From assembly GCA_048937405.1 (NCBI GenBank), contig JBHLNF010000013.1:19332-83331 (forward strand): DNA of 64,000 bases, written 5' to 3'. Origin of the DNA: Promethearchaeota archaeon (GTDB lineage: Archaea; Asgardarchaeota; Lokiarchaeia; Sigyniarchaeales; SOKP01). Numbering within the stretch: position 1 is the stretch's first letter; every line of letters starts with the position of its first letter. Under the pieces are notes generated by a model. The model was not told where the DNA came from and ran no database searches. It worked only from the letters and a program-made list of their open reading frames with translations. The position numbers and the translations under genes are program-made. Below are positions 1 through 64,000 of this stretch, piece by piece.

Positions 1-1395
1 GTATCTGAAGATCAAAAATGCGTTGCATGTCAGAGGTGTGCTGTTATGTGTCCTGGAAATGCAATGAGAATTATTCAAAATGAATCATTTCTACCTCCTC
101 ATGGACATTATACAAGAAAAATTCGAAATATTATTTGGGCCCAATCTGGTGATGGGGGTGTTTTATTAGCTGCTACTGGTAATGATCGACCAATCCGTTC
201 AATATTTGATGATTTACTTTTAGATGCATGTCAAGTTACCAATCCCTCTATTGATCCTTTAAGAGAAAAGATCGAGACTAAGATATTTTTTGGACGAAAA
301 CCAGAAAAATTAACTTTTGTTTTTGACCATGATGATTTAGAGGAAGTCTCTTTGAAAACCAAATTAATGCCAAATTTTGAAATTGATATGCCTATTATGG
401 TGGGTCATATGTCCTTAGGTTCCATCAGTTATAATGCATGTCAGGCAATCTATCAAGCAGCTAGGGAATTAAACATTATAGCAGGTACAGGTGAAGGAGG
501 TTTGCATCCAGATTTTTATGAATATGCCCCAAATATCATTACAGAAGTTGCTTCAGGAAGATTTGGGGTAGATTTAAATTATTTAAACAATGCAGCTGCA
601 TTAGAAATAAAAATAGGACAAGGTGCAAAACCAGGTCATGGTGGTCATTTACCAGGTGAGAAAGTTAGTAGTTTAATTTCCCAAACTCGAATGATACCTG
701 AAGGAAGTGATGCGTTATCACCATATCCTCATCATGATATTTATTCTATTGAAGATCTAGCACAACTAATTGCTGCGTTAAAAGAAGCTACACGTTATAA
801 AGTACCAGTTGGAGTGAAAATAGCAGCAGTTCATAATTCTGCTCCAATAGCCGTAGGAATAGTTAGAGGTGGAGCAGATTTTTTAACTCTTGATGGTTTT
901 CGTGGTGGAACTGGGGCTGCTCCAAGAATTATCAGGAATCATGCAGGGATTCCTATTGAATTAGCAATTGCTGCTGTGGATGAAAGATTAAGGCAAGAAA
1001 AACTAAGAGAACAAGTCACTTTAATTGCTGGTGGTTCAATTCGATATTCTGCTGATTTGATAAAGGCTATCGCTTTAGGGGCAGATATAGGGATGTGTGC
1101 TATGCCTGTATTAATAGCAATGGGCTGTAGAGTTTGTCAGCAATGCTTTAAAGGGCTGTGCTCTTGGGGTATTGCTACTCAGCAAAAATATCTAGTCAAA
1201 AGACTAGATGTTGATATTGCAAAAAATAGGATTAAAAATTTATTTCATTCTTGGAATGAAGAATTAAAGGAAGTTTTAGGAGCGATGGGTATTGATTCAG
1301 TAGAATCACTTCGTTCAAACAGAGACCGATTAAGATATATAGGTCCAAATCCGCATATTGCGGAAATTTTAGGAGTAAAACATGCTGGTGAATAA
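1..1395 (+). CDS. Glutamate synthase FMN-binding subunit (archaeal split GltB2 type) with N-terminal 4Fe-4S motif; 5' truncated by window edge
   Basis: Frame is open from position 1 (VSEDQKCVACQRCAVMCP = CxxCxxCxxxCP); GTGEGG, EIKIGQGAKPGHGGHLPG, DGFRGGTGAAP and CxxCxxC motifs. Confidence 0.92.
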   Translation, partial: VSEDQKCVACQRCAVMCPGNAMRIIQNESFLPPHGHYTRKIRNIIWAQSGDGGVLLAATGNDRPIRSIFDDLLLDACQVTNPSIDPLREKIETKIFFGRKPEKLTFVFDHDDLEEVSLKTKLMPNFEIDMPIMVGHMSLGSISYNACQAIYQAARELNIIAGTGEGGLHPDFYEYAPNIITEVASGRFGVDLNYLNNAAALEIKIGQGAKPGHGGHLPGEKVSSLISQTRMIPEGSDALSPYPHHDIYSIEDLAQLIAALKEATRYKVPVGVKIAAVHNSAPIAVGIVRGGADFLTLDGFRGGTGAAPRIIRNHAGIPIELAIAAVDERLRQEKLREQVTLIAGGSIRYSADLIKAIALGADIGMCAMPVLIAMGCRVCQQCFKGLCSWGIATQQKYLVKRLDVDIAKNRIKNLFHSWNEELKEVLGAMGIDSVESLRSNRDRLRYIGPNPHIAEILGVKHAGE

Positions 1396-2233
1396 AAATA
1401 TGATAGTTGAAAAATCAAAACCAAAAATTTATGAAATTGGAATGGATGATATGATAGAGATAGATGCTGCTCCAAATGGAAATCCAGTTGATTATAGAAA
1501 TCTTAATACGCAGATTCATGGAGCAATTAATGCGAATTTCACAAATATCATCTTGAATAATGTTTGTGGGCAGAGATTTATAGGTGCTGGACTCCAAGGA
1601 AATATTGAAATTACGATTAATGGTGTTCCAGGAAATGATTTAGGCATTTTTATGGATGGTCCAAAAATTAAAGTTAATGGTAATTGTGAGGATCAATCTG
1701 GAAATACCATGAATCAAGGAACAATGGTTATTGATGGTGACGGAGGAGATGTTATTGGCTTGTCATCTAGAGGAGGAAGAATCTATGTAAAGGGAGATGT
1801 GGGTTATAGAGTTGGTATCCATATGAAAGAATATGAAGATCAATTCCCTACTTTAATAATCGGTGGTACAGCTAAAGACTTCTTAGGTGAGTCAATGGCA
1901 GGTGGTCGAATTATTGCGCTAGGTCTTAAAATATTATCAGATGGTACTATAATTGAGAATTCACAACCAATTTGTGGTACTGAACTAGGCACGGGAATTC
2001 ACAGGGGTGCTATTTATCTTCGAACAAATGAAGATATTGAACATAAACTTGGAGTTGGAGCTAAGATTTTTGATCTTTCAGAGGAAGAACAAAAAGAAAT
2101 TAAAAATGATTTAATAGATTTCTGTGAAACATTTAATATTCCGCTTACGATTATTGATGAAAAACCATTTAAAGTCATTAGACCGATTTCGAAAAGACCT
2201 CATGGATCAAATTACTGTGGACAATTAGTTTAG
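1382..2233 (+). CDS. Glutamate synthase domain 3 (GXGXG, GltB3/FwdC-like)
   Basis: GQRFIGAG, GVPGNDLG, GNTMNQG, GDVGYRVGIHMK repeats; overlaps the upstream GltB2 gene. Confidence 0.9.
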   Translation: MLVNKNMIVEKSKPKIYEIGMDDMIEIDAAPNGNPVDYRNLNTQIHGAINANFTNIILNNVCGQRFIGAGLQGNIEITINGVPGNDLGIFMDGPKIKVNGNCEDQSGNTMNQGTMVIDGDGGDVIGLSSRGGRIYVKGDVGYRVGIHMKEYEDQFPTLIIGGTAKDFLGESMAGGRIIALGLKILSDGTIIENSQPICGTELGTGIHRGAIYLRTNEDIEHKLGVGAKIFDLSEEEQKEIKNDLIDFCETFNIPLTIIDEKPFKVIRPISKRPHGSNYCGQLV

Positions 2234-2293
2234 ACTCATTTATAGAGTAGTATAAATTCATAATTTTACTATATTAATTATTATGATTCAAAT

Positions 2294-2475
2294 TTGAACT
2301 ACCACTCCTTAAAGGGTGTGGATTCGTACTCCCTAATACATAATTAGACAATACTGGATGGTTCTCCACCCTATGTTATTAAAAATAATAATGATATATA
2401 TACTGCAAGAGAGTGCTAGTTTAGAAAAAAATATGCGATTCATTCACTCCCTAAAGGAAGTGACCTTCTCGAATG
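2294..2475. mobile_element. Non-autonomous IS200/IS605-like remnant (MITE/PATE): two subterminal hairpins and no ORF
   Basis: GC-rich hairpins CCACTCCT-TAAA-GGGTGTGG (2302-2321) and TCACTCCC-TAAA-GGAAGTGA (2444-2463) in the same orientation, with flanks TTGAACTA and GCGATTCAT...CTTCTCG resembling IS200/IS605-family ends. Confidence 0.6.
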
Positions 2476-2801
2476 TAAATGGGTAAAAAGATGAAAAGAA
2501 TGACTCTAGTGGTAATTTTATTCTCTATTTTTTATAACTATAAAATTTGTTCAATAAAAAACATTAAGTATTAATAATAGCTTTTATTATAGAAAACATT
2601 TTTCATCAAATGGCAATTAATCTTTTATAATGTTCATATTTTCTTTAATTTATGTTAAGGAAATTATTGAAAAACTAATAATTATTACATAGTTGTTTAT
2701 TTTTTCACCTTAAACTTTATTAATGACAGCTCCTAATATAACTCAATATAACTAAATATAATGGGATTATATTCCCAACAATAAAATGAATTTTTAAAAA
2801 A

Positions 2802-4448
2802 ATGACAAAATTTTCAATGGTTACTCATAAATCAAGTATGATTGGAACCCGAACAAGGGTCGAAGATTCATGTGAGAGTGGATTATGTCCGATCTGTATA
2901 GCAGATTGTCCTGTTTTTTGTGAAGTCTCAAAATCAGCTCTAAGAGGACGAGAAGTACTATATCCTCAAAGAGAATATTTTGGAGATTCTACAGCAGGTT
3001 CACCAAAAGATTTTGGGCTTTCATTCGGTGATTTTCAAATTCAGTTTGAAGTTCGAGGTGCTCAAGGTATTGAACCTGATGAAGATAAGGTAGTCTTTCC
3101 CAATGTTGATTTAACATGTAAATGGGGTAATATTACACAAAAATTACCTATTGTTATAGCCGGATTAGGAAGTACTTATGTAGCAAAAAGAAATTGGGAT
3201 GGATTAGCAATGGGAGCAGCATTATCAGGAATAAGTCTCACAATCGGAGAAAATGTTGTAGGTATGGACCCAGAAGCTAAATTCGCCAATCACATGGCAT
3301 ATCCACAAGTTATAGATACTCAAGATATGAAATGTAGAATTAATACATATCGAGAATTATGGGACGGTAAGCATGGTGATATCATTGTTCAAAAAAACGT
3401 TGAGGATACAAGATTAGGAGTTTTTGATTATGTAACCTCCAAATTAGATGTAAATTCACTTGAAATTAAATTCGGTCAAGGTGCTAAAGCAATAGGTGGT
3501 GAAGTAAGATTAGAATCTTTAGAAAGAGCACAATTATTACAGAGTAGAGGATATTTAGTCTTTCCTGACCCATCTGATCCTAAAATTATTGACCAATGGA
3601 AGGAAGGTTTGATTCCAGACTTTGAAAGACATAGTAGAGTAGGGTTATCAACTACAGAGGAAGTACTAGAAGAAATCGATAAATTACGTTCAACGGGGGT
3701 TAAAAATATCTTTATAAAAACTGGTGCTTATAGACCATCAGCTACAGCTTGGATCATACGTTTAGGTATTGAAGGGAAAGTAGATGGAATGACTTTTGAT
3801 GGAGCTGGGGGAGGTACTGGTATGAGTCCCGTAAGTATGATGAACGAAGGCTCAATTCCTACTACCTATTTAGAAGCTTTAGTAGTGGGATGCTTAGATC
3901 TTATTAAAGAAAAAAATCCTAACGTTTCTATTCCAACCATAGCAATGGCAGGTGGATTTGCTAATGAAACTCAAATGTTTAAAGCTATGGCAATGGGTGC
4001 CCCATTTGTTAAATGTATTGCTATGGCAAGAGCTCCTATAACTGCAGCAATGAAAGGGAAATACGTTGGTGATATAATTGAAAAAAATCTAGCTTCACCA
4101 GCAATGCTTAAAACTTTAGGGATTCTAGAAAAGAAAAAGCATGAGAGATTAAGATTAAATGAAGCTTTTGTTGAGTATGATAATTTGAAAAGAGCATACC
4201 CCGAAAAAGATATTCCTCCTTCAGCAGTTGGAGTATACACGTATTTCGAGAGTAAATTAGGTACTGGTTTAAAACAACTAATTGCAGGTACAAGAAAATT
4301 TAATTTGGATCTAATTGATCGTCATGACATTGCATATTTATCTCAAAGAGCAAAAGACGTGTGTGAAAAGTGGAATCTAGGAATAGAGTCTCAAGAATCA
4401 CTCGAATTTGAGTTAGTTAAAAAAGAAATCTTCTCTGGAAATTATTAA
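2802..4448 (+). CDS. FMN-binding glutamate synthase family protein (archaeal)
   Basis: SGLCPICIADCPVFCEV Cys cluster, EIKFGQGAKAIGGE, DGAGGGTGMSP, AGGF. Confidence 0.88.
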   Translation: MTKFSMVTHKSSMIGTRTRVEDSCESGLCPICIADCPVFCEVSKSALRGREVLYPQREYFGDSTAGSPKDFGLSFGDFQIQFEVRGAQGIEPDEDKVVFPNVDLTCKWGNITQKLPIVIAGLGSTYVAKRNWDGLAMGAALSGISLTIGENVVGMDPEAKFANHMAYPQVIDTQDMKCRINTYRELWDGKHGDIIVQKNVEDTRLGVFDYVTSKLDVNSLEIKFGQGAKAIGGEVRLESLERAQLLQSRGYLVFPDPSDPKIIDQWKEGLIPDFERHSRVGLSTTEEVLEEIDKLRSTGVKNIFIKTGAYRPSATAWIIRLGIEGKVDGMTFDGAGGGTGMSPVSMMNEGSIPTTYLEALVVGCLDLIKEKNPNVSIPTIAMAGGFANETQMFKAMAMGAPFVKCIAMARAPITAAMKGKYVGDIIEKNLASPAMLKTLGILEKKKHERLRLNEAFVEYDNLKRAYPEKDIPPSAVGVYTYFESKLGTGLKQLIAGTRKFNLDLIDRHDIAYLSQRAKDVCEKWNLGIESQESLEFELVKKEIFSGNY

Positions 4449-4528
4449 TATTATTTTTTTTTATCTTCCTTTTTATTTTAAATAATTAATAAAAATTAGT
4501 TATTTTTAGTGGAAATATTTACTTTTGG

Positions 4529-6328
4529 TTATTCAACTAATTTTTCTAGTTGGTTAACAAAATCTTCATATTGTTTAATGCCAAGTTCCCAAAACTCTGG
4601 TTTGGATAGATCTAAACCCACAATTTTAGCTAATTCTTTAGGTGAAACGCTACCTCCACAGGCAAGAAGTTTTTTAAATTTTGGAGCAAATTCTTTACCT
4701 TCTTTTTTATAGATTTGATAGAGAGCGTAAACAAAAAGTTGAGCATAAACATATGGATAATTATAAAACCTAAAACCGACACGGAAATAATGGGGTTTCA
4801 TTGTCCATTCCCATATTAATTCATCTTGAAAATCAATTGAATCTCCATAGATTTTGTCTCTCCCGGCAACCCAATATTTAGAAATAGTTGGTCCATCTAG
4901 GTATTCATTATTTTTTAGTGCATTGTACAAATTCCATTCAAACCAATATCGAGCACTTACTTGAAATGCTGCCATTCCAGCATCATCTAATACGTGAGCT
5001 AAAATTGCTTTTTTAAGATTATCAGAATTAGCAGTTTTTAATAAATAATCTGTCATTAATAATTCACCAAAAATTGACGCACATTCTGCGGTTGTATATC
5101 CTGGATGCAAATTTAAATAAGTTTGCTCTTTAGCAGCTAGATAATCATGAATTGCATGACCAAGTTCATGTGTCACAGTATAAATGTTACCCAACTGACC
5201 ATTAAAGTTTGTTAATATGAAAGCAGATTTTCCTTTAAACCATGAAGCACAATAAGCACCATTTCTCTTTCCCATCCTTATACTAGCATCGATATGCCGC
5301 TTATCATACATATCTACGGCAATCTTTGCGAAATCTTCATGAAATTCACCATACGCTTCTAAAATTAACTTTTTTGCTTCATCCCATATATATTTTTTAT
5401 CCTGTATTTCAAGGAGTGGACCAAGAACATCAGAGTAATTTAATTTAGGTAAATTTAAAAGTTTAGCTTTAAGTTTTAAATATCTTTGATAGACACCCGC
5501 ATTTTTTTCAACTGTATTCATCAGATTATCGATAATATCTTGGTCTGTATCATTAACTATTAAACTATGATGTATCGCATTATTATATTTTCTTCTTTCT
5601 ACTGTTTTCATCCAATCTCCACAAATATTTCGTAATGCTGTAGAAAAAATATATTCATCTTTTCCTAAAGTACTATAAATGGATTTATCAGCGGAAAGTC
5701 GTGTAGATCTGTCGGGATGTCGTAGTAAGGCATTTGCTTCACCATATGATAAAACTTTTTCTTCACCTTTAACCATTACATGAAATTGTCTTGTATTGAG
5801 CCATTTTCCTTGCAATTGACTCCATTGATCTACTCCATATTGATCTTTCTCAAGGATTAATTGCTCTTCTATCTCAGATAATAAATGTGGATGGCCTCGT
5901 ATAATTTTTTCTAAATAATGTTTATAATTCTTTAATATTGGATCATTGATTAATTCTTGATTCTCAAATATAAATTTACTTACTTCTAATTCTAAAAATG
6001 TTAGTTTTTTTTCCAATTCTGTACCAAATTCAATAGTCTTATTCTTTAAAGCTTCATGTTTACTTATTTGCATATCAGCATCATATAAGAGGTGAGCAAA
6101 TGTAAACAACTCATCTAAATTAGCTTGAAAATCTTCTTGTTTTTGCAATAAATTATGCAGATCTTTTGCTTTAAAATTGGGAGCTTGTATTTTACCTTTA
6201 TAATCTTTTATAAATTGATCAACATGATTCCTTGAATCCTCCATTAATTTATCTATTTTTGGATCATCTGGACCACTGAATAATTTACTTAGATCCCACG
6301 CAATTTCTTCTTTTGCCATTTTTATCAT
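4529..6328 (-). CDS. pepF: Oligoendopeptidase F (peptidase M3B)
   Basis: WDLSKLF N-terminus, GKRNGAYC, HELGH zinc motif, AECAS, FYNYPY. Confidence 0.92.
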   Translation of the reverse strand: MIKMAKEEIAWDLSKLFSGPDDPKIDKLMEDSRNHVDQFIKDYKGKIQAPNFKAKDLHNLLQKQEDFQANLDELFTFAHLLYDADMQISKHEALKNKTIEFGTELEKKLTFLELEVSKFIFENQELINDPILKNYKHYLEKIIRGHPHLLSEIEEQLILEKDQYGVDQWSQLQGKWLNTRQFHVMVKGEEKVLSYGEANALLRHPDRSTRLSADKSIYSTLGKDEYIFSTALRNICGDWMKTVERRKYNNAIHHSLIVNDTDQDIIDNLMNTVEKNAGVYQRYLKLKAKLLNLPKLNYSDVLGPLLEIQDKKYIWDEAKKLILEAYGEFHEDFAKIAVDMYDKRHIDASIRMGKRNGAYCASWFKGKSAFILTNFNGQLGNIYTVTHELGHAIHDYLAAKEQTYLNLHPGYTTAECASIFGELLMTDYLLKTANSDNLKKAILAHVLDDAGMAAFQVSARYWFEWNLYNALKNNEYLDGPTISKYWVAGRDKIYGDSIDFQDELIWEWTMKPHYFRVGFRFYNYPYVYAQLFVYALYQIYKKEGKEFAPKFKKLLACGGSVSPKELAKIVGLDLSKPEFWELGIKQYEDFVNQLEKLVE

Positions 6329-6423
6329 TTTGTAAAAAATCAGTATTTATGGAATTAAATTAAAATTCCAATTAAAATCTAATATATTGAAAAATTAAAG
6401 TATAGTTTTATTTAAAATAAGGT

Positions 6424-7983
6424 TTATTCATATTCTATTGTACTAGGGGGCTTATTCGAGATATCATAAACCACACGATTAATTCCTTTAACTTCATTTA
6501 TTATTCTAGTACTAATCTTTTCTAATAAATCCCAATCTAATTTAGAGAAACTAGCCGTCATAACGTCTTCAGATTCAACGACCCTAATTGCGCATATATA
6601 CTCATAGGTCCTAAAATCTCCCATTACTCCAACGGTCTTCAATGGTAAAAATACACAAAAAGCTTGCCATAGATTCTCATAAATTCCGGCATTTTTAATT
6701 TCCTCAATTAAAATCTCGTCAGCTTCTCTCAATATCTCAAGTTTTTCCTTGTTGACTGGACCAATAATTCTTACGGCTAATCCAGGACCAGGGAATGGAT
6801 GTCTTGTAATAATTTCTTTTGGGACACCTAACTTCAGTCCAATTCTTCTTACCTCATCTTTATATAAATCTTTCAATGGTTCGAGAATTTCTAGCATCAT
6901 ATTATCGGGTAAAGTTAAATTATGGTGAGACTTTATTTTTGCTGATACTTTGCTTGTAGCACTTGTTTCTACCCGATCAGGATAGATAGTGCCTTGGGCT
7001 AAAAATTTTATATCTGGATTTACTTTTTCAAGTTCAATTGTTTTATTTTCAAATATTTCTATAAATGTATGACCAATAATTCGTCGCTTTTCTTCTGGAT
7101 CATCAATATTCTTAAGTTTCTCTAAAAATATATTTTCAGCATCAACATAATGAAAGTTTTTAAGTTGCAATTTATTTTTGAATGTTTCTTGAACTTCTAT
7201 TTCCTCATTCTTTCTTAATAATCCATTATTTACAAATATACAATGTAATCTATTGCCTATGGCCTTATTTAATAAAAAAGCGACTACTGAAGAATCTACA
7301 CCACCACTTAGACCTAAAATAACCTTTTTCTCCAAACCTACAACTTTTCTAATTTGATTAATTGAATTATCTATCCATCCCTCTAATTTCCATTCTTTTT
7401 TACATTGTGCAATTTTAAAAATAAAATTTTCGAGAATTATATTCCCCTTTGGAGTGTTAGTAACTTCTGGATGAAACTGAACTCCAAATAACTTTTTCTC
7501 TGGATTCCCATAAGCAGCAATAGGACAGTTTTCAGTTTTACCATATATTTCAAATCCTTCCGCTAATTCGGTAATTTGATCCCCATGTGACATCCAAACA
7601 ATTTCTTCGTTCTCTAGTGAATCAAATATTAGATTTGACTTTAAAATCGTAATTTGAGTTTTCCCATATTCTTTTTTTGTCTTCAGTTCTATATTTCCCC
7701 CATAAAATTGCATAATTAAATGATGACCATAACAAATCCCTAGAACGGGTATTTTTTCGTTACTTGAAAATTGAAAGAATTCTTCAGATAATTGAGGACC
7801 GTCTTGTTCATAGACACTACCAGGACCACCTGATAGAATTATTCCTTTAGGGTTGAATTCCTGAAGTTTTTTTAGATCTACATCATAAGGAAGAATTTCC
7901 GCATAAACTCCCAGATCTCTAATACGCCTTGTTATCAGATGCGCATATTGACCTCCAAAATCTAAAACAATTATAGTATCCAT
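6424..7983 (-). CDS. guaA: GMP synthase (fused GATase + ATPPase)
   Basis: LDFGGQY, GICYG, QFHPE, SGGVDS, IKSHHN, RHPFPGPGLAVR, KPPSTIEYE. Confidence 0.97.
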   Translation of the reverse strand: MDTIIVLDFGGQYAHLITRRIRDLGVYAEILPYDVDLKKLQEFNPKGIILSGGPGSVYEQDGPQLSEEFFQFSSNEKIPVLGICYGHHLIMQFYGGNIELKTKKEYGKTQITILKSNLIFDSLENEEIVWMSHGDQITELAEGFEIYGKTENCPIAAYGNPEKKLFGVQFHPEVTNTPKGNIILENFIFKIAQCKKEWKLEGWIDNSINQIRKVVGLEKKVILGLSGGVDSSVVAFLLNKAIGNRLHCIFVNNGLLRKNEEIEVQETFKNKLQLKNFHYVDAENIFLEKLKNIDDPEEKRRIIGHTFIEIFENKTIELEKVNPDIKFLAQGTIYPDRVETSATSKVSAKIKSHHNLTLPDNMMLEILEPLKDLYKDEVRRIGLKLGVPKEIITRHPFPGPGLAVRIIGPVNKEKLEILREADEILIEEIKNAGIYENLWQAFCVFLPLKTVGVMGDFRTYEYICAIRVVESEDVMTASFSKLDWDLLEKISTRIINEVKGINRVVYDISNKPPSTIEYE

Positions 7984-8310
7984 ATTTTATTATTTTACAA
8001 CTTGATTTGTAAATACACTTAATTTATATTTTATATATTGAAAATAATTTAATCTTAATATAAAGAAACCTTGTTGGAAAATTAACTTTATCAATTAACC
8101 ATTTACTTTTTTTGTCTTGAAAATCTTTATTAAATACATATAGGACACAACATTATTATATAAAAATGATTGTAGTGAATTTCTTTTCTGAATTTGAACG
8201 AAATATGGGTTTGATAACTTAGTCTTTAACAGATGAAATACAAATTTTTTGATTATAATCCAAATGTCAATCAGGAAATAAGTTAATATGAATATTTAAG
8301 ATGATCCAGT

Positions 8311-9180
8311 ATGCCTTATAAAATTTTAAAAAAAAATCAACTTGGAAATAGTGGTATATTATTTGAAATGGATATTTATGCTCCCTTAATAGCAAAAAAA
8401 GCATTTGCAGGTAATTTTATTTTAATTAGAATAAATGAGGAGGGTGAAAGAATTCCCCTTACAATTGCAGATTATGATAGAGAGCAAGGAACAATAACTG
8501 TTGTAGTTCAAATAGTTGGAAAAACAACCTTATTACTCTCTCATCAAAAATTGGGAGATGAGATTTTAGATGTGGTTGGACCATTAGGTAATAGAATTCA
8601 TATAGAGAAATTTGAATACCCAATCGTAATAATTGGAGGAGGAGTAGGGATTGCTCCCTGCTATCCTCAGGCAAAAGAATTAAAGCAAGTAGGCAATAAA
8701 ATTATTTCTATTCTAGGTGCTCGTACAAAAGATCTTATCTTTTGGAGAGAGAAGATGGCTAGTGTGAGTGAAAAATCAATTATTTGTACCAATGATGGAA
8801 GTGAAGGTATTGAGGGTTTTGTAACTAAACCACTTCGAGAATTGATTAAAAAAGAAAAAATAAGTTTAGTTATAACAATCGGACCTATGATAATGATGAA
8901 AAACGTTGCAGAATTAACAAGTGGTAAAGAAGACTTACCAAAGATAAAAACATTTGTATCTTTGAACACGATTATGATAGATGGTACTGGAATGTGTGGA
9001 GGATGTCGTTTTCCTTCAAATGACGGTGAAACTCATTTTGCCTGTGTAGAAGGTCCCGATGTTGATGGACATATTGTAGATTTTAATACATTATTAAATA
9101 GAGAAAAAAGATTTGGTGAGTTAGAACAACAATCGTTTAATCTTTACAAAAAAAAATGCAAAAAATTTGATATTCAATAA
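8311..9180 (+). CDS. sudB: NfnA/SudB ferredoxin:NADP+ oxidoreductase small subunit
   Basis: ERIPLTIAD, GPLG, GGGVG, DGTGMCGGCR, CVEGP. Confidence 0.9.
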   Translation: MPYKILKKNQLGNSGILFEMDIYAPLIAKKAFAGNFILIRINEEGERIPLTIADYDREQGTITVVVQIVGKTTLLLSHQKLGDEILDVVGPLGNRIHIEKFEYPIVIIGGGVGIAPCYPQAKELKQVGNKIISILGARTKDLIFWREKMASVSEKSIICTNDGSEGIEGFVTKPLRELIKKEKISLVITIGPMIMMKNVAELTSGKEDLPKIKTFVSLNTIMIDGTGMCGGCRFPSNDGETHFACVEGPDVDGHIVDFNTLLNREKRFGELEQQSFNLYKKKCKKFDIQ

Positions 9181-10584
9181 ATGGGGGATTACATGGTTAA
9201 AATACCAAGACAAAAAATGAGAGAACAAGACCCTTCAGAAAGAACACATAACTTTTATGAAGTTGCTTTAGGTTTTACTAAAGAGATGGCTGAAATAGAG
9301 GCCCAAAGATGTCTACAATGTGGTGACCCAAAATGTGTAAATGGATGTCCTGTCAATATTGATATCCCTAACTTTATTCGATTAATTAAGGAAGATAATT
9401 TATTGGAAGCTATTCGTAATATTAAAGAATATAATATTTTACCTGCAATATGTGGAAGAGTATGCCCCCAAGAAGTTCAATGTGAAGAAGCATGTATTCT
9501 AAGTAAAAGATGGGAACCTGTAGCAATTGGAGCACTTGAAAGATATGTTGCAGATTGGGAAAGAAAAAATCAACTGAAAGAGTGTCCTGATTGTGAAGCT
9601 CCTAATAACATAAAAGTTGCGGTCATCGGATCAGGACCTGCTGGTCTCACTTGCGCCGCTGATCTTGCTCGATTTGGATTTGATGTTACAATTTTTGAGG
9701 CATTTCATAAAGGTGGAGGCGTTTTAGTTTATGGAATCCCTGAATTTAGACTTCCTAAAGAAATTGTTAATGATGAAATTGAGACTCTAAAAATGTTAGG
9801 GGTTAAGATTAAGTACAATATGATAATAGGGAAAATATTAAATATAGATGATTTAAAGGAGATGGGCTTCAAAGCATTTTTTATAGGTGTTGGGGCAGGA
9901 TTACCATCAATGAGAAAAATTCCTGGAATGAATCTAAATGGAGTTCTAACTGCGAATGAATTTCTAACAAGAACTAATTTAATGAAAGCATATAAATTTC
10001 CAGAATACGATACGCCTATCAAAATAGGTAAAATAATTGCAGTCATTGGCGGAGGAAATGTAGCCTTAGATTCTGCTCGTGTTGCATTACGACTTGGTGC
10101 TGAAAAAGTTATTATAGTATATAGACGAACTGAAGCGGAAATGCCGGCAAGAAAAGAAGAGTACCACCACGCGGTAGAAGAAGGAATTGAATTTCAGTTT
10201 TTAGCAAATCCTATAAAATTTCTTGGAGATGATGAAGGAAATGTCAATAGGATGGAAGTTCTTAAAATGAAATTGGGAGAACCTGATGCTTCTGGAAGAC
10301 CAAGACCAATTCCAATTGAAAATTCAGAATATATTATTAATTGTGATACCATCATTATAGCAATTGGTACTAATGCTAACCCTGTTTTAACAAAATCAAT
10401 CCCAGACTTAAAATTAACTAAATGGGGTTATATAGAAACAGATGAAAATGGACATACAAATTTAGAAGGAATTTTTGCAGGTGGAGATATTGTAACTGGT
10501 TCAGCAACAGTAATCAGCGCGATGGGTGCAGGACGTAAAGCCGCAAAAACAATTAATCAATATTTAAAATCAAAATATTCATAA
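9181..10584 (+). CDS. sudA: NfnB/SudA (GltD-like) large subunit
   Basis: RCLQC..CVNGCP, CGRVCPQE.QCE, GSGPAG, GGGNVA, GGDIVTGSATVISAMGAG; abuts sudB. Confidence 0.9.
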   Translation: MGDYMVKIPRQKMREQDPSERTHNFYEVALGFTKEMAEIEAQRCLQCGDPKCVNGCPVNIDIPNFIRLIKEDNLLEAIRNIKEYNILPAICGRVCPQEVQCEEACILSKRWEPVAIGALERYVADWERKNQLKECPDCEAPNNIKVAVIGSGPAGLTCAADLARFGFDVTIFEAFHKGGGVLVYGIPEFRLPKEIVNDEIETLKMLGVKIKYNMIIGKILNIDDLKEMGFKAFFIGVGAGLPSMRKIPGMNLNGVLTANEFLTRTNLMKAYKFPEYDTPIKIGKIIAVIGGGNVALDSARVALRLGAEKVIIVYRRTEAEMPARKEEYHHAVEEGIEFQFLANPIKFLGDDEGNVNRMEVLKMKLGEPDASGRPRPIPIENSEYIINCDTIIIAIGTNANPVLTKSIPDLKLTKWGYIETDENGHTNLEGIFAGGDIVTGSATVISAMGAGRKAAKTINQYLKSKYS

Positions 10585-10773
10585 ATTTATTAACAACTAT
10601 TTAAGAATAAAAAGACTCCCATTCAAATCCCTCAACAAACTTTTATTCGATTATTTTATTAATTTATTAATTATTATAAAAATTCTTCAGAAAAATTATA
10701 TCACTCATAGTTTTATTTGAAAAAAATTCATTTTATTAAAGATTAATAAATAATTTAAAGGTGGAAAATAAGA

Positions 10774-12024
10774 GTGAGTGAAAACTTAGATCCCTTTACT
10801 ATAGCAAAAACACAACTTTCTGATGCATGTAAAATAGTTGAATATGATAGTGATATTTATAACGCATTAAGCGAGCCAGAAAGATTCGTTCAAATTAAAA
10901 TTACTATGAAAATGGATGATGGTTCAATAAAAACTTTTAAGGGATTTCGTTCGCAATACAATTCAGCAAGAGGTCCAATGAAAGGTGGAATTAGATGGCA
11001 CCCTGAAGAAAGTGCCTCTCTTGTAAAAGCATTGTCAGCATGGATGACATGGAAAACAGCGTGTGTAGACATTCCATTAGGTGGCGCTAAAGGTGGAATT
11101 ATTTGTGATCCAAGGAAGATGAGTGCTAGGGAGATAGAGACGTTAGCTAGAAGCTATATCCGACAGATAGCTGATTTCATTGGTCCCCATATCGATATTC
11201 CTGCTCCAGATGTTTACACAAATCCACAAATCATGGCCTACATGATGGATGAATATGAAAAGATAATCCGAAGACATGCCCCTTCAGTTATAACAGGAAA
11301 ACCACTCCCTTTAGGTGGAAGTGCAGGACGATCTATTTCTACAGCACAAGGTGGTATTTATACGATTAGGGAAGCCGCAAACGATATTGGATTAAATTTA
11401 AACGGTGCAAAAGTAGTAGTTCAAGGTTATGGAAATGCAGGCTCGTGGGCAGCCAAAATATTACAAAATGACTTTAATTGTAAAATTGTCGCTGTTTCAG
11501 ACTCTCAAGGTGCAATTTTTAAGAATAATGGAATTGATGCACAAGCTGCAGCAGACCATAAGAGTCAGACTAGATCTGTTATTGGATTAAAAGGAACTAG
11601 TCAGATATCAAATGATGAATTATTAGAATTAGAATGTGATGTACTCATCCCAGCTGCTCTTGAAAACGTAATTACAAAAAAAAATGCAAATAATATTAAA
11701 TGTCAAATTGTGGCAGAACTTGCCAACGGTCCAACAACTCCAGATGCAGATAAAATACTTTATGAAAAAGGAATAGAAGTTATTCCTGATTTTTTATGTA
11801 ATGCTGGGGGAGTTACAGTCTCTTATTTTGAAATGGTCCAAGGATACTATAGTTATTTTTGGACAGAAAAAGAAGTATTTGAAGCATTAGATAGAGTTAT
11901 GACTAGAGCTTATCGTTCTACAGTTGAAGAAGCTAATAAATATGATACCCATAATCGAATGGGAGCCTATATAATCTCTTTAGAACGTGTTATTGAAGCA
12001 ATGAAACTAAGAGGTTGGCTTTAA
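10774..12024 (+). CDS. gdhA: Glutamate dehydrogenase (ELFV family)
   Basis: [47 protein letters not shown]. Confidence 0.95.
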
Positions 12025-12091
12025 TTTTAGGATATTAAAAGCTTTATCAATAAAGAATTTTCTAATTTCTTTTCTTATTTAATTAAAATTT

Positions 12092-13408
12092 TCACCCAAA
12101 AAAAGGAATTAGGATTAACAAAAAGAGAATTGATATTCCTAAATGAACTAGAGCAAAAATAGCGCCCATTTTTAATAACCGTTTATAATTTAGGTTTTCT
12201 ACTCCTGAATCCCGTGCAATTTTCAATGTCATCATATCACAAGCAGCTCCCTGAGGTATAAAATTACCTCCTAAATTAATTCCTATTATAAAGGCAAAAA
12301 GAAGAGGAACTGAAGCAAAACCAAAACCACCATCATTACCGATGGGTGTTATGAGCAAATTAACAATTGGTATAAATATTAAGGCTGTGGGTGTGTTAGC
12401 GACTACTCCTGAAATAAAGCTAACGATTACAAGTATAATAAGTGATACAAGAAAGAGATTAAGAGTTTGGAATGGAATTGCTTCAAAAATTTCTGCAAAT
12501 CCCGCTTCTAAAAGACACCCTATAACAACATAAAGACTTATAAAGAAAAATATTATTTCCCATTCAATATCTCTTAAAAGGTTACTCATAGGCTTTTTTG
12601 TATAACTTTTATTTACTAAAACCATAATTAAAGCTGATATCGCAGCAGTTAAGTATAACAAGGGAAGTATCGCAAAGAGGATAATTGTTATAATTATTGC
12701 AATACTATTAAAATAGAACATTTTTTTGTTTTTTACCATTATATCAGTATCTACTAAATCCATAACATACTTTCTCTGCATATCTTCGATTTTTGGTTCT
12801 TTCCTTAAAATATATCTATCTATTAAAAAAATTGTGAAAAATAACAGAAAAAAAGAAAATATCCAAAAATATTGAATGAAATATACTGTATCAAGATTGA
12901 AAGCTGTAGAGATTATTATATTTTCTCCACTTGAAAATGGTGTAATAATTGATCCAATATTTATACAGATAGTCATACCTAAGAGATAAGTTCCTGCTCT
13001 TATTTTTAAAAAGTGACATAATCTTACAACTATAGGAGCTAAAATCAATACAACAACAACATCACTTATTATTGATGCTAAAAGTGTGGTTATAATACAT
13101 AGGAGCCAGAAAAAGATTCTTTGTTCACCTTTAGATAATTTAAAAAGTTTAACAGCGACAAATTCTAATATATTCGAATCTTGTGCTATTTTTGTTATAA
13201 GACTCATACTTAATATAATAATAATAGCCTCCCATTCAATAGTGCCTATAAAAAAGTTAATATCTTTCCCTTTTACCAACCCTGTTATTGTAGCAGCGGT
13301 AAAACAACATATCAAAGAAATTGCGACAAAGTCTAGTTTAGAAATCGAATAGCTTAAAATGATTAAGATGAACAAAATGAAAATTATTATAAGTAATATG
13401 AGGTCCAT
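12092..13408 (-). CDS. ArsB/NhaD/SLC13 (IT superfamily) permease
   Basis: About 12 hydrophobic segments; NIGSIITPFSSGEN and NLGGNFIPQGAA motifs. Confidence 0.8.
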   Translation of the reverse strand: MDLILLIIIFILFILIILSYSISKLDFVAISLICCFTAATITGLVKGKDINFFIGTIEWEAIIIILSMSLITKIAQDSNILEFVAVKLFKLSKGEQRIFFWLLCIITTLLASIISDVVVVLILAPIVVRLCHFLKIRAGTYLLGMTICINIGSIITPFSSGENIIISTAFNLDTVYFIQYFWIFSFFLLFFTIFLIDRYILRKEPKIEDMQRKYVMDLVDTDIMVKNKKMFYFNSIAIIITIILFAILPLLYLTAAISALIMVLVNKSYTKKPMSNLLRDIEWEIIFFFISLYVVIGCLLEAGFAEIFEAIPFQTLNLFLVSLIILVIVSFISGVVANTPTALIFIPIVNLLITPIGNDGGFGFASVPLLFAFIIGINLGGNFIPQGAACDMMTLKIARDSGVENLNYKRLLKMGAIFALVHLGISILFLLILIPFFG

Positions 13409-13581
13409 TATTTTTTTAAGTTAATCATTAGAAGACGATTAATAAATTAAATAAATCTATTCTAATAAATCTATTTATTATAAGCAAGATTTAATTTTCA
13501 TATAAATAAGTTAAGGAAAATAAATATTTTAGCTAATTCTTATTTAAGATCATACGGATTAAAAAATTAGATGAAATTTTT

Positions 13582-14427
13582 TCATTTTATTAAAAAAAGT
13601 TGGAGTAAAAATGTAAATAGATTCAAATCATTTAATAAATTGAAGTTTGAAAGTAAATAGTCAAAAAAATTTTCTTCAATAAAATATTTTAAACTAGTAT
13701 AATATCCTACTTCATTTTTGATGATTTCTATAATTCTCCTAATTAAACCTAAAATTTGTTTTTCTACAATAAACATATCACAGCTCATAGGATCAATGTT
13801 AATAATGTTAAATCCTATGTCTCTTTCAAATGTAATTTTACTCAATTCAGGATTTTTTTTCACAATATCCAAATCTGAATAGTTTTTAAACATATCTTCT
13901 ATGTCATCATAAATAATTGCTTTTTTTTTCTGAGATACCTGTCCTCCTATCACATTCACCGCTAAGTTTAATATTTGTTGAAATATTCCTAAAATATCGA
14001 AAAATTCAGCGAAAGTGGTTATACGTTCTGCTTGCTTCCATTGTCTGTAATATTCATCAATAACATTTTCAAATGGTTTATAGAGTTCAACATTTCCAGC
14101 CCATTTTGATCCCCAACGATTTCCCTTATTAGCATATTGCTGAATAAATGTATGACGAATAACATCTAATCGAGCCCGCAATATTTCAGTAGTTACCTCT
14201 TTTGAATCTGCTCCTATAAATAGTAGATTTGTGTCCTTATCACTTATATAAACCCAGCGTAAACCTCCCATTTCAATGGATTCAATTCCTTGTTTGAACT
14301 CTACCATTGTAAATTGATTTAGAGCTGTTAAAAGCCCTGATACTAGATCTTCATTAACAGGAAAATCCATATATGGCTTGTAGACGAGAGTAATTCCTGA
14401 GTCACTCTCCATAACCCAAATATTCAT
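13582..14427 (-). CDS. Asgard longin-like domain protein, paralogue of 59741..60586
   Basis: IWVMESDSGITL..DLVSGLLTALNQF..SIEMGGLRWVY pattern; same length (281 aa) and motifs as the 59741 ORF. Confidence 0.7.
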   Translation of the reverse strand: MNIWVMESDSGITLVYKPYMDFPVNEDLVSGLLTALNQFTMVEFKQGIESIEMGGLRWVYISDKDTNLLFIGADSKEVTTEILRARLDVIRHTFIQQYANKGNRWGSKWAGNVELYKPFENVIDEYYRQWKQAERITTFAEFFDILGIFQQILNLAVNVIGGQVSQKKKAIIYDDIEDMFKNYSDLDIVKKNPELSKITFERDIGFNIINIDPMSCDMFIVEKQILGLIRRIIEIIKNEVGYYTSLKYFIEENFFDYLLSNFNLLNDLNLFTFLLQLFLIK

Positions 14428-14507
14428 CGTAATATCCTAGTTTTTCAAAAATCTCCAATAAATAATATACTATTCTGCTAATTAAAACATATCGTATCCA
14501 AATATTA

Positions 14508-14996
14508 TCATAAATCATTTAAAGAATTAGATTTTAACCATCTTTGTAAATTTCGTAACATATCTGTGATTTTAGTTCTCAAAGCGAGTTCAGCTGCACT
14601 TCTTCCGATTAAGCCAAGAAAATCATTACTCAGCTTAAAGTTGTTTATAAAAACGCCAATTTTAGATTTATCATCTGATATTTCCTTTATTCGTATACGA
14701 CCTTCTAATTCTCTAACGTCCTTATTATTCCGAACGTTCAAATCAATTAATCGACCTTTTCCTCCTTCTTGTTCACCCTTATCTTGCAATACTAATTCTC
14801 CTTCCATTTCTATTTTAATATTAATGATTTCATCCACAACTTTGGTGAATAACACATTTGGGGCTAAGAATTCGGCTTGCATCTCTTTAGCTGGATTAAC
14901 CCTTAACCAAAATTCTGGTTTATAAATGGCATTTATAAAAGCCTCTTTATTGCAGTTTTCTATCTCTACAACTTTAGAAATTATATTATTTGACAC
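14508..14996 (-). CDS. Hypothetical protein, possible START/SRPBCC-like fold
   Basis: 162 aa; helix-strands-C-terminal helix pattern; fold call is weak. Confidence 0.5.
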   Translation of the reverse strand: MSNNIISKVVEIENCNKEAFINAIYKPEFWLRVNPAKEMQAEFLAPNVLFTKVVDEIINIKIEMEGELVLQDKGEQEGGKGRLIDLNVRNNKDVRELEGRIRIKEISDDKSKIGVFINNFKLSNDFLGLIGRSAAELALRTKITDMLRNLQRWLKSNSLNDL

Positions 14997-15085
14997 AAAT
15001 ATTCCAATTTTACTTTCTTTTTAAGTAAGTATAATGATGATAACTTTTTAGCTTTTTGAATTTTTAATGCTTATCCGAAGAATAA

Positions 15086-15148
15086 AGCCTCAGTCTTCCA
15101 AGATTTAATCATTTAGGAATCATTATGAGTTAATTTTCATCATCGGCT
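15086..15148 (-). ncRNA. Box C/D methylation-guide sRNA
   Basis: Minus strand reads AGCC-G-ATGATGA(C)-AAATTAACTCATA-ATGA(D')-TTCCTAA-ATGATTA(C')-AATCTTGGAAGA-CTGA(D)-GGCT: 12-13 nt guides and a 4-bp terminal stem, intergenic. Confidence 0.85.
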
Positions 15149-15197
15149 ATTATTTTGGAACAAAAATTATAATTAAAAAAAATGAAAGATACAAGGA

Positions 15198-15401
15198 TTA
15201 GGTAATTCGGAACAATTTACTACTTTCAATATCATTTTCTTCATTACAATGAGGACAAATCCACACTTTTTCATTCTTTTTTACAGAGTCAATGCATTCA
15301 TGACATATAGCAATATCACAAATACAGTAATGGGTAGATTCCATTGATGATTGACAACTCTTACCACAGCTGTAACAAATAGGAGGGGTTCGTTCTGACA
15401 T
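15198..15401 (-). CDS. Stand-alone C4C4 RING finger protein (Not4-type spacing)
   Basis: C-x2-C-x13-C-x-C-x4-C-x2-C-x12-C-x2-C; likely start is ATG at 15401. Confidence 0.75.
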   Translation of the reverse strand: MSERTPPICYSCGKSCQSSMESTHYCICDIAICHECIDSVKKNEKVWICPHCNEENDIESSKLFRIT

Positions 15402-15498
15402 TTTAAAAATAATATCCAATTATATATTATTCTTTATTATACTTTTAATTTTAAGTATTATATTATTTTAATTATTACATATAAGTTTTCACTTAATC

Positions 15499-15690
15499 AT
15501 GGAAAAAATAAGTTCGACAATTCGATTATTAGCTTTATTTAGCATCTTTTTTATTTATAAAGCGATCATGGCAGTAGTTGAAGATAATTCAAATGAACTT
15601 ATTTTATGGTCATTAATTACAATTATTTATATAATTTCAATAGTAATTATGTATTTCGTATTTAGGCAGCGGGAGAAGGATAAAACTTAG
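15499..15690 (+). CDS. Small two-TM membrane protein
   Basis: 63 aa, two hydrophobic helices, basic tail. Confidence 0.65.
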   Translation: MEKISSTIRLLALFSIFFIYKAIMAVVEDNSNELILWSLITIIYIISIVIMYFVFRQREKDKT

Positions 15691-15692
15691 GT

Positions 15693-15995
15693 TTATTTTC
15701 TTTTCTTTAAAAAATCTGGTATCATTCCATTAATTCCAAGATTTTTTAAAATAGTATCTTTTATATTCATCTGAATTGTTAAGTCAGACATTTTGGTTAT
15801 AGCATTCTCTATAGCTTTAGAAAATGTTTCACTTGCCTCTTTAATTGTTTGAGAAGTTATCTTTAAAGATTCTCTTATAGCTAAGTTTGTCTCTTGTAAT
15901 TCTGCTGTCAAGTTTTCCATACTTTTTTGCATTTCAGAAATTTCCTTTTTTAATTCTTTGAATCCTGCCATTTTTTCAATAACTCTCTTTCTCAT
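15693..15995 (-). CDS. Small coiled-coil hypothetical protein
   Basis: Heptad-like helical composition; true start may be the second Met (MAGFKE). Confidence 0.65.
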   Translation of the reverse strand: MRKRVIEKMAGFKELKKEISEMQKSMENLTAELQETNLAIRESLKITSQTIKEASETFSKAIENAITKMSDLTIQMNIKDTILKNLGINGMIPDFLKKRK

Positions 15996-16092
15996 TCCGA
16001 ATAAATATCTAATATTTATTAAAATTAGTAAATACTAATTAAAACTAAGCTTTTTTTAAAAATCATATAAAAAAAAGAGAGATAAAATTAAA

Positions 16093-16782
16093 TTATAAAA
16101 TGTTAATTCCAAAAATACTTACACCCCATATCCATAACGCGAATCCTTGAATAAAGCAGAAGATCATTATTACAAAAGCAATTGGAGGCCAAGATAAGAA
16201 TTTGGAAACTTTCTGTAATGTTCCTATAGAAAATTTAGCCATGAGACCTACTATAACGGTCACAATAATAAAGATTATTACAAGTATCCATTTTGGGTTT
16301 ATTACACCAGCAATCACTTGAACAGCTCCATCAGGAACAAGTAAAGCTATGATAAACACTGTTGCAGTACCGGCTATAAGCCCTAATATGCTTGAAAGTG
16401 GTAAATCTGAGATTGGTTTAAAAAAAATAGCTATTCCAATAACTATTAAGAATATACTTGTGAAATGATTTGCAGCATTCTCAGTCACATCTCTATATTG
16501 AAAACTAGGAGGTATATTTAAGATGAGACTTACCGCTCCAGACCATATAACAAAGATTCCAAGAATCAATCCTATATATGATAATCCTCTTAGAAATTTT
16601 GTAATATCAAATTTTTCTTCTTCGGTTTTTCTTTTTAAAAACGATCCTCTACGTTTTCTTTCATACCCCAACCATGTAATCGCCATTAAACCACTTAAAA
16701 TCATCATTATTGCCCCTGATTCAGCAACCCAATTAAAAAATCCTTTAATTACATCCCAATAGTCGAAAAGCAATTTAATCAA
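16093..16782 (-). CDS. Multi-pass membrane protein, unknown function
   Basis: About 6 hydrophobic segments. Confidence 0.75.
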   Translation of the reverse strand: MIKLLFDYWDVIKGFFNWVAESGAIMMILSGLMAITWLGYERKRRGSFLKRKTEEEKFDITKFLRGLSYIGLILGIFVIWSGAVSLILNIPPSFQYRDVTENAANHFTSIFLIVIGIAIFFKPISDLPLSSILGLIAGTATVFIIALLVPDGAVQVIAGVINPKWILVIIFIIVTVIVGLMAKFSIGTLQKVSKFLSWPPIAFVIMIFCFIQGFALWIWGVSIFGINIL

Positions 16783-16924
16783 CTCTAATGAAAATTTTAA
16801 ATTAAATAACAGTTAGGTTAGGCTTTTAAAAATCTATTGAAAACTAAGTTTAAAATTATAATAATAATCTATTTATTACCTTACTTGTTTTTTTATCTAA
16901 AAAACACTATAAAGTATCTAAACT

Positions 16925-17098
16925 ATGTCTGAATGGAAAAATAAATTAGAAAATGATACTAATGATTCCTGTAATAGTGAAATATCTTGTACTGGTTGAG
17001 CCATTATTGATGGTGTCATAAACGGGATAAGAAGTCTTAAAAAACGATATAAAAAAAGAAAGCAATTAAAAATTAAATCAAAAGCTCTCAAGGAATAG
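16925..17098 (+). CDS. Candidate 57-aa selenoprotein (in-frame UGA, CxxU)
   Basis: MSEWKNKLENDTNDSCNSEISCTG-TGA(16997)-AIIDGVINGIRSLKKRYKKRKQLKIKSKALKE-TAG; flanks conserved with the next unit. Confidence 0.55.
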
Positions 17099-17103
17099 AT
17101 TGT

Positions 17104-17148
17104 TAAATTTTAGAATCTAAACCGATAAATTCCGCAAAAATTTCGAGA
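17104..17148. promoter_or_regulatory. Conserved two-hairpin 3' element, copy 1
   Basis: TAAATT-TTAG-AATCTA ... AAATTC-CGCAA-AAATTT-C-GAGA; homologous to 17471-17513 at the same distance from the stop codon. Confidence 0.6.
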
Positions 17149-17309
17149 ACTTAACATTATGACTTATTATTTTTTATTGACAATAAATAAAAGTCTTAAA
17201 AGTTTTATAGAAAATTAGATTATATAATTGAATTTTAATTATTTATAATCACTACTCTTTTATTTATAATTTAACAGATAAAAATCAGATACTATAAGGA
17301 TATAAAATC

Positions 17310-17465
17310 ATGAAAGATGAAATTGACTATTTAGATCTTGGATTTGATGATGAGTGTTACAGTACAAGTTGAGATATGATGAGAATGTGGTATAAAAGAA
17401 TACAAAAACTACAAAAGATACATAATGAAAAAATAGAAAATGATAAAGAAATCTCAAAGAATTAA
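17310..17465 (+). CDS. Candidate 51-aa selenoprotein (in-frame UGA, CxxxxU)
   Basis: MKDEIDYLDLGFDDECYSTS-TGA(17370)-DMMRMWYKRIQKLQKIHNEKIENDKEISKN-TAA; AAGGA upstream. Confidence 0.5.
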
Positions 17466-17470
17466 ATCAA

Positions 17471-17513
17471 TAAATCTTAGGATTTAATTTTGAGTTCTGC
17501 AAGAACTCAGAGA
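17471..17513. promoter_or_regulatory. Conserved two-hairpin 3' element, copy 2
   Basis: TAAATC-TTAG-GATTTA ... GAGTTC-TGCAA-GAACTC-A-GAGA; compensatory changes relative to copy 1. Confidence 0.6.
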
Positions 17514-17532
17514 TAAGAATAATTTTATATTT

Positions 17533-18909
17533 TTAACTTTTTTTTGGTTCTCCAGGACCTTCTCCTACTTTTCGATAAATAAATCCTTTTTCTTGCAGTA
17601 ATTTTTTGTTAAAGATATTTCTACCATCGATGATAATAGGTGTCCTTACTCTTTTTTTTAAATCATCCAAATCAATATTGTAATATTCACTATGATTTGT
17701 TGCAAAGATAAGTACATCAGCATTAGAAACAGCTTTATTAAAATCATTTGTAAGTTCTGTAAGTCTGTAATCTCTCTCATTTACATATGGATCATGCGCA
17801 ATATAGATGATATTATGAGAATGATATCGTCCTTGTAGTACTTTTACAATATTTTCGGTGGGGGTATTACGTGTATCATCAGTGTCTGCTTTATAAGAAA
17901 CACCTAAAAGAACAATTTTAATATTATCTACTAATTTATGAACCTCTCTGAATACATCCTCCATTAATTCAACCATATGATATGGCATATAGTCATTTAA
18001 ATTTCTCGAGTTTGGAATAAGCTTTATTTTCTCTTTGTTTTTCTTTTCTGTATATTTATCATAACCGTATAATAATAACCAGGGATCCTTCGTTAGACAA
18101 TGTCCTCCTACACCACTACCAGGATAATGCATCATCCTATCATGTCTGTGATTTATAAATTCAACAATATCATATATATTTCTATCGAAATCTTCACATA
18201 GTAAAGCCATTTCGTTTGCAAATGCTATATTAACATCTCGATATGAATTTTCAATACATTTAGTTAGTTCTGCAGTAAGGGTATCTGTTACTTGAAGCTC
18301 TTTCTTAACAACCTTTCCGTATAAGAATTTTGCTCTTTCATTGGCTTCCTTACAACCACCTCCAATGACTCTAGGAAAATCGGTGATATATTCCAATAAT
18401 TTTCCTGGCATAACCCGTTCAAAAGAAAATACAAGATAAAAATCTTGCCCTCTTTTGAGTCCACTACCCTCTTCTAAGATTGTTTGTACTATATTATTTG
18501 TAGTACCTGGAGCTACTGTGGATTCAATAATGATTGTAACTCCTTTTTTTAAGTTTTTTGAGATTTTACGAGAAACTTCAATTAATGATTCATACCTAGG
18601 GATTTTATTTTCATCAACAGGGGTTTGAACATCTATTAAAATATAATCAGCTTTATTAACAAGTTTGTAATTATCAGTTACTTTAAATTTCCCATTTTTA
18701 ATAACTCTAGAAATTAATTCATCTAAACCAGGTTCATCTCCTTCAAAAGGATTCTTACCTTGGTTGAGCCAATCGATTTTCCATCCTGATCTTTGTGATC
18801 TTCGCTGAATTCCAGTTACATAAAATTCATCAACATCAGCAAGTAATGCTGCCATAGGAATACCAACATATCCCATCCCTATGACAACGATATTAGTGGT
18901 CATTATCAA
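17533..18909 (-). CDS. Nucleotide-sugar dehydrogenase (UDP-ManNAc/GlcNAc dehydrogenase, WecC/WbpA family)
   Basis: GMGYVG, ESTVAPGTT, ENSYRDVNIAFANE, PGSGVGGHCL, DDTRNTP. Confidence 0.92.
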   Translation of the reverse strand: MIMTTNIVVIGMGYVGIPMAALLADVDEFYVTGIQRRSQRSGWKIDWLNQGKNPFEGDEPGLDELISRVIKNGKFKVTDNYKLVNKADYILIDVQTPVDENKIPRYESLIEVSRKISKNLKKGVTIIIESTVAPGTTNNIVQTILEEGSGLKRGQDFYLVFSFERVMPGKLLEYITDFPRVIGGGCKEANERAKFLYGKVVKKELQVTDTLTAELTKCIENSYRDVNIAFANEMALLCEDFDRNIYDIVEFINHRHDRMMHYPGSGVGGHCLTKDPWLLLYGYDKYTEKKNKEKIKLIPNSRNLNDYMPYHMVELMEDVFREVHKLVDNIKIVLLGVSYKADTDDTRNTPTENIVKVLQGRYHSHNIIYIAHDPYVNERDYRLTELTNDFNKAVSNADVLIFATNHSEYYNIDLDDLKKRVRTPIIIDGRNIFNKKLLQEKGFIYRKVGEGPGEPKKS

Positions 18910-19004
18910 TCTTAAATCTATTTTAGAAATAAAATTTTATTAAAATTGAAAATTACTCATCATTCAAAAAAGTTTATGAAAAAAAAGAAATAGTATGAAT
19001 GAAG

Positions 19005-19694
19005 TTATTCTTTTGGTTTCTTTTTATATGATGAGCCTTTTACTGCTTTAAATATACTAGCTATTACAGCTCCAGCTATGAATCCACCAACATGAGCAAA
19101 ATGAGCTGTTTGTCCAATACTAAAGGGATCCATAATCGAAACTATAGCATAAGTTAACTCTGCGATAAAGTAAGTTATTATAAAATAACCAGCACCCACT
19201 CTTCGCATTCCTACTGTTCCTGGAAGATAAAATTTATTGCCGGGATAAAGTATTGCATACACAGCCAGTAATCCAAAAATAGCTCCAGAAGCACCCAAGG
19301 AGGGAATATCTGCCATTGAGATGGAACCCCATTCCGGAATAATTAATGTACTCAATGCATGAAGGAAACTCCCAAATAATCCAGAAAGAAAATAAGTAAA
19401 GAGATATAACCAATGACCCATTGCATGCTCGCAATTATCAGTAATTACAAAAAAAAACCACATATTCATAAGTATGTGTATAATATCTCCATGCATAAAC
19501 ATTGAAGTAAATAAAGTCCATAATTTTTGACCTGCAAAGAATTCAGAAGGAACAAATGCAGCATCCTCAATATGCATATTACCTGTTGGATCTAACATCT
19601 GCCAGATAAATACAATAATATTTGCTATTAATATGATTACAGAAAAATATTGCTTAAAAAAGGGGATTCGATCACTTTCTGCTTCATAAACCAA
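19005..19694 (-). CDS. Rhomboid intramembrane serine protease
   Basis: FTSMFMHG..HI..NMW, GASG catalytic Ser, AHFAHVGGF catalytic His. Confidence 0.92.
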   Translation of the reverse strand: MVYEAESDRIPFFKQYFSVIILIANIIVFIWQMLDPTGNMHIEDAAFVPSEFFAGQKLWTLFTSMFMHGDIIHILMNMWFFFVITDNCEHAMGHWLYLFTYFLSGLFGSFLHALSTLIIPEWGSISMADIPSLGASGAIFGLLAVYAILYPGNKFYLPGTVGMRRVGAGYFIITYFIAELTYAIVSIMDPFSIGQTAHFAHVGGFIAGAVIASIFKAVKGSSYKKKPKE

Positions 19695-19846
19695 TTTTAA
19701 TCACGTTTTTTTTTTAAAAAGTATAATATTTCAATTTCATTTATGATAGTATTTAATATTTTTTTGGATAATTAATAAATCTAGATTGTAATTATAAAAT
19801 TACATTGATAAAAAGATAATAAAATTAGTGAAATATTAGCGATTTT

Positions 19847-20227
19847 TTAATTCTTACTATCTAATATTTCTCTTATTCTTTCGAGGAGTTCTTTCCCAGA
19901 GAAAGGTTTAGTGATATAAGCATCAGCACCTAACTTTTTCCCTTTTTGAACATCCTCATTAAAACTTTTTACAGTAAATAATACAACAAGAATATTTTTA
20001 AATTTCTCATTGTTTTTAACTTCCTCTAGAACACTATAACCTGAACGTCCAGGCATCATTATGTCTAATAGGATTAAATCAATATTATCATAGTTTTCTT
20101 CAACGATCTTCATAGCCTCTTTTGCATTATTACTTGTAAGTATATCAAAACCCCCTAATTTTAAGAATTTCTCAGTTAGATGAACAATATCTGGTTCGTC
20201 ATCTACTACTAATATTTTGTGTGACAT
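19847..20227 (-). CDS. Stand-alone response regulator receiver protein
   Basis: ILVVDDE, LLDIMMP, GADAYITKPF. Confidence 0.95.
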   Translation of the reverse strand: MSHKILVVDDEPDIVHLTEKFLKLGGFDILTSNNAKEAMKIVEENYDNIDLILLDIMMPGRSGYSVLEEVKNNEKFKNILVVLFTVKSFNEDVQKGKKLGADAYITKPFSGKELLERIREILDSKN

Positions 20228-20367
20228 CTTTGTACAAATCCTTACAATAATTTTATGTCTTTATATTGAATATATAAAAACCTCTATATATAATTGAATT
20301 TAGTCATTTATATAAATCAGCTTATTTTTCACATTTGTGATCACGAATCGAAAAACAACTAATAGAA

Positions 20368-21027
20368 ATGGCAAGAAAGAATCAACTCCCAAAATTCCCC
20401 GATGATTACTTACTTGAAAAAGCAGAAGAGTATAATAATTCAAAATGGATGAAACGCAATCAAAACAGAACTACTCTTCAGAGTATTAAATATCTTTATG
20501 ATAAAAAATTAGAAGATGATAAAAAAACGGGGATAATAAAGAGAGAATCACCTTTAATTTTAGATTTAGGGTGTGGAACAGGCTTTTCATCAGAGATTTT
20601 AATTCAAAATGGTTTTCGAGTAATAGGAATTGATATTTCAGAAGATATGATATTAAAAGCAAGACAAAAAAAAAAAATTTTAAAAATCTATAATGATTTA
20701 GAATTAATTTTAGCAGATATTAACCATTTGCCTTTTAGAAGAAATAAAATCGATCATATTATCTCAATATCATCATATAACTTCATAACATATGGATTAG
20801 AAAATTATGGTGAGAAATTTAAACTCCTTAATGATACAGCACAGAAGCTACATGAAATATTACAGAAAAATGGAAGAATTGTAATTGAATTTTATCCTAA
20901 AGATGAGAGAGAATTGAAAATGTTTAATAAATCATTTATCAATAATAATTTTGAAGGATATATGGTAAAAAGTAACCCCAATCAAAAATCGGGTCAAACT
21001 TTTTTATTACTCAAGAAGAAGATGTAA
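20368..21027 (+). CDS. Class I SAM methyltransferase, Bud23/WBSCR22-like
   Basis: LDLGCGTGFS, GIDIS, LPF...D..ISIS, IEFYP, F.GYMV..PN. Confidence 0.75.
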   Translation: MARKNQLPKFPDDYLLEKAEEYNNSKWMKRNQNRTTLQSIKYLYDKKLEDDKKTGIIKRESPLILDLGCGTGFSSEILIQNGFRVIGIDISEDMILKARQKKKILKIYNDLELILADINHLPFRRNKIDHIISISSYNFITYGLENYGEKFKLLNDTAQKLHEILQKNGRIVIEFYPKDERELKMFNKSFINNNFEGYMVKSNPNQKSGQTFLLLKKKM

Positions 21028-21029
21028 AA

Positions 21030-22174
21030 ATGGGAACTTGTAAATTTTGCGGGAAAACTGAAAAGGTGATCTCAGATATTTTACAGGTGTGTAGAACGTG
21101 TATTTTAGAAGGAGATTGGGAAAAAATAAAACCTCATATATTAAATGTTCACAAACAAGTTCGTCAGCTGGTAAACCTTCCAGAAAAACCACCTAAGGCA
21201 GAACGACCGAATATCAAATTAAAATGTAATCTATGCATTAATGAATGTTCTTTATCTGAAAATGACGTGAGTTATTGTGGTTTGAGAAATATTCAACTTA
21301 GAAATTCAGGTGAACTACCATATCCTTCAAAATCGAAAGGATATATTCATGGGTATATAGATCCAAATCCTACAAATTGTTGCAATAGTTGGTTTTGTCC
21401 AGCAGGAACTCCAGCAGGTTATCCAGAATATTCAGATTTCGATAGTGCAGAATTTGGGACATATAGTTATGCGGTATTTTTATATGGATGTTCCTATAAT
21501 TGTCTAAGCTGTCAAAACTTTTCTCATAAATTTTTTTCAAAAAAGCATTTATTTGACGTTGAGACTTTGTCGAGTCAAATTGTAAAAAACAAGAAGATTA
21601 CATGTTTATGTTATTTTGGAGGTACTCCTGAAGTTCAACTACCCTTTTCAATTAATTTAGCTGAGAATATTATTGAAAAAATTGAAAAATTAGGAGAAAA
21701 AAGAATAATGAGGATTTGCTGGGAATGGAATGGCACTGGAAACAGAGAATGGGTGGAAAAATGCATGCAAATTGCTATAAAAACTGGAGGAAATATTAAG
21801 TTTGATTTAAAAACATTTAATGAAAAATTAAATCTTGCTCTATGTGGTATACCTAACAAAAGAACTTTAAACAACTTTCAATTTCTGGCTGAGAATTATT
21901 TTGGTACCAGAAAAGGTTTACTAGAGATGAGTGCGTGTACATTATTGGTTCCCGGGTATATAAATCACAAAGAAGTAGAAAAAATAGCTAATTTTATCAG
22001 TTCTATTAATAGTGAAATTCCTTACAGTTTATTAATATTTCATGGAGATTATCAAATGCGAGATTTAGGAATCACACCCCGCCCCGTAAACAAGCCTTAA
22101 AATGCTTGGATGTTGCTAATAAATATCTAAAAAATGTGCATTTAGGGAATAAATTTTTATTGGGATTTTCTTGA
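21030..22174 (+). pseudogene. Radical SAM protein (PflA-like archaeal family), frameshifted near the C-terminus
   Basis: GCSYNCLSC motif, YFGGTPE, WEWNG, KFDLK; duplicated CCCCG at 22077-22086 shifts the frame; the other frame continues KQALKCLDVANKYLKNVHLGNKFLLGFS to TGA 22174. Confidence 0.75.
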
Positions 22175-22283
22175 AATTATTTGAATTGCTCTTTATCAAT
22201 TCTATAATAAAATTTATTTAATAGGAATAATTTCGATAACACAGCAAACGTGATTTTAAATAAATTTTCGTGGTGAGTGAAAA

Positions 22284-22589
22284 ATACAAAAAGCACGCAT
22301 ACGGTTGTCATCTACTCAATTAAATGCATTACAATCAGTATGCGAACAAGTTCAAGCGGTATGTAGTTCTCAAGGAATTCGAAAGAATGGACCTATCCCA
22401 CTCCCTACCAAACGATTACGTGTTCCTGTTAGAAAAGCTCCTTCTGGGCAAGGTACTGCAACTTGGGCAAAATTTGAGATGCGTATTCATAAACGTTTAT
22501 TTGAAATTATTGCTAATGAGAGAAGCATGCATCTTATTATGAAGATTCAGATTCCTGAATCAGTATTAGTAGAAATTGAATTAATGTAA
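22284..22589 (+). CDS. rpsJ: 30S ribosomal protein uS10, apparently starting at ATA
   Basis: (I/M)QKARIRL..GPIPLPTKRLRVPVRKAPSGQGTATW..FEMRIHKRL; GGTGA at 22272; in-frame stop at 22278. Confidence 0.93.
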   Translation: MQKARIRLSSTQLNALQSVCEQVQAVCSSQGIRKNGPIPLPTKRLRVPVRKAPSGQGTATWAKFEMRIHKRLFEIIANERSMHLIMKIQIPESVLVEIELM

Positions 22590-22614
22590 AACTATTTCTC
22601 ACAATAAATTCTGA

Positions 22615-23376
22615 TTATAACACCCCTAAATCAATTTGAGTTGGTTCATTAGCCAATTTTGCTTTTTTATCGATCTGAATACTATTAACATAATAGATGT
22701 TCCCTAAAATCTCAGATCCTTGACCAATTGCAACGTCTTTACCTTTGATATCTCCTTCTACACGGGTTTTAATTATATCGACGTTCTTTTTAGCTAATAT
22801 ACTCCCTTGTATTTTATAATGCTGTTTTTTTATTTTTTCCCTTGAAATTCCAAAAAAAATGTTTTCGGCAATAATATTTCCTCCAATACTAGTAGTTCCA
22901 TCAATAGAAATTTTTTTTTCAGAAGCTAGATTCCCATTTATTTCTGAAGAACCAGAAAAATTTATTCCTTGATCTCCTCTAACAAAATGTCCTGCCTTAA
23001 AATTTCCTGAAACTATTAAAGATCCTTGAATATTTATCACATTTCCTATTTCTGTTGACCCAGAAAAATCAGCTTCTCCATCTCCAACAAGAAACCCCGC
23101 AATATTCAATGAACCCGAGCTACTAATATCCCCATGTACAGTTAAATTCCCGGATCCCTTTATCATTCCATTTGAAGTTAAACCGTTGCATTCTAAATCT
23201 CCATTAATTGTTCCTGAACCTGAAATTCGAAGAGATTTATTAATTTTTCCTCCTGAGATTTTAGCAGATCCAGAAGCACTAATATGTTCCTCAAATTCCA
23301 TTAAATCTCCAGAGCTAGTTATCACAGCTCTTTTTTTATCTTGCTTAATGGAATTATCTTCATTTTTTTTAATCAT
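22615..23376 (-). CDS. Bactofilin-like (polymer-forming) beta-helix protein
   Basis: Repeated ISGS/SG..I.G.I units. Confidence 0.75.
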   Translation of the reverse strand: MIKKNEDNSIKQDKKRAVITSSGDLMEFEEHISASGSAKISGGKINKSLRISGSGTINGDLECNGLTSNGMIKGSGNLTVHGDISSSGSLNIAGFLVGDGEADFSGSTEIGNVINIQGSLIVSGNFKAGHFVRGDQGINFSGSSEINGNLASEKKISIDGTTSIGGNIIAENIFFGISREKIKKQHYKIQGSILAKKNVDIIKTRVEGDIKGKDVAIGQGSEILGNIYYVNSIQIDKKAKLANEPTQIDLGVL

Positions 23377-23559
23377 AATAATTCGCTTGTAAAAACTATT
23401 TAGTATTAAATAACCACAATTTTTTTAAAACTTTTTCCCTTTTCTAGAAATTTTTGCAAAAAATAGCTTTTTAATTACTCAGATTTAAATCAATATATGA
23501 TAATATTTTTAGTGAATAAACACGATTTTGCTTGAAATATGTTTTATGAGTGAGTTAAA

Positions 23560-24285
23560 TTGGCTGATTTTCACATAAAAACCTTTTATGGACATAAAAA
23601 AAGTTTAAGAGTTTCAAGTCCATCTAAACAAGCTCCTTATATTTTTTTAAGTTGTATATATAGAAAGGATGATGGGTCATGGGAGAAACTTTCTGAAGGA
23701 GAAGGAAAGACAGTACGACTATCTATTGAGGAGATTATTTGTATTTTAGAAGTTCTTTATAGAAGAAGTGCAAATTGGAGAGGATATCATATTTTTCATG
23801 ACCGGAAAACAGAGATTTATGTTGGATGGGAAGATGAATCTCGTCAAATCTTACGGATTCAAATAGGCGAATATATAAAGAAACTTCAATTTCCAAATCT
23901 AAATTTGATGACATTACTTTTAGATCATATCCTTAAGGAAAAAATCGAATTTGCTACAAGTGGTAGTTATGAAACCAACACAATGCAAAAAGTAGAAATT
24001 GATGAGGAAGCTGAATTTGGACTTTTGACAGAACATAAAATTGACAGAGATGGTTTGCATATTGTAGAAACTACAGAGTATAGTACATCAAAAAGTACAG
24101 TTGAAATTAAAGCTAAAATAAAGGCTGAAAGTCCTAAAGCTTTGTTGATTACCTTACAATCTGGAGAGGAGTTTTGGATACCAAAGAGCACGTTAAAATC
24201 TGATTATGATGTTAATCAAAAAAGTAAACTTCAAAAATTTATTGTAGATAAATGGATCATTGAAAAAAATAAAATTATAAAATGA
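23560..24285 (+). CDS. Whirly/PC4-like ssDNA-binding domain plus C-terminal small beta-barrel
   Basis: FYGHKKSLRV...IFLSC..RK.DGSWEK....KTVRLSIEEI; C-terminal ESPKALLI.....EFWIPKS. Confidence 0.5.
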   Translation: MADFHIKTFYGHKKSLRVSSPSKQAPYIFLSCIYRKDDGSWEKLSEGEGKTVRLSIEEIICILEVLYRRSANWRGYHIFHDRKTEIYVGWEDESRQILRIQIGEYIKKLQFPNLNLMTLLLDHILKEKIEFATSGSYETNTMQKVEIDEEAEFGLLTEHKIDRDGLHIVETTEYSTSKSTVEIKAKIKAESPKALLITLQSGEEFWIPKSTLKSDYDVNQKSKLQKFIVDKWIIEKNKIIK

Positions 24286-25541
24286 AAGACCTTAATCATA
24301 ATCTAAGAATTTATGAAAATCCAATATTCTTGAACCTTTTTCTGTTAATTGTCAATATAATCTTCTTTATTTTAAAATTAATATTTTCATCTCTAACTCA
24401 TAGTATAGCGCTTCGAGCTGACGCTTTTGATACACTCACAGATATAGTTATGGTATTTGCGGCTTTTATAGGGTTTCTATATTCCAAAAAAAAACCTAAT
24501 GAGAAATTTCCTTATGGTTATTATAAAATTGAAAATATTATTAGTTTGTTCATTTCATTGTTCATTTTTTATACAGCTTATAATATCATTCTGCAAACTT
24601 TTCAAGATTTCATTAATATTACTCAAGGTGATTTTAGAATTATAAGAATCTCGCTCTTATCTATGATCTTTTTGATAATTTCTCTCATAGTATCTTTAAT
24701 CATAACTTTCTATTTAAGATTAGTTGGAAAAAAAACTAATTCGCCCGTAATTACGTCAGAAGCAAGTGAAAAATTCTATGATAATATAATTTCATTATCT
24801 GTCTTAATGGGATTTATAGGCTCTGCTTTTAATCTTTACTTTTTAGATTCAATTATCGGACTGATTATTACCATTTTTATAATTAAAGGTGGTTTTGATA
24901 TTTTCTTAAACTCTACAAAAGTTTTACTTGATGCGGTGATAGATTTTGAGAAAAGAACTGAACTTAATAATATGATAAATAGTTTCCCGAAGATTAAAAA
25001 AATAGAGAGTTTAAATGTAAGAGCCTATGGAAAATACATATTTTTAGAAATAAGTATTAGTTTAAATAAAGATCTTTCTCTAATTCAAGTCCAATCGTTA
25101 AAAAATCAATTAATATTTAAAATAAAAGAAAAATATCCACAAATTTTCAAAGTGTTGATCTTAATTCAAACTCAACAGAATCCTATAACTAAAGTGTCGG
25201 TTCCATTAATCGATAATAGTGGGTTATATTCTAAATTATCCGAACATTTTGGTGAAGCTCTTTATTTTGCTTTGTTAGAAATTAAGGAAAATGATAAAGA
25301 GAGACGATTATTAAATTATAATATCTTTAATAATCGATATATAAATGAAGAGAAGAGAAAAGGAATCTTAATTTCAGATTGGCTAATCTCAATGAAAATA
25401 GATAAAATTTATTTAAAGAAGGAGTTAAAGATTGGGCCTAATTTGATTTTTGAAAAAAGTTTTATTCAAATCGTAATAACACCTTATAATGAATTAAGCG
25501 AAATAATAGACTATGAATTAAATTATGTAAATTCTTCATAA
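24282..25541 (+). CDS. Cation diffusion facilitator with C-terminal NifB/NifX-like domain
   Basis: SIALRADAFDT..D, FPYGYYKIE, ZT_dimer-like region, SEHFGEALYF. Confidence 0.85.
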   Translation: MKDLNHNLRIYENPIFLNLFLLIVNIIFFILKLIFSSLTHSIALRADAFDTLTDIVMVFAAFIGFLYSKKKPNEKFPYGYYKIENIISLFISLFIFYTAYNIILQTFQDFINITQGDFRIIRISLLSMIFLIISLIVSLIITFYLRLVGKKTNSPVITSEASEKFYDNIISLSVLMGFIGSAFNLYFLDSIIGLIITIFIIKGGFDIFLNSTKVLLDAVIDFEKRTELNNMINSFPKIKKIESLNVRAYGKYIFLEISISLNKDLSLIQVQSLKNQLIFKIKEKYPQIFKVLILIQTQQNPITKVSVPLIDNSGLYSKLSEHFGEALYFALLEIKENDKERRLLNYNIFNNRYINEEKRKGILISDWLISMKIDKIYLKKELKIGPNLIFEKSFIQIVITPYNELSEIIDYELNYVNSS

Positions 25542-25596
25542 AAATTATTTATTAATTTGGATATGTTTCTGTAATCAAAAATAAAATCTGATCTTA

Positions 25597-26427
25597 ATGG
25601 AATATAATATAAATTTTTTAAAGCAGCTTGTTATAAGTGTATATGATACAATAAAGCCATTATTAGGATCAAAACAAGCAGCGAAAAAGTCAAAAAGAGG
25701 CGCAGGAGGAGATGTTTCGATGTATATTGATCTTGTTGCTGAAAATACTATTATTGAATTCTTAGAAGATAAAAATGCTAATCTATTATTGATAAGTGAA
25801 GAAATTGGAGAAAGATATATCGGAGATGAAGAGATTGCAAGGAAAAAAAAAAATGTACTAATAGTTGATCCTATTGATGGATCAAATAATGCTATTAGAG
25901 GTATCCCTTTCTGTTCAGTTTCTATTGCTTATGCGATTGGAGATAATGTTAATGATATAAAAAGAGCGGTAGTACTTGACTTGACTACAAAAGACATCTA
26001 TTGGGCAGAAAAAGGAAAAGGCTCCTATTTGAATGGTTCAAGAATCTATGTTTCTAATCTTGAAATACCAAAAGAGTGTTTTTTTGAACTAAATCTTCCT
26101 ATGAAAGACCTAATAAAGAATTTGAATATACTAGATCCACTCATAAGAAAATTTTACAAAATTCGAATATTAGGCAGTAGTGCTTTATCCCTATGTCAAA
26201 TTGCTAAAGGTAGCATGGATATATTTATTAACATGAGAAAAAGTAATCGATTAGTTGATGTAGCAGCAGGTATCTTAATTTTAAAAGAAGCGGGAGGAAG
26301 GATTTTTTCTCTTGATGGGGCGGAAATAAAAAATCCCTTATCGATTAATGAAAAATTTCCGTTTATTGCTTGTAATGCTAAGTTAGAATTATTTCTAAAA
26401 GAGGAATTTATAAACAAAAAGAAATGA
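25597..26427 (+). CDS. Inositol monophosphatase / fructose-1,6-bisphosphatase (archaeal IMPase/FBPase)
   Basis: GAGGD...IDLVAE, ISEE, DPIDGSNNA, RILGS, DVAAG. Confidence 0.9.
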   Translation: MEYNINFLKQLVISVYDTIKPLLGSKQAAKKSKRGAGGDVSMYIDLVAENTIIEFLEDKNANLLLISEEIGERYIGDEEIARKKKNVLIVDPIDGSNNAIRGIPFCSVSIAYAIGDNVNDIKRAVVLDLTTKDIYWAEKGKGSYLNGSRIYVSNLEIPKECFFELNLPMKDLIKNLNILDPLIRKFYKIRILGSSALSLCQIAKGSMDIFINMRKSNRLVDVAAGILILKEAGGRIFSLDGAEIKNPLSINEKFPFIACNAKLELFLKEEFINKKK

Positions 26428-26474
26428 GGCTCTAAATATTTTGGAAAATCAAAAAAGTATGTAATTTTTAATTT

Positions 26475-27080
26475 ATGACTGAATTAAAACGTTTGAATAG
26501 GGAATTTTTCAGTAAAAACACAGAACTTGTTGCGAAAGAATTATTAGGCAATTACTTAGTACGAAAAACAGAAAGAGGACAATTGATTGGTAAAATTATT
26601 GAAGTAGAAGCCTATCTTGGACCACATGATAAAGCAAGTCATTCTTATAATTATAAAAAAACAGAGAGAACAAAAATTATGTATAAGAAACCAGGAACTT
26701 TATATATTTATCTGATATATGGCTTATATTATTGTTTAAACGTGATAACTGAGCCAAAAGAAATACCTTGTGCTGTATTAATTAGAAAACTATATCCTAT
26801 TGATGGAATTGACTTAATGATGGAAAATAGGAAAGTAAGGATTGGAAAAAAATTTAAAAATCTAGTAGATGGACCAGGTAAGCTCTGTACAGCTTTAAAT
26901 ATAACCAAGGATATTTTCAATGGTAAAGATTCGTGTAGCTCTAGCTCAAAACTATATTTTACTCAAGGAGAGAAATCACAAAACAAAAAAATCATATTAA
27001 ATAAGAGAATTAGCATAGATTATGCCGAGGAAGATAAAGATCGATTATTAAGGTTTACTTTAGAAAATGAAATCTTATGA
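26475..27080 (+). CDS. mpg: 3-methyladenine DNA glycosylase (MPG/AAG family)
   Basis: IIEVEAYLG..DKASHS, YIYLIYG, AVLIR, GPGKLC. Confidence 0.92.
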   Translation: MTELKRLNREFFSKNTELVAKELLGNYLVRKTERGQLIGKIIEVEAYLGPHDKASHSYNYKKTERTKIMYKKPGTLYIYLIYGLYYCLNVITEPKEIPCAVLIRKLYPIDGIDLMMENRKVRIGKKFKNLVDGPGKLCTALNITKDIFNGKDSCSSSSKLYFTQGEKSQNKKIILNKRISIDYAEEDKDRLLRFTLENEIL

Positions 27081-27214
27081 TTTCTATTTTACTTAAAGTT
27101 GACATTAATGGATAAATTTATATATGTGTATTTGTGATTTTTTCTTGTAATTTAGGGTATAAGGAAATTATGGTTTAAATAACAAAAATGTAATTTATTT
27201 TACGAGGTGATTTT

Positions 27215-27667
27215 ATCACTAGGGATGCTTTAAAATTTTTTCAAGCATATATTAAAGAGATGATTGATATAGGTGGTGAAAATTTACCAAAAGCAATTTC
27301 TACTAAATCTGGTGCAAAGTTAGGTAAATTATATAAAAAAATGGGAAAACCTTCAAATATTGGAACTACTTTAAAACAACTTTATTCTGTTCTAAATGGA
27401 AAACCAGTATTAAATCAACTAGATGAAAATACTTATGAAGTAATCATAAAATATCCTAAGAAATTTTGTCCAATTGGAGGTTCCTACAATCCCTCTAGAG
27501 CTTCAATCTTTCAAGAGAATATCTGTATTCCTTATACAAGAGGGTTCTTGAATGAATTATTTCCCCAATTTATTACTGAATCAGAAATATTAAAATGCAT
27601 TCCGCAAAATAATGATAAAAGTTGTTATTACATTTTAAAGGTTAAAAAAAAAGAAAATATAGTTTAA
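27215..27667 (+). CDS. V4R-like small-molecule-binding protein, paralogue of the next gene; probable ATC start
   Basis: Homology to the 27873 ORF (DALKFFQAYI.EMID.GG.NLPK) extends 15 codons upstream of ATG 27260; GAGGTGA at 27204; CPIGG, CIPYT and C..C motifs. Confidence 0.7.
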   Translation: MTRDALKFFQAYIKEMIDIGGENLPKAISTKSGAKLGKLYKKMGKPSNIGTTLKQLYSVLNGKPVLNQLDENTYEVIIKYPKKFCPIGGSYNPSRASIFQENICIPYTRGFLNELFPQFITESEILKCIPQNNDKSCYYILKVKKKENIV

Positions 27668-27872
27668 ATATAACATAATTATCACGAACCTAATATCTTT
27701 GGGATAAAATACTTGTACATCCTAAATCAGATTTTAGTTTTTTCAAAAAAATTTAAGCTCCTTGTATAGATGATTTATTGCTAAATAAATAATTCTTATA
27801 ACAATTCTTAAATACTTTAACATTGAGATTTATTTATCTTTTAACTTAAGTACAAATTTATCTTTAACAAAG

Positions 27873-28331
27873 ATGTCAAAAAACAAAGATGCCTTAAAAT
27901 TCTTCCAAGCATATATTAATGAGATGATTGATGTAGGAGGTGTAAATCTTCCTAAATCGATTTCTGCTAGTCTAGGTGCCAAATTAGGAAAATTATTAAA
28001 AAATCGTGGAATTGAGGGCGTAGAAAATAATTTAAAACAAATATATAATGCTCTCAATGCTAAAACTCAAATTAAAAATATAGATAATAATACTTTAGAA
28101 ATTACGATAAGTCACGCTTCAAATTTCTGTCCAATTGGGGGAAAGCTTAATCCAGAACGTGCTGAACTCATTCGAAATACAATCTGTATACCCTATACTA
28201 GGGCAATATTGAATACTGCTAATCCTGAAATTATATATGATATCAAAACGATAGAATGCATTCTTGAATCAAATAATAAAAACTGCGTGTATCAATTGAT
28301 AAAAAAATCAGAAAATAATAAAATCGGATGA
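27873..28331 (+). CDS. V4R-like protein (tandem paralogue)
   Basis: CPIGG...CIPYT...EC......C pattern shared with the previous ORF. Confidence 0.75.
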   Translation: MSKNKDALKFFQAYINEMIDVGGVNLPKSISASLGAKLGKLLKNRGIEGVENNLKQIYNALNAKTQIKNIDNNTLEITISHASNFCPIGGKLNPERAELIRNTICIPYTRAILNTANPEIIYDIKTIECILESNNKNCVYQLIKKSENNKIG

Positions 28332-28343
28332 TGAAAGTTTAAA

Positions 28344-28653
28344 AAACCTGAACCTCGACATCAATCCTAATATTATGACCAAATTATCTCATATCCCTCC
28401 ACTGCCTTAACCATGAAGCGTGAACACCTATAGTTACGGTTGCTCCATCCCTGGCCTAACCGGTTTTCTAATTACGAGCTTATACCTCTCCTACAAAAGA
28501 TACTGCTCTGATACCCACCATCATGGGGACAGCTTCGCCAGAATATAAGATTGGATAATATTACTCATGAAATCTAAATTCAGGCAATTTCCACTGTGAG
28601 CATTTTGTGGTCCACCCAGCATGGGGATTCAAGCATTGCCCAACTTGCTCACT
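28344..28653 (-). ncRNA. ffs: Signal recognition particle RNA (7S/SRP RNA)
   Basis: Minus-strand helix 8 CGGTT-AGG-CCA-GGGA-TGG-AGC-AACCG (28437-28462); long-range stem CCTGAATTT/AGGTTCAGG; 5' Alu-like domain closed by GTGAGCA/TGCTCAC; about 310 nt ending in a U tract. Confidence 0.9.
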
Positions 28654-28731
28654 GAATTTAAATTATTATTAAAATTTAAATTTATATTTTTATGAAAGAC
28701 TATTACATTTCTTTTATGGTATCATAAATTA

Positions 28732-28896
28732 TTATTTTGAAGAATGTAAATTCTTTTTAATTTCTTTTCTTCTAATAATAGAGAGGAATTCTTTAGTATC
28801 TGGAAAAACATAGGTAAGACCTTCCCCATCATCATCAACAATAATCTCTTTATAAAATTTGCCTTTAACCTTTTCATTCAAATCATTTAAAATCAT
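28732..28896 (-). CDS. Small hypothetical protein (54 aa), below the ORF track cut-off
   Basis: MILNDLNEKVKGKFYKEIIVDDDGEGLTYVFPDTKEFLSIIRRKEIKKNLHSSK; protein-like composition, fills the intergenic gap. Confidence 0.55.
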   Translation of the reverse strand: MILNDLNEKVKGKFYKEIIVDDDGEGLTYVFPDTKEFLSIIRRKEIKKNLHSSK

Positions 28897-29001
28897 GAAT
28901 TAAAAGTATGAGATAAGGCTTCATAAAAATCTATAACATAGTGATAATACATTTATTAGAGTAGTATTAACAATAACTTGAGGTAGTAATAACAAGTATA
29001 A

Positions 29002-29856
29002 TTAATTTAAAAGAATTTGTTCAAGAAATAAGGTTATCTCTTTGTTGGCTGATTTTCCATGGTTGAACATACCATTTAGATATGTATTTAAAAACACTTT
29101 GATTTCAAAATTAAGATCTTTGATATCCACATATGTATATTTATGCATCAATTTCTTTTCATCGATCAAAGGTTTTATATGTTTCTCTATTAAACTTAAT
29201 GTAAAATTGACAACTGAATTAATAACTTTTTCTTTATCATCTGAAGATAGTTCATAAATACCTTGAATGGTTTTATTTCTCAAATCATTTAGCTCTATTA
29301 AAGCCTTTTCCAACTCTGGTTTAAGGTTTAGCATTTTTATTTTTTTGGCTAAAGATTCATCATTTATATTCTCTAATTGAGAATTACAATAATTTTCTAA
29401 ATTCGCATAGAATCTTACTAAAAGTTTAAATGTATCATTTATTTCATACATGTTTCTCCAGATCTTTAAATCTAAACCTTTAAGAGAGGTTTCTATATCC
29501 TTTCTAACCTTTTGGGCAGCTAAAGTTAAATATTGAGAATAATCTTCAAATTGAAATCCAAAATAATAGCTGTTATATTTTTGGTTAATATCTTTTTTAG
29601 TAATATTTTGAGATTGAATTTTCTCTTTTTTTACAATCTCCTTTACAAATTTCATTATATAATTGCAGTTAGGACAATACGTAATCCAAGAGCTAAGAAT
29701 AACTTCTGCAGGTTTTACACCGTTAGAACTAATGTATCCATTAAAACCTGACAATAATTTACCATCAGAAGAAAATGTTGCTTCTTCTGGATAAAATGTT
29801 CTGGGTACAAAAGTAATACTACAAAGTGGACATTTTAGTTTTTCTTTTTTTTTCAT
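29002..29856 (-). CDS. Zn-ribbon protein with helical, degenerate HEPN-like C-terminal domain
   Basis: CPLC...CPNC; LNDLRNKTIQG resembles RxxxxH with His replaced by Gln. Confidence 0.55.
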   Translation of the reverse strand: MKKKEKLKCPLCSITFVPRTFYPEEATFSSDGKLLSGFNGYISSNGVKPAEVILSSWITYCPNCNYIMKFVKEIVKKEKIQSQNITKKDINQKYNSYYFGFQFEDYSQYLTLAAQKVRKDIETSLKGLDLKIWRNMYEINDTFKLLVRFYANLENYCNSQLENINDESLAKKIKMLNLKPELEKALIELNDLRNKTIQGIYELSSDDKEKVINSVVNFTLSLIEKHIKPLIDEKKLMHKYTYVDIKDLNFEIKVFLNTYLNGMFNHGKSANKEITLFLEQILLN

Positions 29857-30105
29857 AGCACACTAAATCATATTTGTAATTATTAATCAATTAATAGCTA
29901 AATATCACAATTCATAGCATAATCGTAATATATATATCGAAATAATATGTAGAACATATTTCTCGAAACAAAGAATCTTCAATCTGTTTAAAAAAGAAAT
30001 ATATCTGTTTATTACATAATAAGAATAATAATTTAGTTGTAAAATTTTAGTTGGTTTATCACTATAAAAAGTTTTACAACAAAGAAAAGATATGTAAGAT
30101 CTAAT

Positions 30106-31212
30106 ATGTTAGAAGATATTGTAAATGTTGATGTTAAAACTCTTGAAAATTTTATGAGTGCTGTTTTTGAGGGTCTTGGTGTACCTAATAAAGATGCTCA
30201 GATTATAGCTAATGTTCTAATTACTTCCGATTTAAGAGGGATTGAGTCGCATGGTATTCAGAGATGTAAAATGTATTATGACCGTATAAAGGAAGGAATT
30301 TATAATCCGATAACAAAAATTGATATTATAAAAGAAGGCCCCACGACGGCTCTTTTAGATGGGAATTGTGGAATGGGGCATGTAATTGCCTATAAAGCAA
30401 TGAAGATGGCAATTGAAAAAGCAAAAGAATATGGTTTAGGTGCAATAGCAGTTCGGAATTCTACACATTTTGGAATAGCGGGTTATTATTCTCTTATGGC
30501 AATAAAAGAAGGGATGATTGGGTTAGTAACCACTAATGCTAGACCTTCTATTCCTCCTACGTTTGGAAGTGAACCAATGTTGGGGACAAATCCATTGACT
30601 ATTGGAGCTCCAACTGATGAAGATTTTCCTTTCCTTCTTGATTGTGCTACTTCAATTATTCAACGAGGAAAAGTAGAAGTAAACGCTAGAATTGATAAAC
30701 CCGTCCAACAAAATACTGTAATTGATGATAAAGGTGAAATAATGACTAATCCTAATGAAATATTAGATAAAATGTTAAAAAGGGAGGCATCTTTATTACC
30801 TTTAGGAGGAAAGGGAGAAGAAACAGCAGGATATAAAGGTTATGGATATGCAACCGTAGTTGAACTTTTATCTGCTGCTTTACAAGAAGGTACATATTTA
30901 AGAGATACTCTTGGAATCATTGTAGATGGTCAAAAACGATTAAAAGTTGGGCATTTTTTCTTAGCAATTAATATTAACAATTTCATTGGAATAAATTCTT
31001 TTAAAAATACCGCAGGTAATATAATGAGAGATTTAAGAGGTTCAAGAAAGATTCCTGGTAATGAAAGAATTTATACTGCTGGAGAAAAAGAATTCCTAGC
31101 GGAGAATGAAAGAAGAAACATTGGAATACCTCTCAATAAAAGCATACAAAAAGACATTATTCAAATGCAGAAAGAGTTAGGATTAGACAATTATAGATTT
31201 TCTTTTTCATAA
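30106..31212 (+). CDS. Ldh_2 family (type 2 malate/L-lactate/sulfolactate) dehydrogenase
   Basis: DLRGIESHG, RNSTHFGIAGYY, GTNP, GYKGYG, YTAGE. Confidence 0.92.
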   Translation: MLEDIVNVDVKTLENFMSAVFEGLGVPNKDAQIIANVLITSDLRGIESHGIQRCKMYYDRIKEGIYNPITKIDIIKEGPTTALLDGNCGMGHVIAYKAMKMAIEKAKEYGLGAIAVRNSTHFGIAGYYSLMAIKEGMIGLVTTNARPSIPPTFGSEPMLGTNPLTIGAPTDEDFPFLLDCATSIIQRGKVEVNARIDKPVQQNTVIDDKGEIMTNPNEILDKMLKREASLLPLGGKGEETAGYKGYGYATVVELLSAALQEGTYLRDTLGIIVDGQKRLKVGHFFLAININNFIGINSFKNTAGNIMRDLRGSRKIPGNERIYTAGEKEFLAENERRNIGIPLNKSIQKDIIQMQKELGLDNYRFSFS

Positions 31213-31277
31213 CAATATATTAAAGCATAAACAAAATACTTAGTTTATTTTTTATAGATAGCAGTAAAATTAAAATT

Positions 31278-32129
31278 ATGGTAGTTCAAAGAAAAATAAG
31301 TGTCTATCTAATTTTTTTAATAACTGGTTTAATTTTAGGAATTGTAGCTATTTTTTTCTTATATGCATTTAATTGGGCATTAATAATCGATACTTATCAA
31401 ACTCATGAAGGGGCTTTAGGTGTTGTCATCGTTATAGGTATTCGAATAATTATTGTTTCATTAATGACAATATATACCTTTTATAGTTGGTTTAAACAAG
31501 AAAAACAATATTTCTCAGATATGCCTTTTCTTTTCGGGAACTTCTTCTTACTACTTGTATTTGGAAAATTATTAGACTTATTTGGTGATTTTTCCTATAA
31601 TCAAAATGAAGAGTTAAATTTTATAGTACTTAAAGTTCGATATTTTATAGCAATCTTTGATCTCCTCCCTATGATTTATCTGAGTATTTATATGATTTTA
31701 ATTTCACTTTCACTTAATGAGAAATATAAAAAATATACAGATGAGAAATTATTAAATAAGATCAAGATTAGGATTTTAATTTTAATCCTTATGATTGAAA
31801 TTATTGCAGGAATCATTATTCCAACTATAGAAATATTATCACTCATATATCCAATAATAGTAATTCCTTCTTTGATTACTATTGCTTGGTTGTTCTATTT
31901 TGCTTGGAGAAATCAACGTCTTTCACAAGTTAATACTTATATTCTTATGATTGGATTCAGTCTTTATTTAATCTCTTCAATTCTTAGATTATTGATACAA
32001 ATAATTATAGGAGAGTCACCTTTATTTGTTATAATTGCAGAATCAATCGACGTATTAATCTTTATAATTATGTTTATAGGCTTCTATAAAGAATCAGATT
32101 ACTCCGCCCAAGAACAACAAAATATTTAG
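31278..32129 (+). CDS. Multi-pass (7-8 TM) membrane protein
   Basis: Hydrophobic segments throughout. Confidence 0.75.
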   Translation: MVVQRKISVYLIFLITGLILGIVAIFFLYAFNWALIIDTYQTHEGALGVVIVIGIRIIIVSLMTIYTFYSWFKQEKQYFSDMPFLFGNFFLLLVFGKLLDLFGDFSYNQNEELNFIVLKVRYFIAIFDLLPMIYLSIYMILISLSLNEKYKKYTDEKLLNKIKIRILILILMIEIIAGIIIPTIEILSLIYPIIVIPSLITIAWLFYFAWRNQRLSQVNTYILMIGFSLYLISSILRLLIQIIIGESPLFVIIAESIDVLIFIIMFIGFYKESDYSAQEQQNI

Positions 32130-33811
32130 GATTTTGATATACTACTACGATATCGTTGAGCTATCACGCCAACTTTCTCAATTTTCTTCAGTTGTCTGAT
32201 CTTTCGGCGTTCTTTAATCATAAAATTGATTATATGCTTAGCAAGCCCACCTATTGCAAATCCTGCATTTCTATCAGTATCTTGAATCATTTTCATTAAT
32301 TCTCCTACTTTTTTATCACTAATAGGGCGTTTAAATTCATAGGGAATTTTTACTAGTTTTTTTTCTAATTCCTTTATATAAGATCTATTCTGAGGTGAGT
32401 AATCTTTAATTTTCCAAGGTATTAAATCATTTAATTCTTTCTCTTGATAATCTAATGATCCTGGAACTATATACATAGGCGCGGGACGCCATTGTATGGA
32501 TAATGGTGATTCATTTTGATTCTCTAATTTAACTCTCTTTTGAGAAAAATACTCAATTGTTTTAATTATATTAATGCAATTTTTTATTTCTTCTTCTAGA
32601 CTACTGAATCCTACTACTAGCATAGCTATAACATTAATACCTGAAGATGTTAAATTTTTGATTGTAGTAAAATTTTGATTAAGACTTATGCCCTTATTCA
32701 TTTCTTTTAGATTTTGCTCTGAAAAAGCTTCAAAACCAACCCAAGCATCATTAAATCCCGCTTTAAAAGCTTTTTTCGCAAGCTCTGGAGAAATATTAGC
32801 CCTAAAATGAGTCCCAAAATGCATATTGAAATTTCTCTCATGCATAGCATCACATAATTTCTCAAAATCTTGAAAATTATCATTTATTAATGATTCTCCA
32901 AAGATCATATAAAGAGGTTTAAAATTTTCGATAATTGTTTCAATATCATTAATAACCTTTTCTACTGAACGGACTCTAAATCGACAACCAAATAACTTCC
33001 ACTCTGCACAGAATTTACATCTGTTTGTACAACCCCTTGATCTATATATAGATGCAATCTGGAAATATGTATCTAATGGAATATTTGTATAATCTGGAGT
33101 TGGTAAACTATTAAGATCGAGTTCAATCCCAGGTCTATAATAATATCTCTCGTTATTTGGGTCTATTATTAACAATCCCTTAATTTCTTTTAAAGGAGTT
33201 TGTTTTGCAATCTCTAATAAGGGTTTTTCTCCTTCTCCAATAACAAGACCATCACACGCACCTAAATGTAAAAAGAGCTTAAATCCTTCGAAAGATTGAG
33301 TAATTGTAGGACCTCCCCAAAAAATTTGAATTTGGGGGTCAAAATTTTTTAATAAGCAAGAGGCTATTATTGTTTCTACAACATTTAAATAATCAAGTGA
33401 AAATGCTACGCTGGAAAAATTATTGAAAAGTTTCTTTACTATCCTCTTAACATAAATCATCATATCCTTATATCTTTTTTGTGTGATTTCTGGTTTTTCG
33501 TACAGTCTATTGGAATAATCATTAATTAAATCAACAAATTCATTTTTATCAAAACAGATTTCTTTATTAGATAGAATATATTCAGTTATAGGAACTAAAA
33601 TTGGAAAATCTTGATGATTCATAATGAAATTAGGAGGTTTTAATTGAATTAAAGGATCTGAGACTATTTTTGGTAAATTATATTTATTAGTTCTGAAATT
33701 ATATACTTTGACTTCAGTATCATGTTGTTTCAAATAAGCTTGTAAGCAAGCTATTCCTAATGGTATTAATCTGTTATCTAAGTTTGATATTTTTACTAAG
33801 GCAATTGTCAT
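32126..33811 (-). CDS. B12-binding-domain radical SAM protein
   Basis: PLGIACLQAYLK, WGGP, VIGEGE, SRGCTNRCKFC, GFEAFS...LKEMNKG. Confidence 0.85.
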   Translation of the reverse strand: MTIALVKISNLDNRLIPLGIACLQAYLKQHDTEVKVYNFRTNKYNLPKIVSDPLIQLKPPNFIMNHQDFPILVPITEYILSNKEICFDKNEFVDLINDYSNRLYEKPEITQKRYKDMMIYVKRIVKKLFNNFSSVAFSLDYLNVVETIIASCLLKNFDPQIQIFWGGPTITQSFEGFKLFLHLGACDGLVIGEGEKPLLEIAKQTPLKEIKGLLIIDPNNERYYYRPGIELDLNSLPTPDYTNIPLDTYFQIASIYRSRGCTNRCKFCAEWKLFGCRFRVRSVEKVINDIETIIENFKPLYMIFGESLINDNFQDFEKLCDAMHERNFNMHFGTHFRANISPELAKKAFKAGFNDAWVGFEAFSEQNLKEMNKGISLNQNFTTIKNLTSSGINVIAMLVVGFSSLEEEIKNCINIIKTIEYFSQKRVKLENQNESPLSIQWRPAPMYIVPGSLDYQEKELNDLIPWKIKDYSPQNRSYIKELEKKLVKIPYEFKRPISDKKVGELMKMIQDTDRNAGFAIGGLAKHIINFMIKERRKIRQLKKIEKVGVIAQRYRSSISKS

Positions 33812-33898
33812 CTTTTTGATCTTATCTTCTTTTTAAAATACTAATTTAATCACAATTTTGATTCAAATATATAAAGAAAAAAATATGTAAATAAGGAA

Positions 33899-35056
33899 TT
33901 ATAGACGTTTTTGGAAGACATAGTGTTTTCTAACTGGAATACAATGAGGAAATATTGTATCAATTGCTAGGGAATTATTTGACCAAATAGTTGTACCTTC
34001 AAAATAATCAATACCATATAAATTAGCTGTTAATTGTCCAATATTATTAAGAGCAGAGAAAATACCCTTTCCAAAATATCCTTTTTTTACCATTGCTGTA
34101 TCCACATTACAACGACTAACTGGATTTCCACCCAATAACTCATATAAGTCTGGAAGTCCCAATAGAATCCCAACTAAAGCTCCTGTCTTTTTATCAAAAG
34201 CCATTGGAGCTAAAGGCTCTATCTTTTCGACGTCACAAGTCTGCAAAGCATCACTGAATTGTGGTATCTCAGAATTACGTCTTAAACTAAATTCTTTCTG
34301 ATTTTTATTAAAACATTTAGGGTATCTATTAAAGGCCTCAAAAAATTCATGAATTCTATTGATTCCTGATGAATCAGGCATTATTTGATATAATGAATTA
34401 GCAGCAAGACTCTCAATATCATCAATATAGTTATAGAGTTCTTCAAGAATAAAATACCTAAATATAATATCTTTATCTACTTTTTTTCCTTTTTTCCAAG
34501 TTTTTTGAGCAACATGAACACAAGTATATTCTGATTCTTTATAGTATCCTAAGGTTTGCAGATAATCTGATATTTTTAAACGTGGGTCAGTAAATGCCAC
34601 ACCATAAAGCATTTGCTCATGAAATCCCATAGTTTGTATACCAATACCTCCTAAACTTTTAGGAAAATTAATAGGGCCCCTAATTTTTCTAATTTTATTG
34701 ATTTTAATAAATTCTTCACATAATTCAATCATTTTTTTACACACTTTAAATGAATCTGCAGTTAACCAACCAAAGGTACCACATTTTCTACTATAGCTCG
34801 TATAATGCGGATGTATACAACATATCACGAATCCAGAAATCTCTCCGTTCTGATATCCAATTATGGGTTTAAACTTATATTGTGGATCTGATAGCTTATC
34901 TTTTAAAAATAAGAAAAGTTCATCAATCAGTTTAGGCTTGATATGAATATCTGGAACATATAATCTTTTTTCTAATGCTTTTCTTATCTCTTCAAGATCA
35001 AAAGTTACTTTTACATTAATTATACCAGTGTTGCGTTTCTCTAATACCTGAACCAA
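33899..35056 (-). CDS. GNAT-fold protein (YghO-like)
   Basis: FGWL, IRGPINF, GF...YL..LGY.K, V..GYFGKGIFSAL, IWSNN. Confidence 0.65.
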   Translation of the reverse strand: MVQVLEKRNTGIINVKVTFDLEEIRKALEKRLYVPDIHIKPKLIDELFLFLKDKLSDPQYKFKPIIGYQNGEISGFVICCIHPHYTSYSRKCGTFGWLTADSFKVCKKMIELCEEFIKINKIRKIRGPINFPKSLGGIGIQTMGFHEQMLYGVAFTDPRLKISDYLQTLGYYKESEYTCVHVAQKTWKKGKKVDKDIIFRYFILEELYNYIDDIESLAANSLYQIMPDSSGINRIHEFFEAFNRYPKCFNKNQKEFSLRRNSEIPQFSDALQTCDVEKIEPLAPMAFDKKTGALVGILLGLPDLYELLGGNPVSRCNVDTAMVKKGYFGKGIFSALNNIGQLTANLYGIDYFEGTTIWSNNSLAIDTIFPHCIPVRKHYVFQKRL

Positions 35057-35232
35057 TTTAAGATCACTTTAAATTTACAGCATAATATGAAAAATATATT
35101 ACAGATATTTATAAAGGAAAAAAGAGTTGAGTTGTATTTTTTTAAAACGAATTAATTCTAAATGAATCTTTACATAGAAAAAGGTAGTGAAAATAAAAAC
35201 ATAGACTATAATATCCTTTGAATTATTCCATA

Positions 35233-36510
35233 TTAATATCCCCAATCTTTCAGGGTTTTAGGTTCAAAAGAATATTGAAATCCAAGTGATTCTAAAAGAC
35301 TTTTTCCTTCATCCAATAGTCGAATATTATTGATATCACCTTCATACCAGTTAAATAAAATACAATCCTCAAATTTATCTGTTTTTTGATTATAATTCCA
35401 ACTAGGTACATATCCACGTGGATTTAGACCAAATTCAAGGAATATTTGTTGATGAGAAGGTTCATAAGCAGAAACAAATACTTCACAATAACGAATATTA
35501 TATATCTCTCCGTAATTTAAAAATTCTTGAACAAATACATAAAGTTCTTCTAAACAGTTCACTTTATAGTGAGTTTTTTCAAAATTTTGGACTGTGGGAG
35601 TAAAAAGGAATTCAAAAAAAGATTGTGAACCCTTAAAAGACAATCTAATAGATTCATATCCGAATTTATCTTTTGATATATTTCTTATAAGATTCTTCTG
35701 AAATTTTCTTACTTTTTGATTATTTAAATCTAAATTAAGACATCTAGAATCTGCGATTTTATATGATCCCAAATTATATCGATTATCAGAATAAAAAAAC
35801 CCATTAAGTGCTTCTGCTATTATTTCGGGGGGATCTGTGCATCTTTTTGTAGTTAACGCTCTTTTATCATAGCTTAGGATTAGTAAGTCAGATTCAACCT
35901 TATTATAAAAGATATCTTTACATGGATAAAACCCAACAGGTTTAAAACCTAATGCACTGAGAAAATATTGTGACTTAGAATGAGCAGTTCTGCATTCTCC
36001 ATACCATCGAAAAATTTTATCATTATATTTTTTATACATTGTAATTATCGAACCCATTGCCATCTTCATAATATCTAATTTTCCCAAAAATTTCCTTTTC
36101 AAATTAAATCCTCTAATATTTCCCAATTTTTTATCAAAATCAAACATAAAAGTAAAACATCCTACAATTTCATGTTGGTTGGTTTCAAATATCAACCATT
36201 CAATATTCGGACTATCTAACATCTTTTGAATTTCTTCTCTATCCTCCATTTCTTTATAAGGATAAGTATTATCATATAAGTCTTTATATATAAAGACAAT
36301 TTCATCAATATCATCGGATCTTGCCAATCTAATAATTGGATTAATTCTTTTTTTATCGCTTCTCCCTTTAATCTTTAAATCAACTGAAGTACCTCTCTCA
36401 AAATCACTAATAATGATACTCTGGAAAGATTGGAGGAATTGTTGGGTAAATTTCATAAACATATCATCAAATGAAATAACTGAGGGTGTAACAATTTCTT
36501 CTGAAAGCAT
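35233..36510 (-). CDS. Tandem GNAT N-acetyltransferase-like protein
   Basis: IRLA..DD, Y..TYPY, GECRTAH..SQ...GFKPVGF, second repeat F..FGLNPRGYVP. Confidence 0.7.
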   Translation of the reverse strand: MLSEEIVTPSVISFDDMFMKFTQQFLQSFQSIIISDFERGTSVDLKIKGRSDKKRINPIIRLARSDDIDEIVFIYKDLYDNTYPYKEMEDREEIQKMLDSPNIEWLIFETNQHEIVGCFTFMFDFDKKLGNIRGFNLKRKFLGKLDIMKMAMGSIITMYKKYNDKIFRWYGECRTAHSKSQYFLSALGFKPVGFYPCKDIFYNKVESDLLILSYDKRALTTKRCTDPPEIIAEALNGFFYSDNRYNLGSYKIADSRCLNLDLNNQKVRKFQKNLIRNISKDKFGYESIRLSFKGSQSFFEFLFTPTVQNFEKTHYKVNCLEELYVFVQEFLNYGEIYNIRYCEVFVSAYEPSHQQIFLEFGLNPRGYVPSWNYNQKTDKFEDCILFNWYEGDINNIRLLDEGKSLLESLGFQYSFEPKTLKDWGY

Positions 36511-36959
36511 AACATACTACCTTTTTTCCTAATTTTACAATTTTTTGAACCATATATCTATTTAATAGAAAACATTACAATCATATTTAAAAAAAAAAGA
36601 TAATTTGGTGATTTTTTCTTTTTAATATCAATTTGAATATGATTATCATTTTTTTTAATTAATTGTCTGACTCAAAATCCATAATTAATGCACTGTTTTA
36701 TTATAAAATGATATGTTCAAAGATATTCCGATATAGTGTGGATTGATAAGACTAAAAATTTAATGTATTAAATCTATTAGATTAATCAATTTTATATTAT
36801 GATGAATTTGTTTTTTGTTATAATTTGGAGTTCAAATTAAATTCTTATCAACAAGAAAGTGAAATTTAATTTTTATAAGCAATAGATATAAATTTCAAAT
36901 TAGGTTTTTAAAATATGGAAATATTAAAATGTTCTATACTTTTAATGAATTTAAACTAT

Positions 36960-37082
36960 GATTTGCTCCCACCCCATACCCTGGATTTTTGTCTTTTGGT
37001 AGTGTAGTTTTCTACACTCTGATTTCGCCCTCCTCCTTACTATTTTTGGCGCGTATTTGCGTTAGTGGGGCGGGAGTAGATC
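36960..37082 (+). ncRNA. Unrecognised structured RNA/element, copy A (orientation provisional)
   Basis: Closing stem CTCCCACCCCA/TGGGGCGGGAG, invariant CCCTGGATTTTTGTCTTTTGGT (36979-37000), hairpins GTGTAG/CTACAC and CGCG/TGCG; homologous to 60666-60783. Confidence 0.7.
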
Positions 37083-37180
37083 TACCTTTTTAAGTAAAGA
37101 GATCCATTTTCCTCTTTATCCCTTTTTTCCTTTAAATTAAAGTAAGTTACCTTAATTTCATAATAAATAGAAAGTGATAG

Positions 37181-37486
37181 ATAATCGTAATCGTTTTTGG
37201 GAAAATAAAAGATGAACAGAAGGTTAAACAACAAACTCAGAAAGTCACTTGTCCCATGTGTCAGCAGAGTATAGATCTTGGAATAGAATTAAATATTATG
37301 AAGAAAAAAGATACATCTATTTATTTTCCTCATATTCATTTACATGGGGATCCTTTGCATGCCTTAATTTGTTATTTGAATTCAGAATTAATTGTAAGAA
37401 ATATAGGTGTTATCCAGAGTATAGAAATTGCTCGTAATTCAGAGACTTTTAGACAACTCATGAAGAAATGGACAAATCCCTACTAA
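37181..37486 (+). CDS. Small Asgard Zn-binding protein (CxxC ... HxH..H); start lies upstream of the tracked ATG, probably ATA/ATC
   Basis: ATG 37256 lies inside the CPMC motif; frame is open from 37181; HIHLHGDPLH. Confidence 0.65.
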   Translation: MIVIVFGKIKDEQKVKQQTQKVTCPMCQQSIDLGIELNIMKKKDTSIYFPHIHLHGDPLHALICYLNSELIVRNIGVIQSIEIARNSETFRQLMKKWTNPY

Positions 37487-37502
37487 AAGGTGATTTAAAA
37501 GC

Positions 37503-40031
37503 ATGATAACGGATTTTACTTCTAAAATTGAGAAAGAGAAATTAGATGATTATAATATAAAAGAGATTTTCAAATATATTTCAGATAAACGTATTGTACG
37601 AGTGCTTTTTGAAGGAAAAATTTTTCAACTGCGTGAGATTCAAAAAGAAGCCATTGAAAAAGGATTATTTTTCAGAAAATCTTTTTTAGTCTGTGCCCCA
37701 TCTGGGAGTGGTAAAACATTAATTGGAGAAATTTGTGCGATTCATAATGCTTTCCAGGCTTTTGGAAAATCTATTTATTTGGTTCCATATAAGGCCCTTG
37801 CAACAGAAAAATATTATCATTTTAAAAAGAATTATGAACGATTTAATTTGAAAATCGAACTTTCAATAGGAGATTATGATATTGATGATTCTAAGTTACA
37901 GAAAACTGATATTATTGTTACAACATATGAAAAGATGGACTCAATATTAAGGAATTTCTATGATAAGGAATGGATTTTTGAAATTTCCACAATTATTATT
38001 GATGAGATTCATGTAATTGGTGAAAGTGATCGTGGTCCAAGATTAGAATCACTGATAGTTAGGTTGAACGAATTTCTGCATAATCCTCAAATTATTGGGC
38101 TTTCTGCTACTATTGCAAATCCTGAATTTTTCAATTCATGGTTATCTTCACTTGGTAATAAAACAACTTTAATAAAATCTGATGAGCGTCCTGTACCGCT
38201 TCACTATAAGATTGAGATTACTCAAAATAAAGATTCTACCATAAGAAGACTTGTAAAAAACACATTAGAAAAAAATGGACAAGTATTAATTTTCTCAAAT
38301 AAAAGAAAGGGAGCACAGCAATCAGCGGAAAATATTAAACATATCGTAAAAAAAACCTTAGAAGAAAATGAATTAAATATTTGTAAGGCATTAGAAAAGC
38401 GACTCTCTTCAATTAGGGGAAGTCATGGAGATTTAAGAAATGTAGTTAAGTCTGGGGTTGCTTTTCATCATGCTGGGCTGCTTCCTAGAGAAAGAAAAAT
38501 AATAGAAGATAATTATAGAAAAAGAATTATAAAAGTTATATGCTGTACTACAACTTTATCAGCAGGCGTAAATACTCCTGCGAGATTAGTGATTCTCAAG
38601 GACTTTAAAAAATATATTACTTCTGGACATAACATAAGAAATTTTAGCGACTTTCACGAAAATGGAGATGGTTTTTCTTATTTTAAATCTTTTTCTGCTA
38701 ACGAGGTTTTTCAAATTTTAGGTCGAGCAGGAAGACCTGGACTTGATTCAGTTGGTTATGGTATTATTTTGACTAAAAATGTTAATGAAAAAATGTGGGT
38801 TGAGGAACATTTCTTTCAGAATCAACCTTTAAAAAATTCATTAATTCCTCGATATAATAATTTAATATCTGGATTAAATAAAATCAATACCCTTAAAGAA
38901 CAAGTCCTCCTGAGAGTTTATGAGGAAAAAAAAATAACATTAGAGCAGTTGAAAGAATTTTTTGAAAAGACATATTTCTGGTATGGAATTAAAAATTCAA
39001 TGAAGGAACAAAAAATTCCAGTTGAACAATTACTAATGATTAAGGAAATAACCCCGATAAATATACTAAAACTTCATTCTAATGCTAAAAAAGTAAATAA
39101 TTTAATGAATGGGGTGTGTGAATCGAAAATTTCTAAATTTAGTGATGAAAACATCTCCGGATATGTGAAAACTCAATTTGGAGTATTTTTTTGCCAATTT
39201 GATATAACCTCTGGTATCCAATGCTCTTGTGGGTTTGAAAATGGTATCTCTGATAATTTTGCGAATAATGAATTCTCATTTGAGTCTTGCGAACATGTTA
39301 CGGCGTTTTTACTCTATTTATTACAATACCCTGACATTAATTTTCAAAAGTATGTTGATTCTATAGTACCTAAATCTGTTAAGAATCAATATATCTTAAG
39401 TTATTTATTCGAAAAGGGTTTAATCATTAAAAATGAAGATGGATCAATACATTGTTCTCAATTTGGAAAATTAATTATTAGACTATATCTTTATCCTGTA
39501 TCTGGAGTAATTATTAGATATAAATTAGAAAATGTCGAAATAAATAGTATTCAAAACTTAATTAAAGAAGCTTATGATGTTCTAAAGACAGAATTTCGAG
39601 TGAAGGATAACAAGATGCTCCATCCAATTTTGGAATGGGCAGATGAAGAACCTATTGAAGAAATATTGGAAAAATACAATATTATGATAGGGGATCTATT
39701 CTCAATTAGAGATAATCTAGAAAGAATTATTACTTTTATAGGAATTATCGCTAGTAATTTAAGTACCCATGGAATTGACTTACAAGATAAATTAGTACGA
39801 ATTGCTGAGATGGCAGAAACTTTAAAGATTCGATTACATTATGGCATTCGGGAGGAACTGTTTGATTTAGTTCTTAGATTAAATGATGTTGGACGTGTGA
39901 GAGCAAGAATTCTCTATAATGCAGGTTACCACACCGCAACTCAAGTAAGGAAAGAAAATCCTTATGTTCTTAATAAGAAAACAGGATTAGGAATTAATTT
40001 ATGTAAGAAAATTATTAAAAAAGACAGATGA
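37503..40031 (+). CDS. Ski2/Hel308-like SF2 helicase with inserted SWIM Zn finger and C-terminal HhH
   Basis: APSGSGKT, DEIH, LSAT, HHAGL, TTTLSAGVNTPA, QILGRAGRPG; CSC...CEH; VGRVRARILYNAG. Confidence 0.9.
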   Translation: MITDFTSKIEKEKLDDYNIKEIFKYISDKRIVRVLFEGKIFQLREIQKEAIEKGLFFRKSFLVCAPSGSGKTLIGEICAIHNAFQAFGKSIYLVPYKALATEKYYHFKKNYERFNLKIELSIGDYDIDDSKLQKTDIIVTTYEKMDSILRNFYDKEWIFEISTIIIDEIHVIGESDRGPRLESLIVRLNEFLHNPQIIGLSATIANPEFFNSWLSSLGNKTTLIKSDERPVPLHYKIEITQNKDSTIRRLVKNTLEKNGQVLIFSNKRKGAQQSAENIKHIVKKTLEENELNICKALEKRLSSIRGSHGDLRNVVKSGVAFHHAGLLPRERKIIEDNYRKRIIKVICCTTTLSAGVNTPARLVILKDFKKYITSGHNIRNFSDFHENGDGFSYFKSFSANEVFQILGRAGRPGLDSVGYGIILTKNVNEKMWVEEHFFQNQPLKNSLIPRYNNLISGLNKINTLKEQVLLRVYEEKKITLEQLKEFFEKTYFWYGIKNSMKEQKIPVEQLLMIKEITPINILKLHSNAKKVNNLMNGVCESKISKFSDENISGYVKTQFGVFFCQFDITSGIQCSCGFENGISDNFANNEFSFESCEHVTAFLLYLLQYPDINFQKYVDSIVPKSVKNQYILSYLFEKGLIIKNEDGSIHCSQFGKLIIRLYLYPVSGVIIRYKLENVEINSIQNLIKEAYDVLKTEFRVKDNKMLHPILEWADEEPIEEILEKYNIMIGDLFSIRDNLERIITFIGIIASNLSTHGIDLQDKLVRIAEMAETLKIRLHYGIREELFDLVLRLNDVGRVRARILYNAGYHTATQVRKENPYVLNKKTGLGINLCKKIIKKDR

Positions 40032-40309
40032 TAGATCTAAAAACTGAAAATAAAAAGAAACTTGAAACTAAAATGCCAAGTTCTTTAAAATTAAATTCTA
40101 TTGATTTGAAAAAAGTAAATAATAAATTTGAAGATAAAGAAATTGAAAATATTTGTGATGAAAATCTCACTATCCTTCAAAAATTACATGCTATTTTATT
40201 AAATTGTTCAAATCTGTCAAAAAAACAGAAATTAGAGTTTTGTGAAAACGAGCGATATTTCATGAAGTTATATTTAAAGAAATTAAAAGAAAATAATCCT
40301 AATATTTAA
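40028..40309 (+). CDS. Hypothetical protein
   Basis: ATGA overlap with the helicase stop codon. Confidence 0.55.
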   Translation: MIDLKTENKKKLETKMPSSLKLNSIDLKKVNNKFEDKEIENICDENLTILQKLHAILLNCSNLSKKQKLEFCENERYFMKLYLKKLKENNPNI

Positions 40310-40429
40310 CTTTTTAATACTAGATTTTTAAAAAAAATTGAAAAACTTCACTTTTGTACCAATCGATTTTATATTTTAAAAAATAGAATTTCAATATAGA
40401 CAAGTGTATTTTTTCGAAGGTTTTTAATT

Positions 40430-40660
40430 ATGCTTTTAAATTTAATAGAAAAAAAAATTCAATCTACTACTAAAAATGATTTATTTGAAAAGGTATTCAT
40501 AAATCTGAAAAAAATTATAATACCATTTTCACAAATTGGAAACTCGAAAAAACCTTCATATTTATACAATGGATTAGAAGAAATTGCTTTTAAAGAACGA
40601 AATATAACATATAAAAAAATACTTTTGAATGAATTTGTTGATAATTTTATTAAAACATAA
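40430..40660 (+). CDS. Small hypothetical protein, paralogue of 40773..41009
   Basis: INLK..IIPFS..G.S..Y.Y.G.E.I.F.ER..TY..IL.NEF shared with the next ORF. Confidence 0.75.
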   Translation: MLLNLIEKKIQSTTKNDLFEKVFINLKKIIIPFSQIGNSKKPSYLYNGLEEIAFKERNITYKKILLNEFVDNFIKT

Positions 40661-40772
40661 GTCATTTTTATAAAAGTTTTAGAAAAAATCATAAAACTTC
40701 TTAAGACTCATAATTTTTCTTTAAATACTTTTAATTTTATTTCAGATTATAAGGTATAAATGTGAGAAAAGA

Positions 40773-41009
40773 ATGAGTTCTAAAACTTTAGATAAAAAAT
40801 TTGAAGGAATTATTGAAGAAGATATTGTAAAACAACCAATAAATCTAAAACAATTTATCATTCCTTTCTCAGAGTTTGGTAGATCCACGAAATATATCTA
40901 TCTTGGAACTGAAAAGATACCTTTTAGAGAACGATATCCAACTTACCAAATGATTCTAACGAATGAATTTGCTAAAGCAATAAAAGAATTCCAAGAAACT
41001 TTAAAATAA
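40773..41009 (+). CDS. Small hypothetical protein, tandem paralogue
   Basis: Same shared motif as 40430..40660. Confidence 0.78.
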   Translation: MSSKTLDKKFEGIIEEDIVKQPINLKQFIIPFSEFGRSTKYIYLGTEKIPFRERYPTYQMILTNEFAKAIKEFQETLK

Positions 41010-41059
41010 AACATTAAAATAATTAGTGTAGTATATATAGCTTAAAAATGAGTAAGAAT

Positions 41060-42373
41060 CTAACTCTCTAATAAGGGAGGATCCTTAACTTTACGATATT
41101 TGTATAATTCAAAATCGAGTAAGTGATCTTTTTCATTCTCAGGAGTTTTTTCATAATTTATATCAAATGGAGAATCATAAATCTTGAGAAAAAGAAACAT
41201 TGGAGATTTGTCTTTTTCTCGAAGGGCAAAATAATAGGAATCTAAAGTATTATTTATATTAAATATTTCAGTTGTATTTCCAAGAAAAATTTCCTCTTTT
41301 TCAGATCTAATATCTTTTTCTTCGATCTTTGATACTTCTTTATCTAAAAGGCCTAACTTTTTAATAATTTTTTCTAGTAAGTCTGAGGATTTAATTAAGC
41401 TAATAAATCCATCTACTTTAAATCTTTGAAAAATCTTTTTTTTAACCTGGGCTTGGATTGTACTCATTCTGATACCCAAATGATTACATATAGAACTAAT
41501 ACTTACCTTTTCCTTGCAAGTACATAACACAACAATGGAACTTACTAATCCTGCGATGACATCATCAGTTGTATTTTTAATGCCTTGCCATAACCTATAG
41601 AGTATTTTTTTAGAAAGAAAATAAAAAGGCATTCCTAACTCAAATCCCTCTGAAATTTCAAGAATTCTTTGAAGTATATATTTCTGTCTATTACGTTCAC
41701 CATATTCTGGTAAGAATCTTTGGAGTTGTAAGATAAAATCATTGAATTCCTTTTTTGAAATTTTAGAAATCTCAATTAATTCCTGTGGATTAATGGAAAT
41801 ATTATTAAGCTTAAGACAAAAATATATTATAATTGAAACTAATTTCTCTATATTTCTGTATTTTGAACTCGGTCTAATTTTAGCTCTAATCATCTTAAAT
41901 TTGGTTAATACCATTTGTTTTATTGAATTATATCCATTTAAATCTAAATAATTAAAGATTCTCGCTATTTCAATACGAGCTCTCTCAATCACAGCTTTTT
42001 CACTCGGGATTATAGAATTGTATTTGTTTATCCTTTGTAATCGGATAGAGTGAGGAGAGATTATTCGTTCACCCCTTGTGCCTATCAAAGTTCTGCCTAC
42101 ACCCTTTGCATACTGAATTAAATCTTCATTATAAGGTCTATCGTATTGTAGCTTTTGAATTTCTAATACAATTCCACAATCTCGGCATACATACCCCTCA
42201 GAGTTTTCTATAATGTCAGAAGAACCACAAATATCGCATGAAAGATATGAAATACCACGAATTAGTTCACCTTCTTGAAGTATTTTATTTGTTGCCAATG
42301 CTTTGATCACTATTTTTTCTAATTTACCTAAAGAATATAAGGTAGGTGTTTTGATTTTAAACCTTTTCCTCAA
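41060..42373 (-). CDS. Divergent TFB/TFIIB-family transcription initiation factor with N- and C-terminal extensions
   Basis: Zn ribbon CDICGS...YVCRDCGIV; two cyclin-like repeats (IIIYFCLK....I...ELIE; AGLVSSI...SISSICNHLGIRMSTI). Confidence 0.8.
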   Translation of the reverse strand: MRKRFKIKTPTLYSLGKLEKIVIKALATNKILQEGELIRGISYLSCDICGSSDIIENSEGYVCRDCGIVLEIQKLQYDRPYNEDLIQYAKGVGRTLIGTRGERIISPHSIRLQRINKYNSIIPSEKAVIERARIEIARIFNYLDLNGYNSIKQMVLTKFKMIRAKIRPSSKYRNIEKLVSIIIYFCLKLNNISINPQELIEISKISKKEFNDFILQLQRFLPEYGERNRQKYILQRILEISEGFELGMPFYFLSKKILYRLWQGIKNTTDDVIAGLVSSIVVLCTCKEKVSISSICNHLGIRMSTIQAQVKKKIFQRFKVDGFISLIKSSDLLEKIIKKLGLLDKEVSKIEEKDIRSEKEEIFLGNTTEIFNINNTLDSYYFALREKDKSPMFLFLKIYDSPFDINYEKTPENEKDHLLDFELYKYRKVKDPPLLES

Positions 42374-42472
42374 AAATTAATTGATGAGAATAGGCTTTCT
42401 ATCTCCCAATTTTAAGATGTGATTTATTGTGTTTGACAAAAATAACTAAAAATTTTCCATTTTATCGATCAC

Positions 42473-42486
42473 TGACAAAAATGTCA
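42473..42486. promoter_or_regulatory. Palindromic operator-like site upstream of the TFB paralogue
   Basis: TGACA-AAAA-TGTCA, plus a second TGACAAAAAT at 42434; lies just downstream of a canonical BRE/TATA (minus strand GAAAAGAAAG-CTTAAAA, 42497-42513). Confidence 0.45.
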
Positions 42487-42913
42487 ACATAAAAAGTTTT
42501 AAGCTTTCTTTTCAAAAGTAGAATTAATTTTCCTTAAATCTTAGGGCTTTAATTTTACAAAAGAAATTCAAGATTCCACTGATTAAATTACACTTATATA
42601 TGTAAAATGATTACGTATTTGTGATTTAATTATCATTTTTTTAATTATTATAAATCTACAGGTCTGAACTTATCAATTATTAAATTGAATTATTTTTAAT
42701 ATCTTAATCTAGTGGAGCTTTTTGTTAAAAATAAATATTTTATAGTTTAAGATTAAAAACTACAGATCTTTTATTGAAAATTACTAAATTAGTTTAATCA
42801 ATTAAGTTCTACTTAATTGTAATAAATAAACTTTTATAGATTCTCAAGTTAATTTAAACCTAACAAGAAATATTTATTCAATAATTTTACAAATTTATAT
42901 AAGTTGAAAAAAT

Positions 42914-43408
42914 ATGGGCGCAGGAAAAGTTTTGGCGTTTTTAGGGGGCGTACTAACTTTACTTGGTACTTATGTTTTTGCTATTATTGGTGCAAACCAT
43001 ATTGTAGGGTCTGGTATTACTTTTGCGATAAAGATTCCTGAACTATTTGAAAATGCTGATCCTAATTCTACGGCATTAGATATTCCAGTAGCACTCTATT
43101 ATGTATATTTAGTCCTCTTCATTATATTTCTTGCATCTGGTATATTACAAATGCTTAGTATACAAAGTAGAGCGGTAGGTTTTATATTCTCACTCTTTCC
43201 CTTAGCAGTTTCACTAATGTTTATAATGTTACTATATACAAATATTCTGGGCACTACATCTGGTTTTTTTGCAGTTATTTTTCTCGATGATCAGTATGGT
43301 GATATTTTTCCATTTCTAATAGAACTTGGAGATGTAGATTTAGGAGCATATTTGTTACTTGCAGGCGGAGTTTTAGGAATATTAAGTGTGTTTATGGAGC
43401 GCGATTAA
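42914..43408 (+). CDS. Four-TM membrane protein
   Basis: Hydrophobic, Gly-rich helices. Confidence 0.75.
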   Translation: MGAGKVLAFLGGVLTLLGTYVFAIIGANHIVGSGITFAIKIPELFENADPNSTALDIPVALYYVYLVLFIIFLASGILQMLSIQSRAVGFIFSLFPLAVSLMFIMLLYTNILGTTSGFFAVIFLDDQYGDIFPFLIELGDVDLGAYLLLAGGVLGILSVFMERD

Positions 43409-43532
43409 TTAACCAAAATTTTTTTTTCTTTTCTTTACTTTATTTTAAAAATTATTCTAAAGTTATAATTTCGTAAATTTCTTTAAAAACTTATAATACC
43501 AAAAGAAAAAATAAATAAAGAGAAATTTTAGA

Positions 43533-45107
43533 TTAAGCATAGTTAGATTTTTGTCTTCTTATTATTATCAAAATTATTACAGTACTAATTCCAAATAATA
43601 ACATTAATCCATATCCAGAAATCTCAGGGGAATTTTCAGTGTGTAAATTTTTAAAAACTTGTACATATGCTTCGCCTATCAATCCTATGCTATTATTTGC
43701 ATAAAAACTAATAGTAACAAGTCCATTTTCTTTTTTATCCCATTCAGATTGCTTAATATGGTAATATAATGTATTTATTGTAATATTTGTTACACCATTA
43801 TCAATTGTGTACCAAATGGTATTGTATGGAATAGATACAGTTATGTCATAAACTGGCGCGTAATTTCCATAAGTTATATTGGGTTTTGGATTATTAATTG
43901 TTATTTGTGGTACTGGAACAAGATCACGGTCAAAAAGATAAATATAATTACTTCCTCCCGCCACAATATATTTTCCATCGGAGGAAATATCTAATTTATT
44001 ACTACGACAGCAACCTACGTTGTCCAATTTATAAACCCAAATTGGGATTGAACTTGCATTATTGAATAAATAAACATAGTCATCCTGGCTTTGTGCAACG
44101 ATATACTCTCCATTATCTGAAATATCAACTGCTACTATATTTCCTCCAGTTGAATAATTCCAAATAGGTGTTGAATTTAATCGGTTAAAAAAGTACACAT
44201 TACGATCCCGACATCCTACAACAATATATTTGCTATCTGGAGTCATTTTAATAGAATCAACATAGTTAGGAGTATTATAAACCCATATTGGAATTGAACT
44301 ATTTTTATGGAACAAATATACTGCTCCACCCCCAGTTGCAACATAATTACCATCAGTAGATATTGATAAAGCATCAGTAGTATATCCTGGAAAATAAAAA
44401 GTCCACTCTGGTACACTACTAGATTTATTAAAAAAATATAATCTATAAGCATTATCTGTGGTAACTATATAACTTGCATTTGAGGAGGCATCCACTCGAA
44501 GAGTTGATCCGGTTGTTGAAGCCTCCCAAAAAGGAGAAGATCCCGTTTTATTAAAAAGAAATAATTTTTCAGACGCACCCGTAACAGCAATATAAAATCC
44601 ATCATCGGAGATCCAAACATCAGAAAATCCATCCCCAGTAGAATAATTCCATAACGGAATAGGATTTAAATAATCAAAAAAGATAACTCTAAAGTCGGTG
44701 AAGTAAACACTTGCCACAATATAAGATCCATTAGCAGAAATCCCAATATCATATAAAGATTTTAAAACTGAGTAATTCCATAATGGATTTTTTATTTCAG
44801 GGAGAGAATTATTGAATAAAATGATTGTTGCCGACAAGTTTGTATTTCCTAGTGTCTTCCATGAAGCTGTTATATAACCTCCGTCAGAAGAAATCGTGAC
44901 TGCCTCAACTTGTTGATCTTCACCTAAGGAGTAGTTCCATAATGGAGTAGTGGGAAGAATTGAATTAGAATTATATAAATTTATAATAAAGTTATCCTTG
45001 AGTGATTTTGAACTCCCAGTTAAAAAAATAGGATTTCCTAATAGGATAATTGCTGACAATAATAATAGTTGTAAATTGAATTGCTTTAAATTCTTCAATA
45101 GCAACAA
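43533..45107 (-). CDS. Secreted WD40/PQQ-like beta-propeller with Ig-like domain and Loki-CTERM anchor
   Basis: Repeats P.W.Y......V.IS.DG.YI.A; C-terminal ISGY + TM + basic tail. Confidence 0.88.
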   Translation of the reverse strand: MLLLKNLKQFNLQLLLLSAIILLGNPIFLTGSSKSLKDNFIINLYNSNSILPTTPLWNYSLGEDQQVEAVTISSDGGYITASWKTLGNTNLSATIILFNNSLPEIKNPLWNYSVLKSLYDIGISANGSYIVASVYFTDFRVIFFDYLNPIPLWNYSTGDGFSDVWISDDGFYIAVTGASEKLFLFNKTGSSPFWEASTTGSTLRVDASSNASYIVTTDNAYRLYFFNKSSSVPEWTFYFPGYTTDALSISTDGNYVATGGGAVYLFHKNSSIPIWVYNTPNYVDSIKMTPDSKYIVVGCRDRNVYFFNRLNSTPIWNYSTGGNIVAVDISDNGEYIVAQSQDDYVYLFNNASSIPIWVYKLDNVGCCRSNKLDISSDGKYIVAGGSNYIYLFDRDLVPVPQITINNPKPNITYGNYAPVYDITVSIPYNTIWYTIDNGVTNITINTLYYHIKQSEWDKKENGLVTISFYANNSIGLIGEAYVQVFKNLHTENSPEISGYGLMLLFGISTVIILIIIRRQKSNYA

Positions 45108-45229
45108 ATTGGAGTATTATTTTTTCTGTATTTTAATAATTAGAACTAAAAAATATATAAATTTTACTTAGTGAAAAAAAGATTATTTCTTCAATTTTTC
45201 TTTATATATTCTCATGATAGTAATATTCT

Positions 45230-45619
45230 ATGGAAATAAATTCAATAAATTCTGAACAATCACACACACATAACCATGAGGATGGTATAAAGTGTGGTAT
45301 TTGTAGGAATGAATTCAAAAAAGGAGCAAGAATATATCAGAAAGGGCTTAGTTTTGGAGTTGTGTGTGAAGAATGCTACAAGAATAACTCAGTTGACGAT
45401 CTTGAACTTATGACAAATTTATTCATGGCTTATGGTGGATATTTTGGCATGAAGAAAGATCCTAATTACTCTTTGTATAAAGTTTTAAAGAACCTAACAT
45501 CAGAGGATAATGGCACTAGATCAATTTTAGAACTCAATATTAACTTGCTACATCAAGCGCTTTTGCATGGGATTTGTCCGCATCAATTCAGACAAGGATT
45601 AAAGTTACTTGTAGATTAG
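45230..45619 (+). CDS. Zn-finger hypothetical protein
   Basis: CGIC...CEEC; T-rich TATA 29 nt upstream suggests a leaderless transcript. Confidence 0.75.
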   Translation: MEINSINSEQSHTHNHEDGIKCGICRNEFKKGARIYQKGLSFGVVCEECYKNNSVDDLELMTNLFMAYGGYFGMKKDPNYSLYKVLKNLTSEDNGTRSILELNINLLHQALLHGICPHQFRQGLKLLVD

Positions 45620-45670
45620 TTTTTTAATAGTTTAATTTATTTTGTTTAAATCTATGACACTATATTAGAA

Positions 45671-46798
45671 TTAAAATTTTTCTGCTATAAAGTCTTCTAC
45701 TTTCTGTAAAGCTTCCGGCATATTTTTCCTTCCAAACCCAATTCTAAAATGATTATCACCATATTCAAAATTAGAACTTGGCATCAATAAAACTCCCTTC
45801 AAATTTAATAAATCCATACAAAGACTGTTGACACTCTCATTCCCAACAAATCTAGGAAATGCAATAGGACCTGCTTTAGGTTTAACCCATTGGAATAAAT
45901 TTTGATACTTTTTAAAGAAATGGTCTAATAAAATAATATTTTTTTGAATTATTTTAAGATTTCTATCTAGAATAACCTGTCTATTTCTTAAAGCTAAGAT
46001 AGCAAAAAATTCGCTAAGTGCACTATTACAGATTGAAGTGTAATTTTTAAAAGAAGTGATCTGCTTTAAAAGTGAAGAATTTTTCGACGCAATCCATCCA
46101 ATTCTTAATCCCGCAAGACCGTAAGATTTTGACAAAGCGCCAAGCGAAATCCCTTTGTAATAAAGATCGCACATAGATGGAAGTCTGTCATTCTGATCAT
46201 ATTCCGAATAACGAAATACTTCATCAGAAAAAATATATATATCATTTTTTTGAGCAATTTCAATAATCTGTTTATATCTTTCTTTTGAAGCAAGATAACC
46301 AGTTGGATTATGGGGAAAATTTATCACAATACATTTTGTATTATTTTGGATATTAGATTCTAAGAATTCTAAATCAAGTTCCCAATTATCTTTATCTTTC
46401 ATTTCCCATTTAGTTACTTTACACCCTATAGCATTTGCAATTTCAAATAAAGATTGATAGGCTGGAAATTGAACAATTACATGGTCATCTTTCTCTAAAA
46501 GCACATTCATATATGCAAATATACCCTCTTCAGATCCAGAAAAAACAATTATGTTTTCTTTTTCAATTTGTTCATATAATTTAGATATTTCTTCTCTTAA
46601 AATAGGATGACCAAGTGTCTCTGTATATCCCAATTTGAGTTTATTTAGTTCTTCGAAAGTCCCACTTTCAAGTTCTAGTAATTCTTCTATGCTAAAGGAT
46701 TCACAATCAGCGGAGCATAGAAGATATTTAACACTAAACTCATACTTAGCAAAAAATTCTTCAAGTAGAAAAGGTTTAATTCTCATTAGTTTAAGCAT
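45671..46798 (-). CDS. PLP-dependent aminotransferase class I/II
   Basis: NFPHNPTG, SDEVFR, LSKSYGLAGLRIGW, FRIGFG. Confidence 0.92.
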   Translation of the reverse strand: MLKLMRIKPFLLEEFFAKYEFSVKYLLCSADCESFSIEELLELESGTFEELNKLKLGYTETLGHPILREEISKLYEQIEKENIIVFSGSEEGIFAYMNVLLEKDDHVIVQFPAYQSLFEIANAIGCKVTKWEMKDKDNWELDLEFLESNIQNNTKCIVINFPHNPTGYLASKERYKQIIEIAQKNDIYIFSDEVFRYSEYDQNDRLPSMCDLYYKGISLGALSKSYGLAGLRIGWIASKNSSLLKQITSFKNYTSICNSALSEFFAILALRNRQVILDRNLKIIQKNIILLDHFFKKYQNLFQWVKPKAGPIAFPRFVGNESVNSLCMDLLNLKGVLLMPSSNFEYGDNHFRIGFGRKNMPEALQKVEDFIAEKF

Positions 46799-46907
46799 CT
46801 GATTTTTTAAAATTTAAAACTATGATATATCCTATTTTTTCTTTATATATATCTATTTTGATAAAGAATCAACAAAATTACAAAAAAAGAGTTGAAGAAA
46901 AAAAAGA

Positions 46908-48146
46908 ATGGCTGATTTAGAACAAGTGAAAGGGATCAATGCCCGTCAAATTAAATTACTTCAAGAGAATGGTATTAGCTCAGCTGAAGCACTAGCTATG
47001 AGTCCTCATTCTACAGTCGCCACCATTGATGGTCTTGGTGAAAAAACCGCCAAAAAACTGATTTGGAACGCAAGAAATGCATTGGGTATGACTGAATTCA
47101 CTCCTGCAGCAAAAATAGATGATAATGTTGAATATATTACTACGGGTTCTGCTGAATTGAATCGGATATTAGGTGGAGGATTTCAAACAGGTAAATTAAC
47201 CGAAGTATTTGGTCCTTTCAAATCAGGAAAAACAGCTTTGGCACATTCGATATCAGTCACTATACAATTACCAGAAAAAAAGGGTGGACTAAGTGGTGCA
47301 GTTGCTTATATTGATACTGAGAATACTTTCTCCAAAGAAAAGATCAAAAGAATTGCCAAACGATTTGAACTTAACCCTAATGAGGTTTTATCAAAGATTT
47401 TTCATGCTCGAATTTACTCCTCAGATCATCAATCTCAAATGATTCAAAGAGCAGAAACACTTTGTAAGACACGTGGGGTACGTTTAATTGTAATCGACAG
47501 CTTGATGGCGTTACTTCGATCAGAATATGTTGGAATAGGACAACTAGCTCCACGACAAGCAGTTCTCAATCATATGATACATGGCTTATCTCGTATTGCA
47601 GAAACATATAATTGTGCGGTTTTACTTACTAATCAAGTAGCAACTAAGATGATGGGAATGTTTTCTTCTGATGATGCTATTGGTGGTAATATAGTTGCTC
47701 ATGGTTGTCACTTTCGATTAATGTTCAAGACAAAAGGATTCTCATCTAATAATTCCTTGAAACGTAGAGCAGTCATAGTTGATGCTCCAGACCTACCTCC
47801 TGAAGAATGTGAATTTTTTATAACTAGTGCTGGTATCGCGGATACTGATAAAGTTGATTTACCAGAATCTTCAGTTTTGGATTTTAAAATTGAATCATTA
47901 TATGAAGAAGATAAAACAAGTCAAACTGAAAGTATTATAAGTGAACATTCTGAAATTGAGATTCCTTTAACTAAAGTAAAAGGTATTGGAAAAGGAACTG
48001 TTGAAAATTTACTTACCCAAGGAATCACTAATATATCGGAGTTATTAGCAGCAGATCCAGAAGAACTATCAGCAAGTATTTCAGGAGCTTCTGCAAAAAC
48101 AGTAAGTGACTGGCAAATTAATGCTAAGGCTTTAATAAATTCCTAA
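46908..48146 (+). CDS. RadA/Rad51-family recombinase paralogue with extra C-terminal HhH domain
   Basis: N-terminal HhH, FTPA polymerisation motif, GPFKSGKT Walker A, YIDTENTF, LIVIDS, TNQV, IGGNIVAH; C-terminal KVKGIGKGT HhH. Confidence 0.9.
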   Translation: MADLEQVKGINARQIKLLQENGISSAEALAMSPHSTVATIDGLGEKTAKKLIWNARNALGMTEFTPAAKIDDNVEYITTGSAELNRILGGGFQTGKLTEVFGPFKSGKTALAHSISVTIQLPEKKGGLSGAVAYIDTENTFSKEKIKRIAKRFELNPNEVLSKIFHARIYSSDHQSQMIQRAETLCKTRGVRLIVIDSLMALLRSEYVGIGQLAPRQAVLNHMIHGLSRIAETYNCAVLLTNQVATKMMGMFSSDDAIGGNIVAHGCHFRLMFKTKGFSSNNSLKRRAVIVDAPDLPPEECEFFITSAGIADTDKVDLPESSVLDFKIESLYEEDKTSQTESIISEHSEIEIPLTKVKGIGKGTVENLLTQGITNISELLAADPEELSASISGASAKTVSDWQINAKALINS

Positions 48147-48342
48147 ATCCTTATTTTTTTTTGATTTAACAATTTTTTTTCTCTTTATCATTTAATTTTC
48201 AAAACATTAGTTTTCAGTTAGATAAACATATTTATCTTAATCACTTTTTCCTGAATTTTAATATTAAATAATCAGAACTCTTAAGATTTGTACTTTTTAT
48301 CATCTAAGTAAGATAAATATGAATATTAAGTGATAAAGAAGA

Positions 48343-48846
48343 ATGGGAACTTTAACTAAGGATGAGATTAATGCCTTACCAAACCGATTTGACACAGTCC
48401 CTTATAATACTTTTTTTAAACTATGGTATGCTTTACAGAAAGCTTTACCTGCTAATAAAAAAGATGAAATATTAACGAAGATTGGCCGGACAATTGGAAA
48501 AGAATTCAATGATAATGGCGTCGAAACTACCGAAGATTTTTTACTACGACTACGAGAATTCTTGGAGAAAGAATGGGCAATTACAGATAATGCTAAGATT
48601 GATGTCAAAAGAGATGGAGAAGGAAACATAGTCAAAATTCTGGCTTACCAAGACAGTTGTAAAATGTGTTTTGCCAATACATATTTTAGATACCATGACT
48701 TTGGGAGTCCCGCTTGTATGTTTCCTCAGGTTATGATGGGAATTTTATCTAAAGTGAAAAATAAGTTTGGATTTAGAAATCTTCGATTTGAAGGTGTTCA
48801 GAAAGGTGGCGTTGGTGAGTGTGCTATGCAATGGAATGTTCACTAA
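48343..48846 (+). CDS. V4R-like domain protein
   Basis: IGRTIGKEF helix, SCKMC, ACMFP, GECAM. Confidence 0.55.
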   Translation: MGTLTKDEINALPNRFDTVPYNTFFKLWYALQKALPANKKDEILTKIGRTIGKEFNDNGVETTEDFLLRLREFLEKEWAITDNAKIDVKRDGEGNIVKILAYQDSCKMCFANTYFRYHDFGSPACMFPQVMMGILSKVKNKFGFRNLRFEGVQKGGVGECAMQWNVH

Positions 48847-49062
48847 TAAATACAAGAGTTCAATAATAAATAAATTAAGGAAGTGCAAACTATTAAAATT
48901 GTTTTAATTTAATTATCTATTTTTTTTCTATTTTTATCAATTTAATTCCACTTTTATAAATTAAGAAGAAAAAAATAAACAATTTTATAATATTTGAGAG
49001 AGATTAGAAAAGACACAAATCACTTTCACTACAGATTATCATTTATTTAGAGTCTTATCTCT

Positions 49063-51006
49063 TTATCTGAATTTCTTCCATAATAACATAATTACCCCTA
49101 CGGCAATGATGCCTACCGTTCCAAAAGTAATGGTTAGAATAATAATTAGATTTGGACCCTGATCAGAAATTCTTTTATGTATAGTTATTTCTTCAAAGGC
49201 AGTATTTCCTACCTTATCCTTAACATAGAATACCAGGTTAACTTCACCTTCGAGTAATGCAGACCAAGCTGTTTGATCTATTGTACCGTTATTCTTAAAG
49301 GTATAATTATGTATACCACTGTCAAGAGTATACCACATCTCATCAATAAATTTTTCTTTTACCCTAATAACAAAACTTGGAGCGGAATTTCCAAATTTGG
49401 AATTATTAGCTGGTGATAAAATCGTTATTTCAGGGGCTTCATTATCTACAATGGGAAGAAAATCTTGTATTAGTGGAGAATCACTTACATTATATGGAAC
49501 ATCACCAATTCCATCGTTATCTGCATCTGTACCGTTATAATCATCCCAATAATTCCCAATTTTAGAATTATTCCAATTTTGATCCAATGCGTTAATAGCA
49601 TGCATTCCATTGTTTTTAAAGAAATTAAGAAAAATAGTATTATTATAACTTCCACCTCCTAGATATATTCCAAAATCAGTATTTCCACTAATTACATTTT
49701 CAGAGATATTACAATTACTAACTATTAGAAACATTCCTTGAAGACTATTTTCAATATTATTATCTAAGATTGTAATATTTTCATAGAAGAATTTAATCTC
49801 AAGTCCTCTGTAACTATTGTTTTTGATATTGTTTCTTCTAATAATGTTATTATGACCCTTTAAGAAGATTCCAGCGTAACCAAAGTTGATCTCATTTTCA
49901 GAAATAATGGAATTTTCAAGAGAAGTAGTAGTTTCAATACCAAATAAATTTCTATTAATAAAGTTATTAGCAATTGTAATATTTACACAGAACCTTATTT
50001 TTAGACCGCAGCGATTATTACAAGATAGATTATTCTGGGTAATTTCAATATTATTACACTTCCATAAATAAATTGAAACAGATCCATTAGATAAATCATG
50101 ATTTGATATTGATGAATCATTGCAATTGAAAAGAATAATTTGTCCAGCATTAATGAAATCGTTAGGACCTAAGTTTGTTTCATTCATATATAAATATAAA
50201 TGTTTTCCATTTACTAAATTAGAAGTATCAACTAAATTTCCTAATGAATCATCAAAAAAACCACAACCTTTCATAAAATTTCCTGTAAAATTATTATTAA
50301 TACTAGGGCCATATATAAATATTCCATAATTTTCATTTTTCTTTAGTAAATTACCTATTATTGTATTATTATCGCTAAAATTTTCTAAAAATATCCCATA
50401 TTCATTCTGATTAATATTATTCCATGATAAGGAATTATTATCACTATGTCTCATATATACCCCGTATTGTTCATTATTATTAATAGTATTATTAGTTAAA
50501 GTGTTATTCATGCAGTAAAAAGTGAGATATTGTTCATATGTGAAATGAGGATCATCTGTCCATCCATCTAAATAAATACCGATATCATTGTAAGAGCAAT
50601 TATTTTTCAAAAGTGTGCCATTACATGATCTTGCCAATCGAATGCCAGACTCACAATTATAAATTGTACAATTTTCTATCCTGAAATATACCTTTTTAGA
50701 TCCAATAAGGATGCCCGTTCCAGATCCTCCCCCATCTATAATTAAATCTTTTATGACATAGGGATCCGAAAAAGTTCCAGAACCTGTACATATTCCCGCA
50801 TCCCGAGCATCAGACCAATTATTAGATATAAGGATTCTTTCTGATACTTTAGAGGTTCTAATATTTGTCTTTTCAAACGTAATAGTATTCTTTTCAACTC
50901 TAGAATTTAAACTTAAAAAATCAAGATTTAGAGAGCAACAATTTAAAAGTACAATTAAAAATAAAGAAAATATCATTTTATTTCTAAATTTGAATTTTTC
51001 CCTCAT
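49063..51006 (-). CDS. NosD/CASH parallel beta-helix surface protein with Ig-like domain and C-terminal TM
   Basis: GSGT..DPYVI, N-rich repeats, GNYWDDY.G.D...DGIGD.PY, TM + KKFR. Confidence 0.88.
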   Translation of the reverse strand: MREKFKFRNKMIFSLFLIVLLNCCSLNLDFLSLNSRVEKNTITFEKTNIRTSKVSERILISNNWSDARDAGICTGSGTFSDPYVIKDLIIDGGGSGTGILIGSKKVYFRIENCTIYNCESGIRLARSCNGTLLKNNCSYNDIGIYLDGWTDDPHFTYEQYLTFYCMNNTLTNNTINNNEQYGVYMRHSDNNSLSWNNINQNEYGIFLENFSDNNTIIGNLLKKNENYGIFIYGPSINNNFTGNFMKGCGFFDDSLGNLVDTSNLVNGKHLYLYMNETNLGPNDFINAGQIILFNCNDSSISNHDLSNGSVSIYLWKCNNIEITQNNLSCNNRCGLKIRFCVNITIANNFINRNLFGIETTTSLENSIISENEINFGYAGIFLKGHNNIIRRNNIKNNSYRGLEIKFFYENITILDNNIENSLQGMFLIVSNCNISENVISGNTDFGIYLGGGSYNNTIFLNFFKNNGMHAINALDQNWNNSKIGNYWDDYNGTDADNDGIGDVPYNVSDSPLIQDFLPIVDNEAPEITILSPANNSKFGNSAPSFVIRVKEKFIDEMWYTLDSGIHNYTFKNNGTIDQTAWSALLEGEVNLVFYVKDKVGNTAFEEITIHKRISDQGPNLIIILTITFGTVGIIAVGVIMLLWKKFR

Positions 51007-51179
51007 AATTTCTCAAAAGTTTTTAGATTTTCTTCGGTTATTGTTATTTTTTATTTTTAAAATATAAAAATGTTTTGATTTCCCAAAAAATAGATCTATG
51101 CTAAGGACTTGAGATTAAATTCCCAAAATTAGAGTATTGTTAGGCTTTCTATTTTTAAAATGAAGATATAAATCTTTAG

Positions 51180-52271
51180 TTAGATCCCTGTCGCATTCTT
51201 TTTCTTTCGATTAATAACAATTATAATTGGTACCCCCACCATAATTCCTGTAACAACAATTATTCCAACTGTCCACTCTTTTGGGATATACACGTCCACA
51301 CCACTCATTGTATTATTATCTGGTATGGTACTATTATCTGGAATTGGATCTACTGGATCATTTGGATTTATCATATCTGAAATTTTTCCTTTTTCTATAA
51401 TTGTATAAGCAATATTGACACATAGCACCTCACAATAAATTGAGATATTAAAAACATAGGTACCTTCCACAGCAGTTCCGAAATCGAAGTATGTAAAATT
51501 GAAGTATTTGCTTTTTAATGTTTCATTTGGTAGACTGAAATTAGCATAAATTTTGTATTCAATATCTAATGAAGAAGTAATATTAAAATAAATTGAAGTA
51601 TTTTTTTGCCATGAATATGCAATTGGAGAATATCTGCCAAAGTAAAACCTATATAAATAATCTGATTTAAGGGTAATATTATGTTGTTTCTCGCATCCAT
51701 TTTTAAACTTATTAATCTGGTAAAATTCTTTATTTTTAAAATATTCTGGTGCCATAGCTTCTTCTAAGCACTTATCTTCGGTATTAACAACTTTAATATG
51801 AATATTGAGATTTTCTGTAATATGAGCCTGAAATTTTATTGTATAATTTCCAGTGAGTGCCACACCAAAATAAAGCCACCTCTCACCAAATTGTATTAAA
51901 AGACCCTCACTATCTAATGGGCGACTATCATAAATTGTATAATTATCTCCTTCAGGATCCTTTAAAGAGATATCCATATGACAAGAATGAGGAGTAACAA
52001 TTTTTACTGAGATGTAGTAGACATAAGGTTTAATAAAAGGAATATTATTGATAAAATTAACATAATCCTTAGATTTAGTAAAATTAAATACTTTATCGAC
52101 TAATATATTAGAATCTGAAGACATTTGAGGATTTATCTCAAGTTCTTTATTTTTAAATTTTTTACATTCTATTAGATTTGTACTAATTGGTATCAGCATA
52201 AAAGAACTAATTAATAAGATTATTGATAATAGCTTTATTATATATAATGAGTCCGATTTTTTAATATCCAT
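51180..52271 (-). CDS. Secreted/membrane-anchored beta-rich hypothetical protein
   Basis: N-terminal signal/TM, Pro/Asp linker, C-terminal TM + RKKK. Confidence 0.75.
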   Translation of the reverse strand: MDIKKSDSLYIIKLLSIILLISSFMLIPISTNLIECKKFKNKELEINPQMSSDSNILVDKVFNFTKSKDYVNFINNIPFIKPYVYYISVKIVTPHSCHMDISLKDPEGDNYTIYDSRPLDSEGLLIQFGERWLYFGVALTGNYTIKFQAHITENLNIHIKVVNTEDKCLEEAMAPEYFKNKEFYQINKFKNGCEKQHNITLKSDYLYRFYFGRYSPIAYSWQKNTSIYFNITSSLDIEYKIYANFSLPNETLKSKYFNFTYFDFGTAVEGTYVFNISIYCEVLCVNIAYTIIEKGKISDMINPNDPVDPIPDNSTIPDNNTMSGVDVYIPKEWTVGIIVVTGIMVGVPIIIVINRKKKNATGI

Positions 52272-52578
52272 ACACCTGCAAATCAGTAAATTCCGTTATT
52301 AATTCTTGAATTGTTTCACATTTATCATATTTGATACAGCTAAAACAAGGTTGATCAGTCCAGAAATATGCTTTATGATCCTTTTTCTCAATAATTAAAA
52401 TAGGAAATTTATTTCTTGGACAAATCAATGCTGAATTGTTAATTGATCCACGTTTTGGAAGACCATAAGAAAGACCACATATTTCACACTTGGCAAATCT
52501 TTTATAGTTATTAGTCTTAAAAATGGAGATTGTACAATCACAATTAGGACAAAGACCAATTTCATTGAGTTTTTTCAT
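52261..52578 (-). CDS. Multi-Zn-ribbon protein (topoisomerase C4-finger-like)
   Basis: IGLCPNC...RFAKCEIC..SYGLP.RG, CPRN, CFSC. Confidence 0.65.
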   Translation of the reverse strand: MKKLNEIGLCPNCDCTISIFKTNNYKRFAKCEICGLSYGLPKRGSINNSALICPRNKFPILIIEKKDHKAYFWTDQPCFSCIKYDKCETIQELITEFTDLQVYGY

Positions 52579-52689
52579 GTCTATTCAAATAGTTATCTCT
52601 TTTGAAATTAAGTAAAACAAGATTATTTAAAGAAAAAAATCCAATTTAGATTTTTTATTTATAAGCATAAGAATATAAAATAAAACAAT

Positions 52690-52908
52690 ATGATATTTGA
52701 TTATTTTGATGGAATAACTGAAGCAATAGAATTCATAATTGCCTTAGGTTCAATAATCGGATTGCTTGGTTTAATAATAGGTATTTTGGGATATGTATTG
52801 ATGGGAAGATTTATACGTTATAAAATGATAGGCGTGGTTATTGTATCCATTATACTTTTAAGTGTATGTGGCCTTTACACGGGAATAAAATATTTTAAGA
52901 TTTATTAA
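52690..52908 (+). CDS. Small two-TM protein, possibly VirB2/TrbC/CedA1-pilin-like
   Basis: 72 aa; two Gly-rich hydrophobic helices joined by a basic loop (GRFIRYK). Confidence 0.6.
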   Translation: MIFDYFDGITEAIEFIIALGSIIGLLGLIIGILGYVLMGRFIRYKMIGVVIVSIILLSVCGLYTGIKYFKIY

Positions 52909-53349
52909 AAAGAAAAAATTGAAAAAAATTATTAATAATATGTAAATTGAAAAGATAAGGCAGATTTTTCAAGTTTAGTAATCTAAATAAGTATATGGTA
53001 CAGTAAATAGAAAGATTATTGAAAATACGTTTATTATTACCCTTCATTGAAGATATTTCTGAATGTCAATTCTATACTCTTTTTCTTTTATCTATTTGCC
53101 TTAATATTAATACATTTATGATCAAGCCTCTTCAGTTATTTTTAAAGAAAAAAGCTCCAATACTTTAATACAGTTTTCTTTTAAATAGGAATGATTTATT
53201 TAATAGATCAATTAATAATTGAGAGAGTGATTAGAATTCCCATAATAAGTTCTATTATTATTTTAGTTTTAGAATGTGATGATAGTTTTATATATTTGGT
53301 ATCAATAATATTAATATCAATCCAATTATGTACATTTTTCTCTCTTAAG

Positions 53350-53580
53350 ATGCCCTCAGAATTTTATTGTCCTCGTTGTAAATCTGAAGAATATATTGAG
53401 TATGAAGATCATATAGAATGTTTGCAGTGTGGAATGGAATTTTCAAAAGAGTCTTTAGAAATGGATATTGATATTGAGGATATTGCTGCTGAAGAAGAAC
53501 TTCAAGGCTTTTTTGATGGATTTGATGAGGAAGAACGAAAGAAACTTGAAAAAATACTTAAAGAAGACAATTTCTCTTAA
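53350..53580 (+). CDS. TFIIB-type Zn-ribbon micro-protein with acidic tail
   Basis: MPSEFYCPRCKSEEYIEYEDHIECLQCG; the upstream extension in the track (53191) looks non-coding. Confidence 0.7.
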   Translation: MPSEFYCPRCKSEEYIEYEDHIECLQCGMEFSKESLEMDIDIEDIAAEEELQGFFDGFDEEERKKLEKILKEDNFS

Positions 53581-53794
53581 TTTTTGAGATTTTTATTACT
53601 TTTTTTGTTTAAATACTTCTAATTGATCCATTATTAATTCACAATGAAATAATAAACGTTGATTATGGAAGCTAAGAACTTAAATATTTTCAAAATGATT
53701 TTTTGGTTATATCATATGATTAGGGGATAGTAATCTAAACTAAAATTCCAAATCTTTTTTCTTTATATTTATTTATATCAGAGATAGTTCAATA

Positions 53795-54889
53795 ATGGGA
53801 GTAAAATTACAAAGCATTGTTATTCGAAAAGATATTAGTTATCAAGACTTATCTGGCAAAGTAATAGCAATAGATGCACCAAATATCATAATGGGCTTGT
53901 TTAATTTTGCCCGAAGGAATACCAATGGTTCAGATTCTTTTTTAATTTTAGATAGAACGCAAAGACCGATATCTCACTTATATGGGCTATTATATCGAAT
54001 AAATTTTTATTATTCAAAAAAAATTTTTCCCATCTTTTGTTTCGATGGAAAAGAATCTAAAATGAAAAGATATATTTCAAAAGATCAATTGAAAGATTTC
54101 ATTTTCACAAAAAAATGGTATGAGCAAGCATTAAAAGAAGGTGATAAGAAGTTAGCAAGACAGATTGCATTAAGTACAGAATACATGTGGCAGAATATAA
54201 TACAAGAATCCAAACATCTACTTGGAGCTTTGGGAGTTCCATATATTGAGTCACCTGCTTCAGCAGAATCTCAATGTGCTTATTTAACTAAAAAAGGAAT
54301 TGTTGATCTTTCTAACTCACAAGATTTTGATTCAATTTTATTTGGTTGTCCTTTTCTTATACAAAATCTTTCTAAATCTTTAAGAAGGAAAGTTCAAGGA
54401 CAATGGCAATATCAAAAAATACATCCATTACAAATAGATCTCCATAAAAATCTTGAAAATTTAAAAGTTACACTCTTTCAATTAATTGATGTTGGAATAT
54501 TAATAGGAACCGATTATTTCCCAGGAATAAAAGGTATTGGACCAAAAAAAGCACTTATACTCATGAGAAAATATAAAAATATTGAGACTTTAATTTTAAA
54601 AGAATATAATAATTATAACTTCCATGAATTGACCCCAAGTATTTTAAAAAGAGTAAGAAGTATCTTTATAATTCCTGATGTTCTTGATTCTTTAGACAAT
54701 TTACATTGGAACCTCCCAAACAAAGCCCGTATTATCTCGTTATTATGTAAAGAACATCATCTAGATAGAAATAGAGTAAACTCAAGTTTAATTAAATTTG
54801 AAAGAAATTATAAAATGTGTAGAGATTATTTTATTCTAAAGAAGAATTTTTTGAGATCAAAACAAGCTATCCTCGATAATTTATTATAA
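53795..54889 (+). CDS. Flap endonuclease 1 (FEN1/XPG) paralogue
   Basis: MGV.L, IAIDA.N, FDG, SAESQCAY, SQDFD..LFG, GTDYFPGIKGIGPKKA, degenerate PIP box KQAILDNLL. Confidence 0.88.
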   Translation: MGVKLQSIVIRKDISYQDLSGKVIAIDAPNIIMGLFNFARRNTNGSDSFLILDRTQRPISHLYGLLYRINFYYSKKIFPIFCFDGKESKMKRYISKDQLKDFIFTKKWYEQALKEGDKKLARQIALSTEYMWQNIIQESKHLLGALGVPYIESPASAESQCAYLTKKGIVDLSNSQDFDSILFGCPFLIQNLSKSLRRKVQGQWQYQKIHPLQIDLHKNLENLKVTLFQLIDVGILIGTDYFPGIKGIGPKKALILMRKYKNIETLILKEYNNYNFHELTPSILKRVRSIFIIPDVLDSLDNLHWNLPNKARIISLLCKEHHLDRNRVNSSLIKFERNYKMCRDYFILKKNFLRSKQAILDNLL

Positions 54890-55146
54890 TATAACTTATT
54901 GTTTGTTTTTTTAGAATAAACAAATAATTACTTTTAATTTAGTAATAAATCAACTTTTTAGAATTGAAAACACATCCCTTTATTGAATTGGATAAGCAGT
55001 GAAAATAGAAATAAAAAAATGTCAATTCATAGATTAATATTTACTCATTCCTTCTTAAAGAAAAAATAAGGATTAAAAACCACATTTTTTATTTAAATAC
55101 ATATGATTTATCGAAGTTTAAAGAAAAATGATTAAAGTTAAACACA

Positions 55147-55761
55147 ATGGCTCAAATACAAAAAAAACAATTTATCGATGTTAGAAATGGATCTGATTAC
55201 TATAACAAGTTCTACAAATCTCAAAATAATCTTAAATCTATTATTTTGAATTATATATTTCGAAATATTGCGTTTGTAACAAATCAAGACAAGATTAGAG
55301 CATTGACCACTTCTGATTATGAAAATATTACTGAACATACAAATATCCCAATTAAAATTATTCATAAGTTTACAAGCTGTTTTTTAATCGATTTAATCAA
55401 GTTTAAAAGATTTGTAAAAAAAAATCCACAAATCTTGAATTCAAAGAGACAGACACGAATAGTACGTATATATCTGCATAAATTTTATCGATTAGCTCCC
55501 GTATTTAATTTTAAAAGAGCAAGAGAAAATGCCAGAATTTTGCGAATTAAACTTGATAAATTATTTTTTTGGCCTCAAATTATGACACAAATAGCTATTA
55601 TTATATTTATTACTGACTTGCTTGATAAGAATTTTTCCCAGAAACTAATCCAAACTAATTTAAGAGCACTCTGTAACTGTTCTGCTTATGCTTTTCATAG
55701 AACTCGTAATAAAATTGGCTTTACATCAAATTACATTAAGGATTTACTTATTTTAAAATAA
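55147..55761 (+). CDS. Basic protein with a TFB C-terminal cyclin/HTH-like repeat
   Basis: WPQIMTQIAIIIFIT...LIQTNLRALCNCSAYAFHRTRNKI resembles the TFB repeat-2 pattern P..iAa..iy....tq..ia....s..ti..r. Confidence 0.5.
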   Translation: MAQIQKKQFIDVRNGSDYYNKFYKSQNNLKSIILNYIFRNIAFVTNQDKIRALTTSDYENITEHTNIPIKIIHKFTSCFLIDLIKFKRFVKKNPQILNSKRQTRIVRIYLHKFYRLAPVFNFKRARENARILRIKLDKLFFWPQIMTQIAIIIFITDLLDKNFSQKLIQTNLRALCNCSAYAFHRTRNKIGFTSNYIKDLLILK

Positions 55762-55762
55762 A

Positions 55763-56680
55763 ATGACAGAAAGAGCAGAAAAAGTATATCAAGCATTAAT
55801 GGAATTAGGATTGAGTGAAGAGGATTTAAATTCCAAAATTAATGAGAAAATAATGGAATATAAAGGATATATGACAAAAGAAGGCGCTATTTATTTGATT
55901 GGAAAAGAGAATGGAATTGACTTATACTCTTCTGATCAAAACATCCAAAATGAAATAAATGAACTTATTGATTATAATGATTTTGCAATTAATATCTCTG
56001 ATGTGATTGAAGGAATGCAAAATATAGTTATAGAAGGGAGAATTACTGATATTTTTGGATTAAAAAATTTTACCAAAAAGGATAATACTTCTGGAATTGT
56101 TGGCTCATTTCAAATTTGTGACATATCAAACTGTATTAAAATTGTATTATGGAATGAACAAGTCAAAAGTATGGAAAATGAATGTTTTAAAAAAGGAGAG
56201 ATTATTCAAGTTATTGGAGGGTATTCTAAAAAGGGAATTGATGATGATCTTGAAATTCACTTAAGTAGAAAAGGAAAATTAGTATTAGCACCCCAGGGAG
56301 TAAGATTACCCGACAAAATGACTCAAAGAAATTCCAAAATAATTAATAAAGAAAATGCTATAAGTTCTCAGGCTCTTACAATTGATCAACTATATAAAAA
56401 AGAAGGTTTTATAAAATCTGTAAAGGGAATTATACAAATTGATGAGTTAAAGGAATTCACGTTAAAGAATGGAGAGAAATCTTTTCTTCTTAAATTAATT
56501 CTAAATGATGAAACAGCATCCATTCGAATAAATATTTGGGGTATAAAAGCAATTGAGTGTATTAAATTAGTTAATGAAGGTGATAATGTCAAAATATCCA
56601 ACGTATTATTAAAACAAAATTCCTTTTCTAATGAAAAAGAACTTAATTTTACAAAAAGCTCAAGATTAGAAGTGATTTAA
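55763..56680 (+). CDS. Replication protein A / SSB with two OB folds
   Basis: YKGYMTKEGAIYLI N-terminal domain; F.KKD..G.V.SF.I.D....IKIVLW; second OB L.DETASIRINIWG. Confidence 0.88.
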   Translation: MTERAEKVYQALMELGLSEEDLNSKINEKIMEYKGYMTKEGAIYLIGKENGIDLYSSDQNIQNEINELIDYNDFAINISDVIEGMQNIVIEGRITDIFGLKNFTKKDNTSGIVGSFQICDISNCIKIVLWNEQVKSMENECFKKGEIIQVIGGYSKKGIDDDLEIHLSRKGKLVLAPQGVRLPDKMTQRNSKIINKENAISSQALTIDQLYKKEGFIKSVKGIIQIDELKEFTLKNGEKSFLLKLILNDETASIRINIWGIKAIECIKLVNEGDNVKISNVLLKQNSFSNEKELNFTKSSRLEVI

Positions 56681-56754
56681 TACAATCCACAAATTTTTTC
56701 TTTAAATATTCCTCATATATTCTTCTTTTAAAAATAATTTACTAAAGAGATAAA

Positions 56755-57303
56755 ATGATAAATCATATACCAAAAATTTTATATCAAAACAAGATTACCG
56801 AAATTCTCGATGATGTAAGATATCATTATGGAAAATTAACTCGAAAGGGATATATTTATGGTTTAATTGCAATAGATCAGGACGCTAAAATTATTGCTAT
56901 TGACTCTCGTTTCGATAGAAGGTTGAATTATTGGGATTTAAGCTCAATCGGCGCAGCATTATACGGAGTTGCTCGTCAAGGTCAAGATTTTTTTGAAACG
57001 GAATCTTTGGAAAGAGCAACAATTATCTATAGTGATATGAGATTATTTGTAAAATCGATTGGAAATGTTGAACTCCAGAAAAAAGGAAAAAGGGATATAT
57101 TGATAGTTCTTTTAACAGACAATGACGTTAATCTAGGAGTAATGATTCTCCAAATGAGTAAGTTTGCTCAAAAAATAAGAGAAGAAATTGAAAAAGATGA
57201 ACATATGAAACATGTTTTAAAAATGCCAGAGAAAGATATAAAGGAGCATATCAAAGAGTTAAAGAAAGAAATATTCAAGGATAAAATAGGGATAATCTCT
57301 TAA
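56755..57303 (+). CDS. Roadblock/LC7 (MglB-like) protein
   Basis: GLIAIDQDAKIIA, LSSIGAALYGVA, VNLGVM; adjacent to a GTPase gene. Confidence 0.75.
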   Translation: MINHIPKILYQNKITEILDDVRYHYGKLTRKGYIYGLIAIDQDAKIIAIDSRFDRRLNYWDLSSIGAALYGVARQGQDFFETESLERATIIYSDMRLFVKSIGNVELQKKGKRDILIVLLTDNDVNLGVMILQMSKFAQKIREEIEKDEHMKHVLKMPEKDIKEHIKELKKEIFKDKIGIIS

Positions 57304-57326
57304 TTCTTTTTCTATTAGGTGATAAT

Positions 57327-57980
57327 ATGGAATTAGAACAACGAGATTTAAATAAGGCAAGAGTAGAAGTAAGTGAAGATTTCGATTTTAATGATTCAGA
57401 AAATATGCTTCAATTTAAAATTGTGTATTGGGGTCCAGGTGAGAGTGGAAAAACCACAAATTTTTTTCGATTACGAGAGAAATTTGACTTACTCAAACTT
57501 ACTCATGGCTATTCAATAGAAACTACTGAAGGGAGAACACTCTGGGAAGATTCTTTATACCTGTTGTTCAAGTTTACAATGTACGACATCAAATTTAATA
57601 TCATTTGTCATGTTGTAACATGTACTGGTCAAGAACGTTTTCTTTCTACTCGAGAATATGTGTTAGACGGAGCAGATGGTGTTCTTTTCATAGGGGATTC
57701 AGATCCCGAGAAATTAGAACAGAATAAAAGAAGTTTCCGTGAATTAATAAGTTTTGCAAAACCTAAGGGGATTCCTTACTTGATTCAATTGAATAAAAGA
57801 GATTTGAAAAATGCAATTCAAATTAAAGATTTTAAAATTCATTTAGGACTTCCTTTACAAGAAAAATATCCTGATGGTACATATATCGTTTACCCCGCAG
57901 AAGCATTACAAGGGAAGAATGTAATCCAATGTTTTCAAGATTTAATACTTCAAGTAATTTTTAATTACTTCAAGGAATAA
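57327..57980 (+). CDS. MglA-like small GTPase
   Basis: KIVYWGPGESGKTTN, GRTL, TCTGQERF...R..VLDGADG, NKRD, EA. Confidence 0.9.
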   Translation: MELEQRDLNKARVEVSEDFDFNDSENMLQFKIVYWGPGESGKTTNFFRLREKFDLLKLTHGYSIETTEGRTLWEDSLYLLFKFTMYDIKFNIICHVVTCTGQERFLSTREYVLDGADGVLFIGDSDPEKLEQNKRSFRELISFAKPKGIPYLIQLNKRDLKNAIQIKDFKIHLGLPLQEKYPDGTYIVYPAEALQGKNVIQCFQDLILQVIFNYFKE

Positions 57981-58008
57981 TAAATCAATATTTTATTAAG
58001 GTGGCTCA

Positions 58009-59616
58009 ATGGATACAAGTTCAGATTTCATTAGACCGGAATTTCTTAATATCTTATTCTTTCAACAAAAAAATTTAGTTATATTTCCGTATATTGATCT
58101 AAAACATCTTCATACATTAGAGATTTATACTGTAGGATATAATATAATCGACCTTGAATCTACAGCACTTAATAATTTAAAAGAAATTATTGAGTTTGAG
58201 TCTACTAATTCATATTCTCAAAATCCTACACTCTATTTTATTTATAATGTTGATCGTAAAAACGTGAAGGAATTAATGGAGTTAAATGGAATCAGGTGTG
58301 TCATTAATTCAAATGAAAATATCAGTGATTTAATCAATGGAACTAAGTTTATTTTTTTTAATAAGAAAAATAATCAATTTCTTAATTATGAAAATGATAA
58401 TTCAGAGTTAGAATTTGAAAATCATCTAATATCAGCTTCCCAAGATGAGGAGATTTTATTGGAAAAAATTCATGAAATTAAAATGGCAGCAAGTAGGATA
58501 TTTCGTGAATTGAATCAAAAAAACAACTTAGATAGACTTTCTGATATTCTACAAGAGTTTGATCAGAAATATTGGGATCCTATTTTACAATTTACACGTC
58601 TTTATTACGATATAAATATCCCAAATATCTCCAAGATTAAATCCAAAAAACAAAAGATCTTAAAAGACTTCTCAAAAGAATATGAATTACTTATTTCTAA
58701 TAATAAACCGATTGGAAAAGAGTTTATTCAGTTGCTTCATGAATATCGAAGTAAAAAAGTAAATCCACATCATTTAAAATTAGAGGAATTATACAATCCA
58801 TTAAAATTATATAACTATTTAAGAAATCATCATTGGAAAAACGGAATTCCAAAAGATTTTATCTCTGAATGGATTCAGATGAAAATATCTGGTTATAAAT
58901 TCAACGAGTCAGACCAAGAAGATTTTAAAATAATTCTAAAGATGTTAGAATTATATCCAGATTCTTCTTTATTAGACCATAAAAATCCATTATCTTCTCT
59001 TGAATCAAAAAAACACAGTAAAATTATTCCTTCACTTTATAATGAGTGGGATAAATTTAAATTGTGGTTGGTTCGTTGCATCAATGACATTGAAGCGATA
59101 TTAGAAAAAAATAATACATTTCCAGAGGATCAATCATATCTGATGAAAAATTTTCTGGAAATTATTAATCTTATAACAATTAAACCTCCTTTTAAAAGTA
59201 AAGAAAGAGAATTTAATAATAATCTTCTTTTAGTAGATATTTCTAATCTATTAAACATGGATAAAGATGAAAATGATAAGATAAAGGTTAATAATATTCA
59301 AAAAGTGAGGGATGTCATAATATCTATAGGTTATACACCAAGAATGATTGCGGATGCTTCTATGAGACATCACATCGATGATGACGATAAATATAAAGAA
59401 TTTATTGAGAAAAAAATTATACTTCAAGCACCTGCTGGAACAGAAGCAGATGAATATATATTAGAGATTGCTAAAGTAGAGAAATCTAGATTTCTTACTA
59501 ATGATATGTTTGAAAAATATTGGAAAGAATTTGGAAAAGATTGGATTTTTCAAAATCGCTTAACTTGTTTGTTTTTTAATGGGAAATTTATCATTCGCAA
59601 CAATATAAAGAGATGA
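58009..59616 (+). CDS. Protein with C-terminal Zc3h12a/Regnase-like NYN (PIN-fold) ribonuclease domain
   Basis: LLVDISN, ADAS.RH.ID, APAGTEADEYIL, FLTNDMF. Confidence 0.8.
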   Translation: MDTSSDFIRPEFLNILFFQQKNLVIFPYIDLKHLHTLEIYTVGYNIIDLESTALNNLKEIIEFESTNSYSQNPTLYFIYNVDRKNVKELMELNGIRCVINSNENISDLINGTKFIFFNKKNNQFLNYENDNSELEFENHLISASQDEEILLEKIHEIKMAASRIFRELNQKNNLDRLSDILQEFDQKYWDPILQFTRLYYDINIPNISKIKSKKQKILKDFSKEYELLISNNKPIGKEFIQLLHEYRSKKVNPHHLKLEELYNPLKLYNYLRNHHWKNGIPKDFISEWIQMKISGYKFNESDQEDFKIILKMLELYPDSSLLDHKNPLSSLESKKHSKIIPSLYNEWDKFKLWLVRCINDIEAILEKNNTFPEDQSYLMKNFLEIINLITIKPPFKSKEREFNNNLLLVDISNLLNMDKDENDKIKVNNIQKVRDVIISIGYTPRMIADASMRHHIDDDDKYKEFIEKKIILQAPAGTEADEYILEIAKVEKSRFLTNDMFEKYWKEFGKDWIFQNRLTCLFFNGKFIIRNNIKR

Positions 59617-59740
59617 ATAATACATTGGAGAATAATTAATGTTCTATCTCTTGATTGTTATCATATTTAAGTTTGAAATAATTTAAAAGATTAATATATT
59701 TATTACCTCTTATATAAAAGTCATTTTTTTTTTACATACT

Positions 59741-60586
59741 ATGATAATTTGGATATTAGATGCCGAATCTGGAGTTAAATTGCTATACAGATCCTTTTTG
59801 AAAACAGATGCAGATGAGGATATAGTGTCTGGATTTTTAACAGCGTTTCATCATTTCTCTATGGTAGAATTTAAAGAATCATTAGATTCTATAGAAATGG
59901 GTGGTCTAAGGTGGGTTTATATCCTAGAAGAAAAATTAAAATTACTTTTTGTTGCTGCTGATACAAAACATACGAAGACAGAAATCCTTCTAGGGCGATT
60001 AAATGTAATTAAAAATGCATTTGTAAAAGAATTTACACCTGTTTGGGAAAAAAAAGGTTATAATTGGGACGGAGATATTAACATTTTTTTACCATTTCTT
60101 AATGAGATTGAAGACTACTATGATCAATGGGGAGAAGTAGAAAATTTAGCTCAGATGGCTGATTTTTTTGATATTTTAGGTATCTTTCAAAAAATTTTAA
60201 TTATGCTACGAAATGTTATAGAAAAAAAAATGTATTCCAAATCAAAGATTTTTATACTTAATAAAATAGAAGAGAAATTCAATACATTAAAAAATCAAAA
60301 AGATTCTAAAAATAAAACAGAGTTAAAGAATATTACTTTCAGTAAAGATACTTGGTTTAACATTAAAGATATCGATTTGATCAAAAGTGATACTAATTTA
60401 GTCTTTAAAAATTTAAAAACTATTCTTTCGGATATTATAAATATTTTAAAAGAAGTAAAGGGAAATAATGCGTGTTTCAAATATTTTAGTGAGGAACAAA
60501 TATATGCCTATCTTTTCAACAATATGAGATTATTAAAAGATTTAAAATTAGATACATTTTTATTAGAACTATTTCTTTTACTTTAA
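59741..60586 (+). CDS. Asgard longin-like domain protein, paralogue of 13582..14427
   Basis: IWILDAESGVKL..DIVSGFLTA...F..SIEMGGLRWVY..FFDILGIFQ. Confidence 0.7.
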   Translation: MIIWILDAESGVKLLYRSFLKTDADEDIVSGFLTAFHHFSMVEFKESLDSIEMGGLRWVYILEEKLKLLFVAADTKHTKTEILLGRLNVIKNAFVKEFTPVWEKKGYNWDGDINIFLPFLNEIEDYYDQWGEVENLAQMADFFDILGIFQKILIMLRNVIEKKMYSKSKIFILNKIEEKFNTLKNQKDSKNKTELKNITFSKDTWFNIKDIDLIKSDTNLVFKNLKTILSDIINILKEVKGNNACFKYFSEEQIYAYLFNNMRLLKDLKLDTFLLELFLLL

Positions 60587-60665
60587 AAAAGTAGTATTAT
60601 CTTTAAGCCATTAGAACTCTTATACTATTTTAATAATTATACTATTGTATGATTAAGTTAAGGAC

Positions 60666-60783
60666 GGCTCCTGCCAATAAGCCTCAGAAAGAGGCATAAA
60701 ATTTTAAAAGGCAGAGTAGGTAAATCTTATGTGTAATTTCTTACACAACCAAAAGACAAAAATCCAGGGGATTGACAGGAGCC
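60666..60783 (-). ncRNA. Unrecognised structured RNA/element, copy B (orientation provisional)
   Basis: 13-bp closing stem GGCTCCTGTCAAT/ATTGGCAGGAGCC, same 22-mer (60748-60769), hairpins GTGTAA-GAAA-TTACAC and GCCTC/GAGGC; lies between convergent genes. Confidence 0.7.
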
Positions 60784-60949
60784 ATATTTAATACTTTTAT
60801 ACTTATCATAAAAATTATGTTTATATCTTATACATTTCTTAAGATATATAAAAATTTTAGCTGAATAGATTACCTAATTTTTAATAAAGTTAATTTGAAA
60901 GAATTTGGATTTGATAAATATAAATTCTTATTTTTAAGTGTTTTATTTC

Positions 60950-62389
60950 TCAAAAAAAAATTCCGTTCTTTTGATCTTCTATTGGTTCTGAATGAAGAAA
61001 TACAGAATCTAAATTATCAATCCCTAGTTTTTCTTTAATATTTGTTTCCAATTCAGAAATATATTCATGAGTTTGCGAAATATTTAATGATCCTTCAAAA
61101 AATATATGCATTTCTAAAATACAATAATCGATTGTTGCCCAGAATTCTAATCCATGGTATCCCTTAACATGAGAATGAGCTCTTAAAACTTCTTCCACAT
61201 TTTCTCTTATTTGTTGTAACATTTCTGGACCTACATCAGCACATTTTATTTGATCAGGTATTGAAGTTTCAATATGAGTTTGAGCTTCAATATGGGTTAT
61301 GACTCTAGATATAAGAGGAGATTGTTTCTTTATCTCATCTTCAAACATAGAGGATATCTTATGAGCATCTTTAAGTGAAAGTGCATCATCAACACTTATA
61401 ATTAAAGAAATAAAATACTCATTTTCAATTCGAAAGATATTTAGATCCTTAATATTTTCGATTTTTGGGTATTCAGATTTCATAGACAAAATTAAATTCA
61501 ATAATCCCTCACCAATAGATTTTTCGCTAGCCATAGGGTTCATTTCAATAATACACTCAACCTCATATAAAGGAAATAGTTTTTCACTCATACTTCTTAT
61601 GGATTTGATGATTTCATTTGCATGTACAATGGAAATATGATCTTCAACTGACAAATGAACTTCTAAAAATAAAGTTTTACCACTTGTTCGGATTTTTATA
61701 TCATGAACACCAATTACATGTTCTAAAACGAAAATCTTTTGTCTTAAATCTTCTATAATAATTAGATTTACAGGATTTGTATCAGTAAGTTCTTTTATTC
61801 CATCTCTAGCTAATTTTACAGCTCCAGTGATAATCCAAATAGATAAAGCAATACTAAAGATTGGATCAAAATAATAAATATTAAAATTTGCTATAATAAA
61901 ACTGAATATTACTAGAAGAGCTCGTAGGGAATCTTGAAATAAATTAAGTCCTTGTACTTTTAAAGTTAAACTTTTAGAACGTTTACCCTGATAAATAAGA
62001 ATTCTGGAAAAGATTACATTTATTGAAAAAGAAATTATTAAAATTATTAATCCTGTTTCAGGATTAGTAATTAGAAAACTCTGTTGTATAATAACTTGAA
62101 TCGCATTATAGATTAATAAAATATATATATTCATTAAAATAATTCCTTGAATTAAGGCTCCTATAGAATCTATCTTCTTATGACCATACATATGCTCATA
62201 ATCCGCGGGTTTTTCACTATGATAAATAGAATATAAAGAAATAGAAACAAATAAAATATCAATAAGAGTATCTACCGTCTCAGAAAGAAAACTTAAACTA
62301 CCTGTAATTATAACTCCAATTACTTTTAATATAGACTGGATTAAAACTATCAAAACGGTTAAGAAAGCGAATTTGAATTTAGTATCCAT
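60950..62389 (-). CDS. Cation diffusion facilitator with three C-terminal dimerisation (ZT_dimer) domains
   Basis: SLSFLSE.VD...D, PADYEHMYGH.K, three H-S/A-H...H.E repeats. Confidence 0.88.
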   Translation of the reverse strand: MDTKFKFAFLTVLIVLIQSILKVIGVIITGSLSFLSETVDTLIDILFVSISLYSIYHSEKPADYEHMYGHKKIDSIGALIQGIILMNIYILLIYNAIQVIIQQSFLITNPETGLIILIISFSINVIFSRILIYQGKRSKSLTLKVQGLNLFQDSLRALLVIFSFIIANFNIYYFDPIFSIALSIWIITGAVKLARDGIKELTDTNPVNLIIIEDLRQKIFVLEHVIGVHDIKIRTSGKTLFLEVHLSVEDHISIVHANEIIKSIRSMSEKLFPLYEVECIIEMNPMASEKSIGEGLLNLILSMKSEYPKIENIKDLNIFRIENEYFISLIISVDDALSLKDAHKISSMFEDEIKKQSPLISRVITHIEAQTHIETSIPDQIKCADVGPEMLQQIRENVEEVLRAHSHVKGYHGLEFWATIDYCILEMHIFFEGSLNISQTHEYISELETNIKEKLGIDNLDSVFLHSEPIEDQKNGIFF

Positions 62390-62560
62390 AGGATAATGAT
62401 TTAATATAATTTTTGAATTATAAAACGTTAAAATGTAACTCTATAAATGTATAATAAATAATAATCTTTGACTAAAAGTTGTTTAATATTGGATTTAAAA
62501 AATCAGTATGTTCTGAATTAATTGTTTAAAAAAAAGAGAAATTTAATATTTCCTTTTTAT

Positions 62561-63439
62561 TTACCGTAATTCTCCTTCTGCAACAATGAAAGCTTTTCCT
62601 CCTACAGAAACACTAATTTGGCCTTCTTCTTTTTTTTCAGCTCTCAAGTGGAGCAAGGAAGGACGACCTACTTCATAACCTTGCTCAACTCTCACATCAA
62701 TAGTCTCTTTTATAAAGTATTGATGTTCCACTAAATACGCTGCTAAGCATCCATTTCCAGAACCCGTCGCAGGATCTTCTGGTATACCATGATAATGAGC
62801 AAAAACACGAACACTCAAATCATTATCTTTATTTCGAGTTTCAGGACAGAAAATTAAAATTGATTTTGCTTCGGTTTTTTCTACAAGATCTAAACATTTA
62901 TCTAAATTTACCTTAGCTCTCTTTAAGGCATCCAAATTCTTCAAGGGAACAATGATGAAAGGAATACCTGTAGAAACTTCTTGAATTGGAAACCTATCAT
63001 CAATATCAGAATCATCTAGATTTAGAATTTGAGATAATAACTCTGTATCAATAAATCTACCAAAATGAGGAGTTTGTTGTTCAATCCATATAACATCTGG
63101 TTTCCCAGATTTATATTTAAATAGAACGGGGATTGAACCAATTTTTAGATTAAGAAGGATTGTTTTAACATTTCCTTTAATTAATTCCTGCTGTATTACA
63201 AAACTAGTTCCTATTGTAGGATGTCCCGCAAAGGGTAATTCCGTTTCTGGTGTAAAAATTCTTACTTCATAATTCTCTTTTGAAGTAATGAATGTTGTTT
63301 CAGAATAATTCATCTCTTTTGCGATTTTTTGCATTTCAGCTTCAAAGAGTGTATTTTCACAAATAAAAACAGCGAGCTGATTTCCTTCAAATTTCTTTTC
63401 AGCAAATACGTCTACTATGTAAAATTTACATTTTGGCAT
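62561..63439 (-). CDS. PhzF/DAP-epimerase-like isomerase
   Basis: VDVF....GN.LAV, SETTF, FTP..ELPFAGHPT, EDPATGSG, EQG. Confidence 0.93.
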   Translation of the reverse strand: MPKCKFYIVDVFAEKKFEGNQLAVFICENTLFEAEMQKIAKEMNYSETTFITSKENYEVRIFTPETELPFAGHPTIGTSFVIQQELIKGNVKTILLNLKIGSIPVLFKYKSGKPDVIWIEQQTPHFGRFIDTELLSQILNLDDSDIDDRFPIQEVSTGIPFIIVPLKNLDALKRAKVNLDKCLDLVEKTEAKSILIFCPETRNKDNDLSVRVFAHYHGIPEDPATGSGNGCLAAYLVEHQYFIKETIDVRVEQGYEVGRPSLLHLRAEKKEEGQISVSVGGKAFIVAEGELR

Positions 63440-63613
63440 AAATAAACCTCTCTATAGAGTAAGATCTTAACAATTTTTTATATTTCATATGAAAAGCGAA
63501 TTATTTCTAAAATATAACAATTTTAGTTTTTCTTTAATATTTAATATATGAGATTCTTTTAAAATTTATAATTATATTTTTTAATAGAAAGAATAAGCTA
63601 AAAATGTTATAAT

Positions 63614-64000
63614 ATGAAAATTGAAGAATCCAAAAAAATTGGAAGATTATTTTTTGAAAAAATGTGGAGTAAGTCAAATCTTATTTATTACCAATGAAAT
63701 AATTGATTCAAAATAAAATCCAAGTTGGATTAATATAAATAAAGAAGGACCAGCTTAATTAAAACATAAAATTAAATATTTTCGAAATATTTTTCCAACC
63801 TTAATATAAGAAAAAGTTGAGATAAAAGGAGAAGAAAATAAGGTTTGGGTGCGCTATAAAGCATATGGTACTCACCTTGGAAAAGGATGGACTATTGAAC
63901 CTACTGGAAAAAAGATGTCATTTGAAGGAGCAATAATTCTGCATATCAACCCAGAAGGTAAGGTAATAGATCAGTGGGGTGCTTTTTGTTTTTATGATAT
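63614..64000 (+). pseudogene. SnoaL-like ester cyclase pseudogene, runs off the window edge
   Basis: MKIEESKKIGRLFFEKMW..., then frameshifts and premature stops, then KVWVRYKAYGTHLG....EPTGKKMSFEG....GKVIDQWG. Confidence 0.75.

Follow-up and report, generated by a model that had tools for sequence, protein, structure and literature searches.

Lokiarchaeia are known to use selenocysteine (Sec) and a lineage-specific recoding signal, the lokiSECIS, which accompanies the genes for VhuD/FrhD, HdrA, VhuU/FrhA, a Prx-like protein and SelD (PMC4989117, PMC11227280). These genes have an in-frame UGA and Cys-containing homologues, and an RNA structure lies directly after, or overlaps, the end of the coding sequence; two adjacent UGA-containing genes can share a single structure, as occurs with the SECIS of HdrA and VhuD. 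The AUGA/GA core is invariant among the described lokiSECIS (PMC4989117, PMC11227280). Surveys of Asgard selenoproteomes comprise only SelD, FrhA/VhuU, HdrA, FrhD/VhuD, and Prx-like, AhpF-N-like and DsbA-like proteins, seven families that were all found through homology to known proteins (PMC11227280, PMC13188914). Neither a small orphan selenoprotein family nor a SECIS lacking AUGA is described in these accounts (PMC11227280, PMC13188914). Likewise, we did not find any publication or database name for the proteins that we report here.

In eukaryotes and bacteria, the small selenoproteins with a CxxU motif (SelW, SelH, SelT, SelM; the Rdx family) have around 85 residues or more and show a beta-alpha-beta, thioredoxin-like fold, and SelH combines the CxxU with a basic region. 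The two units analysed in this work come from the same hosts as the lokiSECIS genes and would use the same Sec machinery, but their products, of only 43–58 residues, belong to no known family and retrieve no credible Pfam match. Unit 1 shares the C-x-x-U of the thioredoxin-fold selenoproteins, presumably forming a selenylsulfide couple as well, whereas both units are half the size of those proteins and seem to be charged and helical, with a C-x4-U spacing in unit 2. Based on sequence comparisons, we propose that they very probably constitute a new family of orphan micro-selenoproteins, with a probable non-canonical SECIS.

Two UGA-containing micro-genes in a conserved spacer

The window, which is the whole stretch of 64,000 nucleotides that we analysed, contains a spacer of 700 bp between an ORF for a membrane protein of 229 residues (positions 16093-16782, minus strand) and an ORF of the UDP-glucose/GDP-mannose dehydrogenase family (17533-18909, minus strand), and the two units lie in this spacer on the plus strand. 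The entire spacer is conserved with 66–80% identity across more than 20 species of the genus and, because of this, we regard the two-unit pattern as being far beyond chance. The host assembly has 4.47 Mb and 29% GC, and TGA is the terminator of eight of the 41 long ORFs in the window, which indicates that the genetic code is standard. Low-stringency blastn and tblastn searches did not reveal any further copy of the units in the host genome, and inspection of the gene neighbourhood did not provide a functional lead. The convergent UDP-glucose/GDP-mannose dehydrogenase gene is also a neighbour of the units in four genera, and is not found in g12 or G150.

Both units are predicted selenoprotein genes. 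Unit 1 (16925-17098, plus strand) consists of 57 codons and a distal TAG stop (17096-17098) and reads MSEWKNKLENDTNDSCNSEISCTG-U-AIIDGVINGIRSLKKRYKKRKQLKIKSKALKE; its predicted Sec codon is the in-frame UGA at codon 25 (16997-16999, plus strand), which completes a C-T-G-U motif and is TGA in all 21 genus orthologues. Unit 2 (17310-17465, plus strand) consists of 51 codons and a distal TAA stop (17463-17465), with codon 45 being the end of most of its orthologues, and reads MKDEIDYLDLGFDDECYSTS-U-DMMRMWYKRIQKLQKIHNEKIENDKEISKN. Here the predicted Sec codon is codon 21 (17370-17372, plus strand), TGA in 60 of the 64 genomes with the gene, and the motif is C-Y-S-T-S-U followed by M-W-Y-(R/K)-R. 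The overall design that was attributed to both genes in a preliminary description of this DNA is therefore there: in each of them a single TGA in frame close behind a Cys, an acidic N-terminal half and a Lys/Arg-rich, basic and amphipathic C-terminal half. In a profile-profile comparison the two units align from end to end with their Sec columns matched (probability 62%, E-value 7.5e-5) and this, together with their clearly homologous 3' elements (see below), indicates that they are paralogues.

Each unit is preceded by a putative promoter. The promoter-like box of unit 1, TTGTTTTTTTATCTAAAAAAC (16885-16905, plus strand), is conserved in 20+ orthologous spacers and includes the TATA-like sequence TTTATCTA (16892-16899), followed by a run of A; it is situated around 30 nt 5' of the ATG, which suggests a near-leaderless mRNA. 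That of unit 2, TTAATTATTTATAATCACTAC (17236-17256, plus strand), is a conserved block in the spacer alignment, with the TATA-like sequence TTTATAAT (17242-17249), and is found around 60 nt 5' of the ATG. The predicted 5' UTR of unit 2 has about 40 nt and contains a Shine-Dalgarno-like AAGGAT (17296-17301, plus strand), represented in the orthologues by GGAGG or GGTGA 8–12 nt before the ATG. The motif ACTATAA, previously noted 19 nt before each ATG, is indeed present in the window (starting at 16906 and 17291) but is not conserved in orthologues and, as a TATA box, would put the start of transcription 3' of the ATG; we consequently discarded it.

The reading frame is constrained on both sides of the UGA

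Alignments of orthologues showed purifying selection on the segment before the TGA, with dN/dS values of 0.29 for unit 1 and 0.11 for unit 2, and also on the whole segment after the TGA, with values of 0.40 and 0.32, respectively. For the 16–18 codons after the TGA, frame 0 gave dN/dS values of 0.26 (unit 1) and 0.22 (unit 2), without any stop codon in the 21 and 22 sequences compared. When the same codons were read in frames +1 and +2, the values rose to 0.71–0.89 with 37–50 stops in unit 1, and to 1.07–1.18 with 27–31 stops in unit 2. Besides, the indels in the orthologue alignments are whole codons, and the codons flanking the TGA show synonymous variation. The conservation past the UGA is, as anticipated in the preliminary description, of the coding type and in the same frame as the first half.

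Distribution of the families and the residue at the UGA site

Profile searches were carried out on 153 species genomes of the order. The unit 1 family was found in 103 of them, from ten genera of one single family, and every match contained one in-frame TGA. The unit 2 family was found in 64 genomes from four genera, with the TGA in 60 of them and no stop in the other four. In these four genomes, which represent two lineages (G022, and the clade of G077, G090 and G091), the exact TGA column is occupied by TGT, coding for Cys, and the ORF is uninterrupted; the database protein P0012 is also a Cys form of unit 2 and groups with the G022 lineage. We did not find a Cys form of unit 1 among the 103 genomes with matches.

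Neither TAA nor TAG was ever found at the UGA site, whether in the 103 genomes with unit 1 or in the 64 with unit 2, and the same applies to TGG and CGA, TGT being the only sense codon that we observed. The site was thus either TGA or, in four genomes, its Cys equivalent, which is the pattern of UGA/Cys-aligned homologues that one would look for in a selenoprotein family. The invariance of the codon is well illustrated by unit 1, because the Gly codon immediately before its TGA varies in the orthologues among GGT, GGC, GGA and GGG, while the TGA column is constant.

A large protein collection contains 21 homologues of unit 2, either unnamed or designated as "hypothetical". Nineteen of them have W at the UGA site, presumably as a result of gene calling with code 4 on short contigs; the two exceptions are P0012, with its Cys, and P0023, a fragment that starts at the Met after the UGA.

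The host possesses a selenocysteine machinery

The host genome contains genes for SepSecS (474 bits) and for SelD, the latter with one in-frame TGA of its own, as well as a PSTK-like gene (154 bits) and an EFsec-like gene (232 bits), these two scoring under the curated cut-offs. By searching beside the EFsec-like and SepSecS genes we also located a tRNA-Sec candidate, directly upstream of SepSecS. Its anticodon, UCA, lies in the loop CUUCAAA, its variable arm is long and its T loop contains around 22 inserted nucleotides, an arrangement that has been published for Lokiarchaeota (PMC4989117). Because of the T-loop insert, its score is only 23.9 bits. The tRNA-Sec matches retrieved with Rfam over the whole genome were ordinary tRNAs of 71–74 nt and were rejected; ARAGORN identified 14 tRNAs in the 4.5 Mb. 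The set of components whose presence in the host had been posed as a check in the preliminary description is, then, represented in full, if in part by PSTK-like, EFsec-like and candidate tRNA-Sec genes.

Additionally, canonical lokiSECIS elements occur four times in the host: three follow VhuD-like genes, and the fourth follows another ORF that contains in-frame TGAs. They are composed of AUGA, 9 bp, an 11-nt loop AAAAAnnnnAG, 9 bp and GA/AA. In the order, SepSecS is near-universal (145 of 153 genomes), so there is no contrast to be drawn between Sec-plus and Sec-minus genomes.

A Y-shaped RNA element at the end of both genes

Both units finish in the same three-way junction, supported by covariation. 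Element 1 (17083-17151, plus strand; 67.6 bits with the covariance model R1) consists of helices P1 (17085-17089/17145-17149), P2 (17092-17101/17114-17123, with its loop at 17102-17113) and P3 (17127-17144), and extends over the final codons of unit 1 and its TAG. Element 2 (17449-17516, plus strand; 55.1 bits with R1) consists of P1 (17451-17455/17510-17514), P2 (17459-17468/17481-17490) and P3 (17492-17508), with the 12-nt loop AAUAAAUCUUAG (17469-17480, plus strand) on P2, and extends over the final codons of unit 2 and its TAA. The elements of the window are 68–69 nt long, and 13–16 nt separate their start from the distal stop. In agreement with the earlier proposal of a true TAG or TAA stop plus a homologous 3' element for both units, this stop occupies the same place within each of them.

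The closing stem P1, AUCUC/GAGAU, is almost invariant. P2 has 10 bp and a 12-nt loop, nnAAA[A/U]nnnUAG, whose AAA (loop positions 4–6) and final AG show no variation among the 44 aligned copies, and P3 has 6 bp with a loop CGCAA, CGYGAA or similar. The whole element is AU-rich, with a GC content of 0.25–0.30. Runs of T are found 3' of the element.

The predicted pairs are formed in 94.8% of the cells of the element 1 alignment and in 92.6% of those of the element 2 alignment, and six and eight pairs, respectively, show changes on both sides. The covariation score was not reached by any of 500 shuffles, and partners slid by 1–3 columns pair in at most 60% of the cells. Covariation extends to the first pairs of P2 and P3, which are of the Watson-Crick type. 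Moreover, the minimum free energy (MFE) fold of element 2 is the junction itself (z −4.28, with none of 200 shuffles being as good), and that of the unit 1 element from a relative also reproduces the junction (z −6.2). The element 1 of the host is weakened by two mismatches in P2 and a short P3, and its MFE (z −0.13) is no better than that of shuffles.

We examined 18 further loci, from eight further genera, and in all of them the element sits directly after the UGA-containing ORF, at 0–15 nt from its end. In g21 and g13, the two ORFs are separated by around 20–30 nt and are followed by one common element after the second ORF, an organization similar to that of the shared HdrA-VhuD SECIS. In the host genome, where 150 of 8636 first-look candidates were scored, the R1 model retrieved the two copies of the units and a weak match of 30 bits (C17:176289-176354), which lies behind a 348-residue coiled-coil ORF without TGA and is probably due to chance. 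A scan of the genome with a structure-only descriptor yielded 618 matches in AT-rich DNA, which we consider noise.

Is the element a SECIS?

The preliminary description had pointed to the use of 3'-UTR SECIS elements in Lokiarchaeota. The position of the element, which follows the coding sequence directly or overlaps its end, agrees with that of a lokiSECIS. The AUGA/GA kink-turn core, common to all Asgard and eukaryotic SECIS described so far, is lacking, and the element conforms to none of the SECIS types on record. In the alignments there is no AUGA 5' of the main stem nor GA/AA 3' of it; instead, P2 is preceded by CAA(G/A) and followed by UAN or by a single nucleotide. The element further differs from the lokiSECIS in having a three-way junction, a second conserved hairpin and the almost invariant closing stem. 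They resemble each other in a hairpin of 9–10 bp with an A-rich loop of 11–12 nt that ends in AG, the 10 bp and 12-nt loop of P2 being similar, and not identical, to the canonical structures of the host, with their AAAAAnnnnAG loops. The euryarchaeal SECIS (Methanococcus type; PMC9622424, PMC11881835) likewise is an archaeal 3'-UTR signal that does not require a kink-turn core; however, its GAA/A asymmetric bulge between GC-rich stems is absent from both element alignments, the structure reported here being AU-rich and branched.

Two other candidates were rejected. A reading of the junction as a kink-turn or k-junction does not hold, since the copies of unit 2 do not conserve the candidate GA, and both P2 and P3 begin with covarying Watson-Crick pairs. 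A relaxed scan of positions 16850-17560 also detected one hairpin of the AUGA..GA type spanning the unit 2 UGA, but many of its pairs are G-U, and the sequence common to the orthologues is mismatched and has no trailing GA.

It could be argued that Sec is inserted in both proteins and that the element is a terminator or a regulatory element for mRNA stability or protein binding, with recoding depending on another signal. The lack of an AUGA/GA core fits this idea, as do the T-runs that come after the element and the fact that, with 150 of 8636 first-look candidates scored, R1 did not find the element behind the known selenoprotein genes of the host. It is also in keeping with the situation in G022 and P0012, which have Cys and retain a well-formed element, even if with the lowest scores of all (33–39 bits). 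Against it, there is no other conserved structure near the UGA, the only AUGA..GA hairpin in the window being the mismatched one mentioned above, and the single element of g21 and g13 serves two UGA-containing ORFs. The other Cys clade (G077, G090 and G091) has lost the element, with 30–65 nt without structure between the stop of unit 2 and the neighbouring gene, while unit 1 in these same loci retains both its TGA and its own element. A further argument against it is the resemblance to the apex of the lokiSECIS (PMC4989117), with a stem of 10 bp and an A-rich loop that has AG at its end.

With regard to G022 and P0012, fossil SECIS elements are known in eukaryotes behind genes recently converted to Cys, and their elements may be of this kind. 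As this lineage keeps the element, however, its loss together with the UGA rests on one evolutionary event. Taking all this evidence into account, we consider a role of the element unrelated to recoding rather improbable and, provided that the UGA is decoded as Sec, we favour a SECIS role for the element as the probable one. There would be an even chance that this Y-shaped element represents a new class of SECIS without a kink-turn core, operating in cells whose other selenoprotein mRNAs use that core. If this were so, what the SECIS reader of Lokiarchaeia recognises would be the A-rich apical loop, possibly together with the second hairpin, and not a kink-turn.

Alternatives to selenocysteine at the UGA

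We estimate the probability that the UGA is decoded as Sec at roughly 0.85. The original proposal of recoding, giving selenopeptides of 57 and 51 amino acids, gains support from the conservation of the UGA, the constraint past it, its alternation with Cys codons and the Sec machinery of the host.

The two-sided constraint, taken by itself, demonstrates read-through and does not specify the residue that is inserted, and the 3' element departs from the canonical SECIS. A programmed read-through by a standard tRNA (a near-cognate for Trp, Cys or Arg), perhaps stimulated by the 3' structure, would also produce the full-length chains, as ordinary micro-proteins. Nevertheless, were Trp or Arg the functional residue, the fixation of a sense codon would be expected across more than 100 lineages, and neither TGG nor CGA ever appears; the only sense codon is TGT, in two lineages. 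Furthermore, a Cys lies two to four residues upstream of the site, as in CxxU redox motifs, and the host, which has several other genes of the UGA-Sec type, uses Sec. We thus find decoding by a standard tRNA unlikely.

Still less probable, to the point of being very unlikely, is that the UGA is a true stop, delimiting acidic peptides of 20–24 residues with the downstream half being re-initiated or untranslated. A restart of translation after the UGA, which the preliminary description contemplated for unit 2, finds some backing in that unit, whose Met two codons past the UGA is conserved and is the residue from which P0023 was called. It cannot explain unit 1, which has no ATG, GTG or TTG after the UGA and whose downstream half is nonetheless under purifying selection, in a family spanning 103 genomes. 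In addition, the two halves are always in one frame and are naturally fused in the Cys forms, and the TGA is never replaced by TAA or TAG.

Finally, that the region is non-coding, harbouring a pair of small RNAs (e.g. C/D-box-like) or antisense genes and open frames that are accidental, can practically be dismissed: it would draw on Rfam C/D-box matches at 17343-17397, with 11–17 bits against cut-offs of 38–45, and on mechanical minus-strand ORFs of 57 and 49 codons, but third-position variation and dN/dS values of 0.11–0.40 are found in the proposed frame only, the minus-strand frames are closed in at least 18 of the 21–22 orthologues, a D box is lacking, the bases matched by Rfam belong to Asp codons and to the UGA, and the search of the window gave no Rfam family at its gathering score. 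The remaining matches obtained with Rfam at a permissive E-value (C/D-box, miRNA and others) are all sub-threshold and were attributed to chance.

A model for the micro-selenoproteins and its implications

Overall, we think it likely that the spacer contains two paralogous micro-selenoprotein genes whose recoding is directed by the conserved Y-shaped 3' element. In this model, each gene would be transcribed from its own archaeal promoter, with the pair being probably bicistronic in some genera. The ribosome would decode the UGA (codon 25 in unit 1, codon 21 in unit 2) as selenocysteine by means of the tRNA-Sec, EFsec, PSTK, SepSecS and SelD of the host, as directed by the RNA element beginning at, or just before, the distal stop, some 80–90 nt past the UGA. 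In the products, Sec would be placed two to four residues past a Cys, between the acidic segment and the Lys/Arg-rich amphipathic helix.

Because the Cys/Sec pair sits where the acidic segment meets the basic amphipathic helix, the most likely function of the C-x-x-U of unit 1 and the C-x4-U of unit 2 would be that of a selenylsulfide redox centre, carried by a minimal scaffold that may resemble a hairpin. Docking to the membrane surface, nucleic acid or a partner might be mediated by the basic tail.

Orphan micro-selenoproteins escape both homology-based surveys and ORF callers. If real, the units reported here would represent two lineage-specific families that occur in the majority of the genomes of one family of Lokiarchaeia. 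With 43–58 residues, their products would be among the smallest natural selenoproteins, pushing the lower size limit of these proteins, and would constitute a redox module specific to Asgard archaea. As to their decoding, we know of no SBP2 found to date in Asgard archaea. The Y-shaped element, if real as a recoding signal, would be a naturally occurring SECIS variant that lacks the AUGA/GA core and, as such, would bear on how SECIS elements are recognised in Asgard archaea and on the origin of the eukaryotic SECIS.

Selenocysteine genes of the host

A candidate tRNA-Sec lies on the plus strand of host contig C7 (230459-230565; locus L096:16460-16566), with the SepSecS gene about 90 nt downstream. 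Its anticodon is UCA, its variable arm is long, and its T loop contains an insert of ca. 22 nt. Standard scans miss this candidate because it scores only 23.9 bits against Rfam RF01852. ARAGORN, also when introns were allowed, identified only 14 tRNA genes in the 4.47 Mb host genome, and most host tRNAs probably contain interruptions at non-canonical positions. The SelD gene, on the minus strand of contig C18 (L004:1342-2373), contains one in-frame TGA and has in its 3' UTR an AUGA-containing structure that differs from the 9-bp/11-nt lokiSECIS, in agreement with the separate SelD type already published.

Unit 1 and shared 3' elements

In the window, the three-way junction element behind unit 1 (17083-17151) has two mismatches in stem P2 and a shortened P3, and its predicted fold is no more stable than those of shuffled sequences (z -0.13). 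Despite this weakened element, unit 1 (16925-17098) retains its TGA; if co-transcribed with unit 2 (17310-17465), it may depend on the intact element behind the latter. At five loci from genera g21 and g13 (L072, L073, L080, L087 and L088), units 1 and 2 are separated by only about 20-30 nt and each ORF pair has a single 3' element, placed after the second ORF, an arrangement of two genes with one element that resembles that of HdrA-VhuD.

Sequences resembling RNA elements

A weak match to the 3' element (30 bits) was found in host contig C17 (176289-176354; L037:1501-1566, minus strand of L037). It shares UAAUAAAAACUAGGAUUU and AAAUUCCGCAAGGAAAUC with the 3' element and follows an ORF for a coiled-coil protein of 348 residues, lacking any TGA, and could be either a chance match or a decayed copy. 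A C/D-box sRNA at 17343-17397 of the window was rejected: the D box is absent, and the Rfam matches are sub-threshold and can be traced to stretches that mimic C, D' and C' boxes, namely GAUGAUGA, which encodes Asp, UUGA at the predicted Sec codon, and a second AUGAUGA.

Copies and annotation of unit 2

In the related genome G006 the unit 2 gene occurs three times (contig C1, at 190236, 191271 and 2131886); two of these copies, spaced by ca. 1 kb, occupy a second locus, indicating that this family is capable of duplication and relocation. Its public gene calls (P0003-P0022) comprise only unnamed proteins of 43-51 residues with Trp at the UGA (Cys in P0012). This Trp presumably arose where short contigs were translated under genetic code 4 during gene calling, and the public Trp-bearing proteins would therefore be mistranslations.

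What the first reader, a model, noticed from the sequence alone, without database searches (positions are those of the whole stretch)
36960..37082. Novel ~120-nt structured RNA family: two covarying copies with an invariant 22-mer
Seen: copy A (+, 36960-37082) and copy B (-, 60666-60783) share one architecture. A long GC-rich closing stem is followed by an identical single-stranded CCCUGGAUUUUUGUCUUUUGGU, a hairpin (GUGUAG/CUACAC versus GUGUAA/UUACAC, compensatory), GAUUU, a pyrimidine-rich linker, a second hairpin of different sequence, UUA and the closing strand. Stems differ in sequence but keep pairing, which is the signature of selection on structure. G.U pairs and a GAAA tetraloop mostly favour the U-rich strand. 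Copy B lies between convergent genes, so it is not a 5' riboswitch. It resembles no tRNA, C/D, H/ACA, RNase P, SRP or ribozyme pattern I recognise.
Basis: seen in the sequence. Interest (0 to 1): 0.87.

Follow-up and report, generated by a model that had tools for sequence, protein, structure and literature searches.

The report
Lokiarchaeal structured small RNA gene family
Both flagged elements are real copies of an uncatalogued, roughly 118-nucleotide folded RNA gene that one family of Loki-type Asgard archaea keeps in 1-18 copies per genome; its job is unknown, but its invariant U-rich loop resembles a docking site for Sm-like proteins.

Summary
Copy A (36960-37082, +) and copy B (60666-60783, -) share an exact 22-mer, with none expected by chance. 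Both fold far better than shuffles on the proposed strand.

They are two of six copies in this Promethearchaeota/Lokiarchaeia genome. Covariance-model searches find the RNA in 122 of 130 genomes of the same taxonomic family, at 1-18 copies each. It occurs in only 1 of 19 genomes from the other families of the order, and in 0 of 125 genomes from 26 other Asgard families.

Across ten genera the closing stem and both hairpins covary at every modelled pair, while CUGGAUUUUUGUCUUUUGGU stays essentially invariant. A second C/U-rich block (GCCCUCCUCC) is also conserved.

It matches no Rfam family. It is not a tRNA, a C/D or H/ACA RNA, a MITE, a conserved small ORF or a fixed 5' leader.

New here: six family members in other genomes carry a 29-31-nt insertion at one point of the invariant loop. 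The insertion has exact bulge-helix-bulge (tRNA-intron) geometry, and removing it restores the core. This argues for transcription and RNA-level function.

Function is unresolved. My best guess is a trans-acting RNP RNA bound by Sm-like proteins. Expression was not testable.

This scan had already found the same family on other DNA (e1-5517015).

The parts
36960..37082 (+). Copy A, whole RNA gene (123 nt; closing stem P1 is 4 bp longer than in other members through matched insertions on both strands)
   Evidence: Fold z = -6.4; covariance-model hit at window 36964-37078, 104.8-108.8 bits; GC 0.48 against 0.29 for the genome
36960..36976 (+). Copy A, P1 5' strand (pairs with 37066-37082)
   Evidence: MFE structure; all 11 modelled P1 pairs have changes on both sides across the family
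36979..37000 (+). Copy A, invariant 22-mer. The A 5' of the 22-mer (36978) with its first CC pairs with the terminal GGU to form the short helix P2; the enclosed CUGGAUUUUUGUCUUUU is the conserved loop with the Sm-site-like AUUUUUG
   Evidence: Exact repeat; AUUUUUG in 76 of 80 distinct members; P2 covaries at 2 of 3 pairs; the GGAU/GUCU mini-helix never covaries and is only ever broken
37001..37018 (+). Copy A, hairpin 1 (AGUGUAG UUUU CUACACU)
   Evidence: 7 of 7 pairs have changes on both sides across the family
37019..37046 (+). Copy A, single-stranded linker with GAUUU and the C/U-rich block CGCCCUCCUCC (37026-37036), which contains the anti-Shine-Dalgarno pentamer CCUCC
   Evidence: Unpaired in the MFE structure; mean unpaired probability of the C/U run is 0.84 across the family; CCUCC in 44 of 80 and a C-rich tetramer in 71 of 80 members; the 16S 3' end of a relative reads GGAUCACCUCC
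37047..37064 (+). Copy A, hairpin 2 (UGGCGCG UAUU UGCGUUA)
   Evidence: 5 of 5 pairs have changes on both sides across the family, and some members lack this hairpin
37066..37082 (+). Copy A, P1 3' strand
37084..37091 (+). Copy A, conserved 3' tail ACC-UUUUU (family consensus NCC(Y)UUU), probably an oligo-U terminator or 3' tail
   Evidence: 3' flank frequencies: C 0.80, C 0.71, then T 0.53-0.76. Reading it as a terminator is inference
60666..60783 (-). Copy B, whole RNA gene (118 nt)
   Evidence: Fold z = -6.1; covariance-model hit at exactly these ends, 105-109 bits; this paralogue type lies next to the 281-aa ORF in 7 species
60748..60769 (-). Copy B, invariant 22-mer
60731..60746 (-). Copy B, hairpin 1 (GUGUAA GAAA UUACAC)
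60696..60730 (-). Copy B, linker (AUAAGAUUUACCUACUCUGCCUUUU...). It is C/U-rich but lacks CCUCC
60681..60695 (-). Copy B, hairpin 2 (GCCUC UUUCU GAGGC)
60771..60783 (-). Copy B, P1 5' strand (pairs with 60666-60678)

Best explanation
Copies A and B are stand-alone genes of a lineage-specific, multicopy, stable small RNA of about 118 nt.

Shown: an 11-13-bp closing stem (P1) brings the two ends together. From the junction it displays a short helix P2 capped by an invariant U-rich loop (CUGGAUUUUUGUCUUUU), hairpin 1, a single-stranded linker with a conserved GAUUU-YGCCCUCCUCC block, and an optional hairpin 2. A conserved NCC(Y)UUU tail follows.

Inferred:
- The RNA is transcribed from the U-rich strand and ends at the oligo-U tail.
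- In intron-bearing members it is matured by the tRNA splicing endonuclease.
- It acts in trans as the RNA of an RNP.
- The invariant loop (A-U5-G followed by a hairpin) is a sequence-specific protein platform, most plausibly for an Sm-like (SmAP/LSm) ring.
- The exposed C/U-rich block is available for pairing with purine-rich sites such as Shine-Dalgarno sequences.

My odds: about 0.9 that it is a real functional RNA gene family, about 0.3 that it binds Sm-like proteins, and about 0.2 that it pairs with SD-like sites.
For: Identity as an RNA
- Exact 22-mer with 0 expected by chance.
- Fold z = -6.4 and -6.1 on this strand against about -4 on the other.
- In a plain MAFFT alignment of the six paralogues, 11 of 30 pairs are kept through changes on both sides.
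- In 54 sequences from ten genera, 93% of cells are paired, against 70% in shuffles and 38-50% when partners are slid. P1 covaries at 11 of 11 pairs, hairpin 1 at 7 of 7 and hairpin 2 at 5 of 5.
- Frequent G-U pairs would be A-C mismatches on the other strand.
- GC is 0.40-0.48 in a genome of 0.29.

Distribution and gene-like behaviour
- Present in 122 of 130 genomes of the family, 1 of 19 in the rest of the order, and 0 of 125 in 26 other Asgard families.
- Similarity between paralogues starts within about 5 nt of G+1 and ends within about 10 nt after P1.
- One paralogue type sits in the same gene neighbourhood in about 35 species.

Transcription and processing (indirect)
- Six members in three genera have a 29-31-nt insertion between CUGGAU and UUUUGUC.
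- In all six, intron nucleotides -6 to -3 pair 4 of 4 with the exon CUGG. This holds only in that register: 24 of 24 pairs, against 5-17 of 24 in eleven other registers.
- The insertion is flanked by 3-nt bulges AU|N and AR|U and closed by an inner helix. Removing it restores the invariant core exactly.
- This is the bulge-helix-bulge definition given in PMC4090602.

Platform idea
- AUUUUUG occurs in 76 of 80 distinct members, with AAUUUUG in others. It is never supported as paired by covariation and is followed by a hairpin.
- The Sm-site consensus AAUUUUUGG, and sequence-specific binding of a 19-nt motif by an archaeal SmAP, are documented in PMC5587771.
- The genome encodes four LSm-domain proteins scoring over the Pfam cut-off.

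C/U block
- Mean unpaired probability is 0.84, and CCUCC occurs in 44 of 80 members.
- CCUCC equals the 16S 3' end of a relative.
- GGAGG is 11-fold enriched upstream of start codons in this genome.
Against: - No expression data could be obtained, so the 5' and 3' ends are inferred only.
- No TATA box lies at a fixed distance upstream.
- The Sm-site resemblance is a 7-nt motif in a U-rich context, and the nucleotide after the G is U, not the consensus purine.
- No Sm-like paralogue tracks the RNA's distribution. The two main ones have orthologues throughout the order, the third has about 40%-identical relatives in a family that lacks the RNA, and the fourth is found only in this genome.
- Predicted duplexes of the linker with translation-start regions are no more frequent than with internal coding controls: 197 against 262 at <= -14 kcal/mol.
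- The best single candidate target, the rps4e start region, is complementary beyond the SD core only in this genome.
- Copy B's linker lacks CCUCC.
- A 20-nt invariant stretch is longer than a typical sRNA seed or a minimal Sm site, so something else may constrain it.
Confidence: 0.5

Rival explanations
1. The RNA is a scaffold or catalytic component of an unknown RNP, or a mimic of an RNA-processing substrate, with no antisense or Sm role. The invariant loop and the NCC tail would be recognised by some other lineage-specific protein or by tRNA-processing enzymes, since P1 of about 12 bp plus 3' NCC resembles an acceptor/T-arm minihelix.
For: Twenty invariant nucleotides are more typical of core RNP RNAs than of regulatory sRNAs. 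NCC is conserved directly after P1. Some members carry introns of the tRNA type. No target was found. The strict restriction to one family would fit a lineage-specific partner.
Against: No candidate partner gene is linked to the RNA: the neighbours are unrelated housekeeping or membrane proteins. Position 4 after P1 is U or C, not A, so CCA is not encoded, and tRNA genes of this genome are not followed by CC. No ribozyme family matches.
Confidence: 0.25
2. It is a guide or antisense RNA whose invariant loop pairs with a conserved cellular RNA (rRNA, tRNA or another ncRNA), in the manner of a modification or processing guide.
For: Invariance of a single-stranded 17-20-mer is what a conserved pairing partner would impose.
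Against: The genome holds no complement to the core, even allowing G-U pairs or 5 mismatches, apart from the RNA's own antisense strand. Best duplexes with six 23S rRNAs and one 16S rRNA of the family are no better than with shuffled queries. The C box UGAUGA occurs in 1 of 77 members, and an ACA box follows P1 in 2 of 77.
Confidence: 0.08
3. It is a cis-acting leader, riboswitch or attenuator of the downstream gene (for copy A, the small ORF and Hel308-like helicase at 37256-40031).
For: Copy A, the C28 copy, the C7 copy and one C11 copy have a downstream gene in the same orientation.
Against: Copy B and the other C11 copy face convergent genes. Downstream genes are unrelated: helicase, radical SAM, RadA, lectin-like. 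The conserved oligo-U tail directly after P1 and homology confined to the RNA indicate a separate unit.
Confidence: 0.05
4. It is a mobile DNA repeat (MITE-like, or an integration-site remnant) rather than a functional RNA.
For: Copy number varies from 1 to 18 and positions are mostly not syntenic. Several copies sit at contig ends. In one genome, subfamilies share about 100 nt upstream and occur as tandem pairs.
Against: The 'terminal inverted repeat' (P1) changes sequence while keeping pairing, including G-U pairs, which DNA recognition would not explain. There is no target-site duplication: the longest word shared by the two flanks averages 3.69 nt, against 3.66 for re-paired flanks. No transposase or integrase recurs nearby. 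One paralogue type is syntenic in about 35 species. Of four viral-collection matches, two lie in a coding sequence, one is weak (22 bits) and one is a real copy at the end of a 225-kb contig.
Confidence: 0.04
5. It is a leaderless mRNA for a micropeptide that starts at the ATG overlapping the first base (raised by other first-stage notes on relatives).
For: All six copies in this genome have ATG at -2..+1.
Against: Only 40 of 77 distinct members have that ATG. The core is read in two different frames (31 and 9 members), and ORF lengths range from 6 to 47 aa. The core is invariant at every nucleotide, including would-be wobble positions, and the stems covary.
Confidence: 0.03

Closest known systems
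Sm-class snRNAs, and SmAP/LSm- or Hfq-bound small RNAs
   Same: A single-stranded A-U5-G heptad followed directly by a hairpin (the Sm-site consensus AAUUUUUGG is quoted in PMC5587771). A short oligo-U 3' tail. Multicopy small stable RNA genes. The genome has several Sm-like proteins.
   Different: No binding has been shown. The nucleotide after the G is U, not a purine. The invariant block is 20 nt, far longer than an Sm site. No snRNA model matches. The RNA is confined to one family of Lokiarchaeia, so it is not an ancestral Asgard trait.
C-rich, anti-SD-like base-pairing sRNAs (RsaE/RoxS of Firmicutes, sRNA41 of Methanosarcina mazei). Named from my own knowledge and from note e1-5455846; not tested here
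   Same: An exposed C/U-rich single-stranded tract containing CCUCC, complementary to Shine-Dalgarno sequences. These are enriched upstream of genes in this genome.
   Different: No enrichment of predicted pairing at start regions and no conserved target. The C/U tract lies in a junction linker, not in hairpin loops. There is an additional, much more strongly conserved U-rich loop.
GC-rich-island small RNA genes of AT-rich archaea (the class found by GC-content screens, e.g. the Hgc RNAs in Rfam). Recalled, not tested
   Same: A 40-48% GC structured island in a 29% GC genome, with its own flanks and an oligo-U end.
   Different: No match to any of those Rfam families. This family is multicopy, and some of its members carry introns.
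tRNA genes of Asgard archaea (as a gene class, not as homologues)
   Same: Multicopy stable RNA genes with paired ends. Some members are interrupted by bulge-helix-bulge introns at one fixed position. Asgard tRNA genes are heavily interrupted (preprint 10.64898/2026.10.13.758758, title and abstract seen).
   Different: No cloverleaf: ARAGORN and the Rfam tRNA model find nothing here. There is no anticodon arm, and the 3' NCC is followed by U or C, not A.
Y RNAs
   Same: About 100-120 nt, a long stem formed by the two ends, and a pyrimidine-rich internal region.
   Different: No Ro/TROVE protein in a genome rated 100% complete, and no match to the Y RNA models.

Membership tests
Any Rfam 15 family | Score at or above the family's gathering threshold | tested here: not met
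   0 matches in the whole window. At E <= 10 on copy A and on the best-conserved paralogue there is only a 14-bit chance hit in the upstream flank
tRNA / tmRNA | Cloverleaf detectable by ARAGORN | tested here: not met
   0 genes in the window
Box C/D sRNA | C box RUGAUGA near the 5' end and D box CUGA near the 3' end | tested here: not met
   UGAUGA in 1 of 77 members. CUGA in 33 of 77, and internal, after hairpin 1
Box H/ACA sRNA | ACA triplet directly 3' of the hairpin | tested here: not met
   ACA within 5 nt after P1 in 2 of 77 members; the consensus there is NCC
Y RNA | Co-occurring Ro (TROVE-domain) protein | tested here: not met
   PF05731 not found in the genome (completeness 100%); the named control genomes do give matches
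Sm-class / Sm-like-bound RNA | Single-stranded Sm site RAU4-6GR flanked by stem-loops | tested here: inconclusive
   G-AUUUUUG-U in 76 of 80 members, not supported as paired, with a hairpin 10 nt downstream. The 3' flanking base is U, not a purine
Sm-class / Sm-like-bound RNA | Physical binding by an Sm/LSm ring | not testable with these tools
   Four LSm-domain genes exist, but none shares the RNA's distribution
MITE / IS end | Conserved terminal inverted repeats, target-site duplication, near-identical copies | tested here: not met
   P1 covaries at 11 of 11 pairs; no shared flank word above control; paralogues are 71-85% identical over the RNA only
Leaderless micropeptide gene | Conserved start codon and reading frame | tested here: not met
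   ATG in 40 of 77 members; two frames; ORFs of 6-47 aa
Archaeal BHB-intron-containing RNA genes (applies to six relatives, not to the window's copies) | 4-bp helix flanked by two 3-nt bulges that carry the splice sites (PMC4090602) | tested here: met
   6 of 6 insertions: 4 of 4 pairs with the exon CUGG in one register only, bulges AU|N and AR|U, an inner helix, and exact restoration of the core. Splicing itself was not observed
rRNA-targeting guide RNA | Complementarity to rRNA above chance | tested here: not met
   Best duplexes with six 23S rRNAs and one 16S rRNA of the family equal those of shuffled queries
Vault RNA | Co-occurring major vault protein | not tested
   No search was made; no vault RNA model matched

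The most novel reading that the evidence does not exclude
The RNA is the dedicated RNA subunit of an Sm-ring particle in Lokiarchaeia. On this reading, a prokaryotic Sm-class RNP assembles on an snRNA-like 'Sm site plus adjacent hairpin' code. Its genes, like tRNA genes, can carry endonuclease-spliced introns. Its exposed C/U-rich arm engages purine-rich RNA sites. That would be an independent archaeal analogue of snRNP architecture in the closest relatives of eukaryotes.
Probability: 0.12. Interest if true: 0.9.

Novelty: new variant of a known kind. Interest (0 to 1): 0.65.

Why it matters
Almost nothing is known about non-coding RNAs of Asgard archaea. This is a well-supported, abundant RNA family with clear sequence and structure rules that defines one whole family of Lokiarchaeia.

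Its 20-nt invariant loop is conserved more strictly than its own stems, which points to a specific and still unknown molecular partner. If that partner is an Sm-like ring, the RNA gives a tractable system for asking what Sm proteins did before spliceosomes existed.

Introns with tRNA-type splice geometry in some members widen the known substrate range of the archaeal splicing endonuclease beyond tRNA, rRNA and a few mRNAs. They also provide a built-in, sequence-only argument that the element works as RNA.

In practice, the covariance model could be added to annotation pipelines so that these loci stop being read as empty intergenic DNA or spurious small ORFs.

Tried and rejected
- Rfam at gathering and permissive thresholds: nothing. 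ARAGORN: nothing.
- Literature: four full-text searches found no description of this RNA.
- Ro/TROVE: not found.
- Linked partner gene: neighbours of the six copies, and of about 100 related loci, share nothing beyond local synteny. The syntenic 130-aa neighbour is a membrane protein.
- Sm-like paralogues against the RNA's distribution: no paralogue is limited to the RNA-bearing family.
- Trans targets: the genome has no complement to the core or to the C/U block apart from the RNA's own antisense strand.
- Linker against start regions: no better than against internal coding controls. The top hits are strong SDs of ribosomal-protein genes (rps4e, rpl14).
- rps4e complementarity beyond the SD core: not conserved in 20 same-genus genomes.
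- rRNA: rRNA genes are not assembled in this genome or in two single-contig relatives. 23S from six genomes and 16S from one genome of the family show no complementarity above shuffled queries.
- Viral link: four IMG/VR matches to the 19-mer. Two lie inside a long ORF (chance), one is weak, and one is a real copy at the start of a 225-kb contig. There is no evidence of viral carriage.
- Synteny of copy B: only 2 of 34 loci fetched via the neighbouring PhzF gene hold the RNA within 3 kb.
- Promoter: no TATA-like box lies at a constant distance from G+1.
- GGAU/GUCU mini-helix in the loop: predicted by the energy model but never supported by covariation.

Full report
**Observation.** Copy A (window 36960-37082, +) and copy B (60666-60783, -) are as described.
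- The 22-mer CCCTGGATTTTTGTCTTTTGGT occurs exactly twice, with none expected by chance.
- On the proposed strand the two RNAs fold at -47.7 and -41.5 kcal/mol (z = -6.4 and -6.1). The opposite strand gives z of about -4.
- Copy A lies between divergent genes: a GNAT-like ORF, and a small ORF plus a Hel308-like helicase. Copy B lies between convergent genes: a 281-aa longin-like ORF and a cation-efflux transporter.
- No Rfam family and no tRNA is found in the window. Permissive Rfam scans of the copies also give nothing.

**How many and where.** The window belongs to a 4.47-Mb, 29% GC genome in 29 contigs. Relatives fetched through a neighbouring gene are titled Promethearchaeota/Promethearchaeia MAGs, including Loki_b32 and a single-contig chromosome.
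- The genome holds six copies: the two in the window, one on C28, two 2.7 kb apart on C11, and one on C7.
- A covariance model built from the six finds the RNA in 23 of 24 sampled species of the genus.
- A refined model finds it in 122 of 130 genomes of the taxonomic family (12 of 13 genera, 1-18 copies). In the other three families of the order it finds 1 of 19, a single hit on a 1.8-kb contig.
- A third model, built from ten genera, finds it in 25 of 25 genomes of the family and in 0 of 125 genomes from 26 other Asgard families.
- More than 120 sediment-metagenome contigs carry the exact 19-nt core.

**Structure.**
- In a plain MAFFT alignment of the six paralogues, RNAalifold recovers the closing stem P1, a short helix P2, hairpin 1 and hairpin 2. 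Eleven of 30 pairs are kept through changes on both sides.
- In 34 sequences of the genus, 95.5% of cells pair and 18 pairs show double changes.
- In 54 sequences from ten genera, 93% of cells pair. That compares with 70% after shuffling and 38-50% when partners are slid by 1-3 columns.
- In that larger set P1 covaries at 11 of 11 pairs, hairpin 1 at 7 of 7, hairpin 2 at 5 of 5 and P2 at 2 of 3.
- These two larger alignments were fitted to the model and therefore lean towards it. The size of the effect and the independent six-sequence result make the structure secure.
- The GGAU/GUCU mini-helix that the energy model draws inside the loop never covaries and is only ever broken, so the U-rich segment is best read as a loop.
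- Copy A's P1 is 4 bp longer through matched insertions on both strands, keeping the terminal G-C pair.

**Conserved sequence.**
- CUGGAUUUUUGUCUUUUGGU is essentially invariant in all genera, while every helix changes sequence. AUUUUUG is present in 76 of 80 distinct members.
- A second block, (U)GAUUU-YGCCCUCCUCC(CCCUAU), lies in the linker. Its C/U run has a mean unpaired probability of 0.84, and CCUCC occurs in 44 of 80 members.
- Upstream DNA is A-rich and not conserved, apart from A(-2) and U(-1) before G(+1).
- Downstream of P1 the consensus is NCC(Y)UUU.
- Similarity between paralogues is confined to the RNA.

**What it is not.**
- Not a MITE: the ends covary, there is no target-site duplication (3.69 against 3.66 nt in the control), and no transposase recurs nearby.
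- Not a conserved small ORF: the ATG is present in 40 of 77 members, the core is read in two frames, and ORFs run 6-47 codons.
- Not a C/D or H/ACA RNA.
- Not a Y RNA: no TROVE protein is found in a complete genome.
- Not a fixed leader: two of the six copies face convergent genes, and downstream genes are unrelated.
- Not virus-borne.
- One paralogue type (the C28 copy) sits in the same neighbourhood, between a membrane protein and a radical-SAM gene, in about 35 species. The copy-B type sits next to the longin-like ORF in 7 species. These are vertically inherited genes.

**Introns in relatives.** While reading divergent members I saw two with an insertion in the invariant loop. A pattern search over 134 genomes of the family found six such copies in four genomes of three genera.
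- All six insertions are 29-31 nt long and sit between CUGGAU and UUUUGUC.
- In all six, nucleotides -6 to -3 of the insertion (CUGG, CCGG, CCAG, CCGG, UCAG, UCAG) pair 4 of 4 with the exon CUGG.
- The two nucleotides that follow (AA or AG) and the first exon U form a 3-nt bulge. AU plus the first inserted nucleotide form the other bulge. The interior closes with its own helix.
- Deleting the insertion restores CUGGAUUUUUGUCUUUUGG exactly, within a complete canonical RNA.
- The pairing exists only in that register: 24 of 24 pairs, against 5-17 of 24 in eleven other registers. The interiors are otherwise dissimilar.
- This is the textbook bulge-helix-bulge motif, a 4-bp helix flanked by two 3-nt bulges that carry the splice sites (PMC4090602). 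Cleavage falls after the second bulge nucleotide on each strand, as at the canonical tRNA position.
- Splicing was not observed. The geometry is nevertheless hard to explain unless these genes are transcribed from this strand, are cut by the tRNA splicing endonuclease, and need the intact core.
- The window's own copies have no insertion.

**Function.** I could not establish it.
- Base pairing with a partner: no full or wobble-tolerant complement to the core or to the C/U block exists in the genome. 23S rRNAs of six family members and one 16S rRNA give duplexes no better than shuffled queries.
- Anti-SD reading: the C/U block contains the anti-SD pentamer (the 16S 3' end is GGAUCACCUCC in a relative), and GGAGG is 11-fold enriched upstream of start codons.
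- Against that reading: predicted duplexes with start regions are not enriched over internal controls. The top candidate, rps4e in the ribosomal-protein operon, is complementary beyond the SD core only in this genome.
- Protein binding: the loop's A-U5-G followed by a hairpin resembles the Sm site (consensus AAUUUUUGG). An archaeal SmAP is known to bind a specific 19-nt motif (PMC5587771).
- The genome has four LSm-domain genes scoring over the Pfam cut-off. Two have orthologues at 38-67% identity across the order. A third (102 aa, with an acidic tail) is 80-88% identical within the genus, with only about 40%-identical relatives in a family lacking the RNA. The fourth, which carries an in-frame TAA, is found only in this genome.
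- None of these shares the RNA's distribution. That neither supports nor excludes binding, because lineage-specific sRNAs on a conserved chaperone are common.

**Verdict.** This is a real, uncatalogued, family-specific structured small RNA gene family; I put that at about 0.9.
- Most likely mechanism: a trans-acting RNP RNA whose invariant loop is a protein platform (Sm-like ring, about 0.3) and whose C/U block may pair with purine-rich sites (about 0.2).
- Main rival: an RNP scaffold with another partner.
- An earlier follow-up of this scan reached the same family from another genome (e1-5517015). My results agree with it, except that I find the RNA essentially in one family, with a single hit in a sister family.

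Noticed in passing
L341-L346 (G126:C75:10637-10684, G126:C208:2583-2632, G113:C229:3313-3362, G113:C343:1210-1257, G119:C31:98976-99024, G129:C4:181043-181091): Six members of the family carry 29-31-nt insertions with exact bulge-helix-bulge geometry at one fixed site in the invariant loop. Removing them restores the core. These are candidate endonuclease-spliced introns in a gene that is neither tRNA nor rRNA.
   Followed up: yes
G000:C11:31037-31156 and 33810-33927 (L042 about 7037-7156 and 9810-9927): Two tandem copies flank a 762-aa SIR2-like/TPR protein. Both are followed about 27 nt downstream by a shared fragment, CCCCUUGAGAGUCACCUUUUU, that looks like the 3' end of a further, degraded copy.
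   Followed up: partly
G000:C7:75948-76211 (L186:1483-1746, -): An LSm-domain gene with an in-frame TAA between a 24-codon N-terminal part and the Sm fold. No orthologue was found in 40 relatives; they give only 41% cross-hits to the main SmAP. It could be a pseudogene, a recent acquisition or a recoded gene.
   Followed up: partly
G000:C16:84415-84720 (P0006): A third Sm-like protein of 102 aa with an acidic C-terminal tail. It is 80-88% identical in 22 of 24 species of the genus, with only about 40%-identical relatives in 2 of 16 genomes from the other families of the order.
   Followed up: partly
whole genome G000: ARAGORN finds only 7 tRNA genes in 4.47 Mb, and no 16S or 23S rRNA is assembled. 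A single-contig relative (G023) holds only a 123-nt 3' fragment of 16S followed by a tRNA. This fits heavily interrupted tRNA genes and unassembled rRNA operons in these MAGs.
   Followed up: no
window 58009-59616 (+) and 59741-60586 (+): Next to copy B lie a 535-aa protein with a C-terminal Zc3h12a-like NYN ribonuclease domain and a 281-aa protein with a weak longin-domain match. The latter is syntenic with copy-B-type RNAs in 7 species.
   Followed up: no
G129 loci L204-L220: One genome has 18 copies. One subfamily shares about 100 nt of upstream sequence in addition to the RNA. Another occurs as tandem pairs 288 nt apart inside an 870-nt segment found twice on one contig. These look like recent local gene duplications.
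   Followed up: partly
L169, L172, L176 (genus g20): These members have an extra perfect 6-7-bp hairpin (for example CAGCGG-GUAGGA-CCGCUG) inserted just before the conserved UGAUUUU of the linker. It is a plain accessory hairpin, not a bulge-helix-bulge motif.
   Followed up: partly
G000:C7:197278 and 198150 (L347:1278 and 2150): The start regions of rpl14 and rps4e in the ribosomal-protein operon carry unusually long G-rich SD-like tracts (GGUGGGGGGGUGG and GGAGAAGGAGGGCG). They were the top predicted partners of the RNA's C/U block. The extension beyond the SD core is not conserved in relatives.
   Followed up: yes
L240, L267, L270, L287, L300 (LAZR01 contigs): The exact 19-nt core is present on several contigs with the accession prefix LAZR01, and on many other sediment metagenome contigs.
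   Followed up: no

What the first reader, a model, noticed from the sequence alone, without database searches (positions are those of the whole stretch)
36960..60783. 24-kb island of second-copy DNA-processing, transcription and GTPase-switch genes bracketed by the inverted elements
Seen: between the two inverted structured elements lie a Hel308-like helicase, a divergent TFB, a RadA paralogue, several Zn-ribbon proteins, a pilin-like 2-TM protein, FEN1-like, RPA, roadblock + GTPase, a Regnase-like nuclease and a longin-like protein. Many look like divergent paralogues and share one promoter motif. No integrase, transposase, capsid or polymerase is present. Known: RadA, RPA, Hel308 and FEN1 form a homologous-recombination toolkit, and in Sulfolobales a truncated TFB3 activates DNA-exchange genes after damage. 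Inference: an inducible recombination, DNA-exchange or developmental programme with its own transcription factor, ncRNAs and GTPase switch. A domesticated mobile element whose ends are the inverted 22-mers is the alternative.
Basis: partly seen in the sequence, partly recalled or inferred. Interest (0 to 1): 0.78.

Follow-up and report, generated by a model that had tools for sequence, protein, structure and literature searches.

The report
Co-regulated spare recombination genes in Lokiarchaeia
This stretch of a Lokiarchaeon chromosome is half of a vertically inherited gene cluster holding spare, divergent DNA-recombination enzymes, membrane proteins, a GTPase switch and its own divergent transcription factor, nearly all behind one rare promoter, which points to a switchable second recombination or DNA-exchange programme in the closest archaeal relatives of eukaryotes.

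Summary
The genes are there as described. RadA, FEN1, RPA and TFB are extra, divergent copies, with canonical ones elsewhere in the genome. The Hel308-like helicase is the only one of its family found in this genome.

The shared promoter is real. TTTTTCTTTAWAT occurs 60 times in 4.47 Mb, six of them in these 24 kb. It sits at fixed distances before the orthologous genes in ten or more related genomes.

The "divergent TFB" folds as a full-length TFB: Zn ribbon, two cyclin repeats and an extra C-terminal domain.

Gene order is kept across the genus and partly across the order. In most relatives the cluster is larger (about 35-45 kb). It also holds a Hef-like helicase, a RadB-like ATPase and a membrane operon with an HhH protein. 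In this genome those genes lie on another contig, next to a second copy of the TFB.

It is not a mobile element. The two inverted "ends" are paralogous small RNA genes, with one to five copies per genome, found also where the cluster is missing. The left one lies inside the ancestral cluster.

Best reading: a co-regulated, dispensable second recombination/fork-repair set, possibly tied to DNA handling at the membrane. No expression data exist.

The scan has noted this same cluster on other Asgard DNA.

The parts
36960..37082 (+). Small structured RNA gene, left copy: long closing stem, invariant 20-mer CCTGGATTTTTGTCTTTTGG, two hairpins, T-run at the end
   Evidence: five copies in the genome; closing stem and hairpins covary between copies and species. 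It lies between the HhH membrane operon and o76b-hel308 in relatives.
37124..37138 (+). Variant of the cluster promoter (TTTTTCCTTTAAAT), 132 nt before o76b
   Evidence: The strict motif stands at -131 to -142 before o76b orthologues in eight relatives.
37256..37486 (+). o76b, small conserved protein just before the helicase. The true start is probably upstream of this ATG, because a CPMC motif straddles it.
   Evidence: 35-76% identical orthologues next to or near the helicase, also in other families.
37503..40031 (+). Hel308/HELQ-family (Ski2-like) helicase, 842 aa; the only family member found in this genome
   Evidence: 412 bits, below the equivalog cut-offs; best PDB match P. furiosus Hjm, 5e-88.
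40028..41009 (+). o93, o76 and o78: three small conserved ORFs (o76 and o78 are paralogues). The cluster promoter before o78 starts at 40714.
41060..42298 (-). Divergent full-length TFB paralogue: Zn ribbon, two cyclin repeats and an extra C-terminal beta domain of about 90 aa
   Evidence: Foldseek top 41 hits are all TFIIB/TFB/Brf (1d3u_B TM 0.79, rmsd 2.9). The family was found in 53 of 68 sampled genomes of the window's family; outside it there was only one partial C-terminal match.
42914..45107 (.). o164 (4 TM-like segments) and a WD40 protein with N- and C-terminal hydrophobic anchors; variable, not conserved at this place in relatives
45195..45619 (+). Cluster promoter (45195) and o129a, a Cys-rich small protein
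   Evidence: motif 35 nt before the orthologues in four relatives.
45671..46798 (-). Class I/II aminotransferase; an insertion shared only with the closest relative
46836..48146 (+). Cluster promoter (46836) and the RadA paralogue with HhH domains at both ends (46908-48146)
   Evidence: 328 bits, against 455 and 440 for the two canonical RadAs; motif 68-74 nt before the orthologues.
48343..51006 (.). o167 and a NosD-type beta-helix protein with terminal hydrophobic anchors; variable
51180..52637 (-). o105 (Zn ribbon) and o363 operon behind the cluster promoter (52625-52637). o363 is a membrane-anchored tandem beta-jelly-roll surface protein.
52690..53580 (+). o72 (2 TM-like segments) and o129b (2 TM-like segments plus a Cys-rich ribbon)
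53756..54889 (+). Cluster promoter (53756) and the FEN1/XPG-like paralogue (53795-54889)
   Evidence: (276 bits, cut-off 352; the canonical copy scores 427).
55147..56680 (+). o204 (possible stand-alone TFB cyclin-like protein; a lead only) and the short RPA-like OB-fold protein, coupled
   Evidence: canonical 574-aa RPA on another contig.
56695..59616 (+). Cluster promoter (56695) and the operon of roadblock-like o182, Arf-like small GTPase and NYN RNase
   Evidence: o182 and the GTPase stay beside the RadA paralogue and the helicase in two other families.
59741..60586 (+). Longin-like protein (weak match); a paralogue lies at 13582-14427 of the window
60666..60783 (-). Small structured RNA gene, right copy, downstream of and co-oriented with the CDF transporter gene
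   Evidence: it keeps its place beside CDF in a relative whose cluster is broken into three pieces.

Best explanation
The 24 kb are the larger half of a vertically inherited gene cluster. The full cluster is specific to one Lokiarchaeia family, and a core of it is older.

Shown:
- It encodes extra, divergent copies of RadA (with a second HhH domain), FEN1 and RPA. It also encodes the genome's only Hel308/HELQ-type helicase, several Zn-ribbon proteins, membrane and surface-anchored proteins, a roadblock-like/small-GTPase/NYN-RNase operon, a longin-like protein and a full-length but very divergent TFB.
- In most relatives the same cluster also holds a Hef/FANCM-type helicase, a RadB-like ATPase and a membrane operon that starts with an HhH protein carrying two TM-like segments. 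In this genome those genes lie on another contig beside a second copy of the TFB.
- At least seven transcription units in the window start behind one rare promoter, TTTTTTCTTTAWATA. In it a T-run plus C takes the place directly upstream of the TATA box where the BRE normally lies.
- The canonical RadA, FEN1 and RPA genes lack this promoter.

Inferred:
- The divergent TFB, or another factor that reads the T6C element, switches the whole set on together. This would give the cell a conditional second machinery for recombination and stalled-fork repair (Hel308 with RPA and RadA, Hef, FEN1).
- Because membrane and surface proteins are co-regulated with it, the machinery may act on DNA at the cell envelope, for example in uptake or exchange.
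- The GTPase/roadblock/longin/NYN genes would be its signalling or RNA-control arm.

The two inverted elements are small RNA genes, not ends of an element.
For: Paralogy:
- RadA scores 328 bits, against 455 and 440 for the two canonical copies.
- FEN1 scores 276 bits, against 427 for the canonical copy.
- A canonical 574-aa RPA, about 12 canonical TFBs and two further Hef-like genes lie elsewhere in the genome.

Synteny:
- The same order of about 30 genes is seen in eight genomes of the genus and on a metagenome contig of another genus.
- The RadA paralogue, helicase, FEN-like, o76b, o105, roadblock-like and GTPase genes, and a weak TFB-like tblastn match (27%), lie within 25 kb in another family.

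Promoter:
- There are 60 sites per genome, six of them in the island where 0.32 are expected. This is the densest place in the genome.
- The site stands at fixed distances before the orthologues.
- Only about 26 of 3681 TTTAWATA boxes carry xTTTTTC upstream.
- The cluster holds 14-22% of all sites in three relatives.
- The motif is absent before the canonical copies.
- It is also present before the Hef, RadB-like and HhH operons on contig 14.

TFB: the fold match is to TFB/TFIIB.

Membrane parts: hydropathy and the o363 model.

Literature:
- Hel308/HELQ works with RPA and RadA/RAD51 (PMC13623763).
- A TFB paralogue runs a regulon in Sulfolobus (bioRxiv 10.64898/2026.09.06.749720).
Against: - There is no expression or binding data, so the link between the TFB paralogue and the motif rests on position and co-location only.
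- The TFB gene itself has a different promoter.
- Co-occurrence of the TFB paralogue and the RadA paralogue within the family is only moderate: 39 genomes have both, 15 the TFB only, 7 the RadA only, 8 neither. These genomes are kin, so they are not independent.
- The motif is still somewhat more frequent than its reversed control in genomes where RadA, Hel308-like and FEN-like paralogues were mostly not found (one keeps the FEN-like gene).
- In several genomes these cluster genes were not found or the cluster is broken up, so it is dispensable.
- About half of the genes have no assignable function.
- No ATPase of the VirB4/HerA type or pilus gene could be shown by sequence.
Confidence: 0.6

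Rival explanations
1. A cell-cycle or replication-coupled transcription wave. Here the divergent TFB would drive periodic expression of replication-restart and recombination factors in every cycle, like TFB2 in Sulfolobus, rather than in response to damage or DNA exchange.
For: A TFB paralogue with its own regulon is known for the cell cycle. A topoisomerase IA gene also carries the motif. FEN1, RPA, Hel308 and Hef all act at replication forks.
Against: In about a fifth to two fifths of the genus's genomes the helicase, RadA or FEN-like paralogue was not found or the cluster is fragmented, which is odd for a core cell-cycle function. No division or replication-initiation genes lie in the cluster. 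The co-regulated surface and membrane proteins are left unexplained.
Confidence: 0.15
2. A neutral gene neighbourhood. Here the genes sit together by descent only, and the motif is simply one strong generic promoter type read by the housekeeping machinery.
For: The motif occurs about 50 more times elsewhere, before unrelated genes such as AlaRS and metabolic enzymes. It persists above its control in genomes where most of these cluster genes were not found.
Against: Enrichment is 19-fold and is replicated in each species. Positions are fixed across species. The motif is absent from the canonical paralogues. Linkage of the same gene families survives rearrangement across three families of the order.
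Confidence: 0.12
3. A domesticated or integrated mobile element whose ends are the inverted repeats.
For: There is a 31-nt inverted repeat at both sides of the window's version. Distribution among genomes is patchy. Many of the genes are orphans.
Against: - No integrase, transposase, replication-initiator or virion gene was found, and PHROGs gave no match.
- Composition is the same as the rest of the genome.
- The flanks are syntenic, and cluster genes diverge at a rate like that of the flanking genes.
- The repeats are RNA genes, with 1-5 copies per genome, also found in genomes without the cluster.
- The left one is internal to the ancestral cluster.
- The repeats are inverted, not direct, so they are not att sites.
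Confidence: 0.04
4. An anti-virus or anti-plasmid defence island built from helicases and nucleases.
For: The helicase cross-matches Hachiman HamB models (144 bits). A NYN nuclease and a GTPase are present.
Against: The HamB match covers the shared Ski2-like core only and is far weaker than the Hel308 match (412 bits). There is no HamA or any other PADLOC component. RadA, RPA and FEN1 paralogues are not defence parts. The cluster is syntenic and vertically inherited rather than shuffled.
Confidence: 0.04

Closest known systems
   Same: A TFB paralogue is tied to a set of DNA-exchange and repair genes that includes membrane proteins. The housekeeping TFB stays separate.
   Different: TFB3 is truncated and acts as a co-activator. 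This factor is full length, with both cyclin repeats and an added C-terminal domain. The target genes here are spare RadA, FEN1, RPA, Hel308 and Hef copies, not pili or CedAB. No VirB4/HerA-type ATPase could be shown.
TFB2 cell-cycle regulon of Sulfolobus acidocaldarius (bioRxiv 10.64898/2026.09.06.749720)
   Same: A full-length TFB paralogue with its own promoter set. Promoter architecture around BRE/TATA differs from that of the housekeeping set.
   Different: There the BRE is similar and the spacing differs. Here a T6C run stands where the BRE would be. The targets are recombination paralogues, not division genes. Nothing here has been tested experimentally.
Second RadA clade of Asgard archaea (Matsuo et al. 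2025, PMC12722695)
   Same: More than one full-length RadA per Asgard genome. Lokiarchaeia were noted as having paralogues.
   Different: That work does not describe gene context. This paralogue, at this level of similarity, was found only in one order. It carries a second HhH domain in one family, and it sits in a co-regulated cluster. Its place in their tree was not tested here.
Hel308/HELQ with RPA and RadA/RAD51 paralogues in recombination control (PMC13623763)
   Same: The same set of partners (Hel308-type helicase, RPA, RadA-type recombinase, RAD51-paralogue-like small ATPase) is encoded side by side.
   Different: Here the partners are lineage-specific divergent copies with a common promoter. 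Physical interaction was not tested.
Bacterial competence regulons: alternative sigma factor ComX with its promoter box, SsbB, DprA, RecA, ComEA (from my own knowledge)
   Same: Works alike in outline. A dedicated initiation factor and a special promoter switch on a spare ssDNA-binding protein, recombination proteins and a membrane HhH protein.
   Different: The proteins and the domain of life are unrelated. There is no homology to ComEC, ComEA or pili, and DNA uptake is not shown.

Membership tests
TFB/TFIIB | N-terminal Zn ribbon | tested here: met
   PF08271 scores 21.6 bits, below the cut-off of 29, but four Cys are invariant in 27 homologues and the model has a ribbon-like hairpin.
TFB/TFIIB | Two cyclin-fold repeats that bind TBP and DNA | tested here: met
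   Residues 100-310 of the model have pLDDT of about 88. Foldseek matches 1d3u_B (TM 0.79, rmsd 2.9 over 205 columns) and 1ais_B (TM 0.73), and all 41 top hits are TFIIB/Brf. The sequence profile against PDB is only weak (E 0.2), and PF00382 is not matched.
TFB/TFIIB | B-reader and B-linker; canonical BRE-reading helix | tested here: inconclusive
   The linker region 46-96 is modelled at low confidence. Earlier notes say both are rewritten, but I did not align them to a canonical TFB.
TFB/TFIIB | Recruits RNA polymerase to TBP-bound promoters | not testable with these tools
   Needs in vitro transcription or ChIP.
RadA/Rad51 recombinase | RecA-type ATPase core with Walker A and B, N-terminal HhH domain, FxxA polymerisation motif | tested here: met
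   PF08423 at 1.7e-71. Walker A is GPFKSGKT, Walker B is LIVIDS, and an FTPA motif is present.
RadA/Rad51 recombinase | Scores as the RadA equivalog | tested here: inconclusive
   NF003301 gives 328 bits (cut-off 259, met). TIGR02236 gives 293 bits (cut-off 361, not met). The two other copies score 440-455 bits.
FEN1 (archaeal flap endonuclease) | Scores as the fen_arch equivalog | tested here: not met
   TIGR03674 gives 276 bits, cut-off 352; the copy on contig 25 scores 427.
FEN1 (archaeal flap endonuclease) | XPG_N and XPG_I domains with catalytic carboxylates, and a C-terminal PCNA-binding box | tested here: inconclusive
   Both domains are found. By eye, six of seven acidic positions are kept. 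The C-terminus reads QAILDNLL, with no aromatic pair.
Hel308/Hjm | Scores as an equivalog; domain 4 and the HhH domain 5 | tested here: not met
   Best score is 412 bits against a cut-off of 887; the Hel308-specific model NF040935 gives 339 bits against a cut-off of 1200. Domain 4 (26 bits) and HhH_5 (17.6 bits) are below cut-off. The nearest solved chain is P. furiosus Hjm. It belongs to the wider Hel308/ASCC3/Brr2 group but is not a canonical Hel308.
Integrated mobile element | Integrase, transposase or replication-initiator gene; direct repeats at the ends; the same unit at different sites | tested here: not met
   No such gene was found. The repeats are inverted RNA genes. The flanks are syntenic among relatives.
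Ced/Ted-type archaeal DNA import | VirB4/HerA-type ATPase with membrane partners | tested here: inconclusive
   Membrane partners are present. The 1281-aa membrane protein of the HhH operon has no Walker A motif, no Pfam match in 97 homologues and no PDB match by profile.

The most novel reading that the evidence does not exclude
Lokiarchaeia of this family would carry a dedicated cell-contact, DNA-exchange and recombination apparatus. It would comprise surface adhesins, a membrane-tethered HhH DNA receptor, a spare RPA/RadA/RadB-like/Hel308/Hef/FEN1 set to process and integrate incoming DNA, a small-GTPase polarity or signalling switch, and a private TFB that turns it all on from a private promoter. 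[quoted passage not shown]
Probability: 0.2. Interest if true: 0.9.

Novelty: new variant of a known kind. Interest (0 to 1): 0.7.

Why it matters
[quoted passage not shown] When specialised recombinases and regulated genome exchange arose is an open question (PMC12722695).

This lineage keeps a complete second set of recombination and fork-repair proteins: homologues of RAD51, a RAD51-paralogue-like ATPase, HELQ, FANCM, FEN1 and RPA. The set sits under a private promoter, next to a private TFIIB homologue, membrane proteins and a GTPase switch.

That gives concrete experiments: one promoter element, one factor and one set of target genes. It is also a clear case of how duplicated basal transcription factors could partition a genome into programmes before eukaryotes.

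Tried and rejected
- Rfam (gathering threshold on the window; E up to 1 on three other RNA copies) and ARAGORN found nothing.
- RNAalifold on the MAFFT alignment of the RNA copies missed the closing stem because the alignment was out of register. Single-sequence folds show the stem. I built no covariance model, since the RNA is the subject of a separate finding.
- Sequencing runs: no RNA holder is listed.
- I laid contigs of four DNA runs on 41501-61500. All joints had sides of 20-37 letters and mostly fell at the repeated promoter or the RNA gene. They are not usable as evidence of inversion or excision. Depth rises over the right RNA gene, as expected for a multi-copy, cross-species conserved sequence.
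- PADLOC gave only a partial HamB cross-match of the helicase core. PHROGs gave nothing.
- The repeated ATTTTTGTC before the TFB gene, which resembles the RNA's invariant core, is not conserved in relatives, so I dropped it.
- The lead that the 1281-aa membrane protein is VirB4/HerA-like could not be confirmed by motif, Pfam or PDB profile.
- The o363 fold search gave only generic tandem jelly-roll matches with TM of about 0.2.
- No complex prediction was run: neighbouring genes alone were not reason enough.

Full report
**Source.** The window is contig 21 (19332-83331) of a 4.47-Mb assembly in 29 contigs, about 29% G+C. Homologues carry names such as Lokiarchaeia or Promethearchaeota archaeon. 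The island has the same composition as the rest of the window and genome.

**What is in the region.**
- a Ski2-like helicase nearest to Hel308
- a protein with only a weak TFIIB Zn-ribbon match
- a Rad51/RadA protein with an extra C-terminal HhH domain
- an XPG/FEN1-like nuclease
- an OB-fold protein matching replication factor A models
- an Arf-like GTPase
- a protein ending in a Zc3h12a-type NYN domain
- a weak longin match

The ORF before the GTPase is roadblock-like by an atlas lead only. No integrase, transposase, polymerase or virion gene was found, and ten unknown proteins have no PHROGs match. The region also holds an aminotransferase, a WD40 protein and a NosD-type beta-helix protein, which the finding did not mention.

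**Second copies or sole copies?** tblastn over the whole genome, followed by NCBIfam scoring, gives a clear answer for most genes.
- RadA: two RadA genes on contigs 18 and 27 score 455 and 440 bits on the RadA equivalog. The window's copy scores 328 and a fourth copy 251.
- FEN1: the copy on contig 25 scores 427 bits on fen_arch, above the cut-off. The window's copy scores 276, below it.
- RPA: a 574-aa RPA with the C-terminal RPA domains lies on contig 29.
- TFB: about twelve TFBs with both cyclin repeats lie elsewhere.
- Hel308: this is the exception. The window's helicase is the best and only Hel308-family match in the genome. In five of 24 genomes of the genus no such helicase was found with this query.

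The RadA paralogue keeps Walker A and B and an FxxA motif. The FEN-like protein keeps most of its acidic residues but has a non-aromatic C-terminal box.

**Synteny.** The RadA paralogue has orthologues of 78-90% identity in about 15 of 24 genomes of the genus, and of 49-65% in three other families of the order. At this level it was not found in 226 other genomes of the phylum.

I fetched 40 kb around it in twelve genomes and around the helicase in five more. The same gene order appears in the genus, with the CDF and PhzF genes on the right. In another family, nine of the core genes lie within 25 kb, among them the roadblock-like/GTPase pair and a TFB-like gene.

The WD40, aminotransferase, NosD, o164 and o167 genes are not conserved at these places.

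**The cluster is larger than the finding.** A metagenome contig of another genus and eight genomes of the genus show one continuous cluster. In order, it holds:
- a membrane operon starting with an HhH protein
- the small RNA gene
- o76b, the helicase and three small ORFs
- a DUF1922 Zn ribbon, a Hef-type helicase, a 200-aa protein and a surface-anchored alpha-alpha-toroid protein
- the divergent TFB
- a 4-TM protein, a 113-aa protein and a RadB-like ATPase
- o129a and the RadA paralogue
- o105 and o363
- o72, o129b and the FEN-like gene
- o204 and the RPA-like gene
- the roadblock-like gene, GTPase and NYN gene
- the longin-like gene
- the second RNA gene, then CDF

In this genome the Hef block, the RadB-like block and the HhH membrane operon lie on contig 14, next to a second TFB copy that is 62% identical. 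The Hef-like helicase scores 559 bits on the Hef model over the helicase part only, and it too has two paralogues elsewhere.

In one complete genome the cluster is broken into three distant pieces. In some genomes the RadA, Hel308-like and FEN-like paralogues were mostly or wholly not found.

**The promoter.** Upstream regions show one recurring element, TTTTTTCTTTAWATA.
- Frequency: the 13-mer TTTTTCTTTAWAT occurs 60 times on both strands of the genome. Six of these are in the island, where 0.32 are expected, and this is the densest place in the genome.
- Which units: it precedes o78, o129a, the RadA paralogue, o105-o363, the FEN-like gene and the roadblock-like operon. A one-base variant precedes o76b and the helicase.
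- Conservation: in ten relatives it stands at the same distance before the orthologues, for example 68-74 nt before radA, mostly 61-63 before o105 (37 in one genome) and 64-69 before o182.
- Rarity of the upstream part: of 3681 TTTAWATA boxes in the genome, only about 26 have xTTTTTC directly upstream, so this is not the general promoter form.
- Share of sites: in three relatives the cluster holds 8 of 58, 9 of 49 and 11 of 49 of all sites.
- Contrast with canonical genes: the canonical RadA, FEN1 and RPA genes lack it.
- Contig 14: the motif precedes the Hef, RadB-like and HhH operons.
- Third dense place: on contig 7 it lies among a canonical TFB, a weak TFB-like gene and paralogues of o129a, o363 and o129b.
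- Limits: genomes where RadA, Hel308-like and FEN-like paralogues were mostly not found still have the motif somewhat above its reversed control. Some sites precede unrelated genes.

**The transcription factor.** The family has at least 472 homologues with Asgard-type source names. Among 301 sampled genomes of the phylum it was found in 53 of 68 of the window's family. Outside that family there was only one partial C-terminal match.

An AlphaFold model from 27 homologues has a confident helical core. Its best Foldseek matches are all TFIIB, TFB or Brf. The best core match is the P. woesei TFB core bound to TBP and BRE-TATA DNA, at TM 0.79 and 2.9 A. It is therefore a full-length TFB with an added C-terminal beta domain, unlike the truncated TFB3.

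Its own promoter is different (GAGGAAAAGG before TTTAAAA) and is preceded by conserved boxes, one of them an imperfect palindrome. That fits control by a further regulator. The long TTG-started ORF of 437 aa runs over this conserved non-coding DNA, so the real start is further downstream.

**Membrane and surface parts.** Hydropathy shows N- and C-terminal hydrophobic segments in o363, the WD40 protein, the NosD protein and the toroid protein. It shows two to four TM-like segments in o72, o129b, o164 and three contig-14 proteins, and a TM hairpin in the 633-aa protein whose N-terminus is a RadA-type HhH domain.

The model of o363 is a helix, two beta-sandwich domains and a C-terminal helix. Its structural matches are only generic jelly-roll ones.

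Earlier notes of the scan on other genomes read a member of the membrane operon as VirB4/HerA-like. In this genome the 1281-aa candidate has no Walker A motif, no Pfam match in 97 homologues and no PDB match by profile. I could not fold it, so that point stays open.

**The inverted elements.** They are two copies of a structured RNA of about 120 nt with an invariant 20-mer. The closing stem and hairpins covary between copies and species.

The genome has five copies. Five genomes in which the RadA paralogue was not found have one to four. The right copy stays beside CDF even where the cluster is broken up. The left copy lies between the HhH operon and the helicase operon, inside the ancestral cluster, in this genus and in another.

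They are not the ends of an element. Whether they take part in the programme is unknown.

**Reading.** The evidence supports a vertically inherited, dispensable, co-regulated cluster (I put this part at about 0.85). The link from the divergent TFB to the T6C-TATA promoter is an inference from co-location and from the position of the T-run where TFB reads DNA (about 0.45).

The function is most simply a conditional second recombination and fork-repair set, since Hel308/HELQ is known to work with RPA and RadA/RAD51 (PMC13623763). The co-regulated envelope proteins leave room for DNA uptake or exchange.

A search of the held literature found RadA paralogues of Asgard archaea (PMC12722695) and TFB-paralogue regulons in Sulfolobus. 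It found no description of this cluster.

The scan's own notes describe the same cluster on several other Asgard genomes. That is not independent evidence.

Noticed in passing
window 36960-37082 (+) and 60666-60783 (-); L003:1475-1613; L004 and L005:1408-1546: The small RNA family keeps a perfectly invariant 20-mer across genera, and the 20-mer contains AUUUUUG, which looks like an Sm-site. Two further copies flank a SIR2-like gene on contig 11. In another genus a copy precedes an Arf-like GTPase gene (L070, near 13101). There is no Rfam match.
   Followed up: partly
window 42355-42483 (minus strand, upstream of the TFB paralogue): Non-coding boxes are conserved across genera before the TFB-paralogue gene: ACAAAARTGTCA, an imperfect palindrome GAGAAGAAG-N2-3-CTTCTTTTC (degenerate in this genome), and GAGGAAAAGG before TTTAAAA. 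They look like an operator plus a canonical purine-rich BRE/TATA. The 437-aa TTG ORF overlaps them.
   Followed up: partly
L066 (contig 7, 334000-349000): A further module holds the fourth RadA-like gene, a Cdc6/Orc1-like AAA+ gene and a third RPA-like gene. Beside it lie a TnpB (IS605 OrfB) gene and E1-like (ThiF) and E2 (UQ_con) genes.
   Followed up: partly
L065 (contig 7, 66000-79000): This is the third dense place of the promoter motif (four sites in 6.5 kb). It holds a canonical TFB, a weak TFB-like gene, a TPR protein, a DUF4428/Myb-like protein, a winged-helix regulator, and paralogues of o129a, o363 and o129b.
   Followed up: partly
L012 (contig 18) and L013 (contig 27): The genome has two canonical-scoring RadA genes. 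The one on contig 18 carries a 110-aa N-terminal extension with a CxxC motif and an acidic run.
   Followed up: no
window 37250-37258: A CPMC motif straddles the first ATG of o76b, so the gene probably starts at a near-cognate codon upstream.
   Followed up: no
window 13582-14427 (minus strand): A paralogue of the longin-like protein (42% identical) lies 45 kb upstream in the same window.
   Followed up: no
L057 (G003 contig 22): In one relative the CDF gene lies to the left of the left-flank genes, in the opposite orientation. This fits a large inversion with one breakpoint at the right RNA gene/CDF boundary.
   Followed up: no
L067 (contig 26, 14109-16238): A topoisomerase IA gene is preceded by the cluster promoter motif 103 nt upstream.
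   Followed up: no
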